Source: an uncultured Desulfobacteraceae bacterium (GTDB lineage: Bacteria > Desulfobacterota > Desulfobacteria > Desulfobacterales > UBA5852). From it: DNA of 64,000 nt. The notes under the pieces were generated by a model. It ran no database searches. It had not been told where the DNA came from and saw only the letters and a program-made list of their open reading frames with translations. The position numbers and the translations under genes are program-made. Shown one piece after another: positions 1 to 64,000 of the stretch; the first letter of the stretch is position 1, and each line of letters starts with the position of its first letter. The stretch lies in NCBI GenBank assembly GCA_942491115.1, contig CALNZV010000020.1, positions 896,524 to 960,523 of the forward strand, written 5' to 3'.

Positions 1-233
1 AGAAGGATGCCGGCCGGAAAAGCCGTCAACCAGGCCAGGCCCATGGCGGCAGTCACCCTCAGAGCCGAGGCCAGAAAATGAGACCAGAATGCCCATGTCT
101 TGACCGCCGATCCGAAAGCGGAAATGGCGGTTTCCGGAGGTGGCAGCATGGCCGTGCCAAGGAGCAGGGCCGCCAGCTTCCAGCCGCATAACAGAACGAG
201 GAGCGATGCCCCGTATCGAAGAACCCCGGTCAT
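1..233 (-). CDS. ABC transporter permease (nitrate/sulfonate/bicarbonate type), 5' part only, runs off the window edge
   Basis: Manual minus-strand translation from ATG at 233 gives MTGVLRYGASLLVLLCGWKLAALLLGTAMLPPPETAISAFGSAVKTWAFWSHFLASALRV... This is a hydrophobic, TM-rich N-terminus. It starts 5 nt after the stop of the ATPase gene, in the order SBP-ATPase-permease. Confidence 0.6.
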   Translation of the reverse strand, partial: MTGVLRYGASLLVLLCGWKLAALLLGTAMLPPPETAISAFGSAVKTWAFWSHFLASALRVTAAMGLAWLTAFPAGIL

Positions 234-237
234 CCCC

Positions 238-978
238 CTAAGCCTCCATGACCCGACGCACCTCCTTGATCCGCAGAAAATAGCGGTCATGGGTGCGGTA
301 GCCGGGCATACCGACATCCCCGTTGTCTACCATGGCTTTCACACGGGTCGGCCGATCGGTCAGGATCAGTACCCGGGTGCCCAGAATCACCGCCTCCTCC
401 ACGCTGTGGGTGACGACAATGGTGGTGACCTGTCGACGCCGCCACATGTCCACCATGGTATCCTGGAGACGTTCCCGGGAGAGGGCGTCCAGGGATGAAA
501 AGGGTTCATCCATGAGAATCAAATCCGGCCGCACCGCCAGGGCCCTGGCGATGGCCACCCGCTGCTTTTGTCCGCCGGAAAGCTGGGCCGGGTAGCGGTT
601 TTCAAGCCCCTCCAGCCCTAGTTCCTTCATGAGGCCGTCAACCGTTGCCCTGCGGTCAGCCGCCGGTACCCCCTTTAGATGGAGCCCCAGTCCGATATTG
701 TCCGATGCGGTTTTCCATGGGAAAAGCCCAAAATCTTGAAGGATGAATGCGGTTTTACCGACTGAGTACTTTCCGTCCCTGCCCTGGACGGCCACCCTTC
801 CGGAGGCGGGGGCCAACAAACCCGCCAGAATGTAAAGCAGAGTGGTCTTTCCACAGCCGGACGGCCCGATGATGGACAGAGACTCACCCTTGGGCACCGT
901 AAAGGAGATGCCGCCCAGCACCTCCCCATCCCTGCCGCCGAAGCCCTTTCTGATATCGGATACCGTGATCATGAACAT
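238..978 (-). CDS. ABC transporter ATP-binding protein (nitrate/sulfonate/taurine family)
   Basis: 246 aa with Walker A GPSGCGKTT, ABC signature LSGGQKQRVAIARAL and Walker B LILMDEPFSSLD. Confidence 0.92.
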   Translation of the reverse strand: MFMITVSDIRKGFGGRDGEVLGGISFTVPKGESLSIIGPSGCGKTTLLYILAGLLAPASGRVAVQGRDGKYSVGKTAFILQDFGLFPWKTASDNIGLGLHLKGVPAADRRATVDGLMKELGLEGLENRYPAQLSGGQKQRVAIARALAVRPDLILMDEPFSSLDALSRERLQDTMVDMWRRRQVTTIVVTHSVEEAVILGTRVLILTDRPTRVKAMVDNGDVGMPGYRTHDRYFLRIKEVRRVMEA

Positions 979-997
979 TCCACAGACGGCCGCTGTG

Positions 998-1930
998 TCA
1001 GGGGGTGTAAACGATCTCCCCGTAGCGCAACCGATCGGTCATCATGCCGTTTGTCACCAACCAGTCCTGGACGGCTGACACATCAGCCTCACTGGGGATT
1101 CCCACCGTCGGAAAGACCGGGATCCGATAGCGGTCCTTCACCGGCATGGGAAAACGGGTCTTTTCGATCAAGAGTTCCTGGTAGGCATCGGGCCTGGCAT
1201 TGATTCTTGCCACCGCTTTTCCGTAGGCCTCAAGAAACCGTGTCACCAGACCGTGCGTCCTTCCCGTCATCTCAAGGGCCAGTATCGTTTCGGTCGTGTC
1301 CAGGGTGCGATCGTCACCGATAACCCTGGCTCCTTTGGACTCGGAAAGGGTCAGCAACGGCTCGGGCAAAAGCGCTGCAGGCACCTCATCGGCCAGCAGC
1401 ATCTGTAGCCGGATAGGGATTTTTTTGATTTCCTGTTTGGCCACCGAGCCGACCGGCAGTCCCTCCCGCTCGGTCATCCGATCGAGAAGGTATTCGATAA
1501 CGGTGGATTTGGAAATGGCGACGGGTTGATGCCTCAGGTCTCGGATCGAATGGACGCCAGATCCAGGGGCAACGGCGATTCCGAACATCCGGTGCTCCGG
1601 ATGGGTGCGGTAGGCGGTAGTGATGATCTTAAGCGGGTATCCCGCTCGAATCAACATGATGGTGTTCAGCAGGTCCCCGAAATACCCATCGAGGGTTTTG
1701 GCCTGGAGGGCGGCATCCCGTTCGAGTGCGCTCTGAAACGACACCATTTGAAGGTCGATGCCTTCTGCGGCAAACAACCCTTCCGATTCCCCCACCAGAA
1801 GGGGCAAGGTGTCCACTACCGGCAGAACCCCAAATCGCAGAACGTCGTTTCCGGCTGAAGCCGGGGACGCCCCCGCCGACAAGACAGCGATCACCACCAT
1901 CCACAGAAAACCGATGGACTTGGGCATCAT
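998..1930 (-). CDS. ABC transporter substrate-binding protein (NMT1/THI5-SsuA-like), secreted
   Basis: 310 aa with an N-terminal signal peptide (MMPKSIGFLWMVVIAVLSAGASPASA). It has the general periplasmic-binding layout, sits first in the operon with the ATPase and permease, and has RBS AAAGGAG upstream. Confidence 0.8.
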   Translation of the reverse strand: MMPKSIGFLWMVVIAVLSAGASPASAGNDVLRFGVLPVVDTLPLLVGESEGLFAAEGIDLQMVSFQSALERDAALQAKTLDGYFGDLLNTIMLIRAGYPLKIITTAYRTHPEHRMFGIAVAPGSGVHSIRDLRHQPVAISKSTVIEYLLDRMTEREGLPVGSVAKQEIKKIPIRLQMLLADEVPAALLPEPLLTLSESKGARVIGDDRTLDTTETILALEMTGRTHGLVTRFLEAYGKAVARINARPDAYQELLIEKTRFPMPVKDRYRIPVFPTVGIPSEADVSAVQDWLVTNGMMTDRLRYGEIVYTP

Positions 1931-1992
1931 GGCCAGACTCCTTTTGTTGATGAGACGGCGCCATTTCGAGGTTTCGATTCATTTGGGCCGGG

Positions 1993-2021
1993 AGCCTATG
2001 GGAACGGAGGACCCCTGTCAA
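1993..2021 (-). promoter_or_regulatory. Candidate sigma70-type promoter for the ABC transporter operon
   Basis: The minus strand reads TTGACA-17 nt-TAGGCT, about 60 nt upstream of the SBP start codon and downstream of the thioredoxin-gene terminator. Confidence 0.35.
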
Positions 2022-2077
2022 CCGAAAGCCGAAGCCACAGGGACCGATTCGGAAGGACCTGTCGAACGGGCTGGCAG

Positions 2078-2124
2078 CTCAAAACGGAGAAAAACGGCGG
2101 GAGGATTCGGGTTCGATCCCGCCC
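2078..2124 (-). terminator. Rho-independent terminator after the thioredoxin-like gene
   Basis: The minus strand reads GGCGGGA-14 nt loop-TCCCGCC followed by GTTTTTCTCCGTTTT, 43 nt after the stop at 2167. Confidence 0.6.
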
Positions 2125-2166
2125 AGAGGCGTTGAGAAGACATGGCATGGTGGCCATGGGCGACCG

Positions 2167-2646
2167 TCAGCTCGGAGGGCTGTTCTCGCCTTCATTGCTC
2201 TGGGGGATATATGGAGGGACGATTCCCATTTGTTCCAACTGCCGGATGATGGCCGCTTCCTCCATAATCCCCAGGTGGCGCTTGACCTCTTTACCGTCCT
2301 CGTCAAAAAAGATGAGGGTGGGAATGGCCCTAACCCCAAACTGAGACATGGCCGAACGGTGTTCGACCACATCGATTTGGACGATGTCGGCTTTTCCCCG
2401 GTAGGCTTTTTCCAGTTTCACAAGGACGGGCTTCATGACACGGCAGGGGGCGCAAAAATCAGCCCCCAGCTCCACCAGGGAAATTCGACCCATGCGGGGG
2501 TAGGCCTTTGGGTTGCCGGAGTCGCCGAGGGCAAGCGCCGGAAGAAGCATGAGGATCACTAGGGAGATCCAACAGAGGACCGCCGGGGAGGCGTTTTTGG
2601 TATCGGTCATGGCATCTACTTTTCGGATGGGGTTAGTCCCATTCAT
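2167..2646 (-). CDS. Thioredoxin-fold protein, membrane-anchored or secreted (CAPC active site)
   Basis: 159 aa with an N-terminal hydrophobic segment. The thioredoxin motif is FCAPCRVMKPVL, with the IPTLIFFD cis-Pro region. Confidence 0.8.
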   Translation of the reverse strand: MNGTNPIRKVDAMTDTKNASPAVLCWISLVILMLLPALALGDSGNPKAYPRMGRISLVELGADFCAPCRVMKPVLVKLEKAYRGKADIVQIDVVEHRSAMSQFGVRAIPTLIFFDEDGKEVKRHLGIMEEAAIIRQLEQMGIVPPYIPQSNEGENSPPS

Positions 2647-2742
2647 TGCGGACGGCCGCGATTTAAGATTAACGTGATGCTGAACATCAGCACCGGGGGG
2701 TCATTTTGCAAGGTCAGGTAGCCTCCGATGGCCCGACACCGG

Positions 2743-3855
2743 TCAGATCACCAGATTGAACAGATAGCCAACCATCAGTATCCCTCCGGAGACCACCCCG
2801 ACAAAGGCGCCGATCAACCTCGGTTTGAGCACTTTTCTGAGAATGATGAGTTCCGGAAGGGACAGAGCGATGACAGACATCATAAAGGCCAACACCGTAC
2901 CGAGGGCAGCGCCTTTCCCCATCAAAGCCTCCACCACCGGGATGATGCCCGCCGCGTTGGAGTACATGGGCACCCCCATCAGCACCGCCAGGGGGACGGT
3001 CCACCAGGCCCCCTTACCCATAAAAGCCGCCATGACGCCCTCGGGTACAAACCCGTGAATGAGGGCGCCGATGGCAATCCCCAGCAAGATGAACTTCCAG
3101 ACCCTGCCCAGTATCTCGACAACGGCATCCCGGCCGAATACCAGCCGGTCCTGCCAGGACAGTCTTGCGTCTGTCCCCCCATTCCCCGACGTCATGGTGT
3201 AGACCCAGTCTTCAACGTGGGCCTCCATTCCGAGTCTTCCGATCACCCATCCGGCGCCGATCGCCACCACCAACCCGGTGCCCGCATACAACAGCGCCAC
3301 CTTCCACCCCACCAGGCCCACCAGCAGCCCAAGAGCGATTTCGTTGACCATAGGGGCCGAAATGAGAAAAGAGAAAGTGACCCCAAGGGGTACACCAGCC
3401 GTCACAAATCCGATAAAGAGGGGGACCGCTGAGCAGGAGCAGAAGGGGGTTACGATGCCCAGGAGGGCCGCCAGAATATTGCCGGCTAGAAGCCCCTTCC
3501 CGGCGAGAAGGCCACGGGTGCGATCCGGTGAAAAATAGCTGCGGACAACCCCGACCCCGAAGACAACGAGGATGAGCAGCATGAACACTTTTGGGGTGTC
3601 GTAGAGAAAAAACTCGATGGCCGAGCCCAGAGGGGAGCTCTCTTGGAAGGAGAGCACCCGGTAGGTAAAAAACCGGGCTCCCGGCAGCAGGTGGCTGTAG
3701 ACAATCCACCAAAGGGCCGCAGCTGCCGGCACCAGTCCAATCCATAACCATGCGGGCGCCCGAGCCGATGCCTGTGGCGTCCGGCAGCGGCAGTCAATGG
3801 GTGGGGAGGGTTTCATCGGTATCGGCCTTTCTCCGTCCTCGGATCCGATTGACAC
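2743..3855 (-). CDS. Permease, YraQ/ArsP-like (UPF0718/DUF318 family)
   Basis: Polytopic membrane protein carrying the family-typical TPFCSCSAVPLF motif. The ORF opens with GTG at 3855. ATG at 3816 (MKPSPP...) with GGAGAAAGG upstream is an equally likely start. Confidence 0.8.
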   Translation of the reverse strand: MSIGSEDGERPIPMKPSPPIDCRCRTPQASARAPAWLWIGLVPAAAALWWIVYSHLLPGARFFTYRVLSFQESSPLGSAIEFFLYDTPKVFMLLILVVFGVGVVRSYFSPDRTRGLLAGKGLLAGNILAALLGIVTPFCSCSAVPLFIGFVTAGVPLGVTFSFLISAPMVNEIALGLLVGLVGWKVALLYAGTGLVVAIGAGWVIGRLGMEAHVEDWVYTMTSGNGGTDARLSWQDRLVFGRDAVVEILGRVWKFILLGIAIGALIHGFVPEGVMAAFMGKGAWWTVPLAVLMGVPMYSNAAGIIPVVEALMGKGAALGTVLAFMMSVIALSLPELIILRKVLKPRLIGAFVGVVSGGILMVGYLFNLVI

Positions 3856-3874
3856 CGAGGGGGTTCGGGGGACG

Positions 3875-4108
3875 TCAGGCCCCGATCATCTGCTTCACGT
3901 CGGCAATCGTCGGCACTTTGCCCACAAGCCTGACATCGCCGTCGATAACGATCGCCGGGGTGGACATGATGCCGAAGCCGGCAATCTGCATCATATCGGT
4001 AATTTTCTCAACCGTCGCCGTAACGCCGGCCTCCGCCAGGGCCTCCTTTACGATCTGCTCGGTTTTATCGCACTTTTTACATCCAGGTCCCAACACTTTG
4101 ATATTCAT
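3875..4108 (-). CDS. Small thioredoxin-fold protein (redox-active disulfide protein 2 type)
   Basis: 77 aa, MNIKVLGPGCKKCDKT..., with a CxxC near the N-terminus. Its start overlaps the ArsR stop (ATGA), which is typical of partners of ArsR plus YraQ-type permease. Confidence 0.8.
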   Translation of the reverse strand: MNIKVLGPGCKKCDKTEQIVKEALAEAGVTATVEKITDMMQIAGFGIMSTPAIVIDGDVRLVGKVPTIADVKQMIGA

Positions 4109-4521
4109 CGGTTCTCCCCATTCACCAAAGGTCTTGACGAGGTCGGCCGCCCCCCTCCTGAAATAGCGGGGCTCCTTCCGCAGAGGGTCTGCCGGTCAAC
4201 GAAAGGCAGCTGTCGAACAGCGGCCGACACCTCCGGGGCATCCTCCAACCAGTGTCGAAGGTTCCCAAGAAGACTGGCGACATACGGACTCGTTCGACCG
4301 TCCGACAGAGAGTAGTTTACCCAAAGACCCTGTTTTTCTGAAATGACGACCCCCGCTTCTTCCAGCACCTTCAACTGCTTGGAGACCGTCGGTTGAGCAA
4401 CACCCAGAACCGCCTGGATCTCACAGACACAGAGGGTTCTGTGCTGAAGCAGCTTGACAATTTTTACCCGGGTGGAATCGGACAGGGCCTTCATCACTTG
4501 TAGAAAGGTTTCCATAAACAA
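4105..4521 (-). CDS. ArsR/SmtB family transcriptional regulator
   Basis: Winged-helix core LSDSTRVKIVKLL...CVCEIQAVLGVAQPTVSKQLKVLEEAGVV. The ORF opens with TTG at 4521 and the first ATG is at 4515. Confidence 0.88.
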   Translation of the reverse strand: MFMETFLQVMKALSDSTRVKIVKLLQHRTLCVCEIQAVLGVAQPTVSKQLKVLEEAGVVISEKQGLWVNYSLSDGRTSPYVASLLGNLRHWLEDAPEVSAAVRQLPFVDRQTLCGRSPAISGGGRPTSSRPLVNGENR

Positions 4522-4522
4522 C

Positions 4523-4551
4523 TATATATTCTTTATTTGGAATATAATCAA
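4523..4551 (-). promoter_or_regulatory. Candidate promoter (TTGATT-17-TATATA) with an embedded operator-like inverted repeat ATATTC-N8-GAATAT (4526-4545)
   Basis: This is the only strongly AT-rich stretch in the window (4520-4640). The inverted repeat sits inside the promoter spacer directly upstream of the ArsR gene, and the -10 lies only a few nt from the start codon. Confidence 0.35.
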
Positions 4552-4642
4552 TTATAAAAATATATCTTTACAGATAGATGTAAAAAAAATTTTTCTACAA
4601 ATGGAATTTATCAGAGAAAACAGGCCCCGGAGGCGGTCTGTG

Positions 4643-5941
4643 TCAATCCCCGCCCACTTCAGGGCTGCGGTATCCGATCTTTAGGAGCGCATCCCGGGAA
4701 ATCATGCCGCGGTAACGCCCGCCCGCATCCACCACCGGCAGGCGCTTCAACCGCTTTTCAATCATCAGTCCAATGGCGTCTTGGATAGGGGTGGACTCTC
4801 CCACGATCACCAACGCGGTCTCCATGACATCCGAGGCCGTCTTTTCTTTGAGGGTTTTTCGCAACTCGCCTCGGCAGCCGTGGGTGTCCTGGGCTTTCAA
4901 CCGGCAAGCCAGATACTCCCAGAATCCCAGGCCCTGCCCTGAAAAGGCGTTCAGGAGATTCCTGTCCGATATCATGCCGAGAAACCCCCCATCACCGCCG
5001 ACGACAGCCACCCGCTGGATGTCGTCGGCGGTGATGATCCGAATCACCTCCTCGACCGGTGTCTCGGGCCCGACGGTCTGAGTGTCCCGCCGCATGATGT
5101 CAGAGACGTATTTTAGGCGGTCCACGGCCACCTGCTCCCGGGCGAGGGCGCTCCAGTCGGGGGCTTCACGGGCAATGGTCTGGAAGATGTCCACCCTTGA
5201 GATCATGCCGACGAGCCGTCCGTGATCGTCGACCACCGGCAGTCGCTTGACGCGATGCCTAAGCATTTTGTTCGCCGCCGCTGCGACGCCTTGGGTCTCT
5301 TCGATACAAATCGGCGACGGGGTCATGACCGCCTCGGCCCTCCTTGTGGCCAGCTGTCCCATGATCCGGCTCCGCTGCTCCGGCTCCGACGCGGCCACCA
5401 ATCCAATGCGAAGGGGCATGCCGGCCTTGTAAATAAGGTCGCCCTGGGTGATCATGCCCTCCGGCCTGCCATGGGCGTCCACCACCGGAACCCCCCCGAA
5501 TACCGCACTCAACAGCACACTGGCCACCTCGTCGAGGGGCGAGTTCCCCGTCACCGCCACCGGATTTCGGGTCATGATGTCCTTGATGCGAATTTGCCGC
5601 GGGATAAGCTGATGCCGGGTTCGATAGGAGCGAACCGACACCTCCCTGACGGCCACGATACCGTCTTCCACAATGGTTTCGAGTCTGGAGAGGGCTTTTT
5701 CCAGCTCGGTGGCGGGCAGGATGATTTCGATCTTGACCGGTAGGTTGTAGGAAATGGTCAGGAGGCTTTTGGATGCGATTTCCCCGGATTCATAGGCGCC
5801 CGCTCGCCCCACGACGGTGATGCAGCGGGCGGCAGCCTTGAGGGACTTTACCATTTCGACCACCCCATCGGCCACCGGCCGCTTGTCGTGTCTGGCCTCC
5901 TCGGAGGTATAGATCTCGATCACCCGATAGTCGAGGGACAT
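4643..5941 (-). CDS. DUF190 (PII-like, CrcB-associated) domain fused to four CBS domains
   Basis: 432 aa. The N-terminal ~105 aa (MSLDYRVIEIYTSEEARHDKRPV...) look like DUF190. The rest is repeated CBS motifs (IMTRNPVAV..., VMTPSPICI..., IMRRDTQTV..., VMETALVIV...). It starts 5 nt after the crcB stop. Confidence 0.8.
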   Translation of the reverse strand: MSLDYRVIEIYTSEEARHDKRPVADGVVEMVKSLKAAARCITVVGRAGAYESGEIASKSLLTISYNLPVKIEIILPATELEKALSRLETIVEDGIVAVREVSVRSYRTRHQLIPRQIRIKDIMTRNPVAVTGNSPLDEVASVLLSAVFGGVPVVDAHGRPEGMITQGDLIYKAGMPLRIGLVAASEPEQRSRIMGQLATRRAEAVMTPSPICIEETQGVAAAANKMLRHRVKRLPVVDDHGRLVGMISRVDIFQTIAREAPDWSALAREQVAVDRLKYVSDIMRRDTQTVGPETPVEEVIRIITADDIQRVAVVGGDGGFLGMISDRNLLNAFSGQGLGFWEYLACRLKAQDTHGCRGELRKTLKEKTASDVMETALVIVGESTPIQDAIGLMIEKRLKRLPVVDAGGRYRGMISRDALLKIGYRSPEVGGD

Positions 5942-5945
5942 GCGG

Positions 5946-6344
5946 TCACCTCCCTCTGTAGAGGATTTGTACCACGGTGATCCCGGTCATCACCAGAACG
6001 ATGCCCCCGAGATTGTTGGCCGCCACGGTGAGCGCAGCCTCTGCGAGACGCCCTGAGCGCGCCGCATCGACCGTTTCGAGGGCGTAGGTGGAAAAGGTCG
6101 TCAGGGCCCCCAAAAAGCCGGTCATGAGGAAGAGACGAACCGGCGGGGTCAAGGCGGCCCAGCGATCGGCCAGGGCAAACAGAATCCCGATGAAGAAACA
6201 GCCGATCATGTTGGCGGTGAAGGTGCCCCAGGACAGTCCGGTGCCGAAGAGCCGTATGGCCGCCAGGGATACACCATAGCGACACAGGGCACCAAGGCTG
6301 CCGCCGATCATTACCAGCAGTAGTTTGGTCAGTATCCCGGTCAA
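5946..6344 (-). CDS. crcB: Fluoride ion channel CrcB/FluC
   Basis: 132 aa with four TM segments. Family motifs are GGSLGALCRY and GFLGALTTFSTY. The start codon is TTG at 6344, with an internal ATG alternative at MIGGSLG. Confidence 0.88.
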   Translation of the reverse strand: MTGILTKLLLVMIGGSLGALCRYGVSLAAIRLFGTGLSWGTFTANMIGCFFIGILFALADRWAALTPPVRLFLMTGFLGALTTFSTYALETVDAARSGRLAEAALTVAANNLGGIVLVMTGITVVQILYRGR

Positions 6345-6599
6345 GGGGAAGAAAAACCTTTCTGATGTCGGGAGAACCAGCTAATGGGGCGCCGCCCGCA
6401 GAATCATTTAGACGATGGATCAACGATCTTGTCAAGGCGGCCCCCGGCCCTTGATAGGCCGCGGATGCCCCTTGGGGGCAACCATCTCTTCTGGACAGGG
6501 AGCAGCCGGTCGGGGCGACGAGGGAAAGGGAGGCTAAACGGGCCGCCCCCGTGGGGATGATCCGTCCGGTCGGCTATCCCGGGGGCCGCGGCCTATTGG

Positions 6600-7340
6600 T
6601 TAGGCGTCGTCGACAGGAATCCGGTATAGGCAGATCTTGCATCTGGCGCCTTCCTGTTGAATATAGTCCGCGCTGACCAGTTTTTGAAGCTCCCAAATGC
6701 CATCGTTTTCGATTTCCCGCATCCGGGCGCGGTAGCGGTCTTTCTCCCAGGCCTGCTCACGCACGGTGAAGCACACATAGCCTCCGGGCTTGGTGATGCG
6801 GATGAGTTCATCCAGGGCTTCCGGCCCCACATGACCGCAGGTGAAGGTGCCCACACTGATGACCGCATCGTAAGTATTGTCCGACATATTTAAGTGTTGG
6901 GTCATATCGCCTCGCCTCAGTGTGTTGTAGACCCCCTTTGCCCTGGCCTTTTCCAGCATGGCCTGGGAATAATCCAGGCCCTCGATGTTGCGGTAACCTC
7001 CCCGGCGCAGGCACTCGCCCACGATACCGGTGCCGCAACCGGCATCCAAGATGCGGTTCCCCTTGCCGGTCAGATGGTCCGCCAGCAGCCTGCTGGCAAT
7101 CATGGGAGCGACGTAGCCCATCTCCCCCAGAAGATCCCTGTCGTATCGGCCGGCCCACTCGCTGTAGGCAACCATCAGTTCTTCCTTGTTCGATGCGTTC
7201 AGCACTCTTTCATGAATGTCCTTGCGGTTGGTCACGGAGATCTCCAAATCAGCGGCGGATAGGGTCTTGTGAAGCGCCCGTTCGGGGCGAGCGGGATCGG
7301 CGTCACTTTTCGACAGTTGCCGGAGGCGTGAAAACGACAT
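6600..7340 (-). CDS. Class I SAM-dependent methyltransferase
   Basis: Motif I ILDAGCGTGIVGE followed by GLDYSQAML. I chose ATG at 7340 (MSFSRLRQL...). The longer ORF reaching 7565 adds a Pro/Arg-rich extension that does not look protein-like. Confidence 0.8.
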   Translation of the reverse strand: MSFSRLRQLSKSDADPARPERALHKTLSAADLEISVTNRKDIHERVLNASNKEELMVAYSEWAGRYDRDLLGEMGYVAPMIASRLLADHLTGKGNRILDAGCGTGIVGECLRRGGYRNIEGLDYSQAMLEKARAKGVYNTLRRGDMTQHLNMSDNTYDAVISVGTFTCGHVGPEALDELIRITKPGGYVCFTVREQAWEKDRYRARMREIENDGIWELQKLVSADYIQQEGARCKICLYRIPVDDA

Positions 7341-7575
7341 GAGGCCAGGGGCGTCGTCGGCATCCGTCCTCCGAGGAATCCCGTGCCGGCAGACGTTCAG
7401 GCCCTGCCGCATCGGCCAGGCGGCCTGCCTCATCGCCCTTTGGACGACGGGGTGGATGATAGGAAAAGGCGGTGACGATGTCAAACCAAGGGGAGGTTGA
7501 ATCAGGAACGTTCCCGGTCGAGACCGTGCCGCCATGAGACCGATTGGCGGTGACCGAGAGGTCAAAGGGTAGCTA

Positions 7576-7605
7576 CCGCCCGGGGCCGTTTAAGCCCCCG
7601 GGCGG
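7576..7605 (-). terminator. GC-rich stem-loop downstream of the peroxiredoxin gene (candidate terminator)
   Basis: Perfect 10-bp stem CCGCCCGGGG / CCCCGGGCGG with a 10-nt loop, 37 nt after the stop at 7642. The trailing U-tract is weak. Confidence 0.4.
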
Positions 7606-7641
7606 ATGGGTGTTTCTCACAGTCCGATGCAATGGAGTGTC

Positions 7642-8295
7642 TTATTTATCCAAGGGTTTGTGGCAGAACCACCAGTCGAAGTTTTCGAACTGGCCAAGCC
7701 GCTCTTTGGCGGTGTTGACGTCCGTGGCCGGGGGCACGATCACCCGGTCCTTGATCAATTCGTTGTTCGGCCAGCCGGCGGGCAGGGCCACGGAGTTGGC
7801 ATCGGACACCTGAAGCGCCTTCACCGCCCGAAGGATCTCATCCATGTTTCGCCCGACTTCCTGGGGGTAATAGAGGATGAGACGTACCCGTCCCTCCGGG
7901 TCCCCCACGAACACCGCACGGACGGTATTGCTGCCCTTGGCCGGGTGCATCATGCCCAGGCGCTCGGCAATCGTATCGTTGCCGGCAATGATGGGATAAG
8001 TGATCTCGACGTCGAGTTTCTCCCGAATCCACTCTATCCATTTGATGTGGGAGAAGACCTGGTCGATAGACAAGCCCACCAGTTTGCAGCCAAGAGAGTC
8101 GAATTCCGCCATCCGTTTCTGAAAAGCCACAAACTCGGTTGTGCAGACGGGGGTGAAGTCCGCCGGGTGGCTGAACAACACGAACCAAGACCCTTTGAAG
8201 TCGCCGGGGATGGTCATGGGGCCATGGGTGGACTGGACGGACAGCTCCGGAAAATGCTCCCCCAACAGGGGCATGCCGGTGTGTTTCTCTTCCAT
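7642..8295 (-). CDS. Peroxiredoxin (1-Cys / Prx6-like)
   Basis: 217 aa with the peroxidatic-Cys motif FTPVCTTEF and a length and C-terminus typical of the Prx6 subgroup. It is probably co-transcribed with the upstream MBL-rhodanese gene (45-nt gap, RBS AAAGGA). Confidence 0.9.
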
Positions 8296-8340
8296 TTTGT
8301 TGTTCCTTTCTGGTTAATGGTCCTTAAGGGTTGAGGTCTG

Positions 8341-9717
8341 TCAGCGGGTGACCTCGTGGCCTGCACTCATCCAGGCCTTCATGCCGCCAGCCAGGCTGTG
8401 GACGTGGGAGAAACCCATTCCTTCCAGGAAACTGGCGGCGATGTTGCCCCGGTAGCCGATACCGCACATAGCAATGATCTCCTCGTTCTTGGGAAAGTCC
8501 GGGGGATCTTTCAGAAGCGCTGTCAGCGGCACATGCATCGCCCCCTCGACGTGGCCCATCTGCCATTCGGCAGGCGTGCGGACATCGATGAGGAGCCGAT
8601 GGTTGCCGGCAAGTTTTTCTTTCAAGGTCTCCGCTGAGATCTGCCACAGATGCCGAATGGGGTAGCCGGCTTCCTGCCAGGCGGCGATACCCCCGTAAAG
8701 ATATCCGGAGATATTGTCGTATCCGATCCGGTGGAGGTGGGTGCACATGGCGTTGTAGGCCGTTTCATCGGAGACCACGAGAATCAGTTCGGCGGTCGGA
8801 TCGATCACCATGCCGATCCAGTTGGCGGTCTGCTTGGCCAGCCCGATGTTGATGCTGCCGGGGATGTGCACACCCCCGAAAGCAGCCGTGTCCCGGGCAT
8901 CCAGAACCGTAGCGCCAGCATCGATTCGCGCCTTCACCTGGTCCGGCGAGAGGTCTCGACTGACAGGGCAGCGCTCCAGCAGGGGTGCTCCTTGCTTGTT
9001 GGTCTCGATGATGTGGGTAAAGCTCTTTGGCCGTTCGGGGAAGCTGGCGGAAAAAACGCTCTTGAAAGCACTTTCCTCCATATCCAGAACAGGATTGTTG
9101 CGCTTCTCAAAGCCGATGGTTGAGCTGGACTTGGCACTCATCCCCTTGCCGCAGAGAGAGCCCTCGCCGTGGGCCGGGAAGACCTCGACGCTTTCCGGCA
9201 GCTGACCTAGCTTCCCGTAGAGGGACCGGTACAGGTTGTCCACCTGTTCGCCGATCAGCTCTTCTCCCGCCAAGTCCGGCCGGCCCACATCACCGACGAA
9301 CAGGCAGTCCCCGGTCAGCACCAGCCAGGGTTCCTCACCCCGGGATCGATCGGTGACCAGAATGGACATGGCATGGGGGGTGTGTCCCGGGGTGTTTAGG
9401 ATCTCGAGCTTGGCATTGCCGAACTCGAAGATGTCCCCCTCTCTCACGGCCACGTGGTCGAAGGTGACGGGAGACCCCTCGAAGAAGTGAATCTTGGCCC
9501 TTGTCCGGGACTTTAGCTCCATATTTCCGCTGACGTGGTCCGCATGGACATGGGTCTCAAACACATGGGTGATTGTCATGTCGTTTTTCCGGGCAAGCTC
9601 GATATAATCCTGAACATCCCTCTTGGGGTCCACCACACAGGCCACCTTTGCAACCGGGCAGCCGATCAGGTACGAGAGACACCCCATTCCCTCCACGGCG
9701 ATCTGTTTGAAATACAT
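8341..9717 (-). CDS. MBL-fold persulfide-dioxygenase-like domain fused to two rhodanese domains (CstB-like architecture)
   Basis: 458 aa. The metallo-beta-lactamase motif is THVHADHVSG. The C-terminal rhodanese repeats end in the active-site loop CGIGYRGN. Confidence 0.85.
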   Translation of the reverse strand: MYFKQIAVEGMGCLSYLIGCPVAKVACVVDPKRDVQDYIELARKNDMTITHVFETHVHADHVSGNMELKSRTRAKIHFFEGSPVTFDHVAVREGDIFEFGNAKLEILNTPGHTPHAMSILVTDRSRGEEPWLVLTGDCLFVGDVGRPDLAGEELIGEQVDNLYRSLYGKLGQLPESVEVFPAHGEGSLCGKGMSAKSSSTIGFEKRNNPVLDMEESAFKSVFSASFPERPKSFTHIIETNKQGAPLLERCPVSRDLSPDQVKARIDAGATVLDARDTAAFGGVHIPGSINIGLAKQTANWIGMVIDPTAELILVVSDETAYNAMCTHLHRIGYDNISGYLYGGIAAWQEAGYPIRHLWQISAETLKEKLAGNHRLLIDVRTPAEWQMGHVEGAMHVPLTALLKDPPDFPKNEEIIAMCGIGYRGNIAASFLEGMGFSHVHSLAGGMKAWMSAGHEVTR

Positions 9718-10169
9718 GTTTCTCCTCCTGGATTTGATATGGACCCAATGGGTCTAAGCGACAACCGGTAAGGTCATAAGGAGCCTCTGGGAAAGAGAGG
9801 GTTACAGCTCCGCAGACAGAAATCGGCAACCAATAATAAGCATATGCCTGAAATTAATCGTCAACCACTAGTCCGTCAAGGGCATCGACACCGGGCATTT
9901 CCCGGCAAGATGCCTTCATCTACTCGCCGGGCCAATGCATTCCCCTATTGGTCCCGGAGCCAACCCTATGGAGGATGCCGTCCCGATATTTTTCAAAGCC
10001 CTGGTCCCGATAGGCAGCGCCGGACCGTCGGCCGAATTCCCTGTCGATTCGAATGAGGCCCCCGATCCTGACATCCATCGAATCCTTTTCTGCCATTTGA
10101 GTTGGATTGCCACTGCCGACAGCATGTTGATCCAACGGGGATAGCCGATCCACAGGACATCGAGGCGCT

Positions 10170-11373
10170 ATGAAAATATTGATGATTTCAGATGTCTACT
10201 TCCCGAGGGTCAATGGGGTATCCACCTCCATAGGGACCTTCCGGAAAGATCTCTTCTCTCTGGGCCATGAAGTGCTTCTCGTGGTCCCCTCTTACGGGCC
10301 CAAGGATAGGGCCGAAGACCGTGTGCTACGGATACCGTCCCGGTACCTGCCGATAGCCCCTGAGGACCGGATCATGAAGAGCGGGAGGGGTGGCTTCTCT
10401 CACCGATCATTTTAGACGGCAGGCCTTCGATCTGATTCATATTCAAACACCGTTTATCGCCCATTACGCCGGCATCCGTCTGTCCAATCGTCTGGGAATC
10501 CCGAGGGTCGAGACCTATTACACCTACTTCGAAGAATACCTTGACCACTATCTGCCGTTGATACCCCCTGCCCTCATGCGAAGCATCGCCCGGTGGTTTT
10601 GCAACCACGTTGATGCCGTCATTGCTCCCTCCCGCGCCATGAAGGACGCGCTCAGGGGCTATGGCGTATACATCCCGATTCACATCATCCCGACGGGAAG
10701 CGAAGACATCTTCCTCAACCCGAGGGAACAATCCGGCTACAGACGCCGGAAAGGGATTCATCCGGATAGACCCGTCTTGTTGACCGTGGGCAGAGTGGCC
10801 TATGAAAAGAACATTGATTTTCTGCTGGACGTGCTGGCGGGGGTGCGCCGTTCGATTCCGGAGGTACTGTTCGTCATCGCCGGGGCAGGTCCGGCCCTGC
10901 CCGGCCTTAAAAACTGGGCCCGCCGGCTCGGAATCGACGACCATATCCCTTTTGTCGGGTATCTGGACCGAGAGACCTCTCTGCTGGACCTATATGGCGC
11001 CGGCGATCTTTTTGTCTTCGCCTCCCGAACCGAAACCCAAGGGTTGGTATTCCTGGAGGCGATGGCCATGGGAGTGCCGGTGGTCTCCACGGCGGTGATG
11101 GGTACAAAGGATATTCTTCGGCGTGCAATAGGAGCGATAGTGGCGGAAGAACATGCGGGGAAGTTCGCCTCGGAGGTGGTCAAGGTTCTTCAAGACCCGA
11201 AGATGCGGAACCGCTTAGGGGAAGAGGCGATAACATACGCCCGCTCAAGGTCGTCGGGGGAGATGGCAGCCAGAATGTCATCCTTGTACGAATCGGTTAT
11301 CGAAAAGGGTGACGGTCGTTTCCGAAAAGGATGGAAGTCCCCCGTGAGAAAGGGCCCAGGGGGCTGTTATTGA
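10170..11373 (+). pseudogene. GT4 (group 1) glycosyltransferase interrupted by a +1 frameshift near 10381-10392
   Basis: ORF 10170-10415 (MKILMISDVYFPRVNGVSTSI...PEDRIMKSGR) carries the GT4 N-terminus. ORF 10390-11373 in the next frame continues with ...FDLIHIQTPFIAHYAG... through the C-terminal Rossmann domain (ETQGLVFLEAMAMGVPVV). The junction lies at the G-run agcGGGAGGGGtgg. Confidence 0.75.
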
Positions 11374-11439
11374 CCCCCTCTTCAAAGAGAGCCGCACATG
11401 GCGGAATCGGAAATCAGTGTTGTCACCAGGGACGCCGGG

Positions 11440-11712
11440 TCAGGCGGCCTTGCAAAGGTGCTTTTTGGAGGAGACGCCGATAAATACCCGTCGAATGATC
11501 CCTTTGTGACGCTGTATATCGAAATAAATGCCGTTGTGGCTGACCACCGCCATGGAAAATTTCTGAATCATCCGAGAGGTCAGGTGATTTGCTGTGCACC
11601 ACTCCATGAACTGAGTGAAAAGCTCATTGACCGGTTCGACAGCACCCTCCACGACGCAGCACTTTTCCTGAAGAAAACGGCTCACCTGATCCTGGTATTC
11701 TTTGTCGTCCAT
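11440..11712 (-). CDS. Hypothetical protein resembling the C-terminal ~90 aa of P4-family phage/plasmid primases (orphan fragment)
   Basis: MDDKEYQDQVSRFLQEKCCVVEGAVEPVNELFTQFMEWCTANHLTSRMIQKFSMAV...RRVFIGV follows the pattern FL.E.C...v..LY..Y..WC...s...F...L....R...GI seen at primase C-termini. GC looks lower (roughly 50% by eye) than in the neighbouring genes. Confidence 0.45.
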   Translation of the reverse strand: MDDKEYQDQVSRFLQEKCCVVEGAVEPVNELFTQFMEWCTANHLTSRMIQKFSMAVVSHNGIYFDIQRHKGIIRRVFIGVSSKKHLCKAA

Positions 11713-11913
11713 TTTTACCAATCCATGCTTAGGAGCAAAAGAAGGCTGCAATGCAGGACGAAATCCGTTGCGTTGCGGACTGCGGTCGCAGATATCAATT
11801 GCCATTTCCCACATAAACAGGGGACGCCGGATCAATAGGGAGACCCCATTGTCCCGGCCTGCGATAGGGTACCGGATTTCCGGTTTCCGGTCTTATCATA
11901 TGGAACCATGGTA

Positions 11914-11946
11914 GGCATCCCCCGGACAAATGCAACGGGGGATGCC
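11914..11946. repeat. Perfect 11-bp inverted repeat / stem-loop
   Basis: GGCATCCCCCG-11 nt-CGGGGGATGCC in the gap between the rhodanese gene and the primase-fragment ORF. No flanking U/T tract. Confidence 0.5.
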
Positions 11947-12031
11947 CCCCAACGATCCATTGCCCCCGCCGCTAATACCGAGCCGGCGAGGGGGGACCCC
12001 TTGGTGGCCCCTCGGCTGGAATCGGCATTGG

Positions 12032-12460
12032 TTATTTTTCTTCCACCGGATATTTGGCTCTGAACCATTCCCGCCATCCTCCCTTCAGAGCAAAAACGTC
12101 CGTAAACCCATTGTCCATCAGCTTGCGTGCCAGACCGGCACTGGTTTTCTCGTCCGGTCAGGCGCAATAAAGGACAAGGGTTTGGTCTTTCGAATAGCTG
12201 TCTTTCCAATCGTCGACGGTTTTCGGATTTGCCTGCACGGCACCTTTGATCTTGAACTCGGAAGCCTTCCAGTCCTTTCCGATTCGGACATCGAGGATGG
12301 CCACATCGGGATTGCCGATGAGAGGCTTGAGTTCCTCTTTGGTCATCAGGGCGACGGTCGTATCCGCGACGGCCGTGGTCCATCCCAGTCCAAGAACGAC
12401 CACAGCGGCGGCCGCCGAAGCAATCCAGCATTTCCAGTTGAATGGAACAAGTAAGGTCAT
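12032..12460 (-). CDS. Rhodanese-domain sulfurtransferase, secreted or membrane-anchored; predicted selenoprotein (in-frame UGA at 12158-12160)
   Basis: The start ATG at 12460 has a strong RBS (GGGAGG). The ORF track stops at ...TLVLYCA-TGA. The same frame continues for 41 more codons, PDEKTSAGLARKLMDNGFTDVFALKGGWREWFRAKYPVEEK-TAA, which is the conserved C-terminal half of a rhodanese domain. The UGA lies two residues after the catalytic Cys, and a stem-loop follows it. Confidence 0.65.
12130..12160 (-). other. Candidate bacterial SECIS element
   Basis: The mRNA reads UGACCGGACGAGAAAACCAGUGCCGGUCUGG. A GACCGG/CCGGUC 6-bp stem includes part of the UGA. Alternatively, a CCAG/CUGG stem with loop UGCCGGU lies ~17 nt after the UGA. 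Confidence 0.45.
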
Positions 12461-12485
12461 TGGTTCCTCCCTTGGTTGTTTGCGG

Positions 12486-13802
12486 TTAAGACCCCCGGCG
12501 AAGGCGTCCTCCACTCGCCCAGAATCCACAGAAAACGAGAATAAAAACGGCAACCACCGCCGATGTCATTAATTCGATTATTGCCACTTTGTCCGGATCC
12601 CCGGCGACGAGCAGCACCGCGCCGATCGCAAACGCTATGGCAGCCCCGGCCCTGGACCACGGACTGGATAGAAGGAAGAGCACCGACGGCCTCCCGGCGA
12701 TTCGCCGCCGCCCACCTCGAAGGGCGGCCAGGTTGACCGCTCCGTAATGGATCAGAACCAGTGTCAGGCCGGCCCTCAGGGCCGTATCGACCGCTTCGGT
12801 GCCCGCTGCACCGACGGCCATCATGATCCCGATGGCAACCGCCAAAGCCAGGGGGGGCATAGCCCGCCAGAGGGCATCCGCACCCGGCGCTGCGGTCGGA
12901 CGCTCCCTGGCGATCAGATAGCGACAGATCTCGGACAGGGACATAAACAGACCGTTGACCGCGGCGCAAACTCCGGTGATGGCAACGACACCAATCGTCA
13001 CTCTGCCGGATTGACCCCAGATGGACTTCGCTACAAGGATGTGCCCAATGGTCGATCCGACCAACCGATCGGCCGCCACCGCCCCCACGGTGACCCAGGT
13101 CCAGACGCCGATCAGGACGCCGGAACCGATAAGGCCTGTCATCAGATATCGAAAATACAGCCCGGAGGCTTCAGGTCCTCGGCCGGCGTTCAGGAATAGC
13201 CACTCGACCCCGACGAACACCCAGAGCAGTGCCAGGGGAACCCCCTCGTCAGGCTTCGGCAATGGGATGGTTGTGGGGCCGCCGGATTCCCATCCCCACA
13301 GACCGACGACCACCAGCAACCCCAGGCCAAGTGCCGCCGTCCCCGAAAAAACCACCTGAAATCCTTCGACCCAAGGTTTTCCGGCCAGGTGAATGGCCAA
13401 GATGACCCCCAGCAGAAGATAGGCAAATCCAAAATTGGGAAACCAGTAAACGAACACCTCGTTAAAGACGAAGCCGGCCGTTACCAAGAGCCCCGTGGCT
13501 CCTGCTAGGGCAACGACGATTCTGCCGCACAGGGGCATGGCCGCTCCCGCCAGGTTCCCGAAGACCATGCCTAACCGGTCGACCTCCATGGCCGGACCGG
13601 TGGCGGACTGGGCTGCCAGATCCCGGTAGGAAGACCCCGTGATGCCGTAAATCCAGAGGACGACCCCCAACCACGGAACCAGTCCCATGCCCCTGCTGCC
13701 GGCCTCGTCGGCCAGGAGGGCCAAACTGAATGGGGAGATGACGAATCCTGCCAGCCAGGCAATGGCGATCCATCTTTCTGCATGGGCCGATCGGTTCGTC
13801 AT
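12486..13802 (-). CDS. Polytopic membrane transporter (APC-superfamily-like permease)
   Basis: ~438 aa from ATG at 13802 (RBS GGAAGGA) with ~12 hydrophobic segments. It lies immediately upstream of, and in the same orientation as, the rhodanese gene. The family assignment is tentative. Confidence 0.65.
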   Translation of the reverse strand: MTNRSAHAERWIAIAWLAGFVISPFSLALLADEAGSRGMGLVPWLGVVLWIYGITGSSYRDLAAQSATGPAMEVDRLGMVFGNLAGAAMPLCGRIVVALAGATGLLVTAGFVFNEVFVYWFPNFGFAYLLLGVILAIHLAGKPWVEGFQVVFSGTAALGLGLLVVVGLWGWESGGPTTIPLPKPDEGVPLALLWVFVGVEWLFLNAGRGPEASGLYFRYLMTGLIGSGVLIGVWTWVTVGAVAADRLVGSTIGHILVAKSIWGQSGRVTIGVVAITGVCAAVNGLFMSLSEICRYLIARERPTAAPGADALWRAMPPLALAVAIGIMMAVGAAGTEAVDTALRAGLTLVLIHYGAVNLAALRGGRRRIAGRPSVLFLLSSPWSRAGAAIAFAIGAVLLVAGDPDKVAIIELMTSAVVAVFILVFCGFWASGGRLRRGS

Positions 13803-14138
13803 TGATTTTCCTTCCGGTTCCTGGTTCCTCCCGTAACCCTGTCTGCGCGGGTGTACCGCGTGACGGGTCGGCTGATCCGTCGGCTGCGGTGTCGCACAAA
13901 CCACCGGCTTAAATCAGGAGCGTTCCACTCCTTAAGGGGCTGCGGGGGTTCTGTTTATTCCGACTTTTTTGACACTGAGGCCGTCAGCACCCAAAAGACG
14001 AAGGGGATCGTCTTGTATTTGTGGACCGTTTTCGTTAGGAACGGGGCATTGTCCGCGTCCGCACCGGATAGGGATTGATCCCCTGCCGGACGCCGCCGGT
14101 CGTCATCTGCCCAATCCTTGGAAGCTAGGGAGGTCCCT

Positions 14139-15092
14139 GTGGCTGCCGCCGCCCCCAAGAAAGTCATCATCGCCGCCCTCATCGGCAACCTTTTGATTGC
14201 CATCACCAAATTTATCGCCGCAATCATTACCGGAAGCTCTGCCATGTTTTCCGAAGGAATCCACTCCGTCGTGGATACCGGGAATCAGGTCCTTCTTCTC
14301 TATGGACTTCACCGGGCAAAAAAGCCCCCTGATGACCAATTCCCCTTCGGTCACGGCAAGGAAGTCTATTTTTGGAGTTTTGTTGTGGCCATCCTTATTT
14401 TTGCCGTCGGGTCCGGGTTTTCCATTTACGAGGGCATCCATCGAGTGCTCGACCCCCATCCCATCGAGCGTCCGCTGATCAGCTACGCCGTGCTCGTTCT
14501 CGCAATGATTTTCGAAGGGGCCGCCTGGTATTTCGCCTGGACGGAATTTACGAAAACCAAGGGGAAATGGGGCTATATTGAGGCGGTTCAACGGGGGAAA
14601 GATCCCAGCATGTTCGTGGTCTTGTTTGAAGATTCCGCCGCCATGATCGGCCTTGGAGTCGCTTTCTCCGGAATCGCCCTCAGCCAGGCGACGGGCATCC
14701 TATGGTTCGACGGTGCGGCCTCCATCGTCATCGGCCTCATCCTGGCCGGCACCGCCGTTTGGCTGGCTTACGAAACCAAGGGTCTCCTGATCGGTGAAAG
14801 CGCCAACATGGCCGTGGTGGAGGATATCCGTCGGATTGCGAACTCCTACGAGGAAATCCGTCGGGTCCATGAGGTGCTGACCATGCATATGGGGCCGGAT
14901 TTCATCCTGGTAAACATCTCTGTCAAGTTCAGGGGTGAAGTAAGAGCTTCCGCCATTGAAGCCGCCATCACCAGGCTTGATGGGGATCTAAAAAAAGGCT
15001 TCCCGGCGATCAAGCGGGTATTCGTTGAGGCTGAAGGGCTGAAGCAGGACCCTGTGGACACCCCGCCGGCCGATGACAGCCTCCAACGCTAG
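14139..15092 (+). CDS. Cation diffusion facilitator (CDF) family metal efflux transporter
   Basis: CDF motifs are ALIGNLLIAITKFIAAIITGSSAMFSEGIHSVVD and a C-terminal cytoplasmic domain. GTG at 14139 has GGGAGG 6 nt upstream. The ORF track opens at TTG 14118. Confidence 0.85.
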   Translation: MAAAAPKKVIIAALIGNLLIAITKFIAAIITGSSAMFSEGIHSVVDTGNQVLLLYGLHRAKKPPDDQFPFGHGKEVYFWSFVVAILIFAVGSGFSIYEGIHRVLDPHPIERPLISYAVLVLAMIFEGAAWYFAWTEFTKTKGKWGYIEAVQRGKDPSMFVVLFEDSAAMIGLGVAFSGIALSQATGILWFDGAASIVIGLILAGTAVWLAYETKGLLIGESANMAVVEDIRRIANSYEEIRRVHEVLTMHMGPDFILVNISVKFRGEVRASAIEAAITRLDGDLKKGFPAIKRVFVEAEGLKQDPVDTPPADDSLQR

Positions 15093-15543
15093 TGTAAATC
15101 CCCCTCTCCATTGCCGGGGTCCAGGGGACATGGCCGACTGACGAAGGGATGGCGAAAGGGGCTGCATCCGCCCGTTAGTGCGGTAGCCGAAACGATCTGG
15201 TGTCACCGGGGAAAAGGCCCGCCCACACCCGTCAACACCCCCGAGTTCTGGACGATATTCATTTTCTCGGTTATCCAAAAAGCTCCAGACGGTCCACATC
15301 GGCGGTCAGTGGGTGTCGGATCGGATGCTGGGCAACTGTCTGAGCCACACAGGCCGCGTTCAGACGGTGGCAAGCCGAGGGTCTCAGATGGCTGGGGCTT
15401 GGCGGTTAGCCGAGATTTTATTCAAGAAAGTCCCTCATCGACCGTCTTTACGCGGCCTTGGTGGCGAGTTTTGGCCAGTAGGAGAGCCGATGCCCAAGGG
15501 CCGCCAGGACCCATACTGGAGAATTCCCCATAACCGCATTCAT

Positions 15544-16959
15544 TTAGATGTCGAAGAGTCTCATTATCGACTCATGGTCGACCTTCCCGGCCCGGGACCG
15601 AGGAATCTCTGCCACCACCTTGATTTGGCGCGGCCGCTCGTGAGGCTCCAGGGAGTGGGTTGCCCATGCCTGAACCGATTCGATGCTGACGCTGCCCGCC
15701 ACGATGGCAAATAGGATGTTGTCCCGCCCGCTGTCGGCTGGCGCCGAAACGACCTGAACATCTCGGACACCCTCACACCCTCCCAACACTTCCGTGACCC
15801 TTCCCAAATCGACCCGTTTGCCCCCCACCTTGACAATGCCGTCATTGCGACCCGCCACCTCGAACCCATGGTCGCCCATGGCTTTAACCCGGTCGGGCAC
15901 CGAATAGAATCCATCGGCATCCCTTCCCAGTTCAGGGGATAGAAAGGCAGAACGGATGTCGAGCCGATCGGCGTCGATCCGCCAATCGACAACGCTGTAT
16001 GGCACCAGATAGGGCCGGCCCAGCCCCCGGCAGCGGGTGGCGATGCCCCCGGTTTCGGTTGAGCCGTAGATTTCGGTGACGGCGCACTGGCTTTTGGAGG
16101 TGAAGGCCTGGTCATCTTGAGGCCTGAGGGGGCCTGCCGAGGACAGGGCAAGCCGCAGACCAAGAGCGCCGAACCGCTGTCCTGCCAATACTCGGTAATG
16201 GGCGGGGATGCTGACAAGGACCGTGGACTGCTCCCCTTCCAGGGTGGATAGGATTTCCGCTGGATAGGCCGGTGTTCTCAAGGATACCGATGCGCCGGAA
16301 ACCAGGGGCAGAAGGATGGAATAAAGCAAGCCGTAAATATGATTGACCGGCACGGTGGCCAGGAATCGATCGTCGGCAGTCACATGGAACCGGTCAATAA
16401 GATGGCGGGTTTCACCGAGAAGGTTTCGTGGGGTTTTGGACCAGAGGCAGGGTTTCCCAGTGGACCCGCCGGTAAACAGATACACCCATGGGTGGTCTGG
16501 CTCCAGGGGGGACATCCGTGGCAGTGCCCGCTCCGGTAATGCCGACGGGCCCGCGGTAACGGCCTTTACGCCATGGGGAAGGGATCGGGGGCGGTCAACC
16601 ACGGCAAGCCTAAAATCCATGGCTTTTCGTGCGGCCTCCAGAGCCGACACGGTGTAAGCATGGGGCACCACGATGGGTATTTTTGACGACAGGGCCGCCA
16701 GAAGCGCCGCTGAAACCACTGCCCGGTTCTCGGCACACAGGCAGACAGGCCTTTGGGGGTCGCCCCCAGAGGCAACGGCGTCCCGGAGGGCCACGGCCAT
16801 GCGGTATACCTCTTCCCGGCGGGTGCCGTGGGGGGCGAAGGACGCGCTGCGGCTGGAACCGTCCAACAGCGAGGTCACCAGGGACCGGATAGCGCCCTCC
16901 CCGGTCCGGTTGCCCCGGACGGCCACATGAATAGGGTCGGATGACGGTATTTTTCTCAT
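15544..16959 (-). CDS. AMP-dependent synthetase/ligase (adenylate-forming; cluster loading enzyme candidate)
   Basis: Adenylation motifs FTGGSTGKPC (A3), EIYGSTETGG (A5) and VGGKRV (A8-A10 region). ATG at 16959 (MRKIPSS...). Confidence 0.85.
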   Translation of the reverse strand: MRKIPSSDPIHVAVRGNRTGEGAIRSLVTSLLDGSSRSASFAPHGTRREEVYRMAVALRDAVASGGDPQRPVCLCAENRAVVSAALLAALSSKIPIVVPHAYTVSALEAARKAMDFRLAVVDRPRSLPHGVKAVTAGPSALPERALPRMSPLEPDHPWVYLFTGGSTGKPCLWSKTPRNLLGETRHLIDRFHVTADDRFLATVPVNHIYGLLYSILLPLVSGASVSLRTPAYPAEILSTLEGEQSTVLVSIPAHYRVLAGQRFGALGLRLALSSAGPLRPQDDQAFTSKSQCAVTEIYGSTETGGIATRCRGLGRPYLVPYSVVDWRIDADRLDIRSAFLSPELGRDADGFYSVPDRVKAMGDHGFEVAGRNDGIVKVGGKRVDLGRVTEVLGGCEGVRDVQVVSAPADSGRDNILFAIVAGSVSIESVQAWATHSLEPHERPRQIKVVAEIPRSRAGKVDHESIMRLFDI

Positions 16960-17110
16960 GATACCCTTAAGGGACGCCGCTGCCGAGTGATGTTCCGCGG
17001 CCACCCCCTGTTGATGGAAACCTCCTTGACCATAACTGAATGAACACATAATATTTGGGTTGATGTTTTCCGCGCAATCCCGCGGTTAACGGATGGGGAG
17101 GAAACCCGAC

Positions 17111-18220
17111 ATGAGCGGCTGCTTCAATCAATTGATCGACTTTACAGTACCCCGCCAGGCCGTCGCCCAAGCGGTTGGTGACGGCCGTCTGCTGTCGATG
17201 GAAATCGAATTCAGTCTCAAATGCAATTTCAGCTGTCCCTACTGCTATGTCCCCCAACAGGAGGAGTTGAACGGCGAGTTGACGCCTGCGGAGCACCGGG
17301 ACGTCATCCTTCAAGCCAAAGCGATCGGTGCCGAACGGATCATCGTTCTTGGGGGCGAACCCAGCATCTATCCCAATATCGAGGACATGATCCGTTTTAT
17401 GGTCTCCCAGGGCCTGTCGGTGGAGCTGTTCACCAACGGAACCGGCATTAGCTCTACATTCGCGGAATTCCTTCACCGGCACCATGTCAGGGTTGTGCTC
17501 AAGATGAACACCTTCGACCCTGATCTTCAGGATCGGCTGTCGGGAAAAACCGGCGCCTATCACATCATACAAGCGGCTCTATCCCATCTGAAAAAGGCTG
17601 GATATCCCTCCAACGACGCTTTTTTGGCCGTTAGCTCCGTCATCTGCCGCCAGAACATCCCCGAATTGCCGCGGTTGTGGCGATGGCTTAGAGACCAGGG
17701 CATTGCGCCCTATTTCGAAATAATGACACCCCAGGAAAACGCTGCGAATAACCAGTGGCTCGCGGTCGAGTCCCAGGAGCTCTACCACCTGTTCGAGAAG
17801 CTGTCGGATATCGACCGAAGCGTCTACGGCAGATGGTGGGATCCCCAGCCCCCCCTGGTGGGAAACCGCTGCATGCGGCATTCCTTCTCCTGTCTGGTCA
17901 CCTCGAAAGGGGACGTGATGCCTTGCGTGGGGGTGACCCTCTCAGTGGGCAACGTCCGGGATACCCCTCTTGCCGACATCATCAAAAACAGCACCGTCCT
18001 CAACCAGTTGAAAAACCATCGGGAAACCATCAAAGGCGGGTGCGGAACCTGTGAAAGAGCCGACCGTTGCTATGGTTGCCGGGGAGCGGCGTATCAACTC
18101 ACCGGCGATTATCTGGCCTCCGACCCCCTGTGCTGGCGAAACAGCGGCTGTGGTGAAAACCCGTTGGGCATGGGCGACCCCAAATACCGGGAACGACAAC
18201 GACCGCCATCTAAATCTTGA
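17111..18220 (+). CDS. Radical SAM / SPASM-domain protein
   Basis: CNFSCPYC (CxxxCxxC) near the N-terminus, and a C-terminal Cys-rich SPASM-type region GGCGTCERADRCYGCRGAAY...DPLCW. ATG at 17111 has a GGAGG RBS. The ORF track opens at 17093. Confidence 0.85.
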   Translation: MSGCFNQLIDFTVPRQAVAQAVGDGRLLSMEIEFSLKCNFSCPYCYVPQQEELNGELTPAEHRDVILQAKAIGAERIIVLGGEPSIYPNIEDMIRFMVSQGLSVELFTNGTGISSTFAEFLHRHHVRVVLKMNTFDPDLQDRLSGKTGAYHIIQAALSHLKKAGYPSNDAFLAVSSVICRQNIPELPRLWRWLRDQGIAPYFEIMTPQENAANNQWLAVESQELYHLFEKLSDIDRSVYGRWWDPQPPLVGNRCMRHSFSCLVTSKGDVMPCVGVTLSVGNVRDTPLADIIKNSTVLNQLKNHRETIKGGCGTCERADRCYGCRGAAYQLTGDYLASDPLCWRNSGCGENPLGMGDPKYRERQRPPSKS

Positions 18221-19130
18221 TTCCCCCGTGGGGGCAGCCTTCCAACTTGAGGCATTGGCGGTCTCGACGACTCACCCCCTCCCCTCCCGTTTTCTCCAAA
18301 GGCAGATCGCCAGAGGGGGGCACCACCAAGGCCATGGTCCGACGGTCGATAAGCTCCGAGAGGGGAACAACGACCATCCCTTTCTTTCGGATCCCTGTCA
18401 ACAGGCCTTCGATCTCGGACAGCCAGCGGGGCAAGGATCGCCTGCCATTTGGCAACCCGTCGTGAAGAAGGACGATATCCCCAGGTCGAATCCTGCCAAG
18501 AATTTTTCGGCCCATCCCTTGGATGCGGCGGTTGCCGAAATCCATTCCACGCCGATTAAAGGTAACGACCGTTAGCCCCGCTCTCATGGCCGAATCCCCC
18601 ACCCGGGGGCCTAAAATCCCTGCAGGCGGCCTGAACACAAGGGGTCGAATCCCCAGTTCTTCGAGAACGGCCTGGGTGCATTCGATCTCACGATCAAGGG
18701 TGGCGGGGGTCCTGAAGGAAAACAACGGATCATGACTGTAAGAATGATTGCCGATCCCATGACCGGAACGAATGATGTCCCTGACCAGCCCTGGATGGGC
18801 CGCCGCCTTCTCTCCAGTGACGAAGAAGGTTGCCGGGATACCGTATGTGCCGAGCAGCTTCAAGAGTGGCGGGGTCGACAGGGGGTCGGGACCGTCGTCG
18901 ACGGTCAGGGCGACCGCCTTTTCCCCGGAAGTTCCCCGGCTGACGACGGGAAAGAAAAACCCTAGCCGGTGACAGAACGGGGCCATAAAGCAAATACCGA
19001 TAAAAAGACCGACAGGAATCGGCGCCAGCCGCCAGTTCCACAGCAACGTCAGGGCGGATGCGGAAAAACAGACCAGGGCGGTCCACCCTGCCATGGACAT
19101 GTGAAACCGTCTGGAGTGTTTGGGGCCCAT
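18210..19130 (-). CDS. Polysaccharide deacetylase (NodB homology domain), N-terminal TM anchors
   Basis: NodB motifs are LTVDDGPDP and HSYSHD. Two N-terminal hydrophobic helices. The 3' end overlaps the SPASM gene by 11 bp (convergent). Confidence 0.85.
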   Translation of the reverse strand: MGPKHSRRFHMSMAGWTALVCFSASALTLLWNWRLAPIPVGLFIGICFMAPFCHRLGFFFPVVSRGTSGEKAVALTVDDGPDPLSTPPLLKLLGTYGIPATFFVTGEKAAAHPGLVRDIIRSGHGIGNHSYSHDPLFSFRTPATLDREIECTQAVLEELGIRPLVFRPPAGILGPRVGDSAMRAGLTVVTFNRRGMDFGNRRIQGMGRKILGRIRPGDIVLLHDGLPNGRRSLPRWLSEIEGLLTGIRKKGMVVVPLSELIDRRTMALVVPPSGDLPLEKTGGEGVSRRDRQCLKLEGCPHGGIKI

Positions 19131-19162
19131 GTCTATTTATCCAAAGCGTCCGAGAACGTTGT

Positions 19163-20188
19163 TCAGGGGGCCGCTGCTTCAAACGCCGACCAGATCATCT
19201 CCGCCGCGTCGAAGCCCTTGAGGGAATGACCCTCTTCGAGCCCATCGGTAAAAAAGGGGCCTGGCCATACATGGCCCCACCCATCGATCGTATAGAGTAA
19301 AACCGCCGCCCCGCTCCGGCAGTCGCTCCATCGCTTCAGCTGAACGGCGCCGGAAAACAGTTGAGTGGTCAGGGGTGACGGTCTGCAGCCGTTCCGAATC
19401 CGCCAGGTGCGGACGGATTCTTCGACGCTCCAGTAAATCCGGGGTGTCCCCCTCCTCTGGCTGGGACTTCCGGAGTAGGGCACGTCCGTATCGTTCCTCC
19501 CGTGAATGATGACGAAGGGCACCGGGGCCACCGGTTCCGGAGGTGCGGGCGGGTGGTCCTCCCCGGCCACCGTACTGAAGACGGATGCGGCAAGGGCGGC
19601 GGCACCGGCTAACAACTCCCCTCGTTCTGCGGCGAAACGGTAAGTGAACATTCCACCGTTGGAGAACCCGACCATGTATATTTGTTGAGGGTTCACGGGG
19701 AATCGATCCACCACCTCCTGAATGGCGGCGGCCACGAAACCAACATCGTCGATATCGTCGTGGGCCGCCTTACCGCAACAGTGACCGGCATTCCAATGCT
19801 GAAGCAACCCGAGAATGCCGATCCCGTTGGGGTAGAGGACGATAAGTCCTTCTCTGTCGGCAAGGTCACTGAAACCCGTATACCGCTCCATCCCAGCGGC
19901 CGTATCAAACGCGCCATGAACAACGACGATCAGGGGGAGATCACCACGATCGGCGGCAGCGGGCGGCAGGTGCACATGGTAGGTGCGTCGAAATGTCCCT
20001 GTCACCCTGTCCGTCACGACCAGGTAGGTTCCGGAGGAATTCACGTCGCCCGAGGGCATCATCGGCACGCAACCGGCGGTCATGAGCACCGAAAGCCATA
20101 AAACGGCCGCCGGAGGCCATCGCCTCCCTTGGCTCAGGGCATGATTACCGTGCCGGCCGATGGCGTTCCTCACTGGTTCCTGAGGCAT
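19163..20188 (-). CDS. Alpha/beta hydrolase, PHB-depolymerase/LpqC-family esterase, lipoprotein
   Basis: Lipobox LMTAGC. Family blocks are VVVHG...LYPNG...WNAGHCCG, with nucleophile elbow GFSNGG. Confidence 0.8.
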   Translation of the reverse strand: MPQEPVRNAIGRHGNHALSQGRRWPPAAVLWLSVLMTAGCVPMMPSGDVNSSGTYLVVTDRVTGTFRRTYHVHLPPAAADRGDLPLIVVVHGAFDTAAGMERYTGFSDLADREGLIVLYPNGIGILGLLQHWNAGHCCGKAAHDDIDDVGFVAAAIQEVVDRFPVNPQQIYMVGFSNGGMFTYRFAAERGELLAGAAALAASVFSTVAGEDHPPAPPEPVAPVPFVIIHGRNDTDVPYSGSPSQRRGTPRIYWSVEESVRTWRIRNGCRPSPLTTQLFSGAVQLKRWSDCRSGAAVLLYTIDGWGHVWPGPFFTDGLEEGHSLKGFDAAEMIWSAFEAAAP

Positions 20189-23100
20189 CCAGGTTGCGGC
20201 CGGCCACCACCCACACCAATTCTCTGGGGGAACCGGACGGCTGAACGACTGTCACATTGAATCCATGGCGCCTCATCCTCTCGATCATCTCCTCCGGACG
20301 GCGATGGTGGAGCCCGATGCCGACGACCCGTGCCTTGAGATCTTCGATCCACCATGACCAGGGAAAGCGTCGGATAGGGGGCGTCACCACCCGCATCACC
20401 AGAACACCGGTAGACTTCAATCTGCGGCCCACCGCCTCCAATGTCAAATCGAGATTCATATCCGTCAGGTAATGGGTCATGTCCAGCATGAAGACCCCGT
20501 CGGCGGCCTCCGGCGGCTGGGGCACCTCAGGAGCCGCACCCTGGCGGATCTCCCCCCGCAATCCCAGAGCCCTCGAGGCCACACGGACGCGATCCGCCAA
20601 CGGTTCGATACCGAACACCCTGGCGTCGGGGAAGCGGGTCAGCAGCCAGGACGCCGGCACGCCGTATCCGGTGCCAATGTCGATGATGGTTTTCATGGGA
20701 TAAGCGGTCTCCAGGAGGTGATCCAACTCCTCGAACATGGGGTCCAGGCGCAGCTTGAAACGGGCGAAGAGCCGGGGATAGGCTTCCATGTTTCGGTACC
20801 GGTATCGGACGCTCGCCCCAATGGTTGACGGCGGGGGCGGACGGTCTACGAAGCGGCGATCCAAAATGGGCGGCAATATGAAAAACGCCCCTGTGAGCGC
20901 GTAGGCAATGGCCAGAAATGAGGTGATGCCGGCGGATTTGAGGAGAGCGTGTTCGGCCGTCAACAGGACGCCGAACCCGATTAGGGTCGAGGCCGAAGCC
21001 ATGAACACCGCCATTCGAATGAGGGTGAAATGCTCATGACTTCGGTTCTGATAACGCTGGTAGGATCGAACCCAGAACAGGGAGTAATCGATCCCCAGCC
21101 CGAGGACGATGATGGCCAGCATCAGGGAGGGGATGTCCAGGGGCCGGCCTATCAATCCGAGCGTACCCAGAGTGCAGACAAAGGAGAAGGCGATGGGCAG
21201 CAGGGATACCAGGGTCAACCGCCAGTCCACGAAAAAGAAAAAGAGGAGTACCACAACGCTGATGCCAAGGATGACGAGCATCCGAGAGAAGGTGTCAAAG
21301 AGAAGACGGCCCATTTGCTCTGAAAACAACAGTGGATCGAAGATTTTTGCTGTTTCAGCCAGGGATTCCCGAAATGCGTCGCCAGAATATCCGGGTCCGG
21401 TGCCCATTCCCGTGAACTGACGCCACTTGCCCGATTCCAGATCTCTGACGATCCCCATGAGATCGAGGGTTTCAGAAGGAATTCCGACCGTATCGTCACC
21501 GCTTCCCCTCACTGACAGCGTTTCCAAAAACGGCAAAAAGGCATCGGATGAAAAGCCGAATCGATCGCCAGCGCGATTCAGCTCGAGGCGAAGACCCCTC
21601 ACCCGTTGGGGGCTCCAGAATGCCGTCCAGGCGGACAGATTTGCCTCCCGACGTCCGGCACCGGGAAAGATATCGGAGGACAGAAAGCCAGACGTCACCC
21701 AGCCCTCAGCCCTGGCGGCTTCGACGATATCGAGAAGTCGGTCGTTTTTTTCCTGGAGGGCCGGGAGGGTGTCGGCCTCGGTCATGATAAATACCCGGTT
21801 GAACATGTCCCCCCACACCTCGGTGATGAGTTGATCGGCGGCCATGGTGGCATCGGTCACCGTCCCCATGGCCTTGAGATCCACGAGGAACCGGGGCCGC
21901 ATCCAAAATGCGAGGAGCACGGCGAGACCGAGACAGAGCCAGGCGCCGGTGTCTCCAGCACCCGCCAGCCGGTCCACCCACCCCCTCAAGGGCAGGATTC
22001 GCGCTTTGGGGGTCGGGGGCATCCGGGGGAGCATCAGGGGAAATACGGCGTGCACGAACAGAAAGGAAAACCCGATTCCCATGGCGGTGAACCATCCCAG
22101 TTGCTCGAAAACAGGGAAACCGCTGAAGCCCAGAACAGCGAATGCCCCCATGGACGTCAGCGCCGCCAGGAGTCCGACGGCCCACACTTCCCGGGAGGCG
22201 CCTCTGCCGTCACCACCCTGGGGCTGGTCCAGAAAGAGCAGATAGGCAATGCCGTGGTCGACCGTGATGGAGACAATGGCCCCGCCGAACCCAAGGGCCA
22301 TAATGGACAACGACTCCGTAAACAGGGAGGTGACAAAAAGGGCAGCGACGGTCCCGACGACGGCCGGCAGCAGGGCCAATAGCCCCAGCCAGGGTCGGGG
22401 AAAGGCCGCGATCAGCATGACAGCGATTCCCAGGGTGGCAAGAATCAGAGCGTTGCGCACGTCCTTTCGAACGATGGTTTCATTGTCGAGGGCGGCTCTG
22501 AATGCCCCCACCGGCGTCAGCGTGACATCGCTCCCGCCGATATCTCCGTCAGTGATCACCTGTTTTTCAACCGACGCCATGAGGCGATCGAGATTCCGGG
22601 CATCGGCCGTATTCGTTCCCGATCCAACGGGTCGGGCCACCACCAGCAGATGCCGGCTGTCTCCGGACAACAGTTTGCCCCTGTAGATGCGGGCGTCCTG
22701 GGTGGGCGCCAGATCGATAAGGCCCGACATCTTGAGCTCTCTCAGCCCCAATGGGTCTTTCGCAATCATTCCGGCTTGTCCGATCCCATCAAGGCGGGTC
22801 AACTGATCGTGAATGAGGCGGACCCTGTCATGGATGGCCCTAGTGCGGATCAGGGGCTGAACCTGGGCTTCAAGGGTCTTCTCGCTGAACAGGTAGGGTA
22901 GATGCGTGACGATTCGACCAACCAGATCCGGCAACCCCTTCTGAAAAGCGTCGACCCCGACGCTGGCGAAAAGCCCGCTTTCCTGAAAGCGTTTTTCCAC
23001 GGCGTCCCCGAGACTCACGAGTCGCTCAGGGTCCGGGGCGGGCAGCCCGATATCGACGGCGATCTGATCCTGGATGGGGTGATGCTTGAAAATATCCACC

Positions 23101-23270
23101 GCGTCGGAGACGGCACCGCCGTCGTCAGGCAAGGCGCTGACGACATCCGTATCCACATGAAGGCGGGTGAGGGAAAATCCCAACATTGCCGCCGTTATCA
23201 AAAGGACCGCTATAAGGAGGATCCAATTGACGGAACTGAGTTCCGTCACTTCCGGTGTCGTGCGATTCAA
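20145..23270 (-). CDS. MMPL/RND-type exporter fused to a C-terminal class I SAM methyltransferase
   Basis: 1041 aa. The first ~800 aa are two 6-TM bundles with large loops, as in APE-cluster MMPL exporters. The last ~230 aa (about 20148-20840) carry methyltransferase motif I IIDIGTGYGVPASW. Confidence 0.85.
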   Translation of the reverse strand: MNRTTPEVTELSSVNWILLIAVLLITAAMLGFSLTRLHVDTDVVSALPDDGGAVSDAVDIFKHHPIQDQIAVDIGLPAPDPERLVSLGDAVEKRFQESGLFASVGVDAFQKGLPDLVGRIVTHLPYLFSEKTLEAQVQPLIRTRAIHDRVRLIHDQLTRLDGIGQAGMIAKDPLGLRELKMSGLIDLAPTQDARIYRGKLLSGDSRHLLVVARPVGSGTNTADARNLDRLMASVEKQVITDGDIGGSDVTLTPVGAFRAALDNETIVRKDVRNALILATLGIAVMLIAAFPRPWLGLLALLPAVVGTVAALFVTSLFTESLSIMALGFGGAIVSITVDHGIAYLLFLDQPQGGDGRGASREVWAVGLLAALTSMGAFAVLGFSGFPVFEQLGWFTAMGIGFSFLFVHAVFPLMLPRMPPTPKARILPLRGWVDRLAGAGDTGAWLCLGLAVLLAFWMRPRFLVDLKAMGTVTDATMAADQLITEVWGDMFNRVFIMTEADTLPALQEKNDRLLDIVEAARAEGWVTSGFLSSDIFPGAGRREANLSAWTAFWSPQRVRGLRLELNRAGDRFGFSSDAFLPFLETLSVRGSGDDTVGIPSETLDLMGIVRDLESGKWRQFTGMGTGPGYSGDAFRESLAETAKIFDPLLFSEQMGRLLFDTFSRMLVILGISVVVLLFFFFVDWRLTLVSLLPIAFSFVCTLGTLGLIGRPLDIPSLMLAIIVLGLGIDYSLFWVRSYQRYQNRSHEHFTLIRMAVFMASASTLIGFGVLLTAEHALLKSAGITSFLAIAYALTGAFFILPPILDRRFVDRPPPPSTIGASVRYRYRNMEAYPRLFARFKLRLDPMFEELDHLLETAYPMKTIIDIGTGYGVPASWLLTRFPDARVFGIEPLADRVRVASRALGLRGEIRQGAAPEVPQPPEAADGVFMLDMTHYLTDMNLDLTLEAVGRRLKSTGVLVMRVVTPPIRRFPWSWWIEDLKARVVGIGLHHRRPEEMIERMRRHGFNVTVVQPSGSPRELVWVVAGRNLDASGTSEERHRPAR

Positions 23271-23983
23271 AGCAGCAGTGCCCCCAAGGTCAGGGCCCCC
23301 AGCAGATGCAGCATGAGCACCACCCGCCGGTGACGGTGATAGCGTTCATTCACCTTTTGAATGATGAGAAGCCCCCCGAATAGTCGCCGCACCCGCTCAA
23401 GGGTGCGGTGGCGCCGGTTGTCCGAGGGGGAATTGCTCTGAAAGGCGATGGCCGGGTAAATCACGTAGGGGGTAACGTCGAGCCCGGCGAGCATGGCATC
23501 GAAGGGTAAACCGTCCCAGGGCTTGTGAACCAGGGTCTGGGCGAATTCCCGGCTCACCCCGTAGCCGTGAGCGAGGCACCGATACCGGGCGCTGCGAACC
23601 CCAGCGCAAGGGGTCTGGTGACTGCCTGAAACCAAGCACCCCAGAAACAGCAGATTCCACTGGGGTAGTGCAGATAGATACTGGGTGCAGGCGGCCAGCC
23701 GTCGTGGGCAGAACTGGTCAAAGACGATGTCGTCCTCGAAGACCACCATGCGTCTGGCACCGGATCCCAGCCCCTTCCGTAGACAGGTCATGTGGGAGTC
23801 GTAGATGCCTGCCTCGCTCCCCTCCGGATGTCTGTCGACAATTAAAAATTCCACCCTGTCTGATAGACCGACCCTGACAAACTGATGCCGGGCGCTTTGC
23901 CGTCGGTCTTCCCGTTCGGCCAAGGAAATGCAATAGAACCGATCGAAAAAGTCCCAGCCGCTGGCATCTGTTCGAGTGGCCAT
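23267..23983 (-). CDS. Glycosyltransferase family 25-like protein with a C-terminal TM helix
   Basis: The pattern FDRFYCISL.ERE.DRR...F...G....VEF...D......G...SH...L......VFEDDIVF resembles GT25 LPS glycosyltransferases. Its stop overlaps the MMPL start. Confidence 0.55.
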   Translation of the reverse strand: MATRTDASGWDFFDRFYCISLAEREDRRQSARHQFVRVGLSDRVEFLIVDRHPEGSEAGIYDSHMTCLRKGLGSGARRMVVFEDDIVFDQFCPRRLAACTQYLSALPQWNLLFLGCLVSGSHQTPCAGVRSARYRCLAHGYGVSREFAQTLVHKPWDGLPFDAMLAGLDVTPYVIYPAIAFQSNSPSDNRRHRTLERVRRLFGGLLIIQKVNERYHRHRRVVLMLHLLGALTLGALLL

Positions 23984-24072
23984 AATCGCCTTCTTGCCCG
24001 AAAAGACTCGGAAGCATCTCCCTTGCGGGGCGGGTTCCGGTTGACGGGGCCCCGATCTGCCCCTATAGGGGG

Positions 24073-24534
24073 ATGATGCCTCTATGGTTGAAAAAGATGG
24101 CCGAACGCGCCGCTCGCATCCCCTTCGTCCGGTCGGCGGTGGAAGACAAGGCCGACCTCAGCGCGTTCAAGCAGCCCCCCACCCTGCGCATTCTGACCGG
24201 GGTGGGTGCAATCATTCTCAGCTACATCATCGGGTGGCCCCTGATCAGCCTCTTGGGGGCCGTTTCGGTCTACACCAGGGAACCCCTGATCGTCGGGATC
24301 GGAGGTCCCCTTGCCTACGGGCTGTCTCATCTGGTATTTCTCTTAGGCATGGCCCTTGCCGGGGCTGAATACTCCTATATTTTCCTGAGATGGGCCGTCA
24401 GAAAGGCCGTCATGGCGTTCCTGGAGACCCCAATACCCCGCCACAATGGATCGGCCGGATCCGAGCCAGGCCCCCCTGGCAATATCCCCCCGGGTGACGA
24501 CAGTGTCGACAGCCGGCATGACACCGCTCCATGA
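24073..24534 (+). CDS. Hypothetical small membrane protein (3 predicted TM helices)
   Basis: 153 aa with hydrophobic segments GVGAIILSYIIGWPLISLLGAV, LIVGIGGPLAYGLSHLVFLLGMALAG. It is the only plus-strand ORF with a plausible composition between two minus-strand operons. Confidence 0.5.
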   Translation: MMPLWLKKMAERAARIPFVRSAVEDKADLSAFKQPPTLRILTGVGAIILSYIIGWPLISLLGAVSVYTREPLIVGIGGPLAYGLSHLVFLLGMALAGAEYSYIFLRWAVRKAVMAFLETPIPRHNGSAGSEPGPPGNIPPGDDSVDSRHDTAP

Positions 24535-24575
24535 TGCCGACAAACCGGCGGAACTCGCCAATGGCAGGGGGCTCA

Positions 24576-25439
24576 TCAGGGGGCGCGGACCATCCCCGAT
24601 GGCGGCGTCAGTCTACCGCCGCTCACATCCCGCATGGACAGTCCGGCGACGGTCTCTCTCAGCCGACCCCACCCATCCAGAATCCACAAATCGACGGTGA
24701 AACCGGTAGAATCAATCTCCCTGGGCTTGACGCAACAGTCATAGACCAAGCCCCCTTGCAGGGGGGCATTCACTACACGCCAGTCGATAGCCACCGGAAA
24801 ACCGACGATTCCCGCATACCGTTGCCCCCACACACACGCGACATGAAAAGCGGTGTCCAGGGGAAATCCCTTGCCCAGCAGTCGAACGGTTCTGTCTCCG
24901 GAGACCTCAGGGCTGAGAAGGCGGGCCCCCGCTCCCTCGGAAGATAGCGACACCGGTGATCCCAGGTTCCGGTAGGCGGGCCCGAAGGGCACGAAGTCTC
25001 TGTATATCGTTTCCGGACTTATGGACTCCTCGGTCCGGAGGGCGGCGGGGTCGACAGGCGGTATCGAAGGCGGTGGGGATTCCCTTGAAAACACTGCCCG
25101 TGCATGGGTTTTGGTGCGGGTGATGGCGGCCCCCGGAGCCCGAGAACGGGTGACAAGAGCGGCACCCAACGCACCGCTTTCCAGGACCTCCAGATCGACA
25201 TACGCACCGATCCGGGGGCTGTGGTGATCGAGGTAAAGGAACTTCTCAAAGCGAATCGCCCTCATGACCGTTACCGGGCGGTCCGGATCATGGGATCGAA
25301 CGCCTCGCGCGAGCACTTCCATGGCGTCCACAGCCGGAAGGACCGCCCTGCCCAACAGATGATGGTCGCCGGCATAGTCAGGGATGCCGAAGGTCGCGGG
25401 AAGCCGCTCCCTCCGGCCTAGATCGGGAATATGTCCCAT
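24576..25439 (-). CDS. Free-standing polyketide-synthase-type dehydratase (double hotdog, PS-DH)
   Basis: The N-terminal half has HHLLGRAVLP (HxxxGxxxxP) and the C-terminal half has DTAFH (DxxxH/Q). ATG at 25439 (MGHIPDL...). Confidence 0.75.
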   Translation of the reverse strand: MGHIPDLGRRERLPATFGIPDYAGDHHLLGRAVLPAVDAMEVLARGVRSHDPDRPVTVMRAIRFEKFLYLDHHSPRIGAYVDLEVLESGALGAALVTRSRAPGAAITRTKTHARAVFSRESPPPSIPPVDPAALRTEESISPETIYRDFVPFGPAYRNLGSPVSLSSEGAGARLLSPEVSGDRTVRLLGKGFPLDTAFHVACVWGQRYAGIVGFPVAIDWRVVNAPLQGGLVYDCCVKPREIDSTGFTVDLWILDGWGRLRETVAGLSMRDVSGGRLTPPSGMVRAP

Positions 25440-25897
25440 AGCTGCACCGTCTTCTGGTCCACTTCTACCGGGATGCCGGAGGCATTGACCGCGCAGTGGC
25501 GGGTGAATCCCCGACACACGATATCGGTACCGTCGGTTCGGGTGATGACGTAGTCGAACTGTAGCCGAACCCGCTCCATGGGACCCGGTCGGGTATGAAT
25601 GTACATGGCGTCATCGTAGTGGAGGGGCAGATAATAGTCGATGTCCACCTTGATGATGGGGTACACATACCCGCTTTCCTCGATCTCGCGGTAAGGGTAG
25701 GCCGCATCCCTCATCAAAGACGCCCGTCCGTATTCAAAATACCGCAGATAGTTGGCATGATACACCACCTGACTCCTATCAGTGTCGGCATACAGGGTCC
25801 GCAGGTCGCATCGATGCCACACCCGGCCGCTGATCGTCTCCCGCACGTAGCAAGGATGGCTGTTCAGGGGGTCGGTGACAAACGGTTTGGGTTTCAC
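25418..25897 (-). CDS. Acyl-CoA/ACP thioesterase, YbgC/4HBT hotdog family
   Basis: Motifs are DTDRSQVVYHANYLRYFEYGR and the YbgC-like core. GTG start with a GAGGAG RBS, 4 nt after the KS stop. Confidence 0.85.
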   Translation of the reverse strand: MKPKPFVTDPLNSHPCYVRETISGRVWHRCDLRTLYADTDRSQVVYHANYLRYFEYGRASLMRDAAYPYREIEESGYVYPIIKVDIDYYLPLHYDDAMYIHTRPGPMERVRLQFDYVITRTDGTDIVCRGFTRHCAVNASGIPVEVDQKTVQLWDIFPI

Positions 25898-25900
25898 ACG

Positions 25901-27166
25901 CTACACTCCTCTGAAAACCAGACAGCAGTTGGTCCCCCCGAAACCGAAAGCGTTGGTCAGCACCGTCTCGTGGGGATGGCGGCGGGAATGGTTCGGGACC
26001 ACATCCACATCGGCCAAGGCCGGGTCCGGAATATGGTTGATCGTCGGCAGCAACAGCCCCTGTTGCATACCCTCGATGGCCAGGACCGCTTCGACCGCCG
26101 CCGCCGCACCGAGGGAATGACCCAGCTGGGATTTGTTGGAAGATACCGGCAGCCGCGCCAGAAGGGGACCGAACACCGTCCGCAGGCTTTCGATTTCAAC
26201 CAGGTCCCCCTTGCTGGTGGATGTGCCGTGGGCGTTGACATAGTGGATGTCAGCGGGGGAGAGGCCGGCATCGTCGATGGCTTCGTGAATGGCTCGAACC
26301 ACCGTCGTTTGATTGGGCCGCGTAAAGTGATGGGCATCCGAGGTCCAGCCGACACCGAGGACCTCCGCTTTGGGGGACAACCCCGACGATTGCATCACCT
26401 CTTCGGCGGCCAGAACCAGCACGCCTCCTCCCTCCGCCAGCACGAACCCCTTCCGGTCGATACTGAAGGGCCTTGAGGCCTGGCCCGGATCCCCATGGGC
26501 CCGGTCATTGGAGCCCACCTTGATGGTTGCCCACATATTGGCAAACCCCTGGATAATTTCAGGGACAAGGCACATTTCCACCCCGCCGGCGAGGGCAAAG
26601 TCACAGTCCCCGTCGCGAATCATTCGGGCGCCCAAGGCAATGGCATGATTCCCGGAAGCACAGGCACCCTGGGGGGAAAAGATGGGGCCGGTAAATCCCA
26701 GCATCATACTGGCCTTTCCGGCCGGCACGTTGGCGCAGAGATTGGGCAGGAGATAGGGGCTGATCTTTGTGGGCCCATGGCGGGTGTAGTTTTCCATGGC
26801 CACTCGGTAAGCGTCGGTACCGTTGAGGGCGGAGCCGACCAAGCAGGCGGTTCTGGGACCGGCGTCCCCGTCGATGACCAGGCGGGCATGACTCAGGGCC
26901 CGTTTGCAGAGGACCATGGTCAGGTGGACGAAGCTCGCCTCCCAGTTACCGGCATCCCGCCCGCCGATCCCGTCGATGGCGCGCGGATCCCAATCCGGGA
27001 TTTCCCCAACCACATTGCTCCGTGTGTCCACCCGACAGCGGGTAAGGGTCCTGAATCCGCTCTCGCCCCGCACCGCCCGCTCCCAGGTCCGCTCCAAATC
27101 GTTACCAAGGGCGGTGGCGACATCGTAGCCGACAACGAAAACCCGTCTATTGAGAGGTGCTTTCAT
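25901..27166 (-). CDS. Beta-ketoacyl-ACP synthase (KS), catalytically complete
   Basis: Active-site Cys (GACASGNHAI), His (NAHGTSTSKGD) and His (LGHSLGAAAA). ATG at 27166 (MKAPLNRRVFVVG...). Confidence 0.9.
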   Translation of the reverse strand: MKAPLNRRVFVVGYDVATALGNDLERTWERAVRGESGFRTLTRCRVDTRSNVVGEIPDWDPRAIDGIGGRDAGNWEASFVHLTMVLCKRALSHARLVIDGDAGPRTACLVGSALNGTDAYRVAMENYTRHGPTKISPYLLPNLCANVPAGKASMMLGFTGPIFSPQGACASGNHAIALGARMIRDGDCDFALAGGVEMCLVPEIIQGFANMWATIKVGSNDRAHGDPGQASRPFSIDRKGFVLAEGGGVLVLAAEEVMQSSGLSPKAEVLGVGWTSDAHHFTRPNQTTVVRAIHEAIDDAGLSPADIHYVNAHGTSTSKGDLVEIESLRTVFGPLLARLPVSSNKSQLGHSLGAAAAVEAVLAIEGMQQGLLLPTINHIPDPALADVDVVPNHSRRHPHETVLTNAFGFGGTNCCLVFRGV

Positions 27167-27182
27167 GGTTCCACCAGGGGGC

Positions 27183-28433
27183 TCAGCCCCATCTCCGAAA
27201 AACGATGCATGCGTTGCAGCCTCCGAAACCAAAGGCGTTTTTGAGCACATATTCCTGTTGGACACTCCGGCTGCCTTCGGCCACACAGTCGATGTCAAGT
27301 TCCGGGTCGGGCCTGTGGTTGATCGTCGGCGGCAGCCGCTGATCCTCGAGTCCCCGAAGGGCAAAAATGGCTTCGATGGCGCTGGAAGCCCCCATGGCAT
27401 GGCCGGTCAGGGATTTGTTGGCGGTTACCGGCGGCAGTTGCCCACTGAAAACCGCTTTCAAGGCCTCCACCTCCACCTTGTCGCCGACCCGGGTCGACGT
27501 GGCATGGGCGTTGATCGCATCGATGCGATCGGGGCCGACACCCGCATCGGATATGGCCTCGGCAATGCATCGAGTAACGGTTTCCGGATAGGGCGAGACA
27601 AAGTGGTGGGCGTCCGAGGTCATGGACCATCCGGCAACCCCACAAGAATAGGGCAATCCGTGGGTGTTGGCGAACTCCGGCGTGGCGATGACGATGCATC
27701 CGGCCCCTTCTGAAATCACGAACCCCCTGCGGCCGGCGGAAAAGGGGCGACTGGCCCGCTCCGGAGGCTCAGGCGGAGCGCCTTCTTTAGGGACGTAGGC
27801 CCCGTTCATCGTCGCAAACCCGGCAACGATGGGTTCGACGAGGGCCATGTCCACCGCACCGCAGATGGCCACGTCCGCTCGGCCCAGAGCCAGCAGCATG
27901 GTACCGACGATGACCGAAGTGACCCCCGTTGCGCAAGCGGTGATGGTGGCGCTGATGGGCCCCCTTGCTCCCGTCCACATGGACACGACGCCCCCGACCA
28001 TGTTAATGCAGGCATTGGGGTTGGACCACGGCATGGGAAGCCGTCCCTCGGCGATCCACCGCCGGTCCGCCGCCAATAAGGCGTCCACTCCCCCCACAGC
28101 GGAACTGTAGGTCACCGCCACGCGGGGAGCTATTTCCGGCGTGATGATCAGGCCGCTTCTCTCCAGGGCGCGGTGAACGGTCAGAAGTGCAACCTTGAAA
28201 ATCGGTGACGGCCACCTTGCCTGCTCTCTTGCCGACAGAAACGGATAGGGCAAATGGTCGATGGCGTCGATCTCTCCGGCGATTTGCACCGGAAAATCCC
28301 TGTCGGTTGGGAACCGTGTCAGGAGGCCGACGCCGCTCCGGCCCTCGAGGGCCCGTTGCCATTGGTCCTCGAGCTCTATTCCCAAAGGAGATACGGCGTC
28401 GTAACCGATAATGACGGGGGCATTGGTTTTCAT
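27183..28433 (-). CDS. Beta-ketoacyl-ACP synthase (KS), catalytically complete
   Basis: Active-site Cys (TACATGVTS), His (NAHATSTRVGD) and His (TGHAMGASSA). It sits in tandem with the preceding KS. Confidence 0.9.
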   Translation of the reverse strand: MKTNAPVIIGYDAVSPLGIELEDQWQRALEGRSGVGLLTRFPTDRDFPVQIAGEIDAIDHLPYPFLSAREQARWPSPIFKVALLTVHRALERSGLIITPEIAPRVAVTYSSAVGGVDALLAADRRWIAEGRLPMPWSNPNACINMVGGVVSMWTGARGPISATITACATGVTSVIVGTMLLALGRADVAICGAVDMALVEPIVAGFATMNGAYVPKEGAPPEPPERASRPFSAGRRGFVISEGAGCIVIATPEFANTHGLPYSCGVAGWSMTSDAHHFVSPYPETVTRCIAEAISDAGVGPDRIDAINAHATSTRVGDKVEVEALKAVFSGQLPPVTANKSLTGHAMGASSAIEAIFALRGLEDQRLPPTINHRPDPELDIDCVAEGSRSVQQEYVLKNAFGFGGCNACIVFRRWG

Positions 28434-28456
28434 GTCAGTCGGCGGCGTCGGATGGG

Positions 28457-29455
28457 CTACCAGGGAATGAACTGGTAGAGTTTGGCAAACATCTCATAGA
28501 TTTCGATCCAGTTTTGAAGATCCCGGGAGCTTCTCATGTGGGCCCGCTTGTTCACCATCACCCAGCTCATATGGGCCGCTCCGTCCTTGCAGGTCGTGCA
28601 GTCCCGGGTTTCGGAGGTGCAGCATCGGTGCATGGTGTCGAGATCGGAGGCCCACCGGATGAAATTGGTCAGCCGTTTGGGTTTAGGGGATCGATCGTCG
28701 AGGGGGTCGGAAACCGAGGGGCATTCCATCCAGCCAAACCGCCGATCCAGCATTTTCCCGGTGGTGATGATTTCATGGTAATACTTGGAGGAGATGACGG
28801 TATCGGGGTAGGCCTCCAGCATCTCATCCATTTCATCACGGATGGCCGACAGTTCCCCTGTTGTCCAACTGAATCCGTCGACCCCTTCGTCGTTGGACAG
28901 CAGCTGCATGTGCACCTTGAGGCCCGCATCTCGAATTTTTCGAATAACGTTCTCGGTTTTGCCGATCTGTTTAGGGGTAATGGTAAAGAGATAATAGGTG
29001 TGTGGGTCCCCTTCGTAGTTCTTGCTGGAGACGGCAAACGTGTCTTTCCCCCGAAGGGTCGTTTCGTCCGCCTCGTCGCCCCAGAGGGAAATGCCGATCA
29101 TCATGTCGGGAAACCGGTCCCTGGGAACCTTGATCAACCCGTTGGTAGCGCAGAAAGTGGGCAGCCGCCGGTAGAATGCCTCCACCCGGTCAAGGCAGAG
29201 GGTCGGCTCGCCGCCAATAAGAATGGCCAGATTGACCCCTCGCCCCATCTCCTTGTCGACGAATGCTTCCCATTGACGGAGGTCGGTTTCCTCGGGGGCG
29301 GCCTCGTGCTCGCCGGATGAAAAGAAGAAGCACCCCTTGCAGCGCAGATTGCAGCGGTTGGTGACGTCGTAGATCGAGCTTCTGATGTTAAGCTTGGAGA
29401 TGCGCTTGTAGCGTTCGTACCAGTGTGCGTCCAGAAGGGAACTGACGGTTTTCAT
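28457..29455 (-). CDS. Radical SAM protein (paralog B of a tandem pair), C-terminal CC-x6-DC-xx-C motif
   Basis: CNLRCKGC (CxxxCxxC) at ~aa 35 and a C-terminal RCCTSETRDCTTC. AGGAG RBS, ATG at 29455. Confidence 0.85.
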   Translation of the reverse strand: MKTVSSLLDAHWYERYKRISKLNIRSSIYDVTNRCNLRCKGCFFFSSGEHEAAPEETDLRQWEAFVDKEMGRGVNLAILIGGEPTLCLDRVEAFYRRLPTFCATNGLIKVPRDRFPDMMIGISLWGDEADETTLRGKDTFAVSSKNYEGDPHTYYLFTITPKQIGKTENVIRKIRDAGLKVHMQLLSNDEGVDGFSWTTGELSAIRDEMDEMLEAYPDTVISSKYYHEIITTGKMLDRRFGWMECPSVSDPLDDRSPKPKRLTNFIRWASDLDTMHRCCTSETRDCTTCKDGAAHMSWVMVNKRAHMRSSRDLQNWIEIYEMFAKLYQFIPW

Positions 29456-29466
29456 CGGTGGCTCCT

Positions 29467-30591
29467 TCAGTCGGAGGGCAGCTCGAAGCCGGGAGGAGAT
29501 ATCGGGACGCTGCACAAGGGCGATCCCTTGATATAGGGCATCACCCATACAGCCAGATAATTGTCCACATAGTCAAGCCAAGAGCGGAAGGTGGCCGGGT
29601 CGACGGCATGGCGGAACAGCCGTGCCGTCACGATCGCGCTTCCGGCGGCATAGTGGCGGCAGTCATGGCAGTCGGTGTCCGGAACGCAGCAGGCGGCGTC
29701 CCGGTTCCAGGTCAGATTTGCCCGATACTGGCGGAAGGACCGGCTCAACCCGATGGTGGCGGACGGCTGGCGACGGGGATAGGGGCATCCGAACAGGCTG
29801 TGAAGCCCCATGGGATGCGTATGGACGACGGCATTGTATCGGGAGAACAAGACATGGTCGGGGAACGCCGCCAGCAGACGGTCCATCGTCTTCCGGGTGT
29901 TGGCGAGGGAGGCGTCGGTATGCCCGAGATCACCCCTGTAGCCGACCGGGGCCGAAAACATGTTGAAAGTCACCCGGCAATCTTCTTGAGCCAGACGGCC
30001 GACGACCTCCTCGGATTCGGAAATGTTGTACCGGGTAAAGGTGTAGACGAACACGGCACGGGAATCCCCCCGGTAGTTGTCGATCTGTCGATCCAGCATG
30101 TGCTTTGCGTTTCGGACCCGGAGGCTGGTCCGGTCATTGCCCCATACGGATAGGTGAATTCGGTAGCCGATGTCGTCCGGAAACCGCTTCAGTCCGTTGG
30201 TGGCGATGGCGCCCAAAGGAATAGCGTCGTAACAGACACGGCACCGGTCGATGGCAAGGGAGGGCTCCGCCCCGGCAAGCACCACGAATGTGACGCCCCG
30301 TGCTTTCTCCGCGGCCATGAGGGCTCGCCAATCGCCGATGGCCTCGTTGTCGGTGACGAGCTGCTTTTCGCCTTCGTAATAGTAGCATCCGTCGCATCGG
30401 ATGTTGCACCGGGACGTCATGTCGTAAGTGGACTCCCGAAGAAAAAAATAGCGACGAACCTTTTCCCACCGGTTTTTCACCTCGGGAGCTGAAATGAGAT
30501 CGCTGAATTTGCAGGGCGGATCCACTTGGTTGCCAGCTGATTGCCGAAAGGGTTGAGGTGCCGTGGTCACGATCGCTTCCGTTCCCCGCAT
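29467..30591 (-). CDS. Radical SAM protein (paralog A of a tandem pair), C-terminal CC-x5-DC-xx-C motif
   Basis: CNIRCDGC motif and a C-terminal ACCVPDTDCHDC. It can be aligned by eye with the downstream paralog over its whole length (STYDMTSRCNIRCDGCYYY vs SIYDVTNRCNLRCKGCFFF, ATNGL, WG, NY.GD). Confidence 0.85.
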   Translation of the reverse strand: MRGTEAIVTTAPQPFRQSAGNQVDPPCKFSDLISAPEVKNRWEKVRRYFFLRESTYDMTSRCNIRCDGCYYYEGEKQLVTDNEAIGDWRALMAAEKARGVTFVVLAGAEPSLAIDRCRVCYDAIPLGAIATNGLKRFPDDIGYRIHLSVWGNDRTSLRVRNAKHMLDRQIDNYRGDSRAVFVYTFTRYNISESEEVVGRLAQEDCRVTFNMFSAPVGYRGDLGHTDASLANTRKTMDRLLAAFPDHVLFSRYNAVVHTHPMGLHSLFGCPYPRRQPSATIGLSRSFRQYRANLTWNRDAACCVPDTDCHDCRHYAAGSAIVTARLFRHAVDPATFRSWLDYVDNYLAVWVMPYIKGSPLCSVPISPPGFELPSD

Positions 30592-30592
30592 G

Positions 30593-30853
30593 TCACGCCG
30601 CCAGCTTCTGCTGCAGATATTCCGCTATCAGGCGAACGGTTGTCAGTTTGGGGTAATCGTCTTCGTCAATCCTGACACTGTAGTCATCCCTGAGAACCAG
30701 GGCAACCGTTGCCAGATCCATGCTGTCGATCCCCACCTCGTCGACGAGGTCGATATCCGGATCGAAAGTTTCGGGGGTGACATCTTCAAGTTTCAATTCA
30801 TTGATCATGATTTCTGCCACGCGCAGAATGGTTTGGTCCAGATCTGTCGACAT
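30593..30853 (-). CDS. Acyl carrier protein
   Basis: 86 aa, acidic, with phosphopantetheine Ser motif GIDSMDLATV. Confidence 0.88.
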   Translation of the reverse strand: MSTDLDQTILRVAEIMINELKLEDVTPETFDPDIDLVDEVGIDSMDLATVALVLRDDYSVRIDEDDYPKLTTVRLIAEYLQQKLAA

Positions 30854-30920
30854 CGTTGTTTCCGTCTCCTTGGGTGTGCACCGATGGTCACATTCGGTGC
30901 GGGCGGTTGGGCATCAACCG

Positions 30921-31328
30921 TCAAGGCACCGGCCGTTCGAGTTCCATGATGCCCGAGCAGCAAAGCTCCCCCCGGCTGAATAGTTTAAAGGAATAGGCTT
31001 GCCCACTCTCGTCGATGGGCAAGGCCTCGATGGATAGGGTATCGTCCGGGTGTATGGCCAGCTTGAATCGAACCCTTCGCAGTCGGGATACCCGGGCAGT
31101 ATTGCCAGTGTGACGCCCCAGCATCTCCTCGACCAGGCACAGTTGAGCGACACCGGGCAGAATCGGCTCTTGTGGGAAATGGCCGTCGAACCAGACCGCA
31201 TCTTCCGGTATCTTCCTTTCGGATCGAATCGGCTCCGGGGACAAGGGGCGGGGCGGTCGTGGTGGTTCCAAAGCCATATTGCTCCATGTGTCGACGGCTG
31301 GCAGCGGGCCCTGAACTGGGGGTCTCAT
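30921..31328 (-). CDS. FabA/FabZ-type 3-hydroxyacyl-ACP dehydratase (ApeI-like hotdog)
   Basis: Motif FDGHFPQEPILPGV (catalytic His). It starts 4 nt after the B12-rSAM stop. Confidence 0.8.
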   Translation of the reverse strand: MRPPVQGPLPAVDTWSNMALEPPRPPRPLSPEPIRSERKIPEDAVWFDGHFPQEPILPGVAQLCLVEEMLGRHTGNTARVSRLRRVRFKLAIHPDDTLSIEALPIDESGQAYSFKLFSRGELCCSGIMELERPVP

Positions 31329-31331
31329 CTG

Positions 31332-32681
31332 CTAGCACCTAAGCATTTCCCAAAGAGGGCCTTTATACCCTTTTTCATAGAGTCGAAGCAAGGTCCGGGC
31401 CGTCTCCTGCCCACCGGATCCGATCACCCAGTTCGGCCGGTCTTTCCCTGCAGCCTCCAGCTGCCGGTGAATCGCCCGGCTGTCGACGAACGGGGAGCGG
31501 TAGAACACCGGCGACAGAAGATCCTGATCGACCGTCACCTGCCCTTCTTTTAGGGCCCGGTCATAGAGTGCGGTATTGGGATAAATCCTCATACCGCAGA
31601 AAAAAAACAGCACACAGTTCCTCAACCCCTGAGCGGTCTCCAGGGTGTCGTCGAGAGTCTCCTGGGTTTCTCCCGGTCCTCCGAGTAGCAGGTAGTGGGC
31701 CACATGGAGACGGGACGCCAGCGCGGACCGATGGGCGTCCAGGGCCTCCTGCCGACGAAAAGGCTTCCCGTAGGCTTCCAGAACCGGGTTGCAGAACGAC
31801 TCGGTCCCGAATTCCACATGGGTCAGGCCAGCGCTCCTCAGCCTTTCGAAATACCGGTCGGGCATCCGGTTCGGAATAAAAAAGGCTCCCCAGGGAATGG
31901 AAAGCCCTGATTTACGGAAGTGTTCTGCAACCGATAGGCTGTGATCGATATCGGCGTTGAAGGCGGAATCGGTGATGAACAGATAGGCGGCCCCCGCCCG
32001 CTGAAGAGCCATGGCCGTATCGGCCACCTCTTCGGGGTCGATGAGCCGCAGCCGACGTCCTTCGATGTGGGGGTAGGTGCAGTAGATGCAGCGAAAACAG
32101 CACCCTCTGTGGGTCTGGAGGTTCAGCATCCCCCCCTTGTTGAGGTAGAAACCCAAATGGGCCGTTTCCGGATCGAACCGACGGTGAAAGGAACGGGTCA
32201 GGGGACGGGGGACATCGACCCCTTCCGAAGCCACCATGACCCCGGTCAGCAGTCGGGGATCCTCACCCTTTTCCAGGGCGTCGACCAGACGGACCAAGCG
32301 CTCTCCTTCCCCCACAATGCCGTAGTCGGCTCCCAGCGCCCCCATCATCTGGGATGGGAAAATGGTAAAGCCGCTGCCACCGAGTACGATCGGAGCCCCA
32401 CTGGCAGCTTTGAGCTCACCGATCATCTTCCGGTAGCCGTCCATGAATCCTTTGGGGTCCTGGGCCTCGGTGTTGTCCACATTCCGGATCGACACACCGA
32501 TCAGGCCGGGATCAAACCCCCGCACCTGGCCACTGAGATCCGCCATGGACGACAGGGTATTCACGTCCATGATCCGGACCTCGTGGCGGTCTCCTATGGC
32601 CCCGGCGACATAATCCAACCCCAGGGGATAGACCGGATAGGGGTCGATGGAAGTGTTTGCGGAAACCAGCAGTATTCTCAT
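31332..32681 (-). CDS. Cobalamin-binding-domain (class B) radical SAM protein
   Basis: The N-terminus MRILLVSANT...PLGLDYVAG is a Rossmann-like B12-binding-type domain, followed by HRGCCFRCIYC (CxxxCxxC). Its ATG overlaps the KS-CLF stop (ATGA). Confidence 0.85.
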   Translation of the reverse strand: MRILLVSANTSIDPYPVYPLGLDYVAGAIGDRHEVRIMDVNTLSSMADLSGQVRGFDPGLIGVSIRNVDNTEAQDPKGFMDGYRKMIGELKAASGAPIVLGGSGFTIFPSQMMGALGADYGIVGEGERLVRLVDALEKGEDPRLLTGVMVASEGVDVPRPLTRSFHRRFDPETAHLGFYLNKGGMLNLQTHRGCCFRCIYCTYPHIEGRRLRLIDPEEVADTAMALQRAGAAYLFITDSAFNADIDHSLSVAEHFRKSGLSIPWGAFFIPNRMPDRYFERLRSAGLTHVEFGTESFCNPVLEAYGKPFRRQEALDAHRSALASRLHVAHYLLLGGPGETQETLDDTLETAQGLRNCVLFFFCGMRIYPNTALYDRALKEGQVTVDQDLLSPVFYRSPFVDSRAIHRQLEAAGKDRPNWVIGSGGQETARTLLRLYEKGYKGPLWEMLRC

Positions 32682-34843
32682 GGGGGAGACACCACGACGG
32701 CAGAGACGACCTGCCCCAGTCCGAGCACGAGAATCGATCCACTGACGGCATTGATTCCAAGCCGAGGCGGCCGGGGTCGGAACGATCGCCGTTTGTCCAC
32801 CAGGGATGCCGCCAATACCGTGGCCACGGCGGATGCGGCGGCATAGTTCCCGGTCAGTTCACGATAGTCGATCCGGTGGTCGCTGTAGCCGGTCAAACGG
32901 GAAAACGCCTTCAGTTGATTCTGGGCGCTGTCGGTTTCTGCCGCCGGGATTCCCGCCAGCAGGAGGCCGAACCGGTTCTTGACCCCTGTCCGCCCTCCCA
33001 GACGCTTCACCAGCTCGTCCACAGAAGGGGGTCCGTCCAGGCCGATCTCGATGTGGACGGTCTCGACCGTCGGGGCCCCGGGGATCGCCTCCCGGGTCAG
33101 TACCAGAGCCCCACCGCCATCCGACGGATCCCCATCGGCGGATACCGACGAGTCGAATAGGGGCGAGAGAACCGGATGGCCTTCGTCGGCGCCGACCACC
33201 AGAACCGCCCCTGCGTCGGGAGCCAACAGCTCGGCGGATAAGAGGGCCTGCTCAAAGGAGTCGTTGCCGCCGGTGAGAGTCAAATTGACCCCCTTCGCAC
33301 CGGTCATCATGGCCACCTGGCCAGCAGGCGCATTGTGCACGGAACCGATAAAATCCGTTGGGCTGGCAAACTGTTCGCCGCTCTCGAAAAGGGCGGTAAG
33401 AAAATCGTGGGTCTCCGACAGCGATCCCCAAGCCGTTCCGGCGAATACCGCTTCGATCGGACCTGGGAAATCGGTGTGTTTGATGGCTTCAGCAGCCAGT
33501 ACCATGGTCATCAGAGATAGCCGTTTGACACGGCGAATGGCTGGGCTTGGCATCATCCTGCCCACCTCAGCGGCCGGGTATCGTCCCCGGCAGGATTTCC
33601 GGAGCCGGATCCGATCAAGGGTTTCAAGGGTCATACCGGCCCCGGTAATGGCAGACCACCCCGCTACCCGAAGCCGACCGTCGTCAGGGGTGTCGATTTT
33701 CCGCCGGTCCGGGTTACTGCGACCAACCACCACGGCCCCGTTGTTTCCTCCGAAACCGAATGCGTTGACGAGGATCTTTTCCGGTCGGATCCGAAGCGGC
33801 GCCGCCAAGGGCTCGACGCCAAGGGCCGGGTCCGGCACCCGGCAGCCGCTGTTGGCGGGGATCACCCCCCGGTCGATGGATAGAGCCGCCATCACCGTTC
33901 CGATGGCACCGGCGGCGGCAAGGCTGTGCCCCGTCGCCCCCTTGACCGAAGAAAACGGAGGCATTCTGTCACCGAAAAGAGAACGCACGGCACCCATCTC
34001 TATGCGGTCGTTGTCGATAGTGCCGGTGCCATGGAGATGAATGGCATCGATGTCCCCGGCCTCAAGACCCGCCCGGTCCAAGGCCAGCCGCATCGCAGAC
34101 AGAGCCCCTTCACCCTCCGGATGGGGTAGGGTCGGATGGAAGGCATCGCAGCTTAAGCCGGCACCCATCAATTCGATCCGATCACAGGCCGCTTCGGAGG
34201 CCTCAAGCAGGCACATGGCCGCCCCTTCCGCCACCGAGAGGCCTCGGCGATCCGCATCCAGCGGCCTGGCACCCAACGGATCGATCAGTTTCAGAGATCT
34301 AAACCCATAGTAGGTCAGGCGGCACAGGGAGTCCACACCTCCGACAAGCACTCGCTTGGCCCGACCGGCTCTCAACAACGCCAGGGCCAGAGCCAGGGCC
34401 GACACCCCGGAGGAGCAGGCTGTGGTTACCGTCAATACCGGTCCGCGGCAGCGGTAGCGCCGGGCCAGGGCGACCGCCACCGTACCCAGCCCGTGCTGGC
34501 TGAAATCGCCGGCGACGCCGTCGCCGAAACGCAGACGGTCCTCGGTCATGTCCATGCCGCCGGTAGTGCTTCCAACGACGATGACATCAGGGGGCTGCAG
34601 GGGGTGCCCCATGGCTTGGTCCGACGCCTGTATGGCCAACTGATGCGCCACCGGCATTCCTGGCTTCAAAAGACCCGGAGGAGCCTCGCCCACTATTAGG
34701 GGGCGATGGGAGGCGGGTTTGAACCGTGTCAGCGGGGCCAATCCGCTTCGACCCAAGGTCAGCGCCTTGACGGTGTCTTCCAGGCCGCAGCCGAGAGCCG
34801 AAACGATGCCCATACCACGAATATAAACGGGAAGAACGGTCAC
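32678..34843 (-). CDS. Fused beta-ketoacyl synthase + chain-length-factor-like domain (KS-CLF)
   Basis: The N-terminal half is a complete KS (TACSSGVSA, HGTGTIDND, GHSLAAAGA, FGFGGNN). The C-terminal half (about 32681-33690) is KS-like without the Cys (TGGNDSFEQAL) and has SVHNAPAG, typical of ApeC-type CLF. GTG start overlaps the ACP stop. Confidence 0.85.
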   Translation of the reverse strand: MTVLPVYIRGMGIVSALGCGLEDTVKALTLGRSGLAPLTRFKPASHRPLIVGEAPPGLLKPGMPVAHQLAIQASDQAMGHPLQPPDVIVVGSTTGGMDMTEDRLRFGDGVAGDFSQHGLGTVAVALARRYRCRGPVLTVTTACSSGVSALALALALLRAGRAKRVLVGGVDSLCRLTYYGFRSLKLIDPLGARPLDADRRGLSVAEGAAMCLLEASEAACDRIELMGAGLSCDAFHPTLPHPEGEGALSAMRLALDRAGLEAGDIDAIHLHGTGTIDNDRIEMGAVRSLFGDRMPPFSSVKGATGHSLAAAGAIGTVMAALSIDRGVIPANSGCRVPDPALGVEPLAAPLRIRPEKILVNAFGFGGNNGAVVVGRSNPDRRKIDTPDDGRLRVAGWSAITGAGMTLETLDRIRLRKSCRGRYPAAEVGRMMPSPAIRRVKRLSLMTMVLAAEAIKHTDFPGPIEAVFAGTAWGSLSETHDFLTALFESGEQFASPTDFIGSVHNAPAGQVAMMTGAKGVNLTLTGGNDSFEQALLSAELLAPDAGAVLVVGADEGHPVLSPLFDSSVSADGDPSDGGGALVLTREAIPGAPTVETVHIEIGLDGPPSVDELVKRLGGRTGVKNRFGLLLAGIPAAETDSAQNQLKAFSRLTGYSDHRIDYRELTGNYAAASAVATVLAASLVDKRRSFRPRPPRLGINAVSGSILVLGLGQVVSAVVVSPP

Positions 34844-35121
34844 GAGGGAAGCGGGGCCGATGAATTCTTGATGCAGCCGGCCATGGTTCGAAGGGATGCA
34901 AACACCTCGGCGCCCCGCTCTTTGCTGTCGATGACGATTCCGTAGTCTTTTTCCATCATCATCACCAGTTCCAGAACGTCGATGGAATCAATGCCAAGCC
35001 GCCCGCCCACCAAAGGCTCGTCCGGATCGATGCCGTTCGGATCGACAGTGGCAAGATTCAGCAGTTCGACGATTTTTAGTTTCAGCTGGTCTATCAGATC
35101 GTCCATGGCTATCCTGTCCAC
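34840..35121 (-). CDS. Acyl carrier protein
   Basis: 93 aa with Ser motif GIDSIDVLELV. It is the first gene of the minus-strand core operon. Confidence 0.85.
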   Translation of the reverse strand: MDRIAMDDLIDQLKLKIVELLNLATVDPNGIDPDEPLVGGRLGIDSIDVLELVMMMEKDYGIVIDSKERGAEVFASLRTMAGCIKNSSAPLPS

Positions 35122-35260
35122 ACCGGCAACCCCGTGGATCAGAGGCTGACGGCGAAGGCGTCTCGGATGGTTTACAGCCGAGGTCGCCTGTAGTATGGGT
35201 TTGTTAAAGCTATGAACTTTAGCATGACAGAGACAAAGTGCAATCCATCAATTCCCCTTT
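35122..35260. promoter_or_regulatory. Divergent promoter region of the two core operons (inferred)
   Basis: 140-bp gap between divergently transcribed ACP and dehydratase genes, with a local AT-rich patch (tagtatgggtttgttaaagctatgaactttagc). Confidence 0.3.
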
Positions 35261-35716
35261 TTGGAAAAAACCGGTTCCATAGTGACGGATCGAGACCATC
35301 CACCCGATCTGGAAGACCTTCTTCCCCACCGAGGGCCCATGCTTCTGATCGACGATATCCTGGCCGTCGACAGAAACCACGCCGTATCCCAAGCAAGGGT
35401 CAGGGATCGATGGCCGGGATTCGACGGATCGACAGTCAGTCCTCTGCTGATCATCGAATTGGTGGCCCAGACCTCCGGACTCAGCAACGGTCTGGATCGA
35501 ATGCTGACGGAAGGGCCCGCTGCCGACAAGAGGGGGTGGATTGTCGGCGTCAAAGAGGCGCGCTTCTCTGCCGATCGGCTGATCCCGGGGACCCTGATCA
35601 TTACCGAAGCCTCCAACAGTTTCAAATTCGAGGGGTTTAGAGAAATCAGAGGCACCTCCAGAATCGGTACCGATATCATCGGAGAGGTCGTGCTTCAAGT
35701 CATGCGCTCGGGGTAG
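35261..35716 (+). CDS. 3-hydroxyacyl-ACP dehydratase, ApeP-like hotdog
   Basis: N-terminal motif LLPHRGPMLLIDDI. TTG start at 35261, with GTG at 35282 as an alternative. Confidence 0.75.
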   Translation: MEKTGSIVTDRDHPPDLEDLLPHRGPMLLIDDILAVDRNHAVSQARVRDRWPGFDGSTVSPLLIIELVAQTSGLSNGLDRMLTEGPAADKRGWIVGVKEARFSADRLIPGTLIITEASNSFKFEGFREIRGTSRIGTDIIGEVVLQVMRSG

Positions 35717-35815
35717 GGCCCGAGACCGGGTATGATGGGCTCGGCGTTGTCATGACCCTAACCCCATCGGAGGGCCCCGGAAACGGCCCCCCGCCATCAC
35801 CATCGGATTCCGCTT

Positions 35816-36559
35816 ATGGTCATGGAAGCCTTCACAGATCCCCCCATCGCCCTGGTAACAGGGGCCAGCAAAGGTATCGGCCGGGCCGTCAGTGTCGAGC
35901 TGGCCCGCAGCGGGTACACGGTGGCCGTCAATTACCGTGCCGATGAAGCGGGCGCTCTCGAGACCGTCTCCCTGGTCACGGCACAGGGTGCCCGGGGACA
36001 GGCCGTCGGCTTTGATGTTACCGACCGCCGCGCCGCCACTGACGCCATTTCCACGATTCTCTCGGAGGTCGGCCCCATCGACGTTCTGATCAATAACGCC
36101 GGCATCACCTCGGACGGCCTTTTTGTCATGATGTCCAAGGAGAGCTGGGACCGGGTGATCCGCACCAGTCTGGACGGTTTTTATCATTGTACGAAGCCTG
36201 TTATCGAATCCATGATCCGTCGGAAGCATGGCAGCATCGTCTCCATAGCCTCGGTGGCCGGTCTGGTGGCCAATCGGGGGCAGTCCAACTACTCAGCCGC
36301 CAAGGCGGGGGTCATTGCGGCCAGCCGCTGCCTGGCCGCAGAGGTGGGTCGACTCGGTATCCGGGTAAACGTGGTGGCGCCGGGACTGATCGATACGGAC
36401 ATGATCAAAGACGCGCCGGTGCCTCACATCAAATCCATGATCCCGATGGCCCGTATCGGCCGGCCGGAGGAGGTGGCACGGGTGGTACGCTTTCTGTGCT
36501 CCGAAGATGCCTCCTATGTCACCGGTCAGGTCATCGGTGTTAATGGCGGCATGGCCTGA
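35816..36559 (+). CDS. fabG: 3-oxoacyl-ACP reductase (SDR, FabG-type ketoreductase)
   Basis: TGASKGIGRA cofactor motif, catalytic NYSAAKAG (YxxxK), 247 aa. Confidence 0.9.
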   Translation: MVMEAFTDPPIALVTGASKGIGRAVSVELARSGYTVAVNYRADEAGALETVSLVTAQGARGQAVGFDVTDRRAATDAISTILSEVGPIDVLINNAGITSDGLFVMMSKESWDRVIRTSLDGFYHCTKPVIESMIRRKHGSIVSIASVAGLVANRGQSNYSAAKAGVIAASRCLAAEVGRLGIRVNVVAPGLIDTDMIKDAPVPHIKSMIPMARIGRPEEVARVVRFLCSEDASYVTGQVIGVNGGMA

Positions 36560-36591
36560 ACCCCCATGCGAGGATTCCTGACAGACGCCGA

Positions 36592-37209
36592 ATGAAACGC
36601 GCTCAAGACATATGGATGCCATTGGGGGCCTCCGCCATTGCATTCCTACTGCTGGTCGGTTGGGCTGACAGCTTCGAGGCCCTGCGCCGGGAAGGCAATG
36701 CCATCCGGTCGATTAGGGCGGAGTTTACCCAGCAGAAAGAAATGCGGATGCTTGTCCGCCCGATCCTCTCCGAGGGCCGGTTTTTCTTCCAGAAACCCGG
36801 TTCCCTGCGCTGGGAATATACCTCCCCCGTAAAAAGCGTTCTGCTCATGCACGACGGATCGGTTCGGCGATTCTTTCAACAGACGGGCGACTGGACCGAA
36901 GACACGACGGCCGGCCTTCAGGCCATGGACGTTGTCATGGAGGAAATCACCCGATGGCTGAACGGCCGATTTGAAGACAATCCGGTCTTCCTGGCCGAAC
37001 TGGTGCCGGGCCGACTGATACGGCTTAGGCCTAAAAGCGATGCCATGGCAGGCATCATACAAAAAATCGAGCTCATTCTTGCCGACCGGCCCGGCGTTCT
37101 CGAGGAGGTCGTTATCTACGAGAGCGAATCTTCCCTGACGCGATTAATTTTCAGCGGATCACGGGTCAACCTTGCCATCCCGGAATGGGTGTTTAAAACG
37201 GCCCAATGA
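36592..37209 (+). CDS. LolA-like outer-membrane lipoprotein carrier protein
   Basis: Signal peptide followed by FTQQKEMRMLVRPILSEGRFFFQKPGSLRWEY, the LolA-fold signature seen in APE clusters. Confidence 0.8.
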   Translation: MKRAQDIWMPLGASAIAFLLLVGWADSFEALRREGNAIRSIRAEFTQQKEMRMLVRPILSEGRFFFQKPGSLRWEYTSPVKSVLLMHDGSVRRFFQQTGDWTEDTTAGLQAMDVVMEEITRWLNGRFEDNPVFLAELVPGRLIRLRPKSDAMAGIIQKIELILADRPGVLEEVVIYESESSLTRLIFSGSRVNLAIPEWVFKTAQ

Positions 37210-37886
37210 GACGACATCTCACCCTTGCTGCTCTTGCGATACTTTGGGTGGCCTGCGCCCGTCCGCCGGCATCGACGACCTTGCCCGGCGATGGAATTCC
37301 CCCCAGTGACTGCACGGCGGGCTTTCCGCCGGGCCGCTGGCAGGTCAGCCACTCCCTGGTCGTCTCTGCGCCGTTCGGCAACACCGCCCAGCTGATCGGG
37401 GTGTCGCTCGTCGATGGGGAGACCCGCCGTTTGGACTGCGCCCTGATGACCGTCGAAGGCCTGATTTTATTCAGCGGCCGGTACGACGGGCAAGTCGTTG
37501 TGGAACGTGCCCTGCCTCCGATGGATCGGCGTGGATTCGCCGAAGGCCTGATGTCCGACCTGAAGCTCATCTTTTTCCGCCCGTCCGCCCCCCTGATGAG
37601 AGCCGCCAGGACGACAGACGGAAACCGGATCTGCCGATATGGCCGCCCCGGTGATCCCCAGACCGATCTGAAACTCACAGCCGACGGGTGGGAGCTTCGC
37701 CGGTACGGCGAGGCATCCCGTCTGGAGAGGACCATAAAAGCCGTCTATTCGCCGGGCCCACTGCCGTCCCCCGGGGGCCGCTTTGCGGACCGTTTGATCC
37801 TCGAGGCCCATGGTACCGGCGCCTACACCATCGACATGGTCCTTGTGGAAGCCGTTCCCCTGCCCCCGGAGGCGCTCCATCAATGA
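37206..37886 (+). CDS. Lipoprotein, DUF3261-like (APE-cluster-associated)
   Basis: Lipobox LWVAC. ATGA overlap with the LolA-like gene. The family call rests on position and overall pattern only. Confidence 0.6.
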   Translation: MRRHLTLAALAILWVACARPPASTTLPGDGIPPSDCTAGFPPGRWQVSHSLVVSAPFGNTAQLIGVSLVDGETRRLDCALMTVEGLILFSGRYDGQVVVERALPPMDRRGFAEGLMSDLKLIFFRPSAPLMRAARTTDGNRICRYGRPGDPQTDLKLTADGWELRRYGEASRLERTIKAVYSPGPLPSPGGRFADRLILEAHGTGAYTIDMVLVEAVPLPPEALHQ

Positions 37887-37933
37887 TCCAACAAACCGGA
37901 CTCCCCATCCGGCGTGAATAGGAAGACCACCCA

Positions 37934-39238
37934 ATGAAGATCTTGCTTATCTATCCCCGGTGGCCAAAGCTCAGCCGCCAAACCGAGTTTCACCTCCCTC
38001 CCCATGGCCCGGTGGTTTTTGCCGCCGCCCTCCCCGGGGATGTGGAGGTCGAATTCATCGACGAGAATCTGGAAACCGTCGATACCGACGCCGATGTCGA
38101 CCTGGTGGCCATTTCCATGATGCTGACCCTTCAAGTCAAACGGGGGTGGGAGATCGCCGGGGCCTTTCGCCGCCGGGGGGTCAAGGTCATCTTCGGGGGC
38201 ATCGCCACGATGCTCCATGCCGAGGAAACCAAGGCCCATGGGGATGCCATCTTCCTGGGAGAGGCTGAGGGACGCATGGAGGAAGTCATCTCCGATTTCA
38301 GGCGTGGACGGTTGAAAGGCGTCTACGACTACCTCGACAGTCCGCCTCCCATCGAATCGGTGGGGACCGCCAGGCGGGATCTGCTGAAGCGGAACCTGTA
38401 CAACTACAAAGGCGTTCAGATGGTGGATCTTGTCCACGCGTCGAGGGGCTGCCGCTACAACTGCTACCCCTGTTGCGTGGCCTTTCTGGGGGGGCGACAG
38501 TTCAGGCCGCGGCCGGTACACAAGGCGGTGGCTGAAATGGCGGCCATCGACAACAACCGCCTGTTCATCGTGGACAACTCACTGGCCCAGGACACCCAGT
38601 GGGAAAAAGATCTCTTCAAGGCCATGATCCCGTTGAAGAAGCATTGGTGCAGCCACCCCATCGAAGACCGTTCCGACATCCTTGACCTGGCCGCCCAGGC
38701 GGGGGCCTGGTATGTCTATCAGGCCGTGTTCGACACTTCCGATCATATTCGGGAGCGCATCCGGCGCTACCATGACCACGGCATCGGCGTGGAGGGAACC
38801 ATTCTTCTTGGACTGGACGACCAGACCGAAGACGATATTCTACGCCTGGTGGATTTTCTGCAGGAGATCGAGCTCGATCTGGCGGAATTCACGGTGCTCA
38901 CTCCGTTTCCCCACACCCAGGCATACAGGGATCTCAACGGGCAGAACCGGATATTCTCCACCGACTGGAACGACTACTCCGCAGAGAAGGTGGTCTTCCA
39001 GCCCAAACACATGTCCCCAGGCCGGCTCCAGGAGCTGCTGGCCTATGCCTGGGACAGCTTCTACCGAGATGAACCCCAGGAAATCAAGATGTTCAAGCTA
39101 CTCCAGCGGGTGGTGGCGAAGGAAAAGGCCCAGGACACCTTCCGTCCTCGCAACCGGGATCTCGCCGGGATGGCCTTCGGCCGAAACACGGCCGGAGACG
39201 TGCCGGATGACCCCGAGGACCGTCAGTCCAGATCCTGA
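37934..39238 (+). CDS. Cobalamin-binding-domain (class B) radical SAM protein
   Basis: MKILLIYPRWP... is a B12-type N-terminal domain, followed by SRGCRYNCYPC (CxxxCxxC). It is the last gene of the plus-strand operon. Confidence 0.85.
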   Translation: MKILLIYPRWPKLSRQTEFHLPPHGPVVFAAALPGDVEVEFIDENLETVDTDADVDLVAISMMLTLQVKRGWEIAGAFRRRGVKVIFGGIATMLHAEETKAHGDAIFLGEAEGRMEEVISDFRRGRLKGVYDYLDSPPPIESVGTARRDLLKRNLYNYKGVQMVDLVHASRGCRYNCYPCCVAFLGGRQFRPRPVHKAVAEMAAIDNNRLFIVDNSLAQDTQWEKDLFKAMIPLKKHWCSHPIEDRSDILDLAAQAGAWYVYQAVFDTSDHIRERIRRYHDHGIGVEGTILLGLDDQTEDDILRLVDFLQEIELDLAEFTVLTPFPHTQAYRDLNGQNRIFSTDWNDYSAEKVVFQPKHMSPGRLQELLAYAWDSFYRDEPQEIKMFKLLQRVVAKEKAQDTFRPRNRDLAGMAFGRNTAGDVPDDPEDRQSRS

Positions 39239-40707
39239 AACCGGTTGACCCCTCTCTGGCGGGCCATGTCCAGCTCATAGCGCCCCCTCCACCCGAGGGC
39301 TTTCAGTTTCCGTCCGAGCACGATCTTCAGAAATGGTTTGAACGCATAGAGCCAGATTCCCGTCCACATCCGCCCCTGCTCACGAACCCGGGGCGACGGC
39401 TCCCACCACCCCATGGTTACCTGGCGATGGTACCAAACCAGGTACTGAAGGGTGTCGGTGTCCATCTGACGGGTTCTCACGTTGGCCCAGATGCCGTTGT
39501 ACCATCGGTAGTCGTCAGGGTTGGACACCAGCCCCTCGTCCATCAGGTGCTGACGGATGCCGGTTTTGGGATAGGGGGTGAGAATCTGGCAGTAGGCGGT
39601 ATCCGCCCCCGAGGACTTGAGGAAGCGGTAGTTTTCGACGATCTCCTCCTCTCCGTCATCCGGGAACCCGAAGATCATCCCCCCCACCACCATGATTCCG
39701 TATCGATGGCAGGTATCGATGGCCTTTCGGGACGCCGCCACGATATCCCCCTTTTTCGCAGTCTTGAGGTTCTTCTTGGAGACATTTTCGATACCCAGAA
39801 AGATCGTCTTAAAGCCGGCCTTGGCCATCAGTCGAACCATATCCTCGTTGGCGGCCATGGTCACGCAGTCCGCCTGAACCACGAAATGCAGGTTCCGGTA
39901 GCCACGGGCGATGATGGCGTCGCACAGGGCCATCACCCGATCGGGCGAAAGGACCAGATTGTCGTCGGAAACGAAGATCCACCGGCAGTGTCGCCGGTAG
40001 TAGATATCGTCGATATCCGCCAGCACCCTGTCGATGGGAAAAGGTCTGAAGGAGCGGCCGTACATGTGGCGAATGCTGCAGAAATTGCAGTTTCGCGTAC
40101 ATCCCCGGGAGGTCTCCATCACCTCCACCTTGCTGTTCATGATGTGATAGCCCCAGGTCAGCCGCCGCTTGTCACGGATGGGGATCTTCAACCGCGACAG
40201 ATCCAGGAGCTCCCCCCGGGGGTTGTGACGGAACCCTCCGTCGGTTCGATAGGACAGGGATGGAATGGCCTCCAGACGGTCCCGGTCCTCCAGAGCATTC
40301 ACCAGCCGTCGAAAGGTGTCTTCGCCCTCTCCACGGATCATGAAATCGATGCCCTCCGTCCCGTCGGAGTCGCCGATTTCCTCGTACATCAGGGTGGCAT
40401 GGTAGCCACCAAGGGCAATCTTGACCCGTGGCAGAAGGTCCTTGATGAGCCGGGTCAGCTTGATGCAGGTGTCAAACTGCCAGGTCATGGACGACAGCCC
40501 GACCAGGTCCGGCTGAATTCTGGTGAGAACCCGGGTGAGGTAGCGCCGAACCGAGCGACGGGTGCGGATCAGGTCGATCAGACGGACATCGTGATCACCG
40601 TCGATGTTGGCGCCGATGCTGGCGATCCCCAGGTTGGGCATGTGGAAGGCGGCCTCGTGCATGATCACAGGCGCTACATCCGGCATGGATATCAGGACTA
40701 TCTTCAT
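39223..40707 (-). CDS. Cobalamin-binding-domain (class B) radical SAM protein
   Basis: MKIVLISMPD...NLGIASIGA is a B12-type N-terminal domain, followed by SRGCTRNCNFC (CxxxCxxC). The 3' end overlaps the convergent B12-rSAM gene by 16 bp. Confidence 0.85.
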   Translation of the reverse strand: MKIVLISMPDVAPVIMHEAAFHMPNLGIASIGANIDGDHDVRLIDLIRTRRSVRRYLTRVLTRIQPDLVGLSSMTWQFDTCIKLTRLIKDLLPRVKIALGGYHATLMYEEIGDSDGTEGIDFMIRGEGEDTFRRLVNALEDRDRLEAIPSLSYRTDGGFRHNPRGELLDLSRLKIPIRDKRRLTWGYHIMNSKVEVMETSRGCTRNCNFCSIRHMYGRSFRPFPIDRVLADIDDIYYRRHCRWIFVSDDNLVLSPDRVMALCDAIIARGYRNLHFVVQADCVTMAANEDMVRLMAKAGFKTIFLGIENVSKKNLKTAKKGDIVAASRKAIDTCHRYGIMVVGGMIFGFPDDGEEEIVENYRFLKSSGADTAYCQILTPYPKTGIRQHLMDEGLVSNPDDYRWYNGIWANVRTRQMDTDTLQYLVWYHRQVTMGWWEPSPRVREQGRMWTGIWLYAFKPFLKIVLGRKLKALGWRGRYELDMARQRGVNRFQDLD

Positions 40708-40766
40708 GGTACCTCACTAACCCGACGCCGCCAAATAACTGCTTTCAATGGCGGAGGCGGTGGGGG

Positions 40767-41570
40767 TCAATGCCTCAGATGGGCTTCTAGGCGACGGCGA
40801 ACATCGGCCATGAGAGAACCGACCCCGACGGCTATGCCGTCGATCTCCGTGGGGATGTCCGCCACCAGTTCAACGGTGACGGTATTGGCCCGGCAAGTGT
40901 TGAACAAAAACTTGCCGGGCTGGAAAAGGGTTTCCGATCCTTGGACGGCCACCACTTTGATCGGCACCCTCATCCTTTTGGCAAGGGTGAATACGCCTCT
41001 TCGAAACCGCCCCATCCCACCGTCTTTGCTGCGGGTTCCTTCAGGGAAAACGATTAAATTGCCCCCCCCTGCCAGAAGGCTATCCAGGCGGCTTAGGCCA
41101 TCGATCATCACCCCCCCGTGGCGGCTGTTGGCCTGGGAAGGGATATAGCCGGACAGGGCAAGCATGGTGCCAAAGACCGGAATATCGAACAACCTCGCCT
41201 TGGCAATAGTGGTGTGCTTCTCAAATAAAGAAATCAATAAGATCGGATCAATATAAGAGACGTGGTTGCTCACGACGATGGAGGAGCGGATGTGACGGAC
41301 GTCATCGGCGATCTCCCAGTGCTGGAGGGGCGCCAGCCATTTCAGCAGCCGGAAGAAACCTTTGTAGAACCGGTGGTTCAGCCGCTGGAATGCCTCACGG
41401 CGATCGGCGGAGAAAAGGGCTGCCAAAAAATATCTCGGGGCAAAGAACCCCACGAACCCGATGGTAAAATACCCCCATAGGCAGAGGGTGATCGCAAGGT
41501 CTTTCAGCCGCTCGGCCCGGGTGGCCCCGCGCGGTGAAGCGCCCCTTCCGGTGGTCGACCGGCTGCTCAT
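40767..41570 (-). CDS. Lysophospholipid (1-acyl-sn-glycerol-3-phosphate, PlsC-type) acyltransferase
   Basis: Catalytic block NHVSYIDP (HxxxxD) and FPEGTRS. N-terminal TM segment. Confidence 0.85.
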   Translation of the reverse strand: MSSRSTTGRGASPRGATRAERLKDLAITLCLWGYFTIGFVGFFAPRYFLAALFSADRREAFQRLNHRFYKGFFRLLKWLAPLQHWEIADDVRHIRSSIVVSNHVSYIDPILLISLFEKHTTIAKARLFDIPVFGTMLALSGYIPSQANSRHGGVMIDGLSRLDSLLAGGGNLIVFPEGTRSKDGGMGRFRRGVFTLAKRMRVPIKVVAVQGSETLFQPGKFLFNTCRANTVTVELVADIPTEIDGIAVGVGSLMADVRRRLEAHLRH

Positions 41571-42808
41571 GGGTCTTCAGGCCTCGTCAGAAACAAGCAG
41601 GTGTTGACCCCGCCGAATGCAAAGTTCTGCACCGCGGCCGTCCCGATGGGGCTCGATTCCAGGCCGGCGGTGTGTCGGATACCGCTGCAGCGAGGGTCGA
41701 CCTCATCCAGATTCAGTGTCGGAGCGATGAATCCTTCCGCCATCATATGAAGCGTCATGATGGATTCGATGACGCCGCAGGCCCCCATGGTATGGCCCAT
41801 ATAGCTTTTGAGGCCGCTCACCGCCGGTGATTTTCCATAGATCCGTTCGATGGCCTGGGCCTCCATGACGTCCCCGGTCTTGGTGGCGGTGGCGTGAGCG
41901 CTGATGAAATCCACCTGCCCGGGGTCTAGCCCCGCGCTGTCAAGCCCGGTCTGGATGGCGCGCACGATGCCGTCGATATTGGGAAGGATCAGGTCTCCGC
42001 CGTTGTTGGTGCAGGAGAACCCGACAACCTCACCCAAAATACGTGCCCCCCGGCTTTTGGCGGATTCGTGGGATTCCAGAAGCACGGCCCCGGCGCCCTC
42101 CCCCACCACAAGCCCGTCCCGTCGGCGGTCAAAGGGGCGGGGGGTTTTTTCAGGCGTATCGTTGTAGTCCGTCGAACAGGCCAGAAGATTGTCGAATACC
42201 GCCACGGTGGTGGTATCATATTCATCCGCTCCTCCGCAGAGCATGGCATCCTGAAGGCCGTATTTGACCGCTTCGTATCCGAACCCAATGGACTGGCTGC
42301 TCGTGGTGCAGGCTGTCGAGGAGGAAATCACCCGACCCGTAATTCCAAACATCTTGGCGATGTTGACCGCCGTCGTGTGCACCATGGACTTAAGATAGTC
42401 TACGGCGCCGATATGGCTCAACTTGTTGCCGTCGTCACTGAAAAAGGTCCGGTAGATGTCCCGTTGCACCGTGGGGCTGCCGTGGGTGGAGCCAAAGGCC
42501 ACCCCGAGCCGGCCCGACCGGATGAAATCCTCCGACACGCCAGACTGCATCAAGGTTTCCTTTGCCACGTGGCAGGCATAAAAGGCCACCGGTCCCATGG
42601 TCTTCCGATCCCGCCGGAGAAAATCGAAATCCGGTGGCTCGGCCACGGTGCCGAAAACCCCGGAGTGGATGTGGCGGGTCAGCAGATCATCGTCCCGAAT
42701 ACGGCGAACCCCGGAGCGGCCCGAACGGAGGCTGTCCACGATGGTCTCCCGGGTGCAACCGATCGGGGTGATGGCCGAACAGCCGGTGATTACAACCCGA
42801 TTATCCAT
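41567..42808 (-). CDS. Beta-ketoacyl-ACP synthase (KS), catalytically complete
   Basis: Active-site Cys (STACTTSSQ), His (SAHATATKTGD) and His (MGHTMGACG). ATG at 42808 (MDNRVVITG...), with an alternative ATG at 42832. Confidence 0.9.
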   Translation of the reverse strand: MDNRVVITGCSAITPIGCTRETIVDSLRSGRSGVRRIRDDDLLTRHIHSGVFGTVAEPPDFDFLRRDRKTMGPVAFYACHVAKETLMQSGVSEDFIRSGRLGVAFGSTHGSPTVQRDIYRTFFSDDGNKLSHIGAVDYLKSMVHTTAVNIAKMFGITGRVISSSTACTTSSQSIGFGYEAVKYGLQDAMLCGGADEYDTTTVAVFDNLLACSTDYNDTPEKTPRPFDRRRDGLVVGEGAGAVLLESHESAKSRGARILGEVVGFSCTNNGGDLILPNIDGIVRAIQTGLDSAGLDPGQVDFISAHATATKTGDVMEAQAIERIYGKSPAVSGLKSYMGHTMGACGVIESIMTLHMMAEGFIAPTLNLDEVDPRCSGIRHTAGLESSPIGTAAVQNFAFGGVNTCLFLTRPEDP

Positions 42809-42856
42809 CAAACGGCCCTTTCGCCCATCCATTGGAAAACGCCGGCGATTCGGATC

Positions 42857-43120
42857 TCAGTCATCGGTTGCCCTTTTTGTAACGAGGTTGTCCACGTAAT
42901 CGACGATCTGTCGGATGGTGCGGATATCCATCGCGGCCTTCTTTTCGTCACGGGTCAGTTCAGAATCGAGGAGCACTTCGATTTCCCGCAGCAGTTCGAT
43001 GGCATCGATGCTGTCAAACTCATGGGCATCCCTGAGATCATCGTCAGCCCCCGGATCGACGATTTCGAATTGATCGGCGAAGATCGTAAGGATTGCAGAG
43101 TGAATTTTCGATTTCGTCAT
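42857..43120 (-). CDS. Acyl carrier protein
   Basis: 87 aa from ATG at 43120 (RBS GAGGG) with Ser motif EFDSIDAIELL. Confidence 0.85.
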   Translation of the reverse strand: MTKSKIHSAILTIFADQFEIVDPGADDDLRDAHEFDSIDAIELLREIEVLLDSELTRDEKKAAMDIRTIRQIVDYVDNLVTKRATDD

Positions 43121-43216
43121 TACCCTCGACCCTTTGGAACAGCGTTGAATGAAAAGCGGTATCATACAACAATTCCCGATTAACGGCAAAAGCCCCCCCT
43201 TCGAACCACCATACTT

Positions 43217-44101
43217 TCAGGGGTCAGGGGACAGAAAGGGCTGGAAATGAAACCAGTCGAAAGGGTAGACCCTCAGGGCGGCCTCCAGGTGGTCGGTGTA
43301 GATCTGGGCGGCCTCTTGAATCGCCTGACCTCTGCAGCGCCGGTCCGACACCGTCAAATGGATCGGTTCGTGGGCGACAAGCCGATAGTCCCGGTTCCCC
43401 TGCCGAAAGGCGAAAAAGACCACGATGGGCACACGGGACGCCGAGGCCAGCAGAAAGGGGGATTCCGGCAGTTCCACCCGCCGGCCGAACATGGTGGCGG
43501 CTACCGTTCGCTGGCCGCGTTTCCAGACCCGATCGCCTGCCATGGAGACCAGCCCCCCCGATTTGAGAAACCGGATCCCCTCCACGATGTCGAAGGGAGA
43601 CCCGCCACCCTCCTCTACCCCCACAACACGGACTCCCGCGCCCGCAAGCCCTTTCTTCTGGAGGGCTTCGATTTCATCGGTTTGACGAGTGCCCATGTAA
43701 AGCAGTAGACGGAGGCCCGGAAGCCGTCGCTGCAGCAAGTGGGCCGCCATCTCCCAGTTGCCCATGTGGGACATGAGCAATATCCCCCCATTGCCGGAAT
43801 CGATCACCGCCTCCAGGTAATGGGCGCCATCGATGGAATACCGGATGCCCTCCCCATGGTCCATTAGGGTCCGGTCCAGAAACACGTATGTAAAGTGACG
43901 AAATTGCCGCCAGGAGCAGCGAAGGTGATGCCATCGTCCGGTCCCTGGAAACAGGACGGCATAGAAGGCTGTACTGGATCGTCTCACTTTCGGCCGCATT
44001 ATAAAATAGCCGGCGGCAATACCGGCAGCCACCAGGGAAAACAAACCGCTTCCAAACCGATTGGACGCAAGAACAAGAAGCCGATAAAATCTTTCAATCA
44101 T
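43217..44101 (-). CDS. LpxL/HtrB-family (lipid A lauroyl-type) acyltransferase
   Basis: N-terminal TM segment and catalytic block LLMSHMGNWE (HxxxxE/D). ~294 aa, as expected for LpxL-like enzymes of APE clusters. Confidence 0.8.
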   Translation of the reverse strand: MIERFYRLLVLASNRFGSGLFSLVAAGIAAGYFIMRPKVRRSSTAFYAVLFPGTGRWHHLRCSWRQFRHFTYVFLDRTLMDHGEGIRYSIDGAHYLEAVIDSGNGGILLMSHMGNWEMAAHLLQRRLPGLRLLLYMGTRQTDEIEALQKKGLAGAGVRVVGVEEGGGSPFDIVEGIRFLKSGGLVSMAGDRVWKRGQRTVAATMFGRRVELPESPFLLASASRVPIVVFFAFRQGNRDYRLVAHEPIHLTVSDRRCRGQAIQEAAQIYTDHLEAALRVYPFDWFHFQPFLSPDP

Positions 44102-44847
44102 TTGCTCGACCGTTGGCCTTTATATCGATCTGTGATCCTCCACAGTGGTGGCGAGACCACCCGACGGGTAATCAGGCGGGCAAATGTTCCGGTATTCCTG
44201 AAAAAATCAGGAATCGGACGAAAATGTGAAATCCGGGACCCGGATCGACTGTAACGCACCGACACCGGCACCTCGATTATGGGAAGGCCGGCCCAGGCGG
44301 CCTTGGCCAAGACCTCCACTTCGAATTGATATCGCCGAGCCTCGACCTTCAGGGTCAAGACCTCGGGCAGTGGATACACCCGCATCCCCGTCTGGGTGTC
44401 GTGGAGATAGACCCCACCGGACACCCACACCCAGAAATTGGAAAACGCCCGGCCCGAGCGACTGGTCCACGGTGCGGTCTCCATTCCTTTACGACAACCA
44501 ATCACGATGGCCTTTCCGGAGGCGGGCACTGCGGACATAAGGGCTCCGATATCGGTCGGATCGTGCTGACCGTCAGCATCCAGGGTGACGACCCAATCCA
44601 CTCTGTTCCCCAGGTGGCGAAATCCCGACAACAAGGCGGCCCCTTTGCCCCGGTTGCAGGGATGACGCAGGATCTCTATGTTGGAAATCGATCGGAGCCG
44701 TTTGCACGTATCGTCTGTGGACCCGTCGTCGACGACCACAACGGGCGCCTGCCAGGCGAGGGTTTTTTGAGCGATGTCGGCGACGGTCCCCCCATGGTTG
44801 TAAGCCGGAATAACGACGGCGAAGGGAGGATGGGGGCTTGGGCTCAT
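44098..44847 (-). CDS. Glycosyltransferase family 2
   Basis: VVIPAYNHG...VVVDDGSTDDT and a DAD (DxD) block LDADGQHDP. The ATG overlaps the upstream stop (ATGA at 44844-44847). Confidence 0.88.
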   Translation of the reverse strand: MSPSPHPPFAVVIPAYNHGGTVADIAQKTLAWQAPVVVVDDGSTDDTCKRLRSISNIEILRHPCNRGKGAALLSGFRHLGNRVDWVVTLDADGQHDPTDIGALMSAVPASGKAIVIGCRKGMETAPWTSRSGRAFSNFWVWVSGGVYLHDTQTGMRVYPLPEVLTLKVEARRYQFEVEVLAKAAWAGLPIIEVPVSVRYSRSGSRISHFRPIPDFFRNTGTFARLITRRVVSPPLWRITDRYKGQRSSK

Positions 44848-46580
44848 GGGGGGTGATCTCCAGGAGATGGACGGGCCGGCAAGTAGGCAACGGCCCAGGT
44901 GCCGGGCCCCATGTGGGCCCCGGAAGTCGACGACATGGGTTCGATCCAACCCACCGTGGCGCCGAGACGGGCTTCGATTGCCGGCTTAGCCACCGTTTCG
45001 ACCCAGTCGCGGTTATCCGTGTAGGCCAGAAGAATATGGACCGGACCCGTTTCGGGAAAGGCCGCCGCCATGGTGTCGAGGGCGAAGCGGACCTGGGCGC
45101 TTCGGCTTTTAACCGCACCCGCCTTTTCGGCCCCCCTGGCTGTGGGTCGAATCACCGGTTTGTAGCGGATGAAGTCACCGACCATCCCCCGGACCTTGGA
45201 TATTCGGCCGCCGGCAGCCAGAAATTTTAGCTGATCCAGAAACACCAGTTCATCACACTGTTCCGCCCGGGCCGCTGCGAAGGCGGCCACCGCTTCCAGA
45301 CCATGCCCTTCGGCGGCAAACCGGGAGACGTCTATTGCCAAAAGCCCCAGTTTGCCGGAGGCGGCCGCCGTATCGATCACCGCCATGCGGGCCCTGCACC
45401 GGTGGTCGCGAACCCACTTTCTGGCAATCTGGCAATTGCCGGTGAAGGCGGATCCCACCGCCAAATAGACCACTCGTTCATAGCGATCCACGAGCCGCTC
45501 GTAATGCTGATGCCGTTCAAATGTCGACGCCTGGGCCGTGGACACCTTCTCCCCTTGGGCCATGGCGTCGTAGAGAGCGTCGGGTTGAACCAAGCTTTCA
45601 GGAATGACCCGGTCATCGAAGACGAGATAGCTGTCCAGCAGAGAAATGCCCATCCGCCGGGCCGTATCGGGGCTGAGAGATCCAGCGGCATCGGTGACCA
45701 CATGAACCCCCGGGGACGAAATGGGCGGCGGCAGTGGGCTCGGCGGCAGATGGATTTCCTCTGGCTGCCAACGGAGAAGGGTTCCCAGTTCAGCCAGATG
45801 CCGGCGGGTGTCATCGATACGATCGACGTGGAGATGGACTTTTAGCAGTCGGTCATCGGATTGGGTCACCACACTGTTTCCCAGTCCGGCAACGATTCCG
45901 GCGGCATTGTCGACACCGTCGTTCAGCCGAATGGCGGCGTCGACACAATAGGCGTTAGACCTCCCCCTGTCCCCGGATGCCACCACATCCAGCAATCCGT
46001 TGAAAAGGGCCATCGGTGTCGGAAAGGTGAGTTTCCCACCCACCAGGCAGATCAGAAAACCTTCGAAAAACAAATACATGCCTAGTGCACCGGCATCCAC
46101 GACCCCTGCCGTCGTCAGAGCCGACAGCTGGTCTCGGGTTCGGATGACCGTCTCTTTGAGATGGGCGATCACCTCGGTTGCAGCCTCCGGCCCCATGGGC
46201 TGGGAGCGCTTGTCCAAGGCATCCGACAGGGCGTCGAAAACGGATAGCATCGTCCCCTGCTGGGGAGCGGCCAGGGCATCCCAGGCTGCCCTGGCCCCTT
46301 CGGCAGCGGGTAGCCCCAGCCGGCCAGGATCATCGACAGCCGTAAAGCGGGAAAAAAAGGCCGCAGCGATATTACCGGCATTGCCGGTGGCCGAAATGAG
46401 AAGCCGCCGGTCCAGGTCCGGCTTGGCCCCGATCGTCGTGAGAGGGGCCAGACTCGCGCGAAGGTTGCGGCCCGTATCCGCGTCGGCCACCGGGAAGACA
46501 TTGATGGTGTCGAGGAGTTCGCTCCAGGCGGCCATCCGCTCATAGCCGGTTGAAAACGCCTCTGCCAGGGGCGCTTTCAT
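44844..46580 (-). CDS. DAK2 (DhaL-like) domain fused to a DegV fatty-acid-binding domain
   Basis: The N-terminal INVFPVADADTGRN is a Dak2-type nucleotide-binding motif. The C-terminal ~280 aa is DegV-like (VHVVTDAAGSL...STAQAS...GSAFTGN...VIDTAAASG...GAHMGPGTWAV). The ATG at 46580 shares 1 nt with the thioesterase stop. Confidence 0.8.
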   Translation of the reverse strand: MKAPLAEAFSTGYERMAAWSELLDTINVFPVADADTGRNLRASLAPLTTIGAKPDLDRRLLISATGNAGNIAAAFFSRFTAVDDPGRLGLPAAEGARAAWDALAAPQQGTMLSVFDALSDALDKRSQPMGPEAATEVIAHLKETVIRTRDQLSALTTAGVVDAGALGMYLFFEGFLICLVGGKLTFPTPMALFNGLLDVVASGDRGRSNAYCVDAAIRLNDGVDNAAGIVAGLGNSVVTQSDDRLLKVHLHVDRIDDTRRHLAELGTLLRWQPEEIHLPPSPLPPPISSPGVHVVTDAAGSLSPDTARRMGISLLDSYLVFDDRVIPESLVQPDALYDAMAQGEKVSTAQASTFERHQHYERLVDRYERVVYLAVGSAFTGNCQIARKWVRDHRCRARMAVIDTAAASGKLGLLAIDVSRFAAEGHGLEAVAAFAAARAEQCDELVFLDQLKFLAAGGRISKVRGMVGDFIRYKPVIRPTARGAEKAGAVKSRSAQVRFALDTMAAAFPETGPVHILLAYTDNRDWVETVAKPAIEARLGATVGWIEPMSSTSGAHMGPGTWAVAYLPARPSPGDHPP

Positions 46581-46990
46581 TAATCGCAACCCAAGGCCGT
46601 CTGAATCTCCGGAGGAATCTCGAAGTCGAGGACCATATCCGGAAGCTTGACAGCCACCTGCTCGCTGGTGGCCCGGGTGCAAATCTCGCCGTCGGGCATT
46701 CGGCGGATCTCAAAAGCCATGGCAATCTTGTAACGCGCTTCGGTAACGGTGGCCTTGCAGACAAAATCGTCTCGAGGCCCCAAAGCGGCGATGTGTTTGC
46801 AGGAGGTTCGGGTGATCGGAAATACGACCTGCTTTTCATGGAGATAGCGGAACAGGTCGATGCCAGCCGCCTCGAAGAGAGCAAAACGGGTTTCGTCAAA
46901 ATAGGAGGCGTAGTTGCCGTGCCAGACCACCCGCATGGGGTCGAGATGGTGGAAGGGAACTTTGAAGGATTTTTCGTAACTGAAGGCCAT
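46580..46990 (-). CDS. Hotdog-fold acyl thioesterase (4HBT/YbgC-like)
   Basis: 136 aa with HHLDPMRVVWHGNYASYFDETR, as in 4HBT-type thioesterases. It is the first gene of the right-hand minus-strand operon. Confidence 0.8.
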   Translation of the reverse strand: MAFSYEKSFKVPFHHLDPMRVVWHGNYASYFDETRFALFEAAGIDLFRYLHEKQVVFPITRTSCKHIAALGPRDDFVCKATVTEARYKIAMAFEIRRMPDGEICTRATSEQVAVKLPDMVLDFEIPPEIQTALGCD

Positions 46991-47221
46991 CGTCGGTCTC
47001 ACTGATCGAGTCATCGCTTGGGGCGGTGGGTGGAATAGACCTGTTTGTTCTGCAGACGTCCCCAGGGGACCCTCCAACCGCCCCTGCCGGCACCGGCCTG
47101 TGCCCGGAGTCCGGAAAGGGTTGGACCCGGCGTTGCCTGGGCCGCCAACCGGGAGCAGGCTGGGAAGTGGGAATCGATCAGTCCGGGCATCAGGGGTCGG
47201 AATGCCTACCGTCGCCAGGAG

Positions 47222-47905
47222 TCAGGGTCGGCCATCGGAAGCGTCGCCGGTTAAAACCAGCACAATGAGCTCTTTAGGTCCATGAACGCCGAAGGCCAGG
47301 GTCATCTCGATATCCGCTGTCTTTGACGGGCCTGAAACGAGTATTGCGTTGGTGGGCATGTGGTCGGCCCAGTCTCGCTCTTGGATAAGTTCACAGAAAC
47401 TGTTGTAAATGGTTTCGGCTTTCACCAGGGCAATGTGAATCGGAGGCACCAGGGACATGGTTCTGGGCTCATTTTCGTCTGGCCAGAGAACGATGGCGCC
47501 GGTTTCGGCAATGGCTCCGATGGTGGTGGTGATCGCTGCATCGATCTCGAAAAGGGTGTCCTTAACCCTTTCGATGGGGTCGGTAAATGGGATTCGATCG
47601 GGCAAATTCGGGTCTCCGGCTTCCCAGGCATCCTTCAGGGAATCGACGATCCAAGTCCCCTCACCGTAGAGAAGGGATTTGACGCCCCGTTTGGCAAGAA
47701 TGGATTTCAACAGGCCGACCCACTCCCCTTCGCCCACCACGTGAACCTCGCTCCGGATGGCCTCCATGCAGGTTTTCAAGCGCTCGATCCGATCGTTTAC
47801 CGACAGGGAAGCAATGGGCATGCAGACAGAGGCCGGCTCGGGGGGGGAGGATCCCAATGACCGGCGCAGGCGTTTCAGTATCTTCTCACGGGATGGGCTA
47901 CTCAC
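47222..47905 (-). CDS. lutC: Lactate utilization protein C (LUD domain, LutC/YkgG)
   Basis: 227 aa LUD-domain pattern. Its start overlaps the lutB stop, and it is the third gene of lutABC. Confidence 0.85.
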   Translation of the reverse strand: MSSPSREKILKRLRRSLGSSPPEPASVCMPIASLSVNDRIERLKTCMEAIRSEVHVVGEGEWVGLLKSILAKRGVKSLLYGEGTWIVDSLKDAWEAGDPNLPDRIPFTDPIERVKDTLFEIDAAITTTIGAIAETGAIVLWPDENEPRTMSLVPPIHIALVKAETIYNSFCELIQERDWADHMPTNAILVSGPSKTADIEMTLAFGVHGPKELIVLVLTGDASDGRP

Positions 47906-49328
47906 GGGGCAGTCCCTCCTCTTTGGCCATCACATGGAGGCTCTTTGGAGCAAACCGTGGCGCCGATCGGGCGGAGGTCCACGCCAAAAGAGGCCCGAGA
48001 CGCGGGAGCAGATGGCCGATTCTCCCGAGTACGGCGTTGTTGATGGTGTTGAGCCCGGGGGAAGTGTTCAACAGGGCCCAGGCCTTCCATGTCAGCGACT
48101 CAATAATGTTCTTCTTGTATCCATGGCCGGGCACCCGACCTGACGGGCCCCGCTGGTAGCTCTCGGTCCGCATTCGGCGAATCAGGTCCGGCAGCGGAAT
48201 CTTTACCGGGCAAACGTCCCCGCATGCCTGACACAGGCTGGATGCCGTGGCTAGCTCCCCCGCCTTCTCGAGCCCTTCGAGCTGTGGGGTCAACACTTCG
48301 CCGATAGGACCGGGGTAGACAAACCCGTAGGCATGGCCTCCGATTCGGACATAAACCGGACAGTGGTTCAGGCAGGTGCCGCACCGGATGCACTGAAGGG
48401 ACTGCCGCAGCTCCGGATCGGCAAGAATATCGGAGCGCCCGTTGTCGAGGATGAGCAGATGCACCTCCTCCGGGCCATCCTTCTCCCCCTGGCGGCGGGG
48501 AGACGTGATCATATTGACGTAGGTGGTAATGAGTTGGCCCGTTGCCGATCCGGTCAGCAGTCGCAGCAGAGGCGGAACCTCCTCGAGGCGCTCCACCACC
48601 TTTTCGAGCCCCATGACGGCAATGTGTACCGGTGGCACCGTCGTGCACATCCGACCGTTTCCTTCATTTTCCACCAGACACAGGGTGCCCGTCTCGGCAA
48701 CGGCCATGTTCACGCCGCTTAAGCCCACCTGCCCGTCGAAGAACTTCTGCCTGAGGGTCTTGCGGGCAATGGCGTTCAACTCCTCCACGACCTCGGTATA
48801 GGGGGTGTCGGGGATCATTTCATGAAAAATACGGGCAATCTGGTCTTTGTTTTTGTGAACGGCAGGAACGATGATATGGGATGGCGGCTCCCCCGCCAGC
48901 TGGATGATGAACTCCCCCAGATCGGTTTCGATCGCCTCAGCGCCCTGGGCTTCCAGGAAGTGGTTAAGACCCATCTCCTCGGACAACATGGATTTGCCTT
49001 TGACAAGCCGCGTGGCCCCGTGCCGATTCATAATGGACAGAACCACCCTATTGGCCTCCTCGACGGTCTCCGCCCAGTGCACGTGGATGCCGTTGGCCGT
49101 GCAATTGGCTTCGAGCTGCTCCAAGAGGTCCGGCAGGCGGCTGAGGGCGCGCCGTTTGATGTCGCTGCCCAGGGCCCGAAGGGAGGCCAACTCATCCGGA
49201 TCCGAAAAGACGGCCCTACGCTTGGCGATCAGACCATCCATGGCCGATTTCAGATTGCGACGCAGCTGGGAATCGGCAAGGGCCTTGGCGATGTTGCTTT
49301 TGAAATTGAAGCCGGTCGGGTTATGCAT
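47898..49328 (-). CDS. lutB: Lactate utilization iron-sulfur protein LutB/YkgF
   Basis: Two ferredoxin-type motifs, CIRCGTCLNHCPVY and CQACGDVCPVKIP, plus the LUD domain. ATG at 49328 (MHNPTGF...). Confidence 0.9.
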   Translation of the reverse strand: MHNPTGFNFKSNIAKALADSQLRRNLKSAMDGLIAKRRAVFSDPDELASLRALGSDIKRRALSRLPDLLEQLEANCTANGIHVHWAETVEEANRVVLSIMNRHGATRLVKGKSMLSEEMGLNHFLEAQGAEAIETDLGEFIIQLAGEPPSHIIVPAVHKNKDQIARIFHEMIPDTPYTEVVEELNAIARKTLRQKFFDGQVGLSGVNMAVAETGTLCLVENEGNGRMCTTVPPVHIAVMGLEKVVERLEEVPPLLRLLTGSATGQLITTYVNMITSPRRQGEKDGPEEVHLLILDNGRSDILADPELRQSLQCIRCGTCLNHCPVYVRIGGHAYGFVYPGPIGEVLTPQLEGLEKAGELATASSLCQACGDVCPVKIPLPDLIRRMRTESYQRGPSGRVPGHGYKKNIIESLTWKAWALLNTSPGLNTINNAVLGRIGHLLPRLGPLLAWTSARSAPRFAPKSLHVMAKEEGLPRE

Positions 49329-50079
49329 GGGTTCGCTCCCAGATAAAATCGGCAATGTGCTGCCCCCTCACCGGAATTTTCCGGTACTCGAGAGCCCCTG
49401 TAATGTTCATGAGACAGCCGCAGTCCCCGGAGATGACTCGTCTGGCACCGGTCAATCGGATGTCGGCAATCTTGTCCGTCACCATGGCGGCCGAGATGGC
49501 GGGCTGTTTTACGGAAAAGGTCCCTCCGAATCCGCAGCATTCATCCTCACGCTCCAACTCGATGAGCTCAACCCGGTCGAGCTGGCGGATCAAGGATTTG
49601 GAGTCTTCGGTAACCTTCATTTCCCGCTTGGCATGGCAGGAGGAGTGCCAGGTCACCGATATCGGCCGCCCCCGATCTTTCAGCCTCGCCTTCATGATGT
49701 GCACCATGAACTCCGTCCACTCGAAAACCCGTCCGGCAAATCGACGGGCTTCGTCCCACTCGGGCTGGCCAGCAAAGAGATACGGGTAGTGGTGCTTCAT
49801 CATGCCGGCACAGGATCCCGAGGGCACAATCAGGGGATAGTTCTTGTCGAATACGGCCATCTGTTTTCGGGCCACCTGGCGGGCCTCATCCGGGAATCCC
49901 GAATTGTAGGCGGGCTGACCGCAGCAAGACTGGCCGGGAGGGAAAACCACGTCGACCCCTTCGGCCTTCAGGAGCCGGATGGCTGCCATGCCGGCATCCG
50001 GAAACATAGAGTCAACCAAGCAGGTACCAAAAAAATACACTCTGTCGGGTTTGGGGGGATAGGGTTGATTGGCATTCAT
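49321..50079 (-). CDS. lutA: Lactate utilization protein A, (Fe-S)-binding CCG-domain oxidoreductase LutA/YkgE
   Basis: VYFFGTCLVD...GQSCCGQPAYNSG and a second CCG block ECCGFGG. ATG at 50079. Confidence 0.9.
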   Translation of the reverse strand: MNANQPYPPKPDRVYFFGTCLVDSMFPDAGMAAIRLLKAEGVDVVFPPGQSCCGQPAYNSGFPDEARQVARKQMAVFDKNYPLIVPSGSCAGMMKHHYPYLFAGQPEWDEARRFAGRVFEWTEFMVHIMKARLKDRGRPISVTWHSSCHAKREMKVTEDSKSLIRQLDRVELIELEREDECCGFGGTFSVKQPAISAAMVTDKIADIRLTGARRVISGDCGCLMNITGALEYRKIPVRGQHIADFIWERTHA

Positions 50080-50358
50080 TTTTAGACACCACCTGACGGT
50101 TTCGGATTGCTGATTCCATATTGCCTTCAAGAGTTACTAAGACCGCTGATCCAGAAGATCAAGTGAAACCTTCCCGGGACGGATTCCCTATCGCGATGAA
50201 ACGGTCGTCTCCAAACACCCCGGCGTGCCTCCCTGGAAACCCTTGCGCGAACCCGGCACTTCCTTTATGCTTCTTCGGGGTGAGGGGGCACAGAGAGAGC
50301 CCCGGGTCAAGGACAATTGAATCAATCCGATTAGTTCAACACGACAAGGAGAGAGGCC

Positions 50359-50553
50359 ATGAAGGTCAAGATCGACTATGATTTATGCATGGGCGACCGC
50401 AACTGCAACAAAGTGTGCCCAACGGTTTTCGCATACGACGAAGACCAGATGCTCTCCCGAGTGACTGTGGATGAGGTTCCGGAAGACTTGAAATCGCTGG
50501 TGTTGCAGGCGGCTCAGGAATGCGCCCCCGGCGCCATCGTGGTTGAAGAATAG
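50359..50553 (+). CDS. Small ferredoxin with a CxxDxxC...CP cluster motif
   Basis: 64 aa with CMGDRNC (C10, D13, C16), C20-P and C55-A-P. GGAGAG RBS. Confidence 0.8.
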   Translation: MKVKIDYDLCMGDRNCNKVCPTVFAYDEDQMLSRVTVDEVPEDLKSLVLQAAQECAPGAIVVEE

Positions 50554-50700
50554 ACCGGGGGAATCGCCCCGTCATCCGATAGGTTATCGATCCGTCGAGA
50601 GAGGGCCAGGCGGGAAACGGACCCGGGTGTATTCGCAGTTGAGACCGACCGGTCCCTGCCCTCGACAGGGCACCTCCCCCGATTATTTGAGAAGACATCC

Positions 50701-51066
50701 ATGGAAACGAGGAACACGAAGGACAGGGGCTTGGTCTATTCGACGGCCCACGGCAGAATGTGTCCCCGTTGCGAGAATCCTGCCTCCCAATGCCGCTGTA
50801 AGAACGAGATGGCGCCGACGACAGGAGGCGGGACGGTCAGGGTGGGAAGACAGACCCGTGGCCGAAAGGGAAAGGATGTGACCACCATCAGCGGCCTCCC
50901 TCTGGACAAGACCGGCCTGAAGGCAATGTGCCGGCAGATGAAAAAAGGGTGTGGATCGGGGGGAACCGTCAAAGACGGCACCATCGAGATCCAGGGAGAT
51001 CACCGGAAAGCGGTGCTGGAAATGTTGAAGGGTCAGGGCTGGGCAGCACAAAAAGACGGCCGCTGA
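50701..51066 (+). CDS. yciH: Translation initiation factor SUI1/YciH family
   Basis: CPRC...C.C zinc-knuckle-like N-terminus and a SUI1 core KGKDVTTISGL...LKAMCRQMKKGCGSGGTVKDGTIEIQGDHR. Confidence 0.88.
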   Translation: METRNTKDRGLVYSTAHGRMCPRCENPASQCRCKNEMAPTTGGGTVRVGRQTRGRKGKDVTTISGLPLDKTGLKAMCRQMKKGCGSGGTVKDGTIEIQGDHRKAVLEMLKGQGWAAQKDGR

Positions 51067-51189
51067 TGTCGACGGTATCTCCGCCTCGCCACCCCCGATA
51101 AACCCATCGACGACCATCCCCGGGGGGGCGTCATGGAAGCCCCATGGACACCGGTCAGCCGATCGGTCATTCGGCCCGTCCGCGCAAGC

Positions 51190-51531
51190 CTACCACACGG
51201 CCATGTGATTGGTAACCCGGGCGCCCAGACCGTTTCGGAGACCAAATCCGATGACGGCCCCACATTGGTCGCAGGGTTCTTCATCCCAAATGACATCCTC
51301 CAGGACCGATAACGGACAATCTCCCAACTCGTATCGTGCCATGGTACATTCGCCACCCTCCCTGACGAACTCAACCCGATGCCTGCACCTGGGGCACTGC
51401 ACTGTCAGTACGTCAACCATCTCCACATCCTCCTGAGTTTCTTCTATCCCGAACCGAAACCGATCGTTCTGATCACGGGTCAGCGGCCATGGCCGTTTCA
51501 GCTGAACGGTTTTAGACAATGAAATGTCCAT
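51190..51531 (-). CDS. Hypothetical zinc-ribbon protein
   Basis: 113 aa with CPRC...CDQC (two CxxC pairs). Plausible composition, but I recognise no family. Confidence 0.5.
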   Translation of the reverse strand: MDISLSKTVQLKRPWPLTRDQNDRFRFGIEETQEDVEMVDVLTVQCPRCRHRVEFVREGGECTMARYELGDCPLSVLEDVIWDEEPCDQCGAVIGFGLRNGLGARVTNHMAVW

Positions 51532-51679
51532 CGGTCAATACCCACCGGATCTTTATGTCGACCTTGGACAGAATCCCCCTCAGTTCCTGATCACGACCCT
51601 ACAAAGTTAGACAATGCGTTTACATCTTGTTGACATGAAAAGCCTGCTGAATAGATTGGTGGTGAAAGGAATCCGATTT

Positions 51680-52060
51680 ATGACCGATTACCATCGAAAG
51701 CATCGACGATGCAGTGGAAGCACTCCAATCAGTTTCGGTTTTCTAAACCAGGACACCCGATATCTGGGCATCGCCAAAAACGTCTGCCGGGAGGGGATGT
51801 TTTTTGTCGCCGATAGGCCCCTGACACTCGGGGCGACCATTTCCATCAAACCCATCGACTGTCGACCCACCGAAGGACAAGACAGTCAAGAAACAGACTC
51901 GTCGGCAGACATCTGTCAAATCGTCCCTAAAGATGACCGTGAATCGTGCTTTCGAGTCAACAGCCTCGTCACTGCAAGGGTTAAACACTGTAAACGAATT
52001 CGGTTCAAAGCCCCGATGGAATATGGGATCGGTGTTCATTATCTGGGCCCCGCGGTTTGA
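51680..52060 (+). CDS. PilZ-domain-like protein
   Basis: RKHRRCSGSTPISF...GIAKNVCREGMFF resembles the RxxxR ... D/NxSxxG c-di-GMP-binding pattern. GC looks lower than in neighbouring genes. Confidence 0.5.
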   Translation: MTDYHRKHRRCSGSTPISFGFLNQDTRYLGIAKNVCREGMFFVADRPLTLGATISIKPIDCRPTEGQDSQETDSSADICQIVPKDDRESCFRVNSLVTARVKHCKRIRFKAPMEYGIGVHYLGPAV

Positions 52061-52508
52061 CGCCTTTCCATCGGATCCAGTATGGGGTAACCGATTGGCT
52101 TTACGGGGCAGGGGGGACAGGAGATAGAAAACTCCCTGGCACCATCACTCCGAATCCAACGGGTAACCAGTCATCGATCTTTCGCACTTAATGGTGAACG
52201 TCTTTCATCGATGGGGTCAACAACGATGGATCCCTCCGGACTCCGAGACGAAAAAGAAGTCGTCGGTCGTCCAGGCCGGCCGTCACCATCGGGGGGGTCC
52301 CCGGGCTCGCCACTATCCAATCCGAGGTCGTCGCTTTACCTGAGCCCCTTATACCGCCATAGTGGGACACCGATCGCTTGCCATGGATTCGACGACATCG
52401 GGATGGTGGACATTTAAACCTCAGCGGTTCCCGTAAGACCATCGTTAGCCGAAAGACGGTCGATGGTCCCTGGGGCAAGCGATCATCACTTATAAAAAGC
52501 TTTTCGAG

Positions 52509-53147
52509 GTGGGGATGACCGACCTGATCTGTCATGGAGACAGCCTTACCGAAGGCGCAGAGGTCGAACCGGCCTACCGATGGCCGGCCCTCGTTGCGAA
52601 CGGTTTGCGGATAGCGGTGGTCAATACGGGCATCGGGGGAGACACCACCGGTGGCCTGTTGAGCCGGCTTTCTGTCGACGTGGTGCCGAAACAGCCCAGG
52701 TTCGTGATTCTGCTGGGCGGCACCAACGACCTGTGGTGGGATCTGCCAGTGAACACGGTTCTTGCCAATATCTGTGCCATGGCCAGTCAATCGAGCTTCC
52801 ATGGAATCGCACCGATCATTGGGACGCCGCCCCCGGTCTGGGTGGATGGGGCTGTTCGCCAGTCTTATGCGCCGCCTGTCGGCGGTTACGGGCGGCTGAC
52901 CGAAACACTCGCCCGGCTTTCGGACGAGTTGAAAGCGGCTGCACACCGCATGGACATCCCCTGTGTAGACTTCCACAAACGGTTCGCCTCTGAAGCGGGA
53001 GAGCCCCTGGAAGCCTTCTACAACGAAGACGGGCTTCACCCGAATCGGGCAGGCCACCGCGAAATGGCGGCATCCGTTTGCACAGTGATGACCCGCATAT
53101 TCCTGATGAACAGAGGGACAGAAGACCCCGGTGCCGGCACGACCTGA
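52509..53147 (+). CDS. SGNH/GDSL hydrolase (lipase/acylhydrolase)
   Basis: Block I CHGDSLTEG, block II GIGGDT, block III GGTNDL and block V DGLHPN. Confidence 0.88.
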   Translation: MGMTDLICHGDSLTEGAEVEPAYRWPALVANGLRIAVVNTGIGGDTTGGLLSRLSVDVVPKQPRFVILLGGTNDLWWDLPVNTVLANICAMASQSSFHGIAPIIGTPPPVWVDGAVRQSYAPPVGGYGRLTETLARLSDELKAAAHRMDIPCVDFHKRFASEAGEPLEAFYNEDGLHPNRAGHREMAASVCTVMTRIFLMNRGTEDPGAGTT

Positions 53148-53260
53148 GCCCCCCCGGTGGGACCCAAGGAAAGCGCAATGACGTCGGTGACGTTCCTGGA
53201 AAGCCACCCCCATCAAGGGACTGAGCCCGCTTGGGGGGAACCCGAAGAGCGAAAAGAGAG

Positions 53261-53791
53261 ATGATGACGAACAATGGAGAGCACCCACCGGCGCCGGAAA
53301 TCGAACAGGCCGGGGAAGATCTTTTCAATTACGCCATCGACCGGGAGGACGTCAAATGGCTGCTGGCCCGCCTGCCAGATGGGGCGGAGACCAAGACCGG
53401 CATGGTGGAATACGAACTTCAACTTCTCAAAATCATCAGCGTCGGTTGGAGCCTTTCTTTCCACCTGGAAAGCAGCGCCCGGAAAACCCCTCTTTTGGAA
53501 TGCTTCTGGGAAACCGTGTATGAGTTCTCTCAAAAACTGTCGACCACGACCGGCATGATGATCGGACACGATGTCGACTATTTTCAGACCCTGAGAGACC
53601 GGCTGGATTTCTACGTGGAAGCACTCGGCAGAAGCAGGAAGAAAAACGATCCCGCCCATGTCATCGGTCCCGAATTCGCGGACGTCTGCGGAGACCGAGG
53701 CAATTTATTCTTAGCCCACACCGGATCGAAACTGTTCCTTTCCGCCGTGAGCAGAGTCAAAGCGTACCTGACGGCCATCCGATATGTCTGA
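53261..53791 (+). CDS. Hypothetical protein
   Basis: 176 aa from ATG-ATG at 53261, helical-looking, with good coding composition. No family recognised. Confidence 0.55.
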   Translation: MMTNNGEHPPAPEIEQAGEDLFNYAIDREDVKWLLARLPDGAETKTGMVEYELQLLKIISVGWSLSFHLESSARKTPLLECFWETVYEFSQKLSTTTGMMIGHDVDYFQTLRDRLDFYVEALGRSRKKNDPAHVIGPEFADVCGDRGNLFLAHTGSKLFLSAVSRVKAYLTAIRYV

Positions 53792-53823
53792 ACCGGACCC
53801 AGAAGTAAAACGCCCGTGGTCAG

Positions 53824-53870
53824 CGATTGAAATGTAGGCCGTGGACCCGGTCTGGGCAGTGTTTCAATCG
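53824..53870. terminator. Stem-loop between convergent genes (candidate bidirectional terminator)
   Basis: Perfect 9-bp arms CGATTGAAA / TTTCAATCG around a 29-nt GC-rich insert, between the stops at 53791 (+) and 53876 (-). Confidence 0.35.
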
Positions 53871-53875
53871 TCAGA

Positions 53876-54298
53876 TCAGCTGCCAGCGGCCTTTTTCGAC
53901 ACAGACGCATTGAACGCCTCCGCATCGATAATGAAGCGATCATGGGTCCCTTTGGAAATGGGGTCCTTGTCGTCGAATGCCTCCAGAGAAAAGTGCAGCT
54001 TTTTACCGTCGATTTTTTCCAGGCGCCCGTTGACCGTTACCGTCAGGCCGGGAGGAGTGGCGGCGATGTGGCTCACATTGACATGGATGCCGACGGTCTG
54101 CTTCCGGGGCCAGTCGATATGGGGATTGATGAATTTGATACAGGCGAATTCGAATAGCCCGACCATGAAGCCGGTGGCGAATACCTCCGGCATTTCAAGA
54201 CCCTCCTTAAATTCCGGAAACAAATGGGGAACGGTCTTGTTTTCAGGTACGGTGTAGGTGAACGAAAAGGTCATGCCTTCGGCAAGGGGTTGGGTCAT
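53876..54298 (-). CDS. Hotdog-fold thioesterase (FlK / YiiD-C-terminal-like)
   Basis: 140 aa. FSFTYTVPENKTV...VFATGFMVGLFEFACIKFI...VGIHVNVSHIAATPPG matches the thioesterase superfamily pattern. Confidence 0.75.
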   Translation of the reverse strand: MTQPLAEGMTFSFTYTVPENKTVPHLFPEFKEGLEMPEVFATGFMVGLFEFACIKFINPHIDWPRKQTVGIHVNVSHIAATPPGLTVTVNGRLEKIDGKKLHFSLEAFDDKDPISKGTHDRFIIDAEAFNASVSKKAAGS

Positions 54299-54551
54299 CG
54301 TCTCTCTCCTTCCTCATCATGGTCCATTATCGCCTGGGAGTTGGTGAAAGTAAGCGCCCGGGTGAACGCCTGGCAGGGTAGATGGCATTTCCAAAGGGGG
54401 AATGCAAGGGATGTGGAATGCGGTCCGCCCCCCGTCTTCAGCATCAGCCTGAATTCCCGTGCCGATAGATATGGTGGCAGAAGGCCATGTACCAGCGATC
54501 CCAGCCATAACCACTCGATGCCGACCACCGATCAATGAACAGGAGGTGACG

Positions 54552-54857
54552 ATGGGACGATATCCGATCGTAACGAACCCCCATATGACGGACACCGCTG
54601 AGACCTTCGTGATTGCCAGCAGCAGACTGCCGGCTTTTTACATGTCGGATTTTTCGGTTCTGGGCCTTCACGTCAGCCGGTGTGGCGATGCTACAGTCAT
54701 TCTGGAGGAAAATGAGTTTCAGATCATTCGAACGGCGGCCGGCGCCGAAGTGATCCTCGAGAATCCGGGCCAGGTCCGGCTTGCCGTAGACATTCTCAAC
54801 GCCAGAGGCATCGGCTGTGAATTGGCCGACGTGGCCCAGACCCTATACCAGGGGTGA
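54552..54857 (+). CDS. Hypothetical small protein
   Basis: 101 aa from ATG at 54552, with a perfect AGGAGG RBS 6 nt upstream. No family recognised. Confidence 0.55.
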   Translation: MGRYPIVTNPHMTDTAETFVIASSRLPAFYMSDFSVLGLHVSRCGDATVILEENEFQIIRTAAGAEVILENPGQVRLAVDILNARGIGCELADVAQTLYQG

Positions 54858-54930
54858 TAGGGAATCGCCTCCGCCCGTGGGGCGGATGATCCCAGGGACG
54901 GTGCACGGCGACCGCCACGGCCATTTTTGA

Positions 54931-55707
54931 TTAGGGCTTGCAGGCCGTCACGAGCATGCGGTGATTCATGAACCCAAGATCGCCGTCCTCTTTGAAGGGT
55001 GAAAAATCGGTAACCCCCCGAACCGACGAAAAGCCGGCGTTTTCGACCAGCCCCATCAGGCTCTCCAGAGAATAGAGGCGAATGCTGTAGGTCTGATCCC
55101 TGACCATCCCCGAGGTTTTATTCAGGACCAGCTCCCGTGCGCAGATTCTATCGCCTTGAAGTTCCCGCTGCCGGCAAACCACCGTATCGGCGCCGATTTC
55201 GTGCCAGGCATTGGGGGCGAACCGGCGGCGCACCGCATCACCGTTGGTGACATCGATCAGCAGCCATCCACCGGGCTTCAGCACTCGTCGGCTTTCCTTT
55301 AGCATCTGAAGATCGTCTTCCGCCTCGGCCGCATACCCCAGGGAGTTGCCAAGAATCAGTACGTGGTGGTAGGCGCCGGCGTCCAGTTCCAGATGACGGG
55401 CATCACCCTTGATAAACCGGACCGGCCGGTTTTCCCGGGTGGCTTCGGTGGCGCCGATATTGAGCAGGGACTCCGAATAATCCACCACGGTGACCTTATG
55501 AAATCCCTGCCGAGAGAACTCCAGAGAGTGCCGGCCATGGCCGCCGCATAAATCCAGTATTTGGTCCCCCGGTCGAAGGGGAATCAGTTTCCGGATGACC
55601 TTCACCTCACGCCGGGTCAGTTCCGCGTTGCAAACCGAGCGGGCGTCGGTGACAAGGTAGATGTCGTCGAAAAGCGCCTTCCACCAGTCCGGATCCACTT
55701 GAATCAC
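54931..55707 (-). CDS. Class I SAM-dependent methyltransferase
   Basis: Motif I ILDLCGGHGRHS. GTG start at 55707 with a GGAGG RBS, 3 nt after the upstream stop. The long N-terminal part of ORF 54931-56025 overlaps the upstream gene and is rejected. Confidence 0.8.
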   Translation of the reverse strand: MIQVDPDWWKALFDDIYLVTDARSVCNAELTRREVKVIRKLIPLRPGDQILDLCGGHGRHSLEFSRQGFHKVTVVDYSESLLNIGATEATRENRPVRFIKGDARHLELDAGAYHHVLILGNSLGYAAEAEDDLQMLKESRRVLKPGGWLLIDVTNGDAVRRRFAPNAWHEIGADTVVCRQRELQGDRICARELVLNKTSGMVRDQTYSIRLYSLESLMGLVENAGFSSVRGVTDFSPFKEDGDLGFMNHRMLVTACKP

Positions 55708-55709
55708 CG

Positions 55710-57098
55710 TTACACCTCCGGATGGGCCCCGAAACTGAAAAGGCCGTCCGCTGCGAAGATGGCAGGGCCGCCTTTCCAGGGCTGGAGCCTGGCGATATCG
55801 AGTTCCTCGGCTTCGATGTCGATATAGTCGTCCAAGACCCCCGCGTGCCACATTTGTTCGAGCACCAGGCAGTCCTTCCACATGGCCGTGCAGTAGGCAT
55901 CTAACGCCGACAACTGACCGACACTCACAATCCTGGGCCTCAGGGCGATCTTTATGGGGCCGAGAACATAGGTGAACCGCTCCTCGATGGCCAGGCTCTT
56001 CTGGAGATCCTCCAGCTCGCAGCATTCTCGAAAGGACAATCCGGCGATCAACTGGTTGATGCGATCCACCGTCTCGCGAACCCCTGCCCTGTCGTTGATG
56101 ATGGCCACCGGCTGGACCCCGCCGCCGCTTCCCACGTTTGTGGGGACGTCACCGAAACGGCCCAGAAAACCAAACACCCTTCCCGGTCCCACCAGACAGC
56201 GAAAATCGGTTTGCCGGATGACCAGATCGATCGATCCGCGCTCACGGTCGATTTCCGGCATTTCCTCCGCCCACAAGGGCAGGGACACTCGCTCCTGGAC
56301 AATATACCGGCCCTTCTCAAGGGCCAGATCGATGGCCTCATCGGCATTCGGGTGAACGTCCCCGACCCTCACGCCGATACCGGAATACCCCCGTTCGGGT
56401 TTGAGCACCAACCGTTGCCAGTGGCGCCGTGTCCACTCGACCAGATCCCCGACGGCCTCCCCGTCGGGCCCGCTGGTGGACCGTTGGAAAAACCGGCGGG
56501 TCCAGGGGGTCCGTTGGAGGGTTTCAGGATGAAACCGCTCCGGGAAGACCCCCGTGATCACCTCAAACATGCTCTTCACGTTGAAGGGCTCCGTGCCCCG
56601 GGGATTGAGGACCCGGTTCTCCCTGACCGCTTGAATCAGGGGAGAGAGATCGTGCCGGCGGTGCAGCCGCAAGAGGACATCGTTGTTGAAATCCATAAAT
56701 ACGAGGGACACGGGCCGTCCGTTGTGGCAGACTTTCCCATGTCGAATCTCGAACTCGTGGGGCGCCGACAGAATCCCGATGACGCCCTCCTCCCGGTCGA
56801 GCCGCTTGGCCAGGTTGATGTTTTCGGTAACGGTTTCAAGGGTTTCCTCTTCCGCCACCACAGCAATCACGTCTCCAGGTGAGGGGTTGCGGCGCCGGTG
56901 AACGTCCAGGAGCATTTCTGTAAATCCCACCACCGGAAAAAGCAACGGGTGCTCGAAATCGAGGTGGATATCGACCGGGCGCATGCCACAGAGACGGTCC
57001 CATACCTTTTTGGCAATCTCCTGGGTAATCCGCTGATAATCCCACCCACCGGGGCTGCCCAAATTCCATTCCGAATGAAACCCCCAAAATGTCGTCAC
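55710..57098 (-). CDS. Hypothetical protein with an ATP-grasp-like core (possibly circularly permuted type)
   Basis: 462 aa. LVLKPERGYSGIGVRVG...IVQERV...NVGSGGGVQPV resembles ATP-grasp nucleotide-binding strands. The assignment is tentative. Confidence 0.6.
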   Translation of the reverse strand: MTTFWGFHSEWNLGSPGGWDYQRITQEIAKKVWDRLCGMRPVDIHLDFEHPLLFPVVGFTEMLLDVHRRRNPSPGDVIAVVAEEETLETVTENINLAKRLDREEGVIGILSAPHEFEIRHGKVCHNGRPVSLVFMDFNNDVLLRLHRRHDLSPLIQAVRENRVLNPRGTEPFNVKSMFEVITGVFPERFHPETLQRTPWTRRFFQRSTSGPDGEAVGDLVEWTRRHWQRLVLKPERGYSGIGVRVGDVHPNADEAIDLALEKGRYIVQERVSLPLWAEEMPEIDRERGSIDLVIRQTDFRCLVGPGRVFGFLGRFGDVPTNVGSGGGVQPVAIINDRAGVRETVDRINQLIAGLSFRECCELEDLQKSLAIEERFTYVLGPIKIALRPRIVSVGQLSALDAYCTAMWKDCLVLEQMWHAGVLDDYIDIEAEELDIARLQPWKGGPAIFAADGLFSFGAHPEV

Positions 57099-58681
57099 GA
57101 ATCGTCTCCTTTTGCCAGCAGTAAACCTGAAAGATCATCCCAATCGATCTCACCCTCAGTCATTATCCCCCGGACGAAGCCGTCCCTTCGCCCCCCCCCA
57201 CGCTTGAAGGATTCGAACAGATCACGGAAACGGCGGCGGCCGATCGTGTAGGACAGCTGGTAGCCTGGTTTTAGGGCATAGCGCTGAACCATGGCGACGG
57301 CCTTCGTCACCGGCAGCCCTTCGTGGACCAAAGCGGCGACGGCGCTGTCGGGGGATCGCCATCCGGCATGAATGTCCAGGTCGGTTCGACCTCTCAGAGC
57401 TCTCCAAAACCGGCGTTTGGCCATCAACAGGCGCTCCACCGGACCTGAAAAGAATCCCGTATCGAAAAGGACCTCTTCTGAAAAACTGGCCCACCCTTCA
57501 TAGAATAGGGGATATTCGATGGGGCGTCTCAGGGGCCGCCGCAGCGCCCACCGGTTCGCATCCAAGAGGTGGTGCCCAGGAAAGGTTTCGTGGGCGGCCA
57601 GGAGACGATAATCGGCGGGAAGCGAGACCGAGGGCCCTTCCGGCATCAGGAAAAACGTGCCGCCCTTGGGAGGGTGACCGGGGGGCATGCTGAAAGCCGC
57701 TCCGCTTCTGACGAGCCGGAGATAACCGGGAATATCCCGGATGGAGACGACGCAGGCATTGGCCAGTCTCCGGGGTGCCAGGCCCTGCTGAACGCAGTGG
57801 GACCGGAGGTCCGCGATCACCAGTTGATAGAGGGATTTGTGACGGCCTTCGGACTGGCCCGGAACGGGCAGCTCCTTCACCACACTCTGCCACTTTCGCC
57901 CCGGACCCAGGCGTCCGGCCTCCGCTTCCAGCACCTGCCTGCAATCGTCGATCTCCGCCTCGAGCTGCCCGGCAATGGCTCCCAGATCCATCCGGCAGCC
58001 GATATGCCGCTCGGCAATGCGGGCATACTGCTCTTCTGGAAGTCGGAAAGCCTCTGTCACCGGAATGGTGTCGAAATGCCGGGAAAACCGCTCCAGAGAC
58101 TCGAGGGCCCCGGCAATGCCAGGGCCACCGATAGGCGCCATGGATCGTACCCACCGCTTGAGGTCACGGGCCATCCGAAGGCCAATGTCACGAAAGAGAC
58201 GGGGGGGGCGCGGGAGATTGAGGACGGCTGTATCCAGTAGGGCCGGCAGGGAGGACATGCGCAGGCGAAAGGGCTCGTCCCCGGCGTCCAGGGCTTCTGC
58301 CAGACCGATGCCGGCAACGGTAAGATAGAAGGACGGCTGGGTTTTGTGGCCGCCTCCCCAGTCCAGCTGTTCCCGGAGGGTTCTCACCATACCGGTCAAC
58401 ATGCCGAGATCGACCTGATCTTCCGGCAGGATGGCCGCCGTTCGCCGCTCGTCGAGGCATTTCTGCCATTCGGTCATCCTAGCGAGCACCGAGTCGATGG
58501 ACTCTGGGGAGAAATCGTCCCAGCGGGTCCAATCCCGTTCCGGTGAGATGTACTGGGGAAAAAAGTGGAACTCGTCACTGGAAAGGCAGACCGGAAAGTG
58601 GAATGCCAGGGTGCGGTATATATGATCGGCCACCGTCTCGAGGCTGTCGGCCAACGGTGGGGACCCGGTCCTTGAATCCAT
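57095..58681 (-). CDS. DUF885-family protein (metallopeptidase-like HExxPGHH motif)
   Basis: 528 aa with AHETFPGHHLL, characteristic of DUF885. Its stop overlaps the next gene's start. Confidence 0.75.
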   Translation of the reverse strand: MDSRTGSPPLADSLETVADHIYRTLAFHFPVCLSSDEFHFFPQYISPERDWTRWDDFSPESIDSVLARMTEWQKCLDERRTAAILPEDQVDLGMLTGMVRTLREQLDWGGGHKTQPSFYLTVAGIGLAEALDAGDEPFRLRMSSLPALLDTAVLNLPRPPRLFRDIGLRMARDLKRWVRSMAPIGGPGIAGALESLERFSRHFDTIPVTEAFRLPEEQYARIAERHIGCRMDLGAIAGQLEAEIDDCRQVLEAEAGRLGPGRKWQSVVKELPVPGQSEGRHKSLYQLVIADLRSHCVQQGLAPRRLANACVVSIRDIPGYLRLVRSGAAFSMPPGHPPKGGTFFLMPEGPSVSLPADYRLLAAHETFPGHHLLDANRWALRRPLRRPIEYPLFYEGWASFSEEVLFDTGFFSGPVERLLMAKRRFWRALRGRTDLDIHAGWRSPDSAVAALVHEGLPVTKAVAMVQRYALKPGYQLSYTIGRRRFRDLFESFKRGGGRRDGFVRGIMTEGEIDWDDLSGLLLAKGDDS

Positions 58682-59043
58682 TGGGGCGCCTGTGTGCTCC
58701 TAGCCCGGCTCCCCTGGCGCCTCGTCGCGCCTTGCCGGGTTGCTGGCGGTCACGGGTCATAGGGGGGGGAAATCCCACGCCCTTCGACTGACGAATGCCC
58801 ATTCTGTTAGCACAATCGGGATGGACAGGAAACCGCCCACCGCCATTTAACCGCTGGAGGACGACCGTTAAATCCCCCGTTGAAAAGCATGGGAGGTGTT
58901 GGTATGGATGACGTCAACTGCCGTCGGACCCGGTACCATCGACACGCCGACGCCGCCTCCGCCAACCGGGTCTTTATGGATGCCCAGGGGGTCGAAAAGC
59001 GGCGCCGATATTTTCCGGCAGAAGCAGAACCGAGTCTCCGCCC

Positions 59044-59610
59044 ATGAAACCCTCACCGACACCATCCAAAGAGCGATTGCGCTCGATGGTTCAGAGAATC
59101 ACCGACGAGGTGTCGGAACACTATCCATTTACCGTCATTCTATACGGCTCGGCAGCCCGCTATCTGATCGATCAGACCGACGATGCCCCACCCAACGATA
59201 TCGACCTGATGGTGGCCTGCAACAATTCCCTGGCGGCCGTCGAATCCCGGGACTTCGGCTTTCCTTTGGAGCTGCATCGGTTCCATACCGACGAGATAAT
59301 CGCCATTGCGAGGAGCCTTCGCTACGACAGCATCCCCATTGCGCTCTCGAAGCTCTACGGCAAACAAACCCTTCGGGGGCATGCAAGGGACGTGATCGCA
59401 GCCTGCCTGCTTCTTGGCCCGGGCTACCGGGACTTCGGAATCGAACAAATCGATGTGGACGGATTGACGGATTCCCGGGACTATTCGATCCACGAGGTGT
59501 TCCATGGCCGCCAATGGTGGGGTCGACTTCAGGAATATGCCAGGGAGCGCAGAGGGCCATTGAAGCGATGGAGCGACCGGATCGTCATGAATGACCGCTT
59601 CACCCCTTAA
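59044..59610 (+). CDS. Nucleotidyltransferase-domain protein
   Basis: Pol-beta-type NTase signature LYGSAARY...PNDIDLMV (GS...DxD). Confidence 0.65.
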   Translation: MKPSPTPSKERLRSMVQRITDEVSEHYPFTVILYGSAARYLIDQTDDAPPNDIDLMVACNNSLAAVESRDFGFPLELHRFHTDEIIAIARSLRYDSIPIALSKLYGKQTLRGHARDVIAACLLLGPGYRDFGIEQIDVDGLTDSRDYSIHEVFHGRQWWGRLQEYARERRGPLKRWSDRIVMNDRFTP

Positions 59611-59633
59611 CGGCCCGTCCTTCGGTCGGCAGG

Positions 59634-60323
59634 TTATTCGATATCGAACACCATCATCACTTCGGCGCCGATGGACAGCTCTCCCGGCTCGATAGAAGTC
59701 GAAGCCGCAGCCATTCGGGCCTCGGCCATTAGCCGAGGAGCCGGGTGCCGCGGCGTATAGTGGATCTGACGCACCCTTCGAATCGACACCTCTGCCGCTT
59801 CTGCAAGGGCCGTGGCCGTCCTGCGGGCATTCTTCACCGCTAACGCCGCCGCCTTCAGTTCGTATTCGCTCTCGCGGCTGCTCTTGAAGACCAGCCCTCC
59901 CATGCCGCTGGCACCGGCAGAGGCGGCGGCGTCGATCAAGGCCCCTGTTTTCTCTATCGAGTGGGTTTCGACGATGATCTGATTGCGAACCCGATACCCG
60001 GCGGGCCGCAGTCGGTCCCCATTGTCGTACACCGGCGATACGCTGTAGCTGCCCGTCTGAATCCGATCGCCGCCGCCCAGACGCCCTTTTAGAGCGTCGA
60101 AGAGGGCCTTGGATTTTTCGGCGTTCTCCTCCACGGCCTCCGACCCCCGGGGCCGATTGGACTCCACGGTGAAAGCAATCACCGCCATGTCGGGGGCTAC
60201 CGAAACGGCCGCCCTGCCATTCACGTTCAATGTCGACGGAGATGTGTCTTGGGCAGCCGCCGGATGGGTGATCAAAACCGCCACGATCAAAGCCGCGGCC
60301 ACGTTGAAGGGTTTCAGTTTCAT
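59634..60323 (-). CDS. SIMPL-domain (DUF541) periplasmic protein
   Basis: Signal peptide followed by LNVNGRAAVSVAPDMAVIAFTVE...GSYSVSPVY, typical of SIMPL/26-kDa periplasmic proteins. ATG at 60323 with an AAGGAG RBS. Confidence 0.8.
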   Translation of the reverse strand: MKLKPFNVAAALIVAVLITHPAAAQDTSPSTLNVNGRAAVSVAPDMAVIAFTVESNRPRGSEAVEENAEKSKALFDALKGRLGGGDRIQTGSYSVSPVYDNGDRLRPAGYRVRNQIIVETHSIEKTGALIDAAASAGASGMGGLVFKSSRESEYELKAAALAVKNARRTATALAEAAEVSIRRVRQIHYTPRHPAPRLMAEARMAAASTSIEPGELSIGAEVMMVFDIE

Positions 60324-60387
60324 CGGAGACACTCCTTTCAACGGGTGTCGTCAACCATCGAAAGTTGTCCCAGGCGCCGGAATCCGC

Positions 60388-61026
60388 TCACGCCTCGGCA
60401 ATGGCGTGGGCCACCCGGTTGGCGAGGGCCCAAATCGCGTCGGCCTGAAGCACCGATTCGATCGGTCGATCAAAGAGAATTCGAACCTCCGGGGGGAACT
60501 CGTTGTCCCCGGACCAGAGAAGAAAATAAATCGGTATTCGGGGAAACGGCATCATCCGATAGGCCGCATCGGCCATGTCCATGGGGGATCCGCCTAAACT
60601 TTCGGCCGCTCGCCGAAACCCCTCGACATCCTGTCCAAACCGGCGAGCGATGGGCTCGACCTGAAATGCGTGGGGACCGGTAAAAAAATGCGACTCTTTT
60701 AAATCCTTTGCACCGACAATATCCCTCCCGACAGGATAGATGTCATCCACCCTTGCCAGGTAAACCACTGTGACCAATTCCAGAAGCGGGTCATCCGACG
60801 GAACCCACCGGTCTTTCGTCGACCTGAGGAGACATCGGGCATCGATATCGACTCTGAGGGGGTGGCCAAGAAAAGGAAACCCAAGAAGACGAGAAGAAAC
60901 GGGCTCGAATTGGGTAAGGCTACAGAGCCGGTTGATGTCCTGACGCTCTATCCGGTCCCAGAAGTCGCCGTCAACAGGCAGATGAGATCCATCGGATCGA
61001 TAAGGGCTGGATGTGTCGGAGGTCAT
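60388..61026 (-). CDS. DUF3786-domain protein
   Basis: The C-terminal pattern FPRIPIYFLLWSGDNEFPPEVRILFD is typical of DUF3786. ATG at 61026 with GGGAGGAG upstream. Confidence 0.65.
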   Translation of the reverse strand: MTSDTSSPYRSDGSHLPVDGDFWDRIERQDINRLCSLTQFEPVSSRLLGFPFLGHPLRVDIDARCLLRSTKDRWVPSDDPLLELVTVVYLARVDDIYPVGRDIVGAKDLKESHFFTGPHAFQVEPIARRFGQDVEGFRRAAESLGGSPMDMADAAYRMMPFPRIPIYFLLWSGDNEFPPEVRILFDRPIESVLQADAIWALANRVAHAIAEA

Positions 61027-61067
61027 GATCGCCTTTTCTCCTCCCGCCTTCGCCGAAGGCATCGCCG

Positions 61068-61520
61068 TCAGCGACCGATGTCCCGTGAGCCCGGAATGGC
61101 GTAGGTCACTGTCGCATGGGCAACGGGGACCGCCATCCCGTCCGAATAGATGCGAACCGCTCCGACCGCCAGGCGGCGGCCCAGTTTCAAAATTTCCGCT
61201 TCGGCAATGAGGTCCGCCACGGGTGGCTTCTGGAGAAACTGAATGGCAAGCCCGGTGGTAACCGCGAGAGGCTGTGGCCCGATCTGTGACAGCAGTGCCA
61301 GGTAAAAAGTATAATCCGCCAGAGCCATCATGACCGGACCGGATATCGTGCCTCCGGGTCGGAGATCGGCCTCCTGGGTCCGATGGCGCACGCGAGCCCC
61401 CATGACGGGCAGTGCGTCAATCTCGCCGATACCGGCGCTTTGAGGAAACACCTCGTCCATGAGCTTCTGGAGCGCTTCGGGCCCCATTCGATCGGGTTTA
61501 CCGGGGACGGTATCTGCCAT
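61068..61520 (-). CDS. PaaI-family hotdog thioesterase
   Basis: LRPGGTISGPVMMALADYTFYLALL...LAVTTGLAIQFL...GRRLAVG pattern. I chose ATG at 61520; the ORF track reaches 61793. Confidence 0.75.
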   Translation of the reverse strand: MADTVPGKPDRMGPEALQKLMDEVFPQSAGIGEIDALPVMGARVRHRTQEADLRPGGTISGPVMMALADYTFYLALLSQIGPQPLAVTTGLAIQFLQKPPVADLIAEAEILKLGRRLAVGAVRIYSDGMAVPVAHATVTYAIPGSRDIGR

Positions 61521-61893
61521 ATACGCCCTTTCATCCCTGGAGAGGGCGCCGCTGGAATCGACGCCATGACGGTCGGTTGTGGGATTGATTAAAAATAAAC
61601 CGATTTGATCCGTTTTGGCAACCCGTCGACCATCCGCCCGAGTCCATTGACCGGTCATTTCCAAAACCAACAGCCGTCCCGCGATTAGCCCCGTGGCGGG
61701 CGCTTTCTCGGATGGGTTGTTTTCGGTTAACGCTTTTCTCAGAATCAACACCGAAAAAGGCGGACACCAGAGAGGGCAAACAGCCCACAGCAATCAAGAC
61801 TTGCAGGCAAACGGCCGATGTTGTTTGGGAAACGCCTGTAAAGCATTTGAATACATCCGGTTACCTGAACAACACGCCAAAGAGAGAGACCAA

Positions 61894-62448
61894 ATGATCA
61901 GACGGTGGATGAAGCAGGGCGCGGTCCTGTGGATGGGGTTGCTGATACTGTCAGGCTGCGGTGGACTGATGGGGCCGTCAGATGGCGAGGTCATGGAAGC
62001 CTACGAGGCCTCGATCAGCCATTTCCCGGACGTGACCAATGTGCAAGTGGCCCATACTTACACCAACGGTGTCGATCTGGTCATGGCCAACGGCGACAGC
62101 TCCGCTTATCACACCGCCAGCTATGTGGTCAATGGTGGTCTGAACCGCTTCTACGGCCACTGCCTGTTCACGGACTATGAGGACACCGCCACCGGATATG
62201 TGCTAAATGGCGAGATGCGCTATGACTTCTACAGTCCCACGAACGCTCCGGACGACGATTTTTCCGGAACCCTCTCCTGTAATGTCGAACTTAACGGGGG
62301 ACTGGTCAAAACCATGGAATACGAACTCGAGCGCCTTGACAGCGGCAAATCCAAAGTGATCCAGTTCAAGGCGAACGGATCCCGGATCAGCTCGTCACGG
62401 CTGAACATGGCCTCTGTCTTCAGGGATATAAAACGGAGAATGAATTGA
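61894..62448 (+). CDS. Hypothetical lipoprotein
   Basis: MIRRWMKQGAVLWMGLLILSGC has signal peptide and lipobox LSGC. 184 aa. Confidence 0.6.
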   Translation: MIRRWMKQGAVLWMGLLILSGCGGLMGPSDGEVMEAYEASISHFPDVTNVQVAHTYTNGVDLVMANGDSSAYHTASYVVNGGLNRFYGHCLFTDYEDTATGYVLNGEMRYDFYSPTNAPDDDFSGTLSCNVELNGGLVKTMEYELERLDSGKSKVIQFKANGSRISSSRLNMASVFRDIKRRMN

Positions 62449-62558
62449 CGGGGCCGCTCGGCAGGGACGACACCACGTATCATTACCGGATTTGACCGGT
62501 GGACAGGGCGAGAGCGCTCCCACCCGAATGATCGGTCTCCACACCTGACGGAGTTGGC

Positions 62559-62984
62559 ATGGGACGGCTCTTCATCCCCATCATGATCGCAGTTATTGTC
62601 GGTTGTTCGTCACCGGACATGGAAACCATCGACAACAGACTGATCGGCAAATGGACATCCGACAGGGGAAAAACCCTCAGATGGATCAAGGACCACCGGA
62701 CCATAAGGCCGGAAATCCTACGAAAAATGGCCGGCCGATTCGGGAAAATGTCCATCGAATACACCGAAAAAAAGGTCATCGCCACCTATGGAAACCGGCA
62801 AAGCGAATTTGAGATCGTGGTCCTGGGTCGGGACCAGGACTCGGTCGCCGTGATGTCACAAGATCCCATCACCCATAAAAAAGAAATCCTTCTCCTCCAA
62901 TTTGAAAACGACGACACGTATTCCGTCTACATTTCTCCCCTTGAAATAAGGGAATTCTTTGTTAGAATACCCGAGCATCCTTGA
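62559..62984 (+). CDS. Hypothetical lipoprotein
   Basis: MGRLFIPIMIAVIVGCSS has lipobox IVGC. 141 aa. GC looks lower than the window average. Confidence 0.6.
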   Translation: MGRLFIPIMIAVIVGCSSPDMETIDNRLIGKWTSDRGKTLRWIKDHRTIRPEILRKMAGRFGKMSIEYTEKKVIATYGNRQSEFEIVVLGRDQDSVAVMSQDPITHKKEILLLQFENDDTYSVYISPLEIREFFVRIPEHP

Positions 62985-63177
62985 GGATGCGGCAACCGCC
63001 TGACCCCGTTGTCAGCCGCCGCCGGCACGCCCCCCTTTCGAACGATCAAGAGCCGCATCGGCTGCCCCGGCAGGGTGACGACAGTCCAGTCCCGAGACCT
63101 CTGCCCTCTGTATCGATATCCGAAGCGGCCGCCACATGGAGCCGTGTGCCCTATCCCGGATCAAGAAGGGAAATCCA

Positions 63178-63666
63178 ATGAACAAACCGACCGGTAGTCG
63201 ATTGGCCATCATCTGCATCGTCCCCCTGCTCGCCGCCTTGGCATGGACGCCGCTGCAGGCCGATTCCGGCAAGGGATTGACCCGAGGACAAACGGTGTAT
63301 GTTCCAATTTACTCCCATATTTATGCCGGTGACAAGGAGCAGGCCATTCATCTGGCCGCCACCTTGAGCATCCGAAATACCGACATGGAACACGGCATTT
63401 CCATAGACGCCGTGGATTACTACGACTCTAAAGGCAATCGGCTTAAACCCTATCTGAAAGACCCGATGATTTTGGGTGTCCTTGCCTCCACGCGGTTTGT
63501 CGTCGGCGAGTCGGACAAAGCAGGAGGCTCCGGCGCTAATTTTATCGTCAGGTGGTCTGCGGAAGCACCTGTAACTCCTCCGATTATCGAATCCGTCATG
63601 ATCAGCACTCGGGCACAGCTGGGGATCTCGTTCACGTCTCACGGCCAAGTCATCTCGGAGCGCTGA
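63178..63666 (+). CDS. DUF3124-domain protein, secreted
   Basis: Signal peptide followed by GQTVYVPIYSHIY...LSIRNTD...YYDSKG...GGSGANFIVRW...ESVMI, the DUF3124 signature. Confidence 0.7.
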   Translation: MNKPTGSRLAIICIVPLLAALAWTPLQADSGKGLTRGQTVYVPIYSHIYAGDKEQAIHLAATLSIRNTDMEHGISIDAVDYYDSKGNRLKPYLKDPMILGVLASTRFVVGESDKAGGSGANFIVRWSAEAPVTPPIIESVMISTRAQLGISFTSHGQVISER

Positions 63667-63916
63667 TGACCACACCGGATCAACGACCGCCATGGTTCGC
63701 TCCTTTGGAGTCGACGAGAACCACTCCTGATACCGGAGGTTTAGGCACCTCAAGACCCTTCCCCGTAAGCGGTGACGGAGCGGTTTCCGGCTCCTGCCCG
63801 CAATCCTTTTAGGCGATAGCCACCCAGGCCGGCACGATACCGTCGTCCTCTACCTGCCGACCATGGAGAACGGAAACCGTCGTCATTTCAACCACCGATC
63901 AAAGGAGAGAACATCG

Positions 63917-64000
63917 ATGCAAATCGTTCGCTTCGACAGCGCCCAACACTACGAACCCGAAAAGGACTGGCGGCGAGTCAGTCTATGCAATCAATCGGAC
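63917..64000 (+). CDS. Hypothetical protein, 5' end only (runs off the window)
   Basis: ATG at 63917 preceded by AAAGGAGAG. MQIVRFDSAQHYEPEKDWRRVSLCNQSD... is too short to assign. Confidence 0.45.
   Translation, partial: MQIVRFDSAQHYEPEKDWRRVSLCNQSD

Follow-up and report, generated by a model that had tools for sequence, protein, structure and literature searches.

This locus raises the question of whether an in-frame TGA ends a short rhodanese gene or is read as selenocysteine (Sec) within a longer one. We addressed it in the window, the whole 64-kb stretch of DNA. On the minus strand a reading frame opens with an ATG at 12460, runs for 100 codons (ending in ...KDQTLVLYCA) and reaches a TGA at 12160-12158, which is codon 101. 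Beyond the TGA the same frame stays open for exactly 41 codons, PDEKTSAGLARKLMDNGFTDVFALKGGWREWFRAKYPVEEK, and closes with a TAA at 12034-12032. This translation coincides exactly with that of the initial annotation of the locus, which had described an ORF ending ...KDQTLVLYCA-TGA with 41 further codons to a TAA. The features of the gene are the following.

12032..12460, minus strand: putative complete selenoprotein coding sequence, 142 codons including UGA-101, plus the TAA
12465..12471, minus strand: Shine-Dalgarno sequence GGGAGGA, read from the sequence, 4 nt 5' of the ATG
12365..12460, minus strand: predicted Sec-type signal peptide, residues 1-32, cleavage between AVA and D, read from the sequence
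12164..12166, minus strand: Cys99 codon TGC, at the predicted canonical rhodanese catalytic position, invariant in the CxU form
12158..12160, minus strand: in-frame UGA, codon 101, position 3 of the loop C-A-U-P-D-E, TGA in 79 of 80 loci

By our own rough estimate, the chance of finding 41 open codons after a stop is about 0.2 at 59% GC, so the open stretch alone is weak evidence and the case for read-through was built on homology. Against the Pfam Rhodanese model (PF00581), the 100-residue ORF aligns with model positions 1-69 of 102 at 26 bits, which is two thirds of the domain, while the 142-residue read-through product aligns with positions 1-101 of 102 at 49.9 bits (E 4.6e-13). The extension thus supplies the part of the rhodanese fold that the shorter ORF lacks, as had been claimed from the sequence.

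The read-through product, scored with U written as C, also matches the NCBIfam model NF041203 over positions 6-126 of 126 with 179.6 bits (E 1.7e-53); NF041203 is an equivalog model with a curated cut-off of 115 bits. Judged by this profile match, the product is an ordinary member of the family, which is named "rhodanese_LYCAU, rhodanese-related (seleno)protein". The motif that gives the family its name is present in the window as ...LVLYCA-TGA-PDE and in 79 of 80 related loci (the best 80 of 586), two of which carry it as LY-TGA-A-TGA. The window member shares with NF041203 the LVLYCA-U motif, the CxU pattern, a single rhodanese domain and a deltaproteobacterial host range, and no difference from the family was detected in it.

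The LYCAU selenoprotein family is already known, by computational prediction. It was first predicted in 2005 by Zhang and Gladyshev with bSECISearch and is listed, as 'predicted', in PMC9312934 and PMC13188914; the initial annotation, too, had placed a rhodanese-related family in computational selenoproteome surveys. PMC1976440 ranks it third in abundance among the selenoprotein families of the Olavius delta symbionts and finds it abundant in delta-1, and members from Olavius symbionts are also among our related loci (L010 and L020). We found no biochemical study of any family member. As the family has been catalogued before, a further member adds little.

A protein search returned 628 homologs, and the site was tallied in the best 120. 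Among these, 104 end at ...YCA, eight have W at the site, two C, one Q and five S, with P0012 assigned to the S group by eye; the database copy of the window protein itself (P0001) has 100 residues. For two of the homologs listed with W the DNA was fetched, and both proved to be TGA translated with another genetic code, so we rejected these entries as true Trp forms, as far as the two that were checked. That ORF callers truncate the gene had been supposed for this locus, and it holds well beyond it: gene callers and public collections mis-annotate LYCAU rhodaneses systematically, as 104 of the best 120 of 628 homologs are cut at the UGA and eight carry a spurious Trp.

We therefore turn to the DNA. 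A genome scan with one genome per species confirmed 586 relatives, and the best 80 loci were taken for analysis. The aligned codon is TGA in 79 of these 80 and TGT, for Cys, in one. Within the 78 loci of the CxU pattern, TGA is found in 77, and the single TGT belongs to L008 (Desulfatitalea). The remaining two loci of the best 80 have a UxU form, TGA-GCN-TGA (L052:6256-6264 and L061:3856-3864), in which a second TGA replaces the codon for Cys99. A UxU form was noted earlier in Olavius symbionts (PMC1976440). No TGG was found at the site among the 80 genome loci (best 80 of 586). Cysteine homologs with the sequence YCACPNEATS also occur in the protein collections (P0002 and P0010), and together with the TGT of L008 they are the Cys-containing counterparts that had been named for this loop. 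The nearest relative of the window gene, L004, is 77% identical and has the TGA and the same arrangement. Desulfosarcina alkanivorans PL12 and Desulfacinum infernum DSM 9756 are also among the carriers of the gene (L051 and L077).

In all 80 loci (best 80 of 586) the 41 residues after the TGA are conserved, while their codons vary. The invariant Gly at +17 uses all four of its codons and the Leu at +24 uses five. Residues that stay fixed while the codons vary imply translation past the TGA, and this shows that selection at the level of the protein acts on the 41 codons that follow. The comparison with homologs that the initial annotation had suggested thus places Sec or Cys at the UGA (79 TGA and one TGT in the best 80 of 586) and finds conservation downstream of it.

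The TGA could instead be a true stop, in which case the gene would be a 100-residue truncated fragment or a pseudogene and the downstream frame a leftover. Gene callers agree with this, both for P0001 and for the 104 of the best 120 homologs that end at YCA, TGA is the commonest stop in the window, and no Sec machinery was seen there. The TGA, however, occupies this same position in 79 of 80 species and is followed by 41 conserved residues with synonymous variation, a product of 100 residues would be without a third of the fold, and the conserved hairpin described below would be left without a role. We consider a true stop very improbable.

Other residues do occur at the site outside the 80 loci. 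It holds Gln (CAA) in L084:432-842 and Ser (TCA) in L085:3001-3402 and L086:757-1158; in these three the stem of the hairpin can still pair, and the loop G is gone in L085. This pattern suggests a SECIS element that is decaying after the loss of Sec. Genuine Ser and Gln forms imply that Sec or Cys at the site is dispensable in some lineages.

Selenocysteine insertion at the UGA would be directed by a structure in the mRNA, and the family alignment points to a single element.

12125..12144, minus strand: SECIS-like hairpin, +17 to +36, counting the U of the UGA as 1

Its core stem, GUGCC/GGCAC, pairs 12141-12137 with 12131-12127 around the loop GGUCU (12136-12132), and the core covers +20 to +34. 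When 81 sequences are aligned without gaps around the TGA, the family consensus is GUGCC-NGUNN-GGCAC. Among the 78 distinct sequences the core stem is 99.7% paired, and none of 500 shuffles reached a value as high. Both sides of a pair have changed in three alignment cells of the core (two U-A to C-G and one C-G to A-U), accompanied by five wobble changes, and RNAalifold predicts the same stem.

Codon usage gives a similar result. Codons +6 to +10 have a synonymous identity of 0.83-0.97, compared with 0.23-0.58 for the majority of degenerate codons elsewhere. Within the hairpin, Ser+6 uses only AGT or AGC, GCC encodes Ala+7 in 75 of 76 sequences and GCA encodes Ala+10 in 72 of 77, whereas Ala+23, outside the hairpin, uses its four codons freely. 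The second position of the loop is G in 81 of 81 sequences, and the residue encoded there (Gly, Ser, Arg or Trp) varies only among codons with G in the second position. These observations show that the hairpin from +17 to +36 is under RNA-level selection. A lower stem of CC/GG with a bulged A is formed in about half of the sequences, and in the window copy only one of its two pairs forms. The single-sequence minimum free energy fold of the region has z = -1.26, so its stability is not significant. In the two UxU loci (L052 and L061) both UGA codons would depend on one downstream hairpin.

The initial annotation had also pointed to a bacterial SECIS at this place, and in this it was partly right. 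A conserved SECIS-like hairpin exists and both stems it proposed can be drawn, but neither is conserved: GACCGG/CCGGUC, which lies within the single-sequence minimum free energy fold, is paired in 55.1% of cells and CCAG/CUGG in 78.5%. Across the family alignment, neither of these two stems has covariation above that of the shuffles. We rejected both as the SECIS in favour of GUGCC/GGCAC.

For comparison we used the SECIS of Escherichia coli fdhF, whose sequence was confirmed in 5,419 E. coli genomes and whose apical loop is GGUCU. The window element resembles it in being a hairpin within the coding sequence directly 3' of the UGA, in having the identical GGUCU loop with an exposed G-U, and in a lower stem of 2 bp set apart by one bulged base, A19 here and U17 in fdhF. 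The two differ in the place of the G-U, which is at +26/+27 here, one codon further from the UGA than the +23/+24 of fdhF, and in the stem sequence; the lower stem of the window copy is also weak, with one pair, and SelB binding is here a prediction. In fdhF numbering, the G-U of the loop is G23 and U24, and the bulged base is U17. From the alignment, the window hairpin offers a precise candidate SECIS for the entire family, which we regard as a modest new lead.

The hairpin also bears on a second alternative, in which the UGA is read through as a standard residue (Trp, Cys or Arg) by a near-cognate tRNA, a suppressor or a reassigned code. Several database homologs do show W, and again no Sec machinery was seen in the 64-kb window. 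Both W entries that were checked are nevertheless TGA, no TGG occurs in the 80 loci, and the sole sense codon there is TGT, for Cys, which is the usual counterpart of Sec. TGA is moreover the stop of 16 of the 27 confident genes in the window and the commonest stop among them, which indicates that the genome does not use code 4 or 25. In addition, the curated model describes a selenoprotein family, and the hairpin matches the SelB-binding fdhF SECIS in its position and its GGUCU loop. Read-through with a standard residue is thus highly unlikely, and the in-frame TGA is very probably a genuine selenocysteine codon.

The machinery for decoding Sec was searched for in the window. ARAGORN and Rfam found no tRNA-Sec, no other tRNA and no Rfam family in the 64 kb, and no selA, selB or selD was found among the 30 large ORFs of the window. 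Further selenoprotein genes were not found in the window either, where scans for TGA-interrupted frames gave only antisense frames and ordinary stops. We infer that the source organism decodes Sec because the element is intact, the pattern holds across the family and the relatives are of Desulfobacterales type. That this genome has instead lost Sec decoding and keeps the locus as a recent relic with a truncated product is extremely unlikely: mobile DNA is hinted at by a low-GC3 stretch and a weak P4-primase fragment beside the gene, and no Sec machinery was seen in the 64-kb window, but the frame, the perfect 5-bp stem with its GGUCU loop, the ribosome-binding site and the downstream codons are all intact, the closest relative (L004, described above) keeps the TGA and the arrangement, and among these relatives the one group whose selenoproteome was looked up, the Olavius delta symbionts, is selenoprotein-rich (PMC1976440).

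With the UGA read as Sec, the active-site loop becomes C99-A-U101-P-D-E. To place its residues in the rhodanese fold, we used an HMM profile alignment, in which the YC of the window falls on the YC of PDB 6mxv, and the AlphaFold model of a natural Cys homolog (P0002) in place of the window protein. The domain of the P0002 model has a pLDDT of 92-96 and superposes on many rhodanese domains at 1.7-2.2 Å. Its central strand ends at Tyr90, the loop reads C91-A-C93-P-N-E96 and a helix starts from residue 97. In both the alignment and the model the catalytic Cys position is the first of the six-residue loop that leads from the central strand to the helix. On the basis of the 6mxv alignment and the secondary structure of the P0002 model, Cys99 is predicted to be the canonical nucleophile and Sec101 to occupy the third position of the loop (CxU), in agreement with the earlier placement of Sec two residues past the catalytic Cys. 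The opposite assignment, with Sec as the canonical catalytic residue, was obtained when the alignment was anchored on the helix (TSAGLARKL against SSKGAAQYL of GlpE), and was rejected on the 6mxv alignment and the AlphaFold model.

The fold is that of the periplasmic single-domain rhodaneses Sud (Wolinella succinogenes, PDB 1qxn) and PspE (E. coli) and of the cytoplasmic GlpE (PDB 1gmx), with an rmsd of about 2-3 Å for GlpE and profile or fold matches for Sud, and in all of them the catalytic Cys is the first residue of the loop after the central strand. Those proteins have a single Cys and no Sec, and their loops are basic, whereas the loop here is acidic (P-D/N-E). Sud and PspE carry N-terminal export signals, as the window rhodanese seems to. 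In the window protein this signal is the hydrophobic leader listed above; similar N-terminal hydrophobic leaders are found in the homologs, and in the P0002 model this segment is placed outside the domain, with low confidence. The predicted signal peptide suggests that the rhodanese is exported, with a mature form of about 12 kDa. We know of no partner permease for Sud, PspE or GlpE.

A candidate partner of this kind is found at the present locus, in which the gene preceding the rhodanese is a putative transporter.

12486..13802, minus strand: 438-aa putative divergent APC-superfamily permease, ATG 13802 as the likely start, frame open back to GTG 13904

Its stop lies 25 nt before the rhodanese ATG, on the same strand. 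The window copy has no match in Pfam or NCBIfam. A search for its homologs found 30, some with PF13520, a domain that is present in 10 of the 24 aligned members. The profile of this family matches ApcT (PDB 3gi8) with E 1.1e-10, and also xCT and AdiC, so that at the profile level the upstream gene appears to be a divergent member of the APC transporters.

A tblastn search placed a homolog of the permease directly upstream in 60 of the 72 loci whose upstream DNA was long enough (best 80 of 586), with both genes on one strand. The pairing spans the Thermodesulfobacteriota and metagenome-assembled genomes labelled Anaerolineales, Dehalococcoidales and Entotheonellaceae. All-against-all clustering of the neighbouring ORFs of 78 loci revealed no other conserved neighbours, and this clustering also missed the permease. 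The simplest reading is that permease and rhodanese form a two-gene operon. Co-transcription of the rhodanese with the upstream permease, which had been inferred for this locus, fits the 25-nt gap, the common strand and the permease upstream in 60 of the 72 loci. The conserved APC-type partner is, at the level of gene order and profiles, a second modest lead.

For the role of such a pair there is an analogy, which implies no common membership. Thiosulfate uptake by YeeE/YeeD uses a membrane transporter and a small sulfur-carrier protein, and the present locus resembles it as an operon of a transporter and a small Cys-based sulfur handler, which may serve as a precedent. The families are unrelated, being YeeE/YedE with a TusA-like protein there and APC with a rhodanese here, and YeeD is cytoplasmic whereas the window rhodanese appears to be exported. 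A tentative possibility, to which we give less than even weight, is that the LYCAU rhodanese and the permease make up a dedicated module, in which a periplasmic sulfur or selenium species would be captured or activated and passed to or from the transporter. In the consulted portions of the literature we found no description of the rhodanese-permease pairing, and those that treat the LYCAU family make no mention of the upstream APC-type permease or of the leader peptide.

Divergent from the permease-rhodanese pair, a CDF-family cation efflux transporter is encoded at 14118-15092 (plus strand); this arrangement is kept in L004 and not in the other loci. On the other side of the pair, two inverted repeats follow the TAA.

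11987-12014, minus strand: inverted repeat with 12-nt arms, just 3' of the TAA
11900-11960, minus strand: inverted repeat with 25-nt arms, just 3' of the TAA

A canonical T-run is absent after these repeats (11900-12014), which probably mark the end of the transcript. The adjoining stretch, 11398-11838, has low GC3, weakly matches the C-terminal end of a P4-family primase (E 2.9e-4), is shared by L004 and may be what is left of a mobile element beside the rhodanese gene.

Further genes of the window were noted as separate observations. The minus strand encodes at 8341-9717, 2.3 kb from the selenoprotein gene, a protein of 458 residues with a metallo-beta-lactamase fold and two rhodanese domains, which is similar to PDB 3tp9 and resembles a persulfide-dioxygenase/rhodanese fusion; no synteny of this gene was found in the related loci. 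A GT4 glycosyltransferase appears to extend over two overlapping frames of the plus strand, 10170-10415 for the N-terminal 81 residues (MKILMISDVYFPRVNGVSTS...) and 10390-11373 for a further 327 residues, and this split is probably a frameshift, a pseudogene or a sequencing error. The region 25901-44101 contains three ketoacyl synthases, two B12-binding radical SAM proteins, an SDR reductase, small ACP-like ORFs and an LpxL-like acyltransferase, and looks like an unusual biosynthetic cluster of lipid or polyketide type.

Taken as a whole, we hold with high confidence that 12460-12032 (minus strand) is one gene, for a predicted exported single-domain rhodanese of 142 residues in which a UGA is used as Sec under the direction of the hairpin, and which has a permease as its probable partner. 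SelB and Sec-tRNA(Sec) would bind the hairpin, and selenocysteine would be inserted at the UGA. The rhodanese, presumably co-transcribed with the APC-type permease, probably works with it. In the loop of the exported protein, a catalytic Cys would be followed two residues on by a selenol. The first Cys can itself become Sec, as in the UxU form, and the second site also has genuine Ser and Gln forms; with these in view we propose that both residues take part in the chemistry, either as a selenenylsulfide redox couple or by a relay of sulfane sulfur or selenium between Cys and Sec. The pair probably accepts sulfane sulfur or selenium, or cycles through a Cys-S-Se-Sec bond, and would transfer or reduce sulfur or selenium species in the periplasm.

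For annotation, the consequence is one selenoprotein of 142 residues with Sec at codon 101, instead of a fragment of 100 residues. For the biology of these organisms, the LYCAU selenoprotein is widespread among sulfate reducers and related anaerobes, and its permease partner, its export signal and its CxU or UxU loop would provide handles for a first functional experiment on the family.

What the first reader, a model, noticed from the sequence alone, without database searches (positions are those of the whole stretch)
15544..46990. ~31-kb aryl-polyene-like type II PKS/FAS and lipid-export cluster carrying six radical SAM enzymes; product unknown
**Seen in the sequence.**
- About 30 tightly packed genes lie in five transcription units, and many junctions are 1-4 nt start/stop overlaps.
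- Chain-building genes: four KS with intact Cys-His-His triads plus one CLF-like domain, three ACPs, one FabG-type KR, two FabA/FabZ-type dehydratases and one PKS-type dehydratase, and two hotdog thioesterases.
- Loading, anchoring and export genes: an adenylating ligase, a LolA-like carrier, a lipoprotein, an MMPL exporter, LpxL-like and PlsC-like acyltransferases, and GT2 and GT25-like glycosyltransferases.
- A deacetylase and an esterase are also present.

**Established knowledge.** This is essentially the full parts list of aryl polyene (APE) clusters.

**What does not fit the APE paradigm.**
- Three B12-type radical SAM genes, a tandem pair of paralogous radical SAM genes and one SPASM radical SAM gene are interleaved with the KS/ACP/DH genes.
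- I see no enoyl reductase.
- I see no starter-unit gene such as an ammonia lyase or chorismate lyase.

**Inference.**
- An unsaturated ACP-bound chain is built. It is then methylated, cyclised or cross-linked by radical chemistry, attached to a (glyco)lipid anchor and exported to the outer membrane.
- FAS genes combined with B12-radical SAM genes is the layout proposed for ladderane lipid synthesis in anammox bacteria, and that proposal is unproven.
- To my knowledge, look-alike clusters in other anaerobes have no assigned product.
Basis: partly seen in the sequence, partly recalled or inferred. Interest (0 to 1): 0.85.

Follow-up and report, generated by a model that had tools for sequence, protein, structure and literature searches.

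The report
Aryl-polyene-type lipid cluster with radical SAMs
This is a real 31-gene cluster for an exported cell-envelope polyene glycolipid, carrying six radical SAM enzymes; it belongs to a widespread "ladderane-like" family in sulfate-reducing bacteria that is already recognised but whose product nobody has identified.

Summary
Window 15544-47077 carries 31 tightly packed genes. They include four ketosynthases (KS) with intact active sites plus a chain-length-factor (CLF) domain, three acyl carrier proteins (ACPs), a FabG-type reductase (KR), three dehydratases (DH), two thioesterases, a ligase, LolA, a lipoprotein, an MMPL exporter, acyl- and glycosyltransferases, and six radical SAM (rSAM) proteins, each with a CxxxCxxC motif.

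- **Aryl-polyene (APE) core.** Fourteen of the 18 E. coli CFT073 Ape proteins have homologues here.
- **"Ladderane" rSAM.** The B12-rSAM at 31332-32681 is a member of NCBIfam TIGR04072, "rSAM_ladder_B12" (399.5 bits, cut-off 360).
- **Conservation.** Gene order, rSAM genes included, is kept in 29 of 36 full-length relatives, among them cultured Desulfosarcina widdelii.
- **Relatives with aryl chemistry.** In Myxococcales genomes TIGR04072 sits inside a collinear ape operon. One of these has an aromatic ammonia-lyase. None has the ApeB methyltransferase.

Best reading: an APE-lipid-type outer-membrane glycolipid pathway with anaerobic radical and cobalamin tailoring, probably C-methylation. The product is unknown.

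The missing enoyl reductase and starter-unit gene are normal for APE clusters. Only the rSAM set is unusual. The family has been described since 2009 and is routinely flagged as "ladderane" by antiSMASH, so this is a new member of a known orphan kind.

The parts
15544..17049 (-). AMP-dependent ligase, ApeH-like (probable starter-acid loader)
   Evidence: PF00501 and PF13193. Best NCBIfam hit is the PYP-type 4-coumarate-CoA ligase, 113 bits, below cut-off. 28% identical to E. coli ApeH. 35-40% identical to the ligases in loci L078 and L074.
17093..18220 (+). Radical SAM/SPASM protein, paired with the ligase
   Evidence: PF04055 and PF13186, CxxxCxxC at residues 44-51. Below every NCBIfam cut-off; AhbD/NirJ-like at best. 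Homologues of about 61% identity are fused to an ApeP-like dehydratase domain. The divergent ligase/SPASM pair is also present in D. ovata.
18210..19130 (-). NodB-type polysaccharide deacetylase with an N-terminal membrane segment
   Evidence: PF01522, 99.6 bits. It follows the MMPL gene in L081, L084 and L085, and sits directly after the TIGR04072 gene in L072, L074 and L041.
19163..20188 (-). Lipoprotein esterase (PHB-depolymerase family)
   Evidence: NF050058, 152 bits against cut-off 150. Lipobox-like MTAGC. Orthologues in 7 of 36 loci.
20145..23270 (-). MMPL/RND exporter (ApeM-like) fused to a C-terminal class-I SAM methyltransferase
   Evidence: PF03176 plus Methyltransf_25/11/23 at residues 845-1007. 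At least 1145 homologues at E<=1e-10; the top 120 are all roughly 980-1070 aa and nearly all carry both the MMPL and the methyltransferase Pfam domains. Weak BLAST hit to ApeM.
23267..23983 (-). GT25-like protein (weak assignment)
   Evidence: PF01755, 24.9 bits against cut-off 24. 52% identical to the D. widdelii orthologue in the same position.
24073..24534 (+). Small conserved membrane protein, no family
   Evidence: No Pfam or NCBIfam hit. Orthologues of about 60% identity in 16 of 36 loci. The opposite-strand 'hyp124' gene call in D. widdelii aligns across a stop codon in the window.
24576..25517 (-). PKS-type dehydratase (PS-DH); likely start at 25439
   Evidence: PF14765, 21.8 bits, below cut-off. 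Orthologues hit PF14765, and in D. widdelii the orthologue is fused to a PPTase domain. Start-codon analysis.
25418..25897 (-). Hotdog thioesterase 1 (YbgC/FadM family, ApeK-like)
   Evidence: TIGR00051, 83.6 bits against cut-off 68.7. 29% identical to ApeK.
25901..27166 (-). FabF-like ketosynthase a (active-site residues intact)
   Evidence: PF00109 and PF02801. Active-site motifs. Start at 27166 inferred from the D. widdelii alignment.
27183..28433 (-). FabF-like ketosynthase b (active-site residues intact), 41% identical to ketosynthase a
28457..29455 (-). Radical SAM 1 of the tandem pair (332 aa), with auxiliary-cluster cysteines
   Evidence: P0001 is 100% identical. Median identity to orthologues is 81%. 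CxxxCxxC plus five further invariant Cys. AF2 model pLDDT 87.7; best PDB folds are anSME, SkfB, CteB and SuiB at TM<=0.55.
29467..30591 (-). Radical SAM 2 of the tandem pair; start uncertain between 30525 and 30591
   Evidence: 29% identical to radical SAM 1. Shares the same invariant Cys set. Present in 29 of 36 loci.
30593..30853 (-). ACP1
   Evidence: PF00550. DSM attachment site. 84% identical to the D. widdelii orthologue.
30921..31328 (-). ApeI-like FabZ-fold dehydratase
   Evidence: PF07977, and PF22818 at 26.6 bits against cut-off 28.5. Best PDB match is entry 6qsr. 33% identical to E. coli ApeI.
31332..32681 (-). Cobalamin-dependent radical SAM protein, member of TIGR04072 'rSAM_ladder_B12'
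   Evidence: 399.5 bits against cut-off 360; next best are BzaD at 149 bits and TsrM at 129 bits. Best PDB match is TsrM, 6wte. Orthologues in all 36 full loci.
32678..34843 (-). KS-CLF fusion (ApeO-like N-terminal half, ApeC-like C-terminal half)
   Evidence: PF00109 and PF02801 plus PF13723. The active-site residues are present only in the N-terminal half. 34% identical to ApeO and 35% to ApeC. Best PDB matches are 9s5h_B, Iga11 (6kxd), 7f28 and 6qsp, which I recall as ApeO.
34840..35121 (-). ACP2 (ApeE-like)
   Evidence: PF00550. 39% identical to ApeE.
35261..35716 (+). ApeP-like dehydratase
   Evidence: 48% identical to the D. widdelii gene carrying PF22817. 35% identical to E. coli ApeP, E = 3e-8. 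The window copy itself has no Pfam hit.
35816..36559 (+). FabG-type ketoreductase (ApeQ-like)
   Evidence: NF004200, 299 bits against cut-off 273; flexirubin FlxB 285 bits. 46% identical to ApeQ.
36592..37209 (+). LolA-like carrier (ApeL-like)
   Evidence: PF03548. Flexirubin LolA2, 85 bits, below cut-off.
37206..37886 (+). Lipoprotein, divergent DUF3261 (ApeN-like)
   Evidence: Signal peptide with lipobox ...WVAC. DUF3261 is the only family hit by more than one member: 9 of 14 orthologues, best E = 1e-4, window copy E = 0.014. hhalign against E. coli ApeN gives only 28% probability.
37934..39238 (+). Divergent B12-type radical SAM protein (434 aa), second most conserved protein of the cluster
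   Evidence: B12-binding 29 bits, below cut-off. CRYNCYPC at residues 173-180. 74% median identity in 30 of 36 loci. A 59% orthologue is present in L086.
39223..40707 (-). BchE/HpnR-like class-B radical SAM protein, an accessory gene
   Evidence: PF02310 and PF04055. Below all NCBIfam cut-offs. Orthologues of about 56-72% identity in 12 of 36 loci.
40767..41570 (-). PlsC-type acyltransferase (ApeD-like)
   Evidence: PF01553. 32% identical to ApeD.
41567..42832 (-). Ketosynthase c (ApeR-like)
   Evidence: 39% identical to ApeR, 270 bits. Active-site residues intact.
42857..43189 (-). ACP3 (weakly ApeF-like)
   Evidence: PF00550. DSI attachment site.
43217..44101 (-). LpxL-type acyltransferase, equivalent to the C-terminal half of ApeJ
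   Evidence: PF03279. Aligns to ApeJ residues 263-545.
44098..44847 (-). GT2 glycosyltransferase, equivalent to the N-terminal half of ApeJ; ORF runs to 44949, likely ATG at 44847
   Evidence: PF00535. 31% identical to ApeJ residues 9-231. Start-codon analysis.
44844..46682 (-). Dak2 + FakA-middle + DegV fusion, a candidate single-chain fatty-acid kinase; likely start near 46580
   Evidence: PF02734, PF21645 and PF02645. TIGR00762, 139 bits against cut-off 99.7. The same fusion sits beside TE2, PlsC and KS_c homologues in L070.
46580..47077 (-). Hotdog thioesterase 2 (ApeK-like)
   Evidence: PF03061 and PF13279. 29% identical to ApeK.

Best explanation
One biosynthetic gene cluster makes and exports an aryl-polyene-lipid-type (APEL-type) outer-membrane glycolipid. 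Its acyl chains are tailored by anaerobic radical and cobalamin chemistry.

**Shown by homology**
- The cluster encodes a highly reducing type II polyketide synthase (PKS) of the Ape kind:
  - an ApeH-like ligase;
  - an ApeR-like KS;
  - an ApeO/ApeC-like KS-CLF fusion;
  - ApeE/F-like ACPs;
  - an ApeQ-like KR;
  - an ApeI/ApeP-like dehydratase pair.
- There is no enoyl reductase.
- It also encodes the Ape lipid-assembly and export set:
  - an ApeD-like PlsC;
  - ApeJ split into a GT2 and an LpxL-like acyltransferase;
  - ApeK-like thioesterases;
  - an ApeL-like LolA;
  - an ApeM-like MMPL;
  - a weakly DUF3261-like lipoprotein.

**Inferred**
1. The ligase loads an acid, probably aromatic, onto ACP2.
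2. The KS enzymes extend it with malonyl units. KR and DH act in each round, giving a conjugated polyene.
3. The TIGR04072 cobalamin rSAM methylates an sp2 carbon of the head group or chain, taking the place of the missing ApeB methyltransferase.
4. A second, separable module makes or tailors a second chain by an unknown radical C-H functionalisation. This module comprises ACP1, two FabF-like KS, PS-DH, thioesterase 1 and the tandem rSAM pair with auxiliary clusters.
5. The deacetylase, glycosyltransferases and acyltransferases join the chains to an aminosugar-phosphoglycerol anchor. The Fak-like kinase may also take part.
6. MMPL-methyltransferase, LolA and the lipoprotein move the product to the outer membrane.
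For: **APE identity.**
- One-to-one BLASTP hits to 14 of the 18 E. coli CFT073 Ape proteins.
- The ApeI-like dehydratase has PDB entry 6qsr as its best match.
- The KS half of the fusion matches the polyene-type KS best: 9s5h_B, Iga11 (6kxd) and 6qsp, recalled as ApeO.
- FlxB and LolA2 flexirubin models are among the top NCBIfam hits.

**One functional unit.**
- Seven 4-nt overlaps link rSAM, KS, ACP and export genes.
- The order LpxL-ACP3-KS_c-PlsC-(BchE-like)-B12_x-lipoprotein-LolA-FabG-ApeP-ACP2-KSCLF-TIGR04072-ApeI-ACP1-rSAM2-rSAM1-KS_b-KS_a-TE1-PSDH-...-GT25-MMPL_MT-PDA recurs in Desulfobacterales genomes and in D. widdelii.
- Flanking genes differ between these genomes.

**TIGR04072 as an APE accessory.**
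- Members scoring above the cut-off (364-390 bits) sit inside collinear ape operons of Myxococcales MAGs. In L078 the order is ApeD-E-F-[rSAM]-G-H-I-J-K.
- L078 also carries an aromatic amino-acid lyase, PF00221 at 553 bits.

**Methylase inference.**
- The nearest characterised families are BzaD (149 bits) and TsrM (129 bits). Both methylate aromatic sp2 carbons. Other class-B families score 67 bits or less.
- TsrM's Gly-x-Thr-x-Arg69 cobalamin motif is kept as G-V-S-I-R (motif described in PMC9204698).
- No ApeB homologue occurs in the window or in any of the 86 related loci searched.
- L086 has no methyltransferase domain at all but does have TIGR04072.

**SPASM rSAM belongs to the pathway.** Homologues are fused to an ApeP-like domain and lie within an APE-like cluster.

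**APEL architecture used as the template.** bioRxiv 10.1101/2020.12.19.423268.
Against: - No product has been seen. Everything beyond domain homology is inference.
- There is no aromatic-starter gene in the window, and the ligase is only 28% identical to ApeH.
[quoted passage not shown] It is therefore neither a canonical rSAM nor TsrM-like at that position.
- The MMPL-fused methyltransferase could be the ApeB substitute instead.
- The tandem rSAM pair has no characterised close relative, so its chemistry is open.
- I know of no report of yellow APE-type pigments from Desulfobacterales. This rests on my own knowledge and was not searched exhaustively.
- The related loci are mostly from one order, so the synteny counts are not independent events.
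Confidence: 0.55

Rival explanations
1. Two pathways are nested rather than one. The Ape-like genes make an ordinary APE lipid. The inner module (ACP1, the tandem rSAM pair, two FabF-like KS, thioesterase 1, PS-DH) is a separate fatty-acid line that supplies modified bulk membrane acids, for example mid-chain methyl-branched or cyclic acids, to the general lipid pool.
For: - The module is separable. It is absent from L038, L070, L072 and L078, where TIGR04072 still sits among Ape-like genes. In L074 it is split and inverted.
- Both of its KS are FabF-like with full active-site residues, scoring 330-358 bits to the fabF model.
- It has its own ACP and thioesterase.
- PlsY follows it in L081 and L084.
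Against: - In 29 of 36 loci it lies inside the same strand block, between the ApeI-like gene and the GT25/MMPL genes, with short gaps.
- It has no KR or enoyl reductase of its own.
- The APE lipid of Xenorhabdus already needs a second, conjugated acyl chain. That chain gives the module a natural role within a single product.
Confidence: 0.15
2. The cluster makes a non-aromatic polyunsaturated lipid or hydrocarbon precursor. This is the 'anaerobic PUFA' idea proposed for the syntenic clusters of Desulfotalea psychrophila and Kuenenia.
For: - Rattray et al. 2009 (PMC2649909) reported synteny between such clusters, and C31:8 and C31:9 hydrocarbons in D. psychrophila.
- The window has no enoyl reductase and no aromatic-starter gene.
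Against: - The KS-CLF, ApeI/ApeP and ApeH-like set is the conjugated-polyene type.
- A relative has an aromatic ammonia-lyase inside the operon.
- The window lacks the phytoene-desaturase-like gene on which that proposal relied.
- From my own knowledge, untested here, C31:9 hydrocarbons are made by Pfa and Ole enzymes.
Confidence: 0.12
3. The cluster makes ladderane or other cyclobutane lipids, with the TIGR04072 rSAM closing the rings.
For: - The protein is a TIGR04072 member.
- The ACP + KS/CLF + DH + B12-rSAM core parallels anammox Cluster I.
- The tandem rSAM pair, deacetylase, ligase, glycosyltransferase and extra FabF genes parallel kuste3335-3352.
Against: - Ladderanes are known only from anammox bacteria and were not found in D. 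psychrophila (PMC2649909, PMC9902471).
- The window has no phytoene-desaturase homologue.
- The dehydratase's best solved-structure match is entry 6qsr, recalled as ApeI:ApeP, ahead of the FabZ entries. Comparison with amxFabZ itself was not made.
- TIGR04072 also occurs in ordinary ape operons, one of which has an ammonia-lyase.
- The link between the anammox cluster and ladderanes is itself unproven.
Confidence: 0.04

Closest known systems
Aryl polyene (ape) cluster of E. coli CFT073 and Xenorhabdus doucetiae, and its product, the APE lipids (APELs)
   Same: - Homologues of ApeC, D, E, F, H, I, J, K, L, M, O, P, Q and R are present.
- Neither cluster has an enoyl reductase or a starter-unit gene.
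- Both have LolA, an MMPL transporter and a lipoprotein for export.
- Both have acyl- and glycosyltransferases suited to an aminosugar-phosphoglycerol anchor.
   Different: - The window has no BLAST homologue of ApeA, ApeB or ApeG, and ApeN is matched only weakly.
- KS and CLF are fused, and ApeJ is split into two genes.
- MMPL is fused to a methyltransferase.
- The window adds:
  - six rSAM genes;
  - a FabF-like KS pair;
  - PS-DH;
  - a deacetylase;
  - an esterase;
  - a GT25-like gene;
  - a Fak-like fusion.
'Ladderane-type' clusters: the anammox loci kuste3603-3608, kuste2802-2805 and kuste3335-3352; their look-alikes in D. psychrophila, Geobacter and Pelobacter; and antiSMASH 'ladderane' hits in Desulfobacterota
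   Same: - A TIGR04072 B12-rSAM lies beside an ACP, a KS/CLF and a dehydratase.
- Also shared are a tandem rSAM pair, an aryl-CoA-ligase-like gene, a glycosyltransferase, a polysaccharide deacetylase, extra FabF paralogues and SAM methyltransferase function.
- The product is unknown outside anammox bacteria.
   Different: - The window has no phytoene-desaturase-like gene.
- The dehydratase's best solved-structure match is entry 6qsr, recalled as ApeI:ApeP.
- A complete Ape-type export and anchoring set is present.
- The window's TIGR04072 score (399 bits) is far below that of the desaturase-linked subtype (614 bits in L086).
Cobalamin-dependent rSAM methylases BzaD (B12 lower-ligand pathway) and TsrM (tryptophan C2 methylase)
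   Same: - These are the best characterised relatives of the TIGR04072 protein.
- The alignment to TsrM spans residues 3-372.
- The Arg of TsrM's Gly-x-Thr-x-Arg motif is kept.
   Different: - Both score far below their own family cut-offs here (149 against 450, and 129 against 500).
[quoted passage not shown]
- The substrate here would be carrier-protein-bound.
Jawsamycin Jaw5/C10P (an rSAM acting iteratively with a PKS on enoyl intermediates)
   Same: The concept is shared: an rSAM enzyme tailors a growing unsaturated thioester-bound chain (PMC13459092).
   Different: Jaw5 is, as I recall, HemN-like (untested here), and no homology to it was found. The rSAM proteins here are class-B or SPASM/twitch-like.

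Membership tests
NCBIfam TIGR04072 (rSAM_ladder_B12, lipid biosynthesis B12-binding/radical SAM protein) | Full-length HMM score at or above the curated cut-off of 360 bits | tested here: met
   399.5 bits, E = 1.5e-119, model positions 1-441 of 443. Orthologues score 364-406 bits, and the L086 subtype scores 614 bits.
NCBIfam TIGR04072 | B12-binding domain plus a radical SAM domain with CxxxCxxC | tested here: met
   PF02310 at 53.7 bits and PF04055 at 67.1 bits. CCFRCIYC at residues 194-201.
Aryl polyene (ape) gene cluster | Core genes as listed by Grammbitter et al. 2020: KS (apeO/R), CLF (apeC), ACPs (apeE/F), DH (apeI/P), KR (apeQ), transporter (apeM) | tested here: met
   BLASTP against E. 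coli CFT073: ApeR 39%, ApeO 34%, ApeC 35%, ApeE 39%, ApeF weak, ApeI 33%, ApeP 35%, ApeQ 46%, ApeM weak.
Aryl polyene (ape) gene cluster | An aromatic starter (4-hydroxyphenyl type) and a conjugated polyene chromophore | not testable with these tools
   Indirect evidence only. The ligase's best NCBIfam hit is a 4-coumarate ligase, below cut-off. The related locus L078 encodes an aromatic amino-acid lyase.
Aryl polyene (ape) gene cluster | An ApeB class-I methyltransferase for the head group | tested here: not met
   No tblastn hit to ApeB in the window or in 86 related loci at E<=1e-5. A different methyltransferase domain is fused to the MMPL protein.
Anammox ladderane 'Cluster I' (kuste3603-3608) | ACP + KS + inactive KS (CLF-like) + cobalamin rSAM | tested here: met
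   ACP2, the KS-CLF fusion and the TIGR04072 gene are adjacent with 4-nt overlaps.
Anammox ladderane 'Cluster I' (kuste3603-3608) | Phytoene-dehydrogenase homologue | tested here: not met
   No Amino_oxidase or desaturase domain in any scanned ORF of the window. One is present in L086.
Anammox ladderane 'Cluster I' (kuste3603-3608) | amxFabZ-type dehydratase and amxACP | tested here: inconclusive
   The dehydratase's best solved relative is entry 6qsr, ahead of the FabZ entries. Whether amxFabZ or amxACP are among the lower hits could not be read from the molecule names.
Anammox ladderane 'Cluster I' (kuste3603-3608) | The host makes ladderane lipids | not testable with these tools
   The literature restricts ladderanes to anammox Planctomycetota. 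The host here is a Desulfobacterales relative.
SPASM/twitch radical SAM enzymes (tandem pair) | A C-terminal cysteine-rich domain for auxiliary Fe-S cluster(s) | tested here: inconclusive
   Five extra invariant Cys are present. The best folds are anSME, SkfB, CteB and SuiB, but only at TM<=0.55. There is no PF13186 hit.
Fatty acid kinase (FakA/FakB) | A Dak2 kinase domain, a FakA middle domain and a DegV fatty-acid-binding protein | tested here: met
   PF02734, PF21645 and PF02645 lie in one polypeptide. DegV TIGR00762 scores above its cut-off. The FakA and FakB equivalog models score far below theirs. The activity is inferred.

The most novel reading that the evidence does not exclude
The so-called ladderane rSAM family (TIGR04072) would be a cobalamin-dependent sp2-carbon methyltransferase. 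In anaerobes' aryl-polyene clusters it would stand in for the ApeB methyltransferase.

The very highly conserved tandem rSAM pair, working with its own FabF-like KS pair, would install C-C cross-links or rings in a second chain.

The product would then be a new class of radical-tailored polyene glycolipids. The anammox ladderane genes would be a derived branch of the aryl-polyene machinery rather than of fatty-acid synthesis.
Probability: 0.2. Interest if true: 0.8.

Novelty: new member of a known kind. Interest (0 to 1): 0.5.

Why it matters
The product of this cluster family is unknown, although the family is common in sulfate-reducing Desulfobacterota of anoxic sediments. It may be a source of unassigned sedimentary lipids.

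The family shares its signature enzyme with the unproven ladderane pathway of anammox bacteria. Anammox bacteria cannot be manipulated genetically. Cultured carriers such as Desulfosarcina widdelii (L081) would allow the function of TIGR04072 and of the tandem rSAM pair to be tested directly. The MAG in L024 is assigned to the cultured species Desulfosudis oleivorans, which may offer a second carrier.

TIGR04072 sits in ordinary ape operons, one of them with an ammonia-lyase. The ladderane papers I read do not mention this link; the 2026 KS/CLF preprint never uses the term 'aryl polyene'. If it holds, it reframes what that enzyme is likely to do.

Tried and rejected
- **Exact look-ups of window proteins gave no contig.** The host record is an unannotated 1.34-Mb NCBI contig, so the organism is known only as a Desulfobacterales/Desulfosarcina relative.
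- **Lipoprotein as ApeN.** hhalign gave 28% probability. Pfam DUF3261 is weak but was hit by 9 of 14 orthologues. I kept this as a tentative assignment.
- **Minus-strand gene at 24082-24378.** This was suggested by the D. widdelii 'hyp124' call. I rejected it because the alignment crosses a stop codon and is low-complexity.
- **573-aa plus-strand ORF at 39427-41148.** Rejected as antisense to the BchE-like gene; its GC3 is 0.59 against 0.79.
- **Function of the tandem rSAM pair.**
  - A profile search of PDB sequences gave only generic SPASM/twitch hits: SkfB, SuiB, GDGT-MAS and PqqE.
  - Foldseek gave TM<=0.55.
  - No function can be transferred from these matches.
- **Structure tools.**
- **TsrM-like non-radical mechanism for TIGR04072.** Only partly supported: the Arg is kept but the GGE Glu is not.
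- **Ladderane product.** Rejected as unlikely; see the rival explanations.
- **PDB entry 9s5h.** This is the best match of the KS half. It holds two different KS chains and may be the anammox heterodimer, but the preprint text gives no PDB codes, so I make no such claim.

Full report
**1. What is there**

The window has about 60% G+C, so I called genes by length and third-position GC. I then scanned them against Pfam and NCBIfam. Thirty-one genes lie between 15544 and 47077.
- The left flank is a cation-efflux gene at 14118-15092.
- The right flank is a lutABC-like operon at 47222-50130.
- The other ORFs I scanned across the window encode unrelated functions. None is an enoyl reductase, a phosphopantetheinyl transferase, a phytoene-desaturase homologue or an aromatic lyase.

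- Four ketosynthases (KS) keep the Cys, His, Lys and His active-site motifs. The C-terminal half of the 721-aa protein has none, so it is a chain-length-factor (CLF) domain fused to a KS.
- All three acyl carrier proteins (ACPs) have a DS[IM] attachment site.
- All six radical SAM (rSAM) proteins have a CxxxCxxC motif. The tandem pair are paralogues at 29% identity.
- Start/stop overlaps of 4 nt join GT25/MMPL, KS-CLF/TIGR04072, ACP2/KS-CLF, LolA/lipoprotein, KS_c/PlsC, GT2/LpxL and, after start refinement, Fak-fusion/GT2.

- A class-I methyltransferase domain is fused to the C-terminus of the MMPL exporter.
- The gene at 44844-46682 is a Dak2 + FakA-middle + DegV fusion.
- The gene at 24073-24534(+) is a small membrane protein.

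The strand pattern gives seven blocks rather than five transcription units.

**2. It is an Ape-type system**

I fetched the characterised ape operon of E. coli CFT073 and compared its 18 proteins with the window's. Fourteen have homologues.

| E. coli protein | Window counterpart | Identity |
|---|---|---|
| ApeR | KS_c | 39% |
| ApeQ | FabG | 46% |
| ApeO and ApeC | the two halves of the KS-CLF fusion | 34% and 35% |
| ApeI | 30921-31328 | 33% |
| ApeP | 35261-35716 | 35% |
| ApeE | ACP2 | 39% |
| ApeF | ACP3 | weak |
| ApeH | the ligase | 28% |
| ApeD | PlsC-type acyltransferase | 32% |
| ApeJ | split into GT2 and the LpxL-like acyltransferase | 31% and 24% |
| ApeK | both thioesterases | 29% |
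| ApeL | LolA | 35% over 48 residues |
| ApeM | MMPL | weak |

- The dehydratase's best solved relative is PDB entry 6qsr, which I recall to be the ApeI:ApeP structure.
- The KS half matches 9s5h_B, the ishigamide KS Iga11 and 6qsp (recalled as ApeO) best.
- The lipoprotein after LolA is a weak DUF3261 match, like ApeN.

The E. coli operon itself has no enoyl reductase and no ammonia or chorismate lyase. A polyene needs no enoyl reductase.

The structure of the Xenorhabdus product explains why such clusters carry a PlsC-type enzyme, a glycosyl/acyltransferase and two ACPs. In that lipid an aryl polyene is esterified to GalNAc-phosphate-glycerol, which also bears a second, conjugated C26:5 acyl chain and a saturated chain.

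**3. The 'ladderane' connection is real but generic**

- The protein at 31332-32681 scores 399.5 bits on NCBIfam TIGR04072, 'rSAM_ladder_B12' (cut-off 360).
- Its neighbours are an ACP, a KS/CLF and a dehydratase. This mirrors anammox Cluster I, whose two FabF homologues were recently shown to form a KS/CLF-like heterodimer.
- Several window genes mirror the gene list of kuste3335-3352:
  - the tandem rSAM pair;
  - the ligase;
  - the glycosyltransferase;
  - the deacetylase;
  - the extra FabF genes;
  - the methyltransferase function.
- Rattray et al. described such look-alike clusters in Desulfotalea, Geobacter and Pelobacter in 2009 and found no ladderanes there.
- antiSMASH 'ladderane' hits in Desulfobacterota and other phyla are reported as being of unknown function.
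- A 2026 review still lists the ring-forming enzyme as unknown.
- The link between the anammox cluster and ladderanes is itself unproven.
- Heterologous expression of 34 anammox genes gave no new lipid, and the tandem rSAM proteins were not detected.

**4. Conservation**

A genome scan with the TIGR04072 protein returned 80 loci. They are mostly Desulfobacterales MAGs at 48-62% identity. Thirty-six of them have the full ±10 kb of flank.

| Gene | Loci with an orthologue (of 36) | Median identity |
|---|---|---|
| tandem rSAM 1 | 29 | 81% |
| tandem rSAM 2 | 29 | 66% |
| ACP1 | 28 | - |
| KS_a and KS_b | 36 | - |
| KS-CLF | 29 | - |
| ACP2 | 35 | - |
| FabG | 33 | - |
| LolA | 27 | - |
| 434-aa B12-type protein | 30 | 74% |

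- Gene order is the same as in the window.
- The cultured Desulfosarcina widdelii has the same arrangement, including the MMPL-methyltransferase fusion and the deacetylase.
- Two extended contexts show the synteny ending at the deacetylase, with unrelated flanks beyond it.
- The BchE-like rSAM has orthologues of about 56-72% identity in 12 of the 36 loci.
- The source genome is an unannotated NCBI contig of 1.34 Mb. Its closest named relatives are Desulfobacterales and Desulfosarcina.

**5. Two nested modules**

- The block ACP1, rSAM2, rSAM1, KS_b, KS_a, TE1, PS-DH is missing from L038, L070, L072 and L078. It is split and inverted in L074. In all five, TIGR04072 stays with Ape-like genes.
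- In the Myxococcales loci L078 and L072 the TIGR04072 gene (364 and 390 bits) lies within an otherwise collinear ape operon.
  - In L078 the order is ApeD-E-F-[rSAM]-G-H-I-J-K, with ApeR-Q-P-C-O divergent.
  - L078 also has an aromatic amino-acid lyase between ApeJ and ApeK (PF00221, 553 bits).
- TIGR04072 is therefore an accessory of genuine aryl-polyene clusters, not a marker of ladderanes.
- No ApeB homologue was found in the window or in any related locus.

**6. The sixth rSAM**

- The SPASM protein looked peripheral. It is absent from the ends of the D. widdelii, L084 and L085 clusters.
- Its homologues include proteins of about 503 aa fused to an ApeP-like dehydratase domain.
- One such fusion lies in an APE-like cluster next to an AMP-ligase. 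That cluster also has a phytoene-desaturase-like gene, LolA, MMPL, DUF3261, an ApeI-like gene, an orthologue of the 434-aa B12-type protein (59%) and a 614-bit TIGR04072 member.
- In D. ovata the SPASM gene is again divergently paired with an AMP-binding gene.
- All six rSAM types therefore recur with APE-type machinery somewhere, but with different degrees of linkage.

**7. What the rSAM enzymes may do**

*TIGR04072.*
- Its nearest characterised families are BzaD (149 bits) and TsrM (129 bits). Other class-B families score 67 bits or less.
- Its best solved relative is TsrM.
- TsrM methylates an aromatic sp2 carbon (PMC9204698). BzaD does too, from my own knowledge of Hazra et al. 2015.
- The alignment keeps TsrM's Gly-x-Thr-x-Arg69 motif as G-V-S-I-R. 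TsrM's cluster-ligating Glu (TDSEFN) is replaced by Ala (TDSAFN) (motifs).
- Together with the absence of ApeB, this makes C-methylation of the head group or polyene the most economical guess. It is an inference.

*The tandem pair.*
- It forms a small, very conserved family. In 1.84 billion representatives there are 512 at E<=1e-3 and 39 at E<=1e-30. The top-scoring full-length representative is 79% identical, and the other full-length hits listed are below 40%.
- Both proteins share five invariant extra cysteines.
- A confident model (pLDDT 87.7) resembles the SPASM/twitch enzymes anSME, SkfB, CteB and SuiB only loosely, at TM<=0.55.
- Their reaction cannot be named.

*Other inferences.*
- The Fak-like fusion recurs beside the cluster in L070. 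Relatives carry PlsY. This suggests that a thioesterase-released acid is re-activated as an acyl phosphate for glycerol-phosphate acylation.
- The deacetylase next to TIGR04072 in L072, L074 and L041 suggests de-N-acetylation of the sugar before acylation.
- Both points are inference.

**8. Verdict**

This is a further member of an orphan cluster family known since 2009.

Its value lies in the open chemistry, and in the fact that cultured Desulfobacterales carry it.

The one point I did not find in the papers searched is that TIGR04072 sits in ordinary ape operons that lack ApeB. The ladderane KS/CLF preprint does not mention aryl polyenes. A search combining aryl polyene, radical SAM and cobalamin found nothing relevant.

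Noticed in passing
window 20145-23270 (-): The MMPL exporter carries a C-terminal class-I SAM methyltransferase. The fusion is widespread: at least 1145 homologues, and the top 120 are roughly 980-1070 aa, nearly all with both domains. Some copies also hit the O-methyltransferase family PF00891. A transporter-methyltransferase fusion suggests methylation coupled to export.
   Followed up: partly
window 44844-46682 (-); also L070 14321-16021: A FakA N-terminal and middle domain is fused to a full DegV (FakB-type) domain, which would be a single-chain fatty-acid kinase. It recurs next to TE2, PlsC and KS_c homologues in a distant genome. Relatives carry PlsY in the cluster instead.
   Followed up: partly
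L088 6601-9576 (Desulfosarcina ovata): A 991-aa protein joins an AMP-binding domain (37% identical to the window's ligase) to Fer2 and RACo (corrinoid reductive activase) domains. It is divergent from the SPASM rSAM orthologue. This may be a link to cobalamin re-activation.
   Followed up: no
L081 16558-16932 against window 24073-24534: The D. widdelii gene call 'hyp124' appears to be on the wrong strand. Its window counterpart contains a stop codon, whereas the opposite-strand 153-aa membrane protein is conserved at about 60% identity.
   Followed up: yes
L081 14417-15922: In D. widdelii the PS-DH gene is fused to a 4'-phosphopantetheinyl transferase domain (PF01648). The window copy lacks that domain, and no PPTase was found among the window ORFs scanned.
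   Followed up: partly
L005 (MAG labelled Gammaproteobacteria) and L041 (MAG labelled Spirochaetes): Both carry the Desulfobacterales-type cluster at 55-57% identity of the anchor protein. This reflects either horizontal transfer or a binning error.
   Followed up: no
window 47222-50130 (-): A lutABC-like lactate-utilisation operon (LUD domain, 4Fe-4S LutB, CCG-domain LutA) lies immediately beside the cluster.
   Followed up: no
window 8341-9717 (-) and 53876-54298 (-): The first is a metallo-beta-lactamase-fold protein with two rhodanese domains. The second is a FlK-type (fluoroacetyl-CoA-specific) thioesterase homologue, PF22636 at 99.8 bits. Both lie outside the cluster.
   Followed up: no
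window 12486-13904 (-), 55710-57098 (-), 59140-60354 (-), 52188-53288 (-): Four long ORFs of 366-472 aa have no Pfam hit at the thresholds used. For the first two, coding-like GC3 supports them as real genes.
   Followed up: no

Follow-up and report, generated by a model that had tools for sequence, protein, structure and literature searches.

We found that the genes rSAM-A (29467-30591, minus strand, 374 aa) and rSAM-B (28457-29455, minus strand, 332 aa), located in the 64,000-nucleotide stretch of DNA analysed here (the window), encode paralogous radical-SAM proteins which share conserved motifs, keep an invariant gene order and belong to a family associated throughout with ACP and PKS genes. 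rSAM-A is an A-type member of this unnamed radical-SAM family, and rSAM-B is its B-type paralogue and the best-conserved gene in the module. The reading that we favour, and consider somewhat probable, is that the two are anciently diverged paralogues working as two autonomous tailoring enzymes for carrier-protein-bound acyl or polyketide chains.

Comparison of both proteins by BLASTP gave 30% identity and 47% positives over 315 aa (E = 1e-39), a paralogy far above chance. This confirms what an earlier sequence-only reading had described as two adjacent, alignable genes of 374 and 332 aa, and the matching blocks quoted there, STYDMTSRCNIRCDGCYYYEGE with SIYDVTNRCNLRCKGCFFFSSGE and ACCVPDTDCHDC with RCCTSETRDCTTC, were found in the rSAM-A and rSAM-B translations. 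The mechanical ORF of rSAM-B has 363 aa (28457-29548). Considering that, among its homologues (1907 matches), 120 of the 120 listed have exactly 332 aa, with 83-95% identity, and that an AGGAG box is located 6 nt upstream of the ATG at 29455, this position was taken as the true start. The spacer between the genes is therefore of 11 nt (29456..29466, minus strand) and, as read from the sequence, carries this AGGAG Shine-Dalgarno box directly after the TGA stop codon of rSAM-A. The homologues of rSAM-A (2047 matches, ~65-70% identity) carried no other name than "radical SAM protein".

The radical-SAM [4Fe-4S] site of rSAM-A is formed by C62, C66, and C69 in a CX3CX2C motif (30385..30408, minus strand), which was invariant in all 48 diverse relatives of the conservation alignment (23-64% identity to rSAM-A). 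The equivalent motif of rSAM-B (C35, C39, C42; 29330..29353, minus strand) is also invariant. A G(A/G)E motif, of the GGE type that binds SAM, is kept in both paralogues, with G107 and E109 invariant in the 48 relatives. Since every motif is invariant in both proteins, the idea that one paralogue is an inactive scaffold was rejected. The PF04055 scores were 30.3 bits for rSAM-B and 19.2 bits for rSAM-A, the Pfam gathering threshold being 29.5, and these matches span only the first ~60-70 profile positions, that is, the N-terminal part. The cobalamin-binding domain PF02310 had no Pfam match in either protein, and 61 residues in rSAM-A and 34 in rSAM-B precede the CX3CX2C motif; the absence of a B12-type N-terminal domain was thus correctly read from the sequence, Pfam giving the N-terminal PF04055 part and nothing else. 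TIGR04072 (cutoff 360 bits) was not among the NCBIfam matches of either protein. The named radical-SAM families were rejected, as their NCBIfam matches reached 15-31 bits against cutoffs of 180-855 and covered little beyond the CX3CX2C region. Pfam and NCBIfam thus hold no model for the pair beyond the generic radical-SAM core, and the alternative that the proteins fall into a well-characterised family found no named NCBIfam family above its cutoff. A phmmer search of the PDB returned nothing below E = 0.08, and literature searches found neither a characterised family member nor an assigned reaction.

The AF2 models of rSAM-A (pLDDT 81, pTM 0.84; a partial TIM barrel) and rSAM-B (pLDDT 83, pTM 0.85) have alternating strand/helix cores and match many radical-SAM structures with a Foldseek probability of 1.00. 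The best PDB neighbours of both models were SuiB, BlsE, CteB, anSME, and ChlB, all of the SPASM/twitch class, and the family profile matched SkfB at E = 3e-17. The enzymes of this class (SkfB, SuiB, CteB, anSME, BtrN, BlsE, MoaA) share with the pair the CX3CX2C core, the partial TIM barrel and a C-terminal extension that carries additional cysteines. However, with TM-scores up to about 0.53 and identities of 10-19%, no reaction type can be transferred from these structural neighbours. Considering that the closest solved relatives in sequence and fold (SkfB, SuiB, CteB, ChlB, anSME) modify peptides, the pair might be taken for maturases of a neighbouring protein, peptide or cofactor, without action on an acyl chain. 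We give this the least credence, because neither a RiPP-recognition element nor a precursor-peptide gene was seen, the only small gene invariably adjoining is a normal ACP, and the domains fused to family members are PKS TE/docking or AMP-ligase ones. In the genome the pair is accompanied by ACPs and ketosynthases, the SPASM/twitch enzymes by peptides or sugars.

The best whole-chain structural neighbour was the decarboxylase BlsE (TM 0.46-0.53), and there were weak N-terminal NCBIfam matches to AhbC, AhbD, and NirJ. These likenesses would suit an oxidative decarboxylation like that of BlsE, AhbD, or HemN, in which a free acid released by the thioesterase yields terminal alkenes and other hydrocarbons. 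A thioesterase is present within the conserved module, a PKS ends in one relative with a fused thioesterase, and polyunsaturated hydrocarbons have been reported in Desulfotalea psychrophila, bearer of a similar cluster (PMC2649909). We nevertheless judge this chemistry improbable: what is similar is common to radical-SAM cores in general, the pair is placed between the ACP and the ketosynthases and not after the thioesterase, and the D. psychrophila hydrocarbons are without demonstrated tie to that cluster.

The C-terminal cysteines form the second shared feature of the tailoring enzymes that we propose. In rSAM-A they are C269 and C301-C302-x5-C308-x2-C311 (29659..29787, minus strand), the predicted site of an auxiliary cluster, and in rSAM-B C245 and C278-C279-x6-C286-x2-C289 (28589..28723, minus strand), five cysteines that are invariant in alignment A4, composed of B, A, and distant A-like sequences. 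In A numbering, C301, C308, and C311 were invariant in the 48 relatives, C302 was present in 37 of them, and a fourth cysteine lying 20-37 residues upstream (C269 in rSAM-A) was found in 48/48. The family pattern can thus be written C-x(20-37)-C(C)-x(5-7)-C-x2-C. It differs from SPASM proteins in this spacing, in the 4-5 conserved extra cysteines per protein and in the absence of both a Pfam match to PF13186 and the seven-cysteine CX2CX5CX3C pattern, in agreement with the shared, non-SPASM layout described earlier; the C-terminal cysteines proved conserved among homologues. PF13186 is matched by a gene separate from the pair (17093-18220). The Cys-bearing loops are low-confidence parts of both AF2 models; in that of rSAM-B, two short beta bridges stand just ahead of the CC motif and are followed by helices (region pLDDT 42-72). 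Taking into account the four invariant cysteines, a single auxiliary [4Fe-4S] cluster of a twitch-like kind is probable in each protein. The earlier suggestion of an auxiliary Fe-S cluster outside the canonical SPASM/twitch types is therefore retained as regards the extra cysteines and their layout; the cluster itself is a prediction, and the structural neighbours are of the SPASM/twitch class.

The extra cluster could also be sacrificed to supply sulfur, as happens in lipoyl and biotin synthases, so that the carrier-bound chain is thiolated. Lipoyl synthase, whose substrate is an octanoyl chain bound to a carrier domain, did appear among the structural matches, and two paralogues could form two C-S bonds. 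Its matches were weak (E ~1e-4 to 1e-5) and below those of the SPASM/twitch enzymes, and the auxiliary motif of LipA, an N-terminal CX4CX5C with a C-terminal Ser, is absent from the pair on a reading of the sequences. Sulfur insertion is accordingly regarded as very unlikely.

The genes surrounding the pair, all on the minus strand, are consistent with action on a carrier-bound chain by the two enzymes. ACP1 (30593..30853; 86 aa, DSM serine motif, PF00550 at E = 7e-9) ends with its stop 1 nt before the rSAM-A start. After the pair come KS_a, a FabF-like ketosynthase (27183..28433; PF00109/PF02801) with an intact Cys/His/His triad, and KS_b, a second FabF-like ketosynthase (25901..27166) matched by Pfam and NCBIfam, with the His/His/Lys motifs and, in the translation, the Cys in GACASG. 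These coordinates and Pfam matches reproduce the arrangement first read from the letters, an ACP with a 1-nt gap before the pair and two KS genes after it. The ORF of KS_b has 499 aa and extends to 27400, with the Pfam and NCBIfam matches starting at residue 84-85; we put its start at MKAPLNRR (27166), which agrees with where the Pfam/NCBIfam domains begin and with the KS_b query that found its match in related loci. The conserved module also contains a 4HBT-type thioesterase (25418..25897; PF13279/PF03061) and a PKS-dehydratase-like protein of 313 aa (24576..25517; weak PF14765 match); no enoyl reductase is found in the module. In its minimal form, seen in the SAR324 loci L043 and L078, the module consists of FabG, ACP1, A, B, KS_a, KS_b, the thioesterase and the 313-aa dehydratase. 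Upstream of ACP1 comes a FabZ/ApeI-like dehydratase (30921..31328; PF07977 and PF22818), which, like the thioesterase and the 313-aa protein, is syntenic across loci. Further upstream are a B12-binding radical-SAM protein of the "lipid biosynthesis/ladderane" family (31332..32681), which passes the cutoff of TIGR04072, "rSAM_ladder_B12" (399.5 bits against 360), a KS-CLF fusion of 721 aa (32678..34843; PF00109/PF02801/PF13723) and ACP2 (34840..35121; PF00550). In Pfam and NCBIfam terms the cluster comprises KS-CLF, three ACPs, dehydratases, FabG, thioesterase, LolA-like and MMPL genes, together with a glycosyltransferase, an LpxL-like acyltransferase, a methyltransferase, an aryl-acid-type AMP ligase, a polysaccharide-deacetylase-like protein and six radical-SAM genes. 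Judged by this gene content, the host cluster reads as an aryl-polyene/"ladderane-type" type II FAS/PKS for a lipid or polyketide.

An rSAM-A relative is encoded in at least 571 species genomes, from Desulfobacterales, Syntrophobacteraceae, Smithella, Spirochaetota, and SAR324. The synteny counts were drawn from the best 80 loci of a genome scan, whose query was an alignment narrower than the 48-sequence one. In 70/70 loci B came immediately after A, with a median rSAM-B identity of 82%; an ACP was upstream of the A orthologue in 72 of 74 loci of Desulfobacterota type (median ACP1 identity 78%), a ketosynthase downstream of the pair in 60 of 62, and a B12 radical-SAM gene no more than 5 kb upstream in 53 of 66. 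The order ACP-A-B-KS-KS spans several phyla. An ACP also adjoins family genes in four unrelated contexts (loci L081/L082, L083, L084, and L085), and in L081, L083, and L085 an A-type gene stands beside the ACP with no B-type gene nearby. In L084 there are an A-like copy (46% identical to A, 29% to B) and a B-like copy (36% identical to B, 26% to A). From such sequence comparisons, the A-type and B-type are old, separate lineages. B-type members were found alone within PKS systems. Among the distant members, one is a fusion of TubC docking, TE, and rSAM domains that immediately follows a module of a type I PKS, another is an rSAM fused to an AMP-binding (AMP-ligase) domain, a third overlaps the start of an AMP-ACP-KS gene, and one lies beside MBOAT and SGNH genes, without an ACP. 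Action on an ACP-bound chain, as already suggested by the sequence-only reading, is well supported by this context, namely the ACP in 72 of 74 loci, the four unrelated settings and the PKS and AMP-ligase fusions, although adjacency of genes is no proof of such a substrate. Within the syntenic loci the A-B order is invariant; elsewhere, A-type genes occur alone beside an ACP and B-type members occur as fusions.

The same reading had assigned this action to a heteromeric enzyme, and an obligate heteromer, in which only the A/B complex acts on the ACP-bound chain, would explain why B always follows A, why the 11-nt spacer carries the SD box, why an A-like and a B-like copy are kept together in the distant cluster of L084 and why rSAM-B is so unusually conserved across orders. 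We consider it a doubtful alternative, because all catalytic and cluster motifs are kept in both proteins, A-type members occur without a nearby B-type gene, and B-type members are found within PKS systems with no partner, or fused to TE/AMP domains; of the earlier claim, the ACP part is thus favoured by the context and the heteromer part is the less probable one. Partial correlations of evolutionary distance over 50 loci were 0.23 for A-B, 0.55 for A-KS_a and 0.36 for B-ACP1, so that A-B did not stand out; as the expected positive control, KS_a-KS_b, reached only 0.05, the method is uninformative for these loci.

For two autonomous enzymes, the following mechanism can be proposed. Since the spacing is tight and an SD box comes directly after the rSAM-A stop codon, the genes are taken to be coupled, and both proteins would be co-translated with ACP1 and two active ketosynthases. 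The CX3CX2C of each protein would bind the SAM-cleaving [4Fe-4S] cluster, and the four invariant cysteines of the twitch-like C-terminal region would hold one auxiliary [4Fe-4S] cluster each. During extension by KS_a and KS_b, each enzyme would generate a 5'-deoxyadenosyl radical that abstracts hydrogen from the (poly)unsaturated chain bound to ACP1; electron transfer from the substrate radical to the auxiliary cluster would then introduce a C=C bond or, through C-C bonding, close a ring or form a crosslink. The two proteins would perform two distinct steps, probably consecutive, rather than act as catalytic and scaffold subunits, and the modified lipid would pass to the LolA-like/MMPL export genes of the cluster. 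That the pair founds a new carrier-protein-dependent radical-SAM class, which joins carbons into rings (C-C bonds) or introduces double bonds independently of oxygen as the polyene or acyl chain grows, is a bolder proposal which we hold to be unlikely. Jaw5 is a HemN-like enzyme. Lipid-modifying radical-SAM enzymes, such as GDGT-MAS/Tes and the Jaw5/C10P cyclopropanases, also functionalise inert lipid or polyketide carbons, and Jaw5 acts while the PKS chain grows (PMC13459092). GDGT-MAS was among the weak matches of the pair, but there is no family relationship with these enzymes beyond the core.

Canonical aryl polyene (APE) clusters are not known to contain radical-SAM genes. The window shares with them the KS and CLF, at least two ACPs, FabZ/ApeI-like dehydratases, a ketoreductase and a 4HBT thioesterase, as well as the LolA-like protein, MMPL transporter, glycosyltransferase, LpxL-like acyltransferase, methyltransferase and aryl-acid-type AMP ligase, and differs in that six radical-SAM genes are added to this set. 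Kuste3343/Kuste3342 of Kuenenia stuttgartiensis and DP1855/DP1853 of Desulfotalea psychrophila were described as "SAM radical enzymes" of proposed ladderane or anaerobic-PUFA clusters (Rattray et al. 2009, PMC2649909; Javidpour et al. 2016, PMC4790861). Like rSAM-A and rSAM-B, they are adjacent, non-B12 radical-SAM pairs in an FAS-like cluster and are uncharacterised; the Kuenenia pair was reportedly undetectable on expression in E. coli. Extrapolating from one accession in PMC2649909, the GenBank entries of Kuste3343/Kuste3342 are probably CAJ74104/CAJ74103. Those clusters have several FabF paralogues, ACPs, FabG/FabZ, an AMP ("phenylacetyl-CoA") ligase, a polysaccharide-deacetylase-like protein, a glycosyltransferase and an MMPL-like membrane protein (PMC2649909, PMC4790861), all of which are present in the window. 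rSAM-A and rSAM-B probably correspond to these pairs noted in 2009, the likeness being drawn from descriptions of gene content only. No phytoene-dehydrogenase-like gene was found in the examined part of the window, and the host is a bacterium of Desulfobacterales (sulfate-reducer) type, whereas anammox bacteria are the sole reported source of ladderanes. Cluster look-ups of 22 proteins, 20 of them representatives of related clusters, gave no anammox names. An AT-rich relative, P0252, was considered as an anammox member and rejected, since it belongs to polysaccharide loci.

According to a 2026 review, no ketoacyl lipids other than ladderanes and jawsamycin have hitherto been proposed as targets of radical-SAM enzymes. 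If Kuste3343/3342 are true orthologues, the family would include the long-sought ring- or precursor-forming enzymes of ladderane-type pathways. Apart from the member next to MBOAT and SGNH genes, this unnamed, widespread and extremely conserved family, covered only by generic radical-SAM models, lies beside carrier-protein/PKS genes in the loci examined and therefore marks uncharted radical reactions of fatty-acyl or polyketide chains, in anaerobic bacteria that are abundant in sediments. A cluster that has six radical-SAM genes likely makes an unusual envelope lipid, and this would bear on biomarker geochemistry. We know of no genetic system for anammox bacteria. The hosts of the family include the cultivable Desulfosarcina variabilis, D. 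widdelii, Desulfogranum japonicum and Desulfosudis oleivorans (the locus coming from a MAG assigned there), so that the problem is more tractable here than in anammox bacteria.

The genes of interest all lie on the minus strand of the window with little space between them. In the direction of transcription, ACP2 (34840-35121) overlaps by 4 nt the KS-CLF fusion (32678-34843), which itself overlaps by 4 nt a B12-binding radical SAM gene (31332-32681); after 3 nt comes a FabZ/ApeI-like dehydratase (30921-31328), 67 nt further the carrier-protein gene ACP1 (30593-30853) and, 1 nt beyond it, the radical SAM gene rSAM-A (29467-30591, 374 aa). Its paralogue rSAM-B (28457-29455, 332 aa) follows after 11 nt, and then two FabF-like ketosynthase genes, KS_a (27183-28433, 23-nt gap) and KS_b (25901-27166, 16-nt gap), a 4HBT thioesterase (25418-25897, 3-nt gap) and, overlapping the latter, the gene of a 313-aa PKS-DH-like protein (24576-25517), the last of the series. 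The junction of the pair is TGA-AGGAG-ccaccg-ATG, with the Shine-Dalgarno box directly 3' of the rSAM-A stop codon. The mechanical ORF of rSAM-B has 363 aa; since 120 of the 120 listed homologues measure exactly 332 aa, the 332-aa start was considered the real one. In pairwise alignment the two proteins shared 30% identity across 315 residues (E = 1e-39), and all the blocks quoted by the sequence-only reading were found in the translations, so that its description of paralogues without a B12-binding domain between an ACP and two KS genes was confirmed in every detail. The KS_b ORF (25901-27400, minus strand) runs 78 codons upstream of the start at 27166 (MKAPLNRR), a start that agrees with the Pfam/NCBIfam domain boundaries; this extension, which overlaps the end of KS_a, is probably not translated.

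The pair belongs to a cluster at about 15.5-44.1 kb of the window, which matches in full the toolkit of aryl-polyene-type clusters: KS-CLF, three further KS, three ACPs, three hotdog dehydratases, FabG, the 4HBT thioesterase, a LolA-like protein, an MMPL/HAE3 transporter-methyltransferase fusion, GT25, an LpxL-like acyltransferase, a polysaccharide deacetylase and an AMP ligase, weakly 4-coumarate-ligase-like. Six radical SAM genes are found within these ~29 kb: rSAM-A, rSAM-B, three of B12-binding type (the one upstream of the dehydratase; 37934-39238, plus strand, with CRYNCYPC at residue 173 and without a PF04055 match in Pfam; and 39223-40707, minus strand) and one of SPASM type (17093-18220, plus strand, PF04055 and PF13186), weakly AhbD/NirJ2-like. 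An ORF at 39427-41148 (plus strand, 573 aa), with no family matches and an odd G/V/H/D-rich composition, appears to be an antisense shadow of the real gene at 39223-40707. The transporter fusion (20145-23270, minus strand, 1041 aa) joins an MMPL/HAE3-type RND transporter to a C-terminal SAM-dependent methyltransferase domain and is conserved in many related loci, where it too lies downstream of the module.

Pfam PF04055 matched only over its first ~60-70 profile positions, with 30.3 bits in rSAM-B, just above the 29.5-bit threshold, and 19.2 bits, below it, in rSAM-A. Neither protein had a B12-binding or SPASM domain in Pfam, in line with the earlier remark that the layout is not canonical SPASM. 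The NCBIfam matches were weak (15-31 bits against cutoffs of 180-855) and covered little beyond the CX3CX2C region. When 1.84 billion representative proteins were searched exhaustively, a compact superfamily emerged, in which 387 clusters had E ≤ 1e-3 and 71 of them E ≤ 1e-30. In a MAFFT alignment of 48 full-length members, with 23-64% identity to rSAM-A, the invariant columns were C62, C66, C69, G107, E109, N132, G133, R160, C301, C308, and C311, the last three of these being C-terminal cysteines (48/48); C302, the second Cys of "CC", was kept in 37 of the 48. An upstream Cys, 20-37 residues ahead of the C(C)x5-7CxxC motif, was misplaced in the alignment and was counted by direct scan, which found it in 48/48. 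In rSAM-B numbering, C245, C278, C279, C286, and C289 were all invariant over A, B, and the distant A-like groups combined. Four invariant non-SAM cysteines are the number that one predicted auxiliary [4Fe-4S] cluster would need. A lack of C-terminal Cys conservation in homologues, which the sequence-only reading had named as grounds for rejecting its proposal, was not observed.

The structural models (rSAM-A, pLDDT 81, pTM 0.84; rSAM-B, pLDDT 83, pTM 0.85) predict a partial barrel of alternating strands and helices, followed by a C-terminal part in which two short beta bridges just ahead of the CC motif give way to long helices. The predicted cluster-binding loops are low-confidence regions, as expected for models built without metal, and the cysteine geometry in them is tentative. 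Foldseek against the PDB returned SuiB, BlsE, CteB, anSME, viperin, MoaA, and LipA for rSAM-A and BlsE, ChlB, anSME, CteB, viperin, and GDGT-MAS for rSAM-B, all with TM-score ≤ 0.52 and 10-19% identity; the family profile matched SkfB with E = 3e-17, in the core only. The nearest matches are SPASM/twitch enzymes (SkfB, SuiB, CteB, anSME); the family is near their neighbourhood but in no solved or named family.

In a 5.8-billion-protein set there were 2047 homologues of rSAM-A and 1907 of rSAM-B, those listed bearing only generic names ("radical SAM protein", "hypothetical protein", JGI radical-SAM labels). With one genome scanned per species, relatives of A turned up in at least 571 genomes, among them Desulfosarcina variabilis, D. 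widdelii, D. cetonica, Desulfogranum japonicum, and Desulfosudis oleivorans, and also Syntrophobacteraceae, Smithella, Desulfatiglandales, Spirochaetota, and SAR324. By tblastn of the window proteins against the best 80 of these loci, B was directly downstream of A in 70/70, ACP1 directly upstream in 72/74, KS_a downstream in 60/62 and a TIGR04072-type B12 enzyme ≤5 kb upstream in 53/66; median identities were 67% (A), 82% (B), 78% (ACP1), 67% (KS_a), and 55% (B12 enzyme). The smallest module, FabG-ACP1-A-B-KS_a-KS_b-TE, occurs in two SAR324 loci (L043 and L078), with a DH-like gene next in L043; no enoyl reductase was present among the genes identified in it.

The gene pair had probably been noticed already, at cluster level, in 2006-2009. 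FAS-like clusters of Kuenenia stuttgartiensis, syntenic with clusters of Desulfotalea psychrophila, Geobacter, and Pelobacter, share adjacent "SAM radical enzymes" (Kuste3343/Kuste3342, homologues DP1855/DP1853), an MMPL-like membrane protein, an AMP ligase, a polysaccharide-deacetylase-like protein, and a glycosyltransferase (Rattray et al. 2009, PMC2649909). Judged by these published cluster descriptions, rSAM-A/B probably correspond, in the Desulfobacterales, to those pairs. When kuste3342 and kuste3343 were expressed in E. coli the proteins were undetectable (Javidpour et al. 2016, PMC4790861); according to later anammox FabZ/FabF structural work and a 2026 review none of the radical SAM enzymes of these clusters has been characterised, and the antiSMASH-labelled "ladderane" clusters of Desulfobacterota are acknowledged in the literature as of unknown function.

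In a neighbour-joining tree the family fell into three clades: A-type, B-type, and a third, diverse one. The metagenomic locus L084 has the order KS-KS-[A-like]-[B-like]-ACP-KS, and identities to A and to B are, respectively, 46% and 29% for its A-like copy and 26% and 36% for its B-like copy. The genes were thus duplicated long ago, and their pairing recurs. A-type genes without B adjoin an 86-aa ACP in polysaccharide loci carrying glycosyltransferases and sulfotransferases (L081, L082, and L083, the last in a Reinekea-like genome). There the two genes form a cassette (10001-11255 in L081/L082, 10001-11285 in L083) with no ketosynthase nearby, amid GT47-like and GT61 glycosyltransferases, sulfotransferases, epimerases, and WcbI, pointing to a glycan with an unusual acyl decoration. 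In a Pyrinomonadaceae genome (L085) A-type stands alone in the order DH-KS-ACP-rSAM-...-B12 rSAM-AMP ligase. Within the B-type clade, the distant relative P0350 (L087, 8001-10175) is a TubC-docking, type I thioesterase and rSAM fusion directly 3' of a 1754-aa type I PKS module, and could be a "Rosetta stone" tying the family to PKS chain release; P0377 is an rSAM and AMP-binding fusion, the P0418 gene belongs to a trans-AT-like PKS cluster and overlaps, at its stop, the start of an AMP-ACP-KS gene, and a type I PKS is found 4.5 kb away from P0427. The single member examined of the third clade adjoins MBOAT and SGNH acyltransferase genes. Carrier-protein or acyl-transfer chemistry is the common denominator of these contexts, which supports an ACP-tethered substrate; the family is widespread, genuinely unnamed and uncharacterised.

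The sequence-only reading had proposed a heteromeric radical enzyme acting on the ACP-bound chain, and its substrate is backed by these contexts. An obligate heteromer would fit the invariant A-B adjacency, the 11-nt spacer, the recurrent pairing, and a B protein that is extremely conserved; however, all catalytic motifs are kept in both proteins, and since each type is found alone elsewhere, each can function without the other. We ranked it below two autonomous enzymes, probably performing consecutive tailoring steps. Mirror-tree partial correlations in 50 complete-module loci (A-KS_a 0.55, B-ACP1 0.36, B-KS_b 0.28, A-B 0.23) were uninformative because the KS_a-KS_b control failed (0.05), and at most hint that rSAM-A tracks KS_a while rSAM-B tracks ACP1 and KS_b.

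Regarding the reaction, we tentatively favour desaturation of a polyene chain or its C-C ring closure, since no enoyl reductase was identified in the conserved module and an electron could pass to the predicted auxiliary cluster. Oxidative decarboxylation after thioesterase release, which similarity to BlsE/AhbD and the fusion with a TE would suggest, was also considered, as were sulfur insertion and a role in protein or peptide maturation. The reaction catalysed is what a specialist would want, and cultivable hosts exist.

Just past the acyltransferase of the cluster, a 612-aa protein (44844-46682, minus strand) fuses Dak2/FakA-like and DegV fatty-acid-binding parts, that is, both fatty-acid-kinase components. 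Outside the cluster, the gene at 8341-9717 (minus strand) encodes a metallo-beta-lactamase and double-rhodanese protein with a persulfide-dioxygenase-like architecture.
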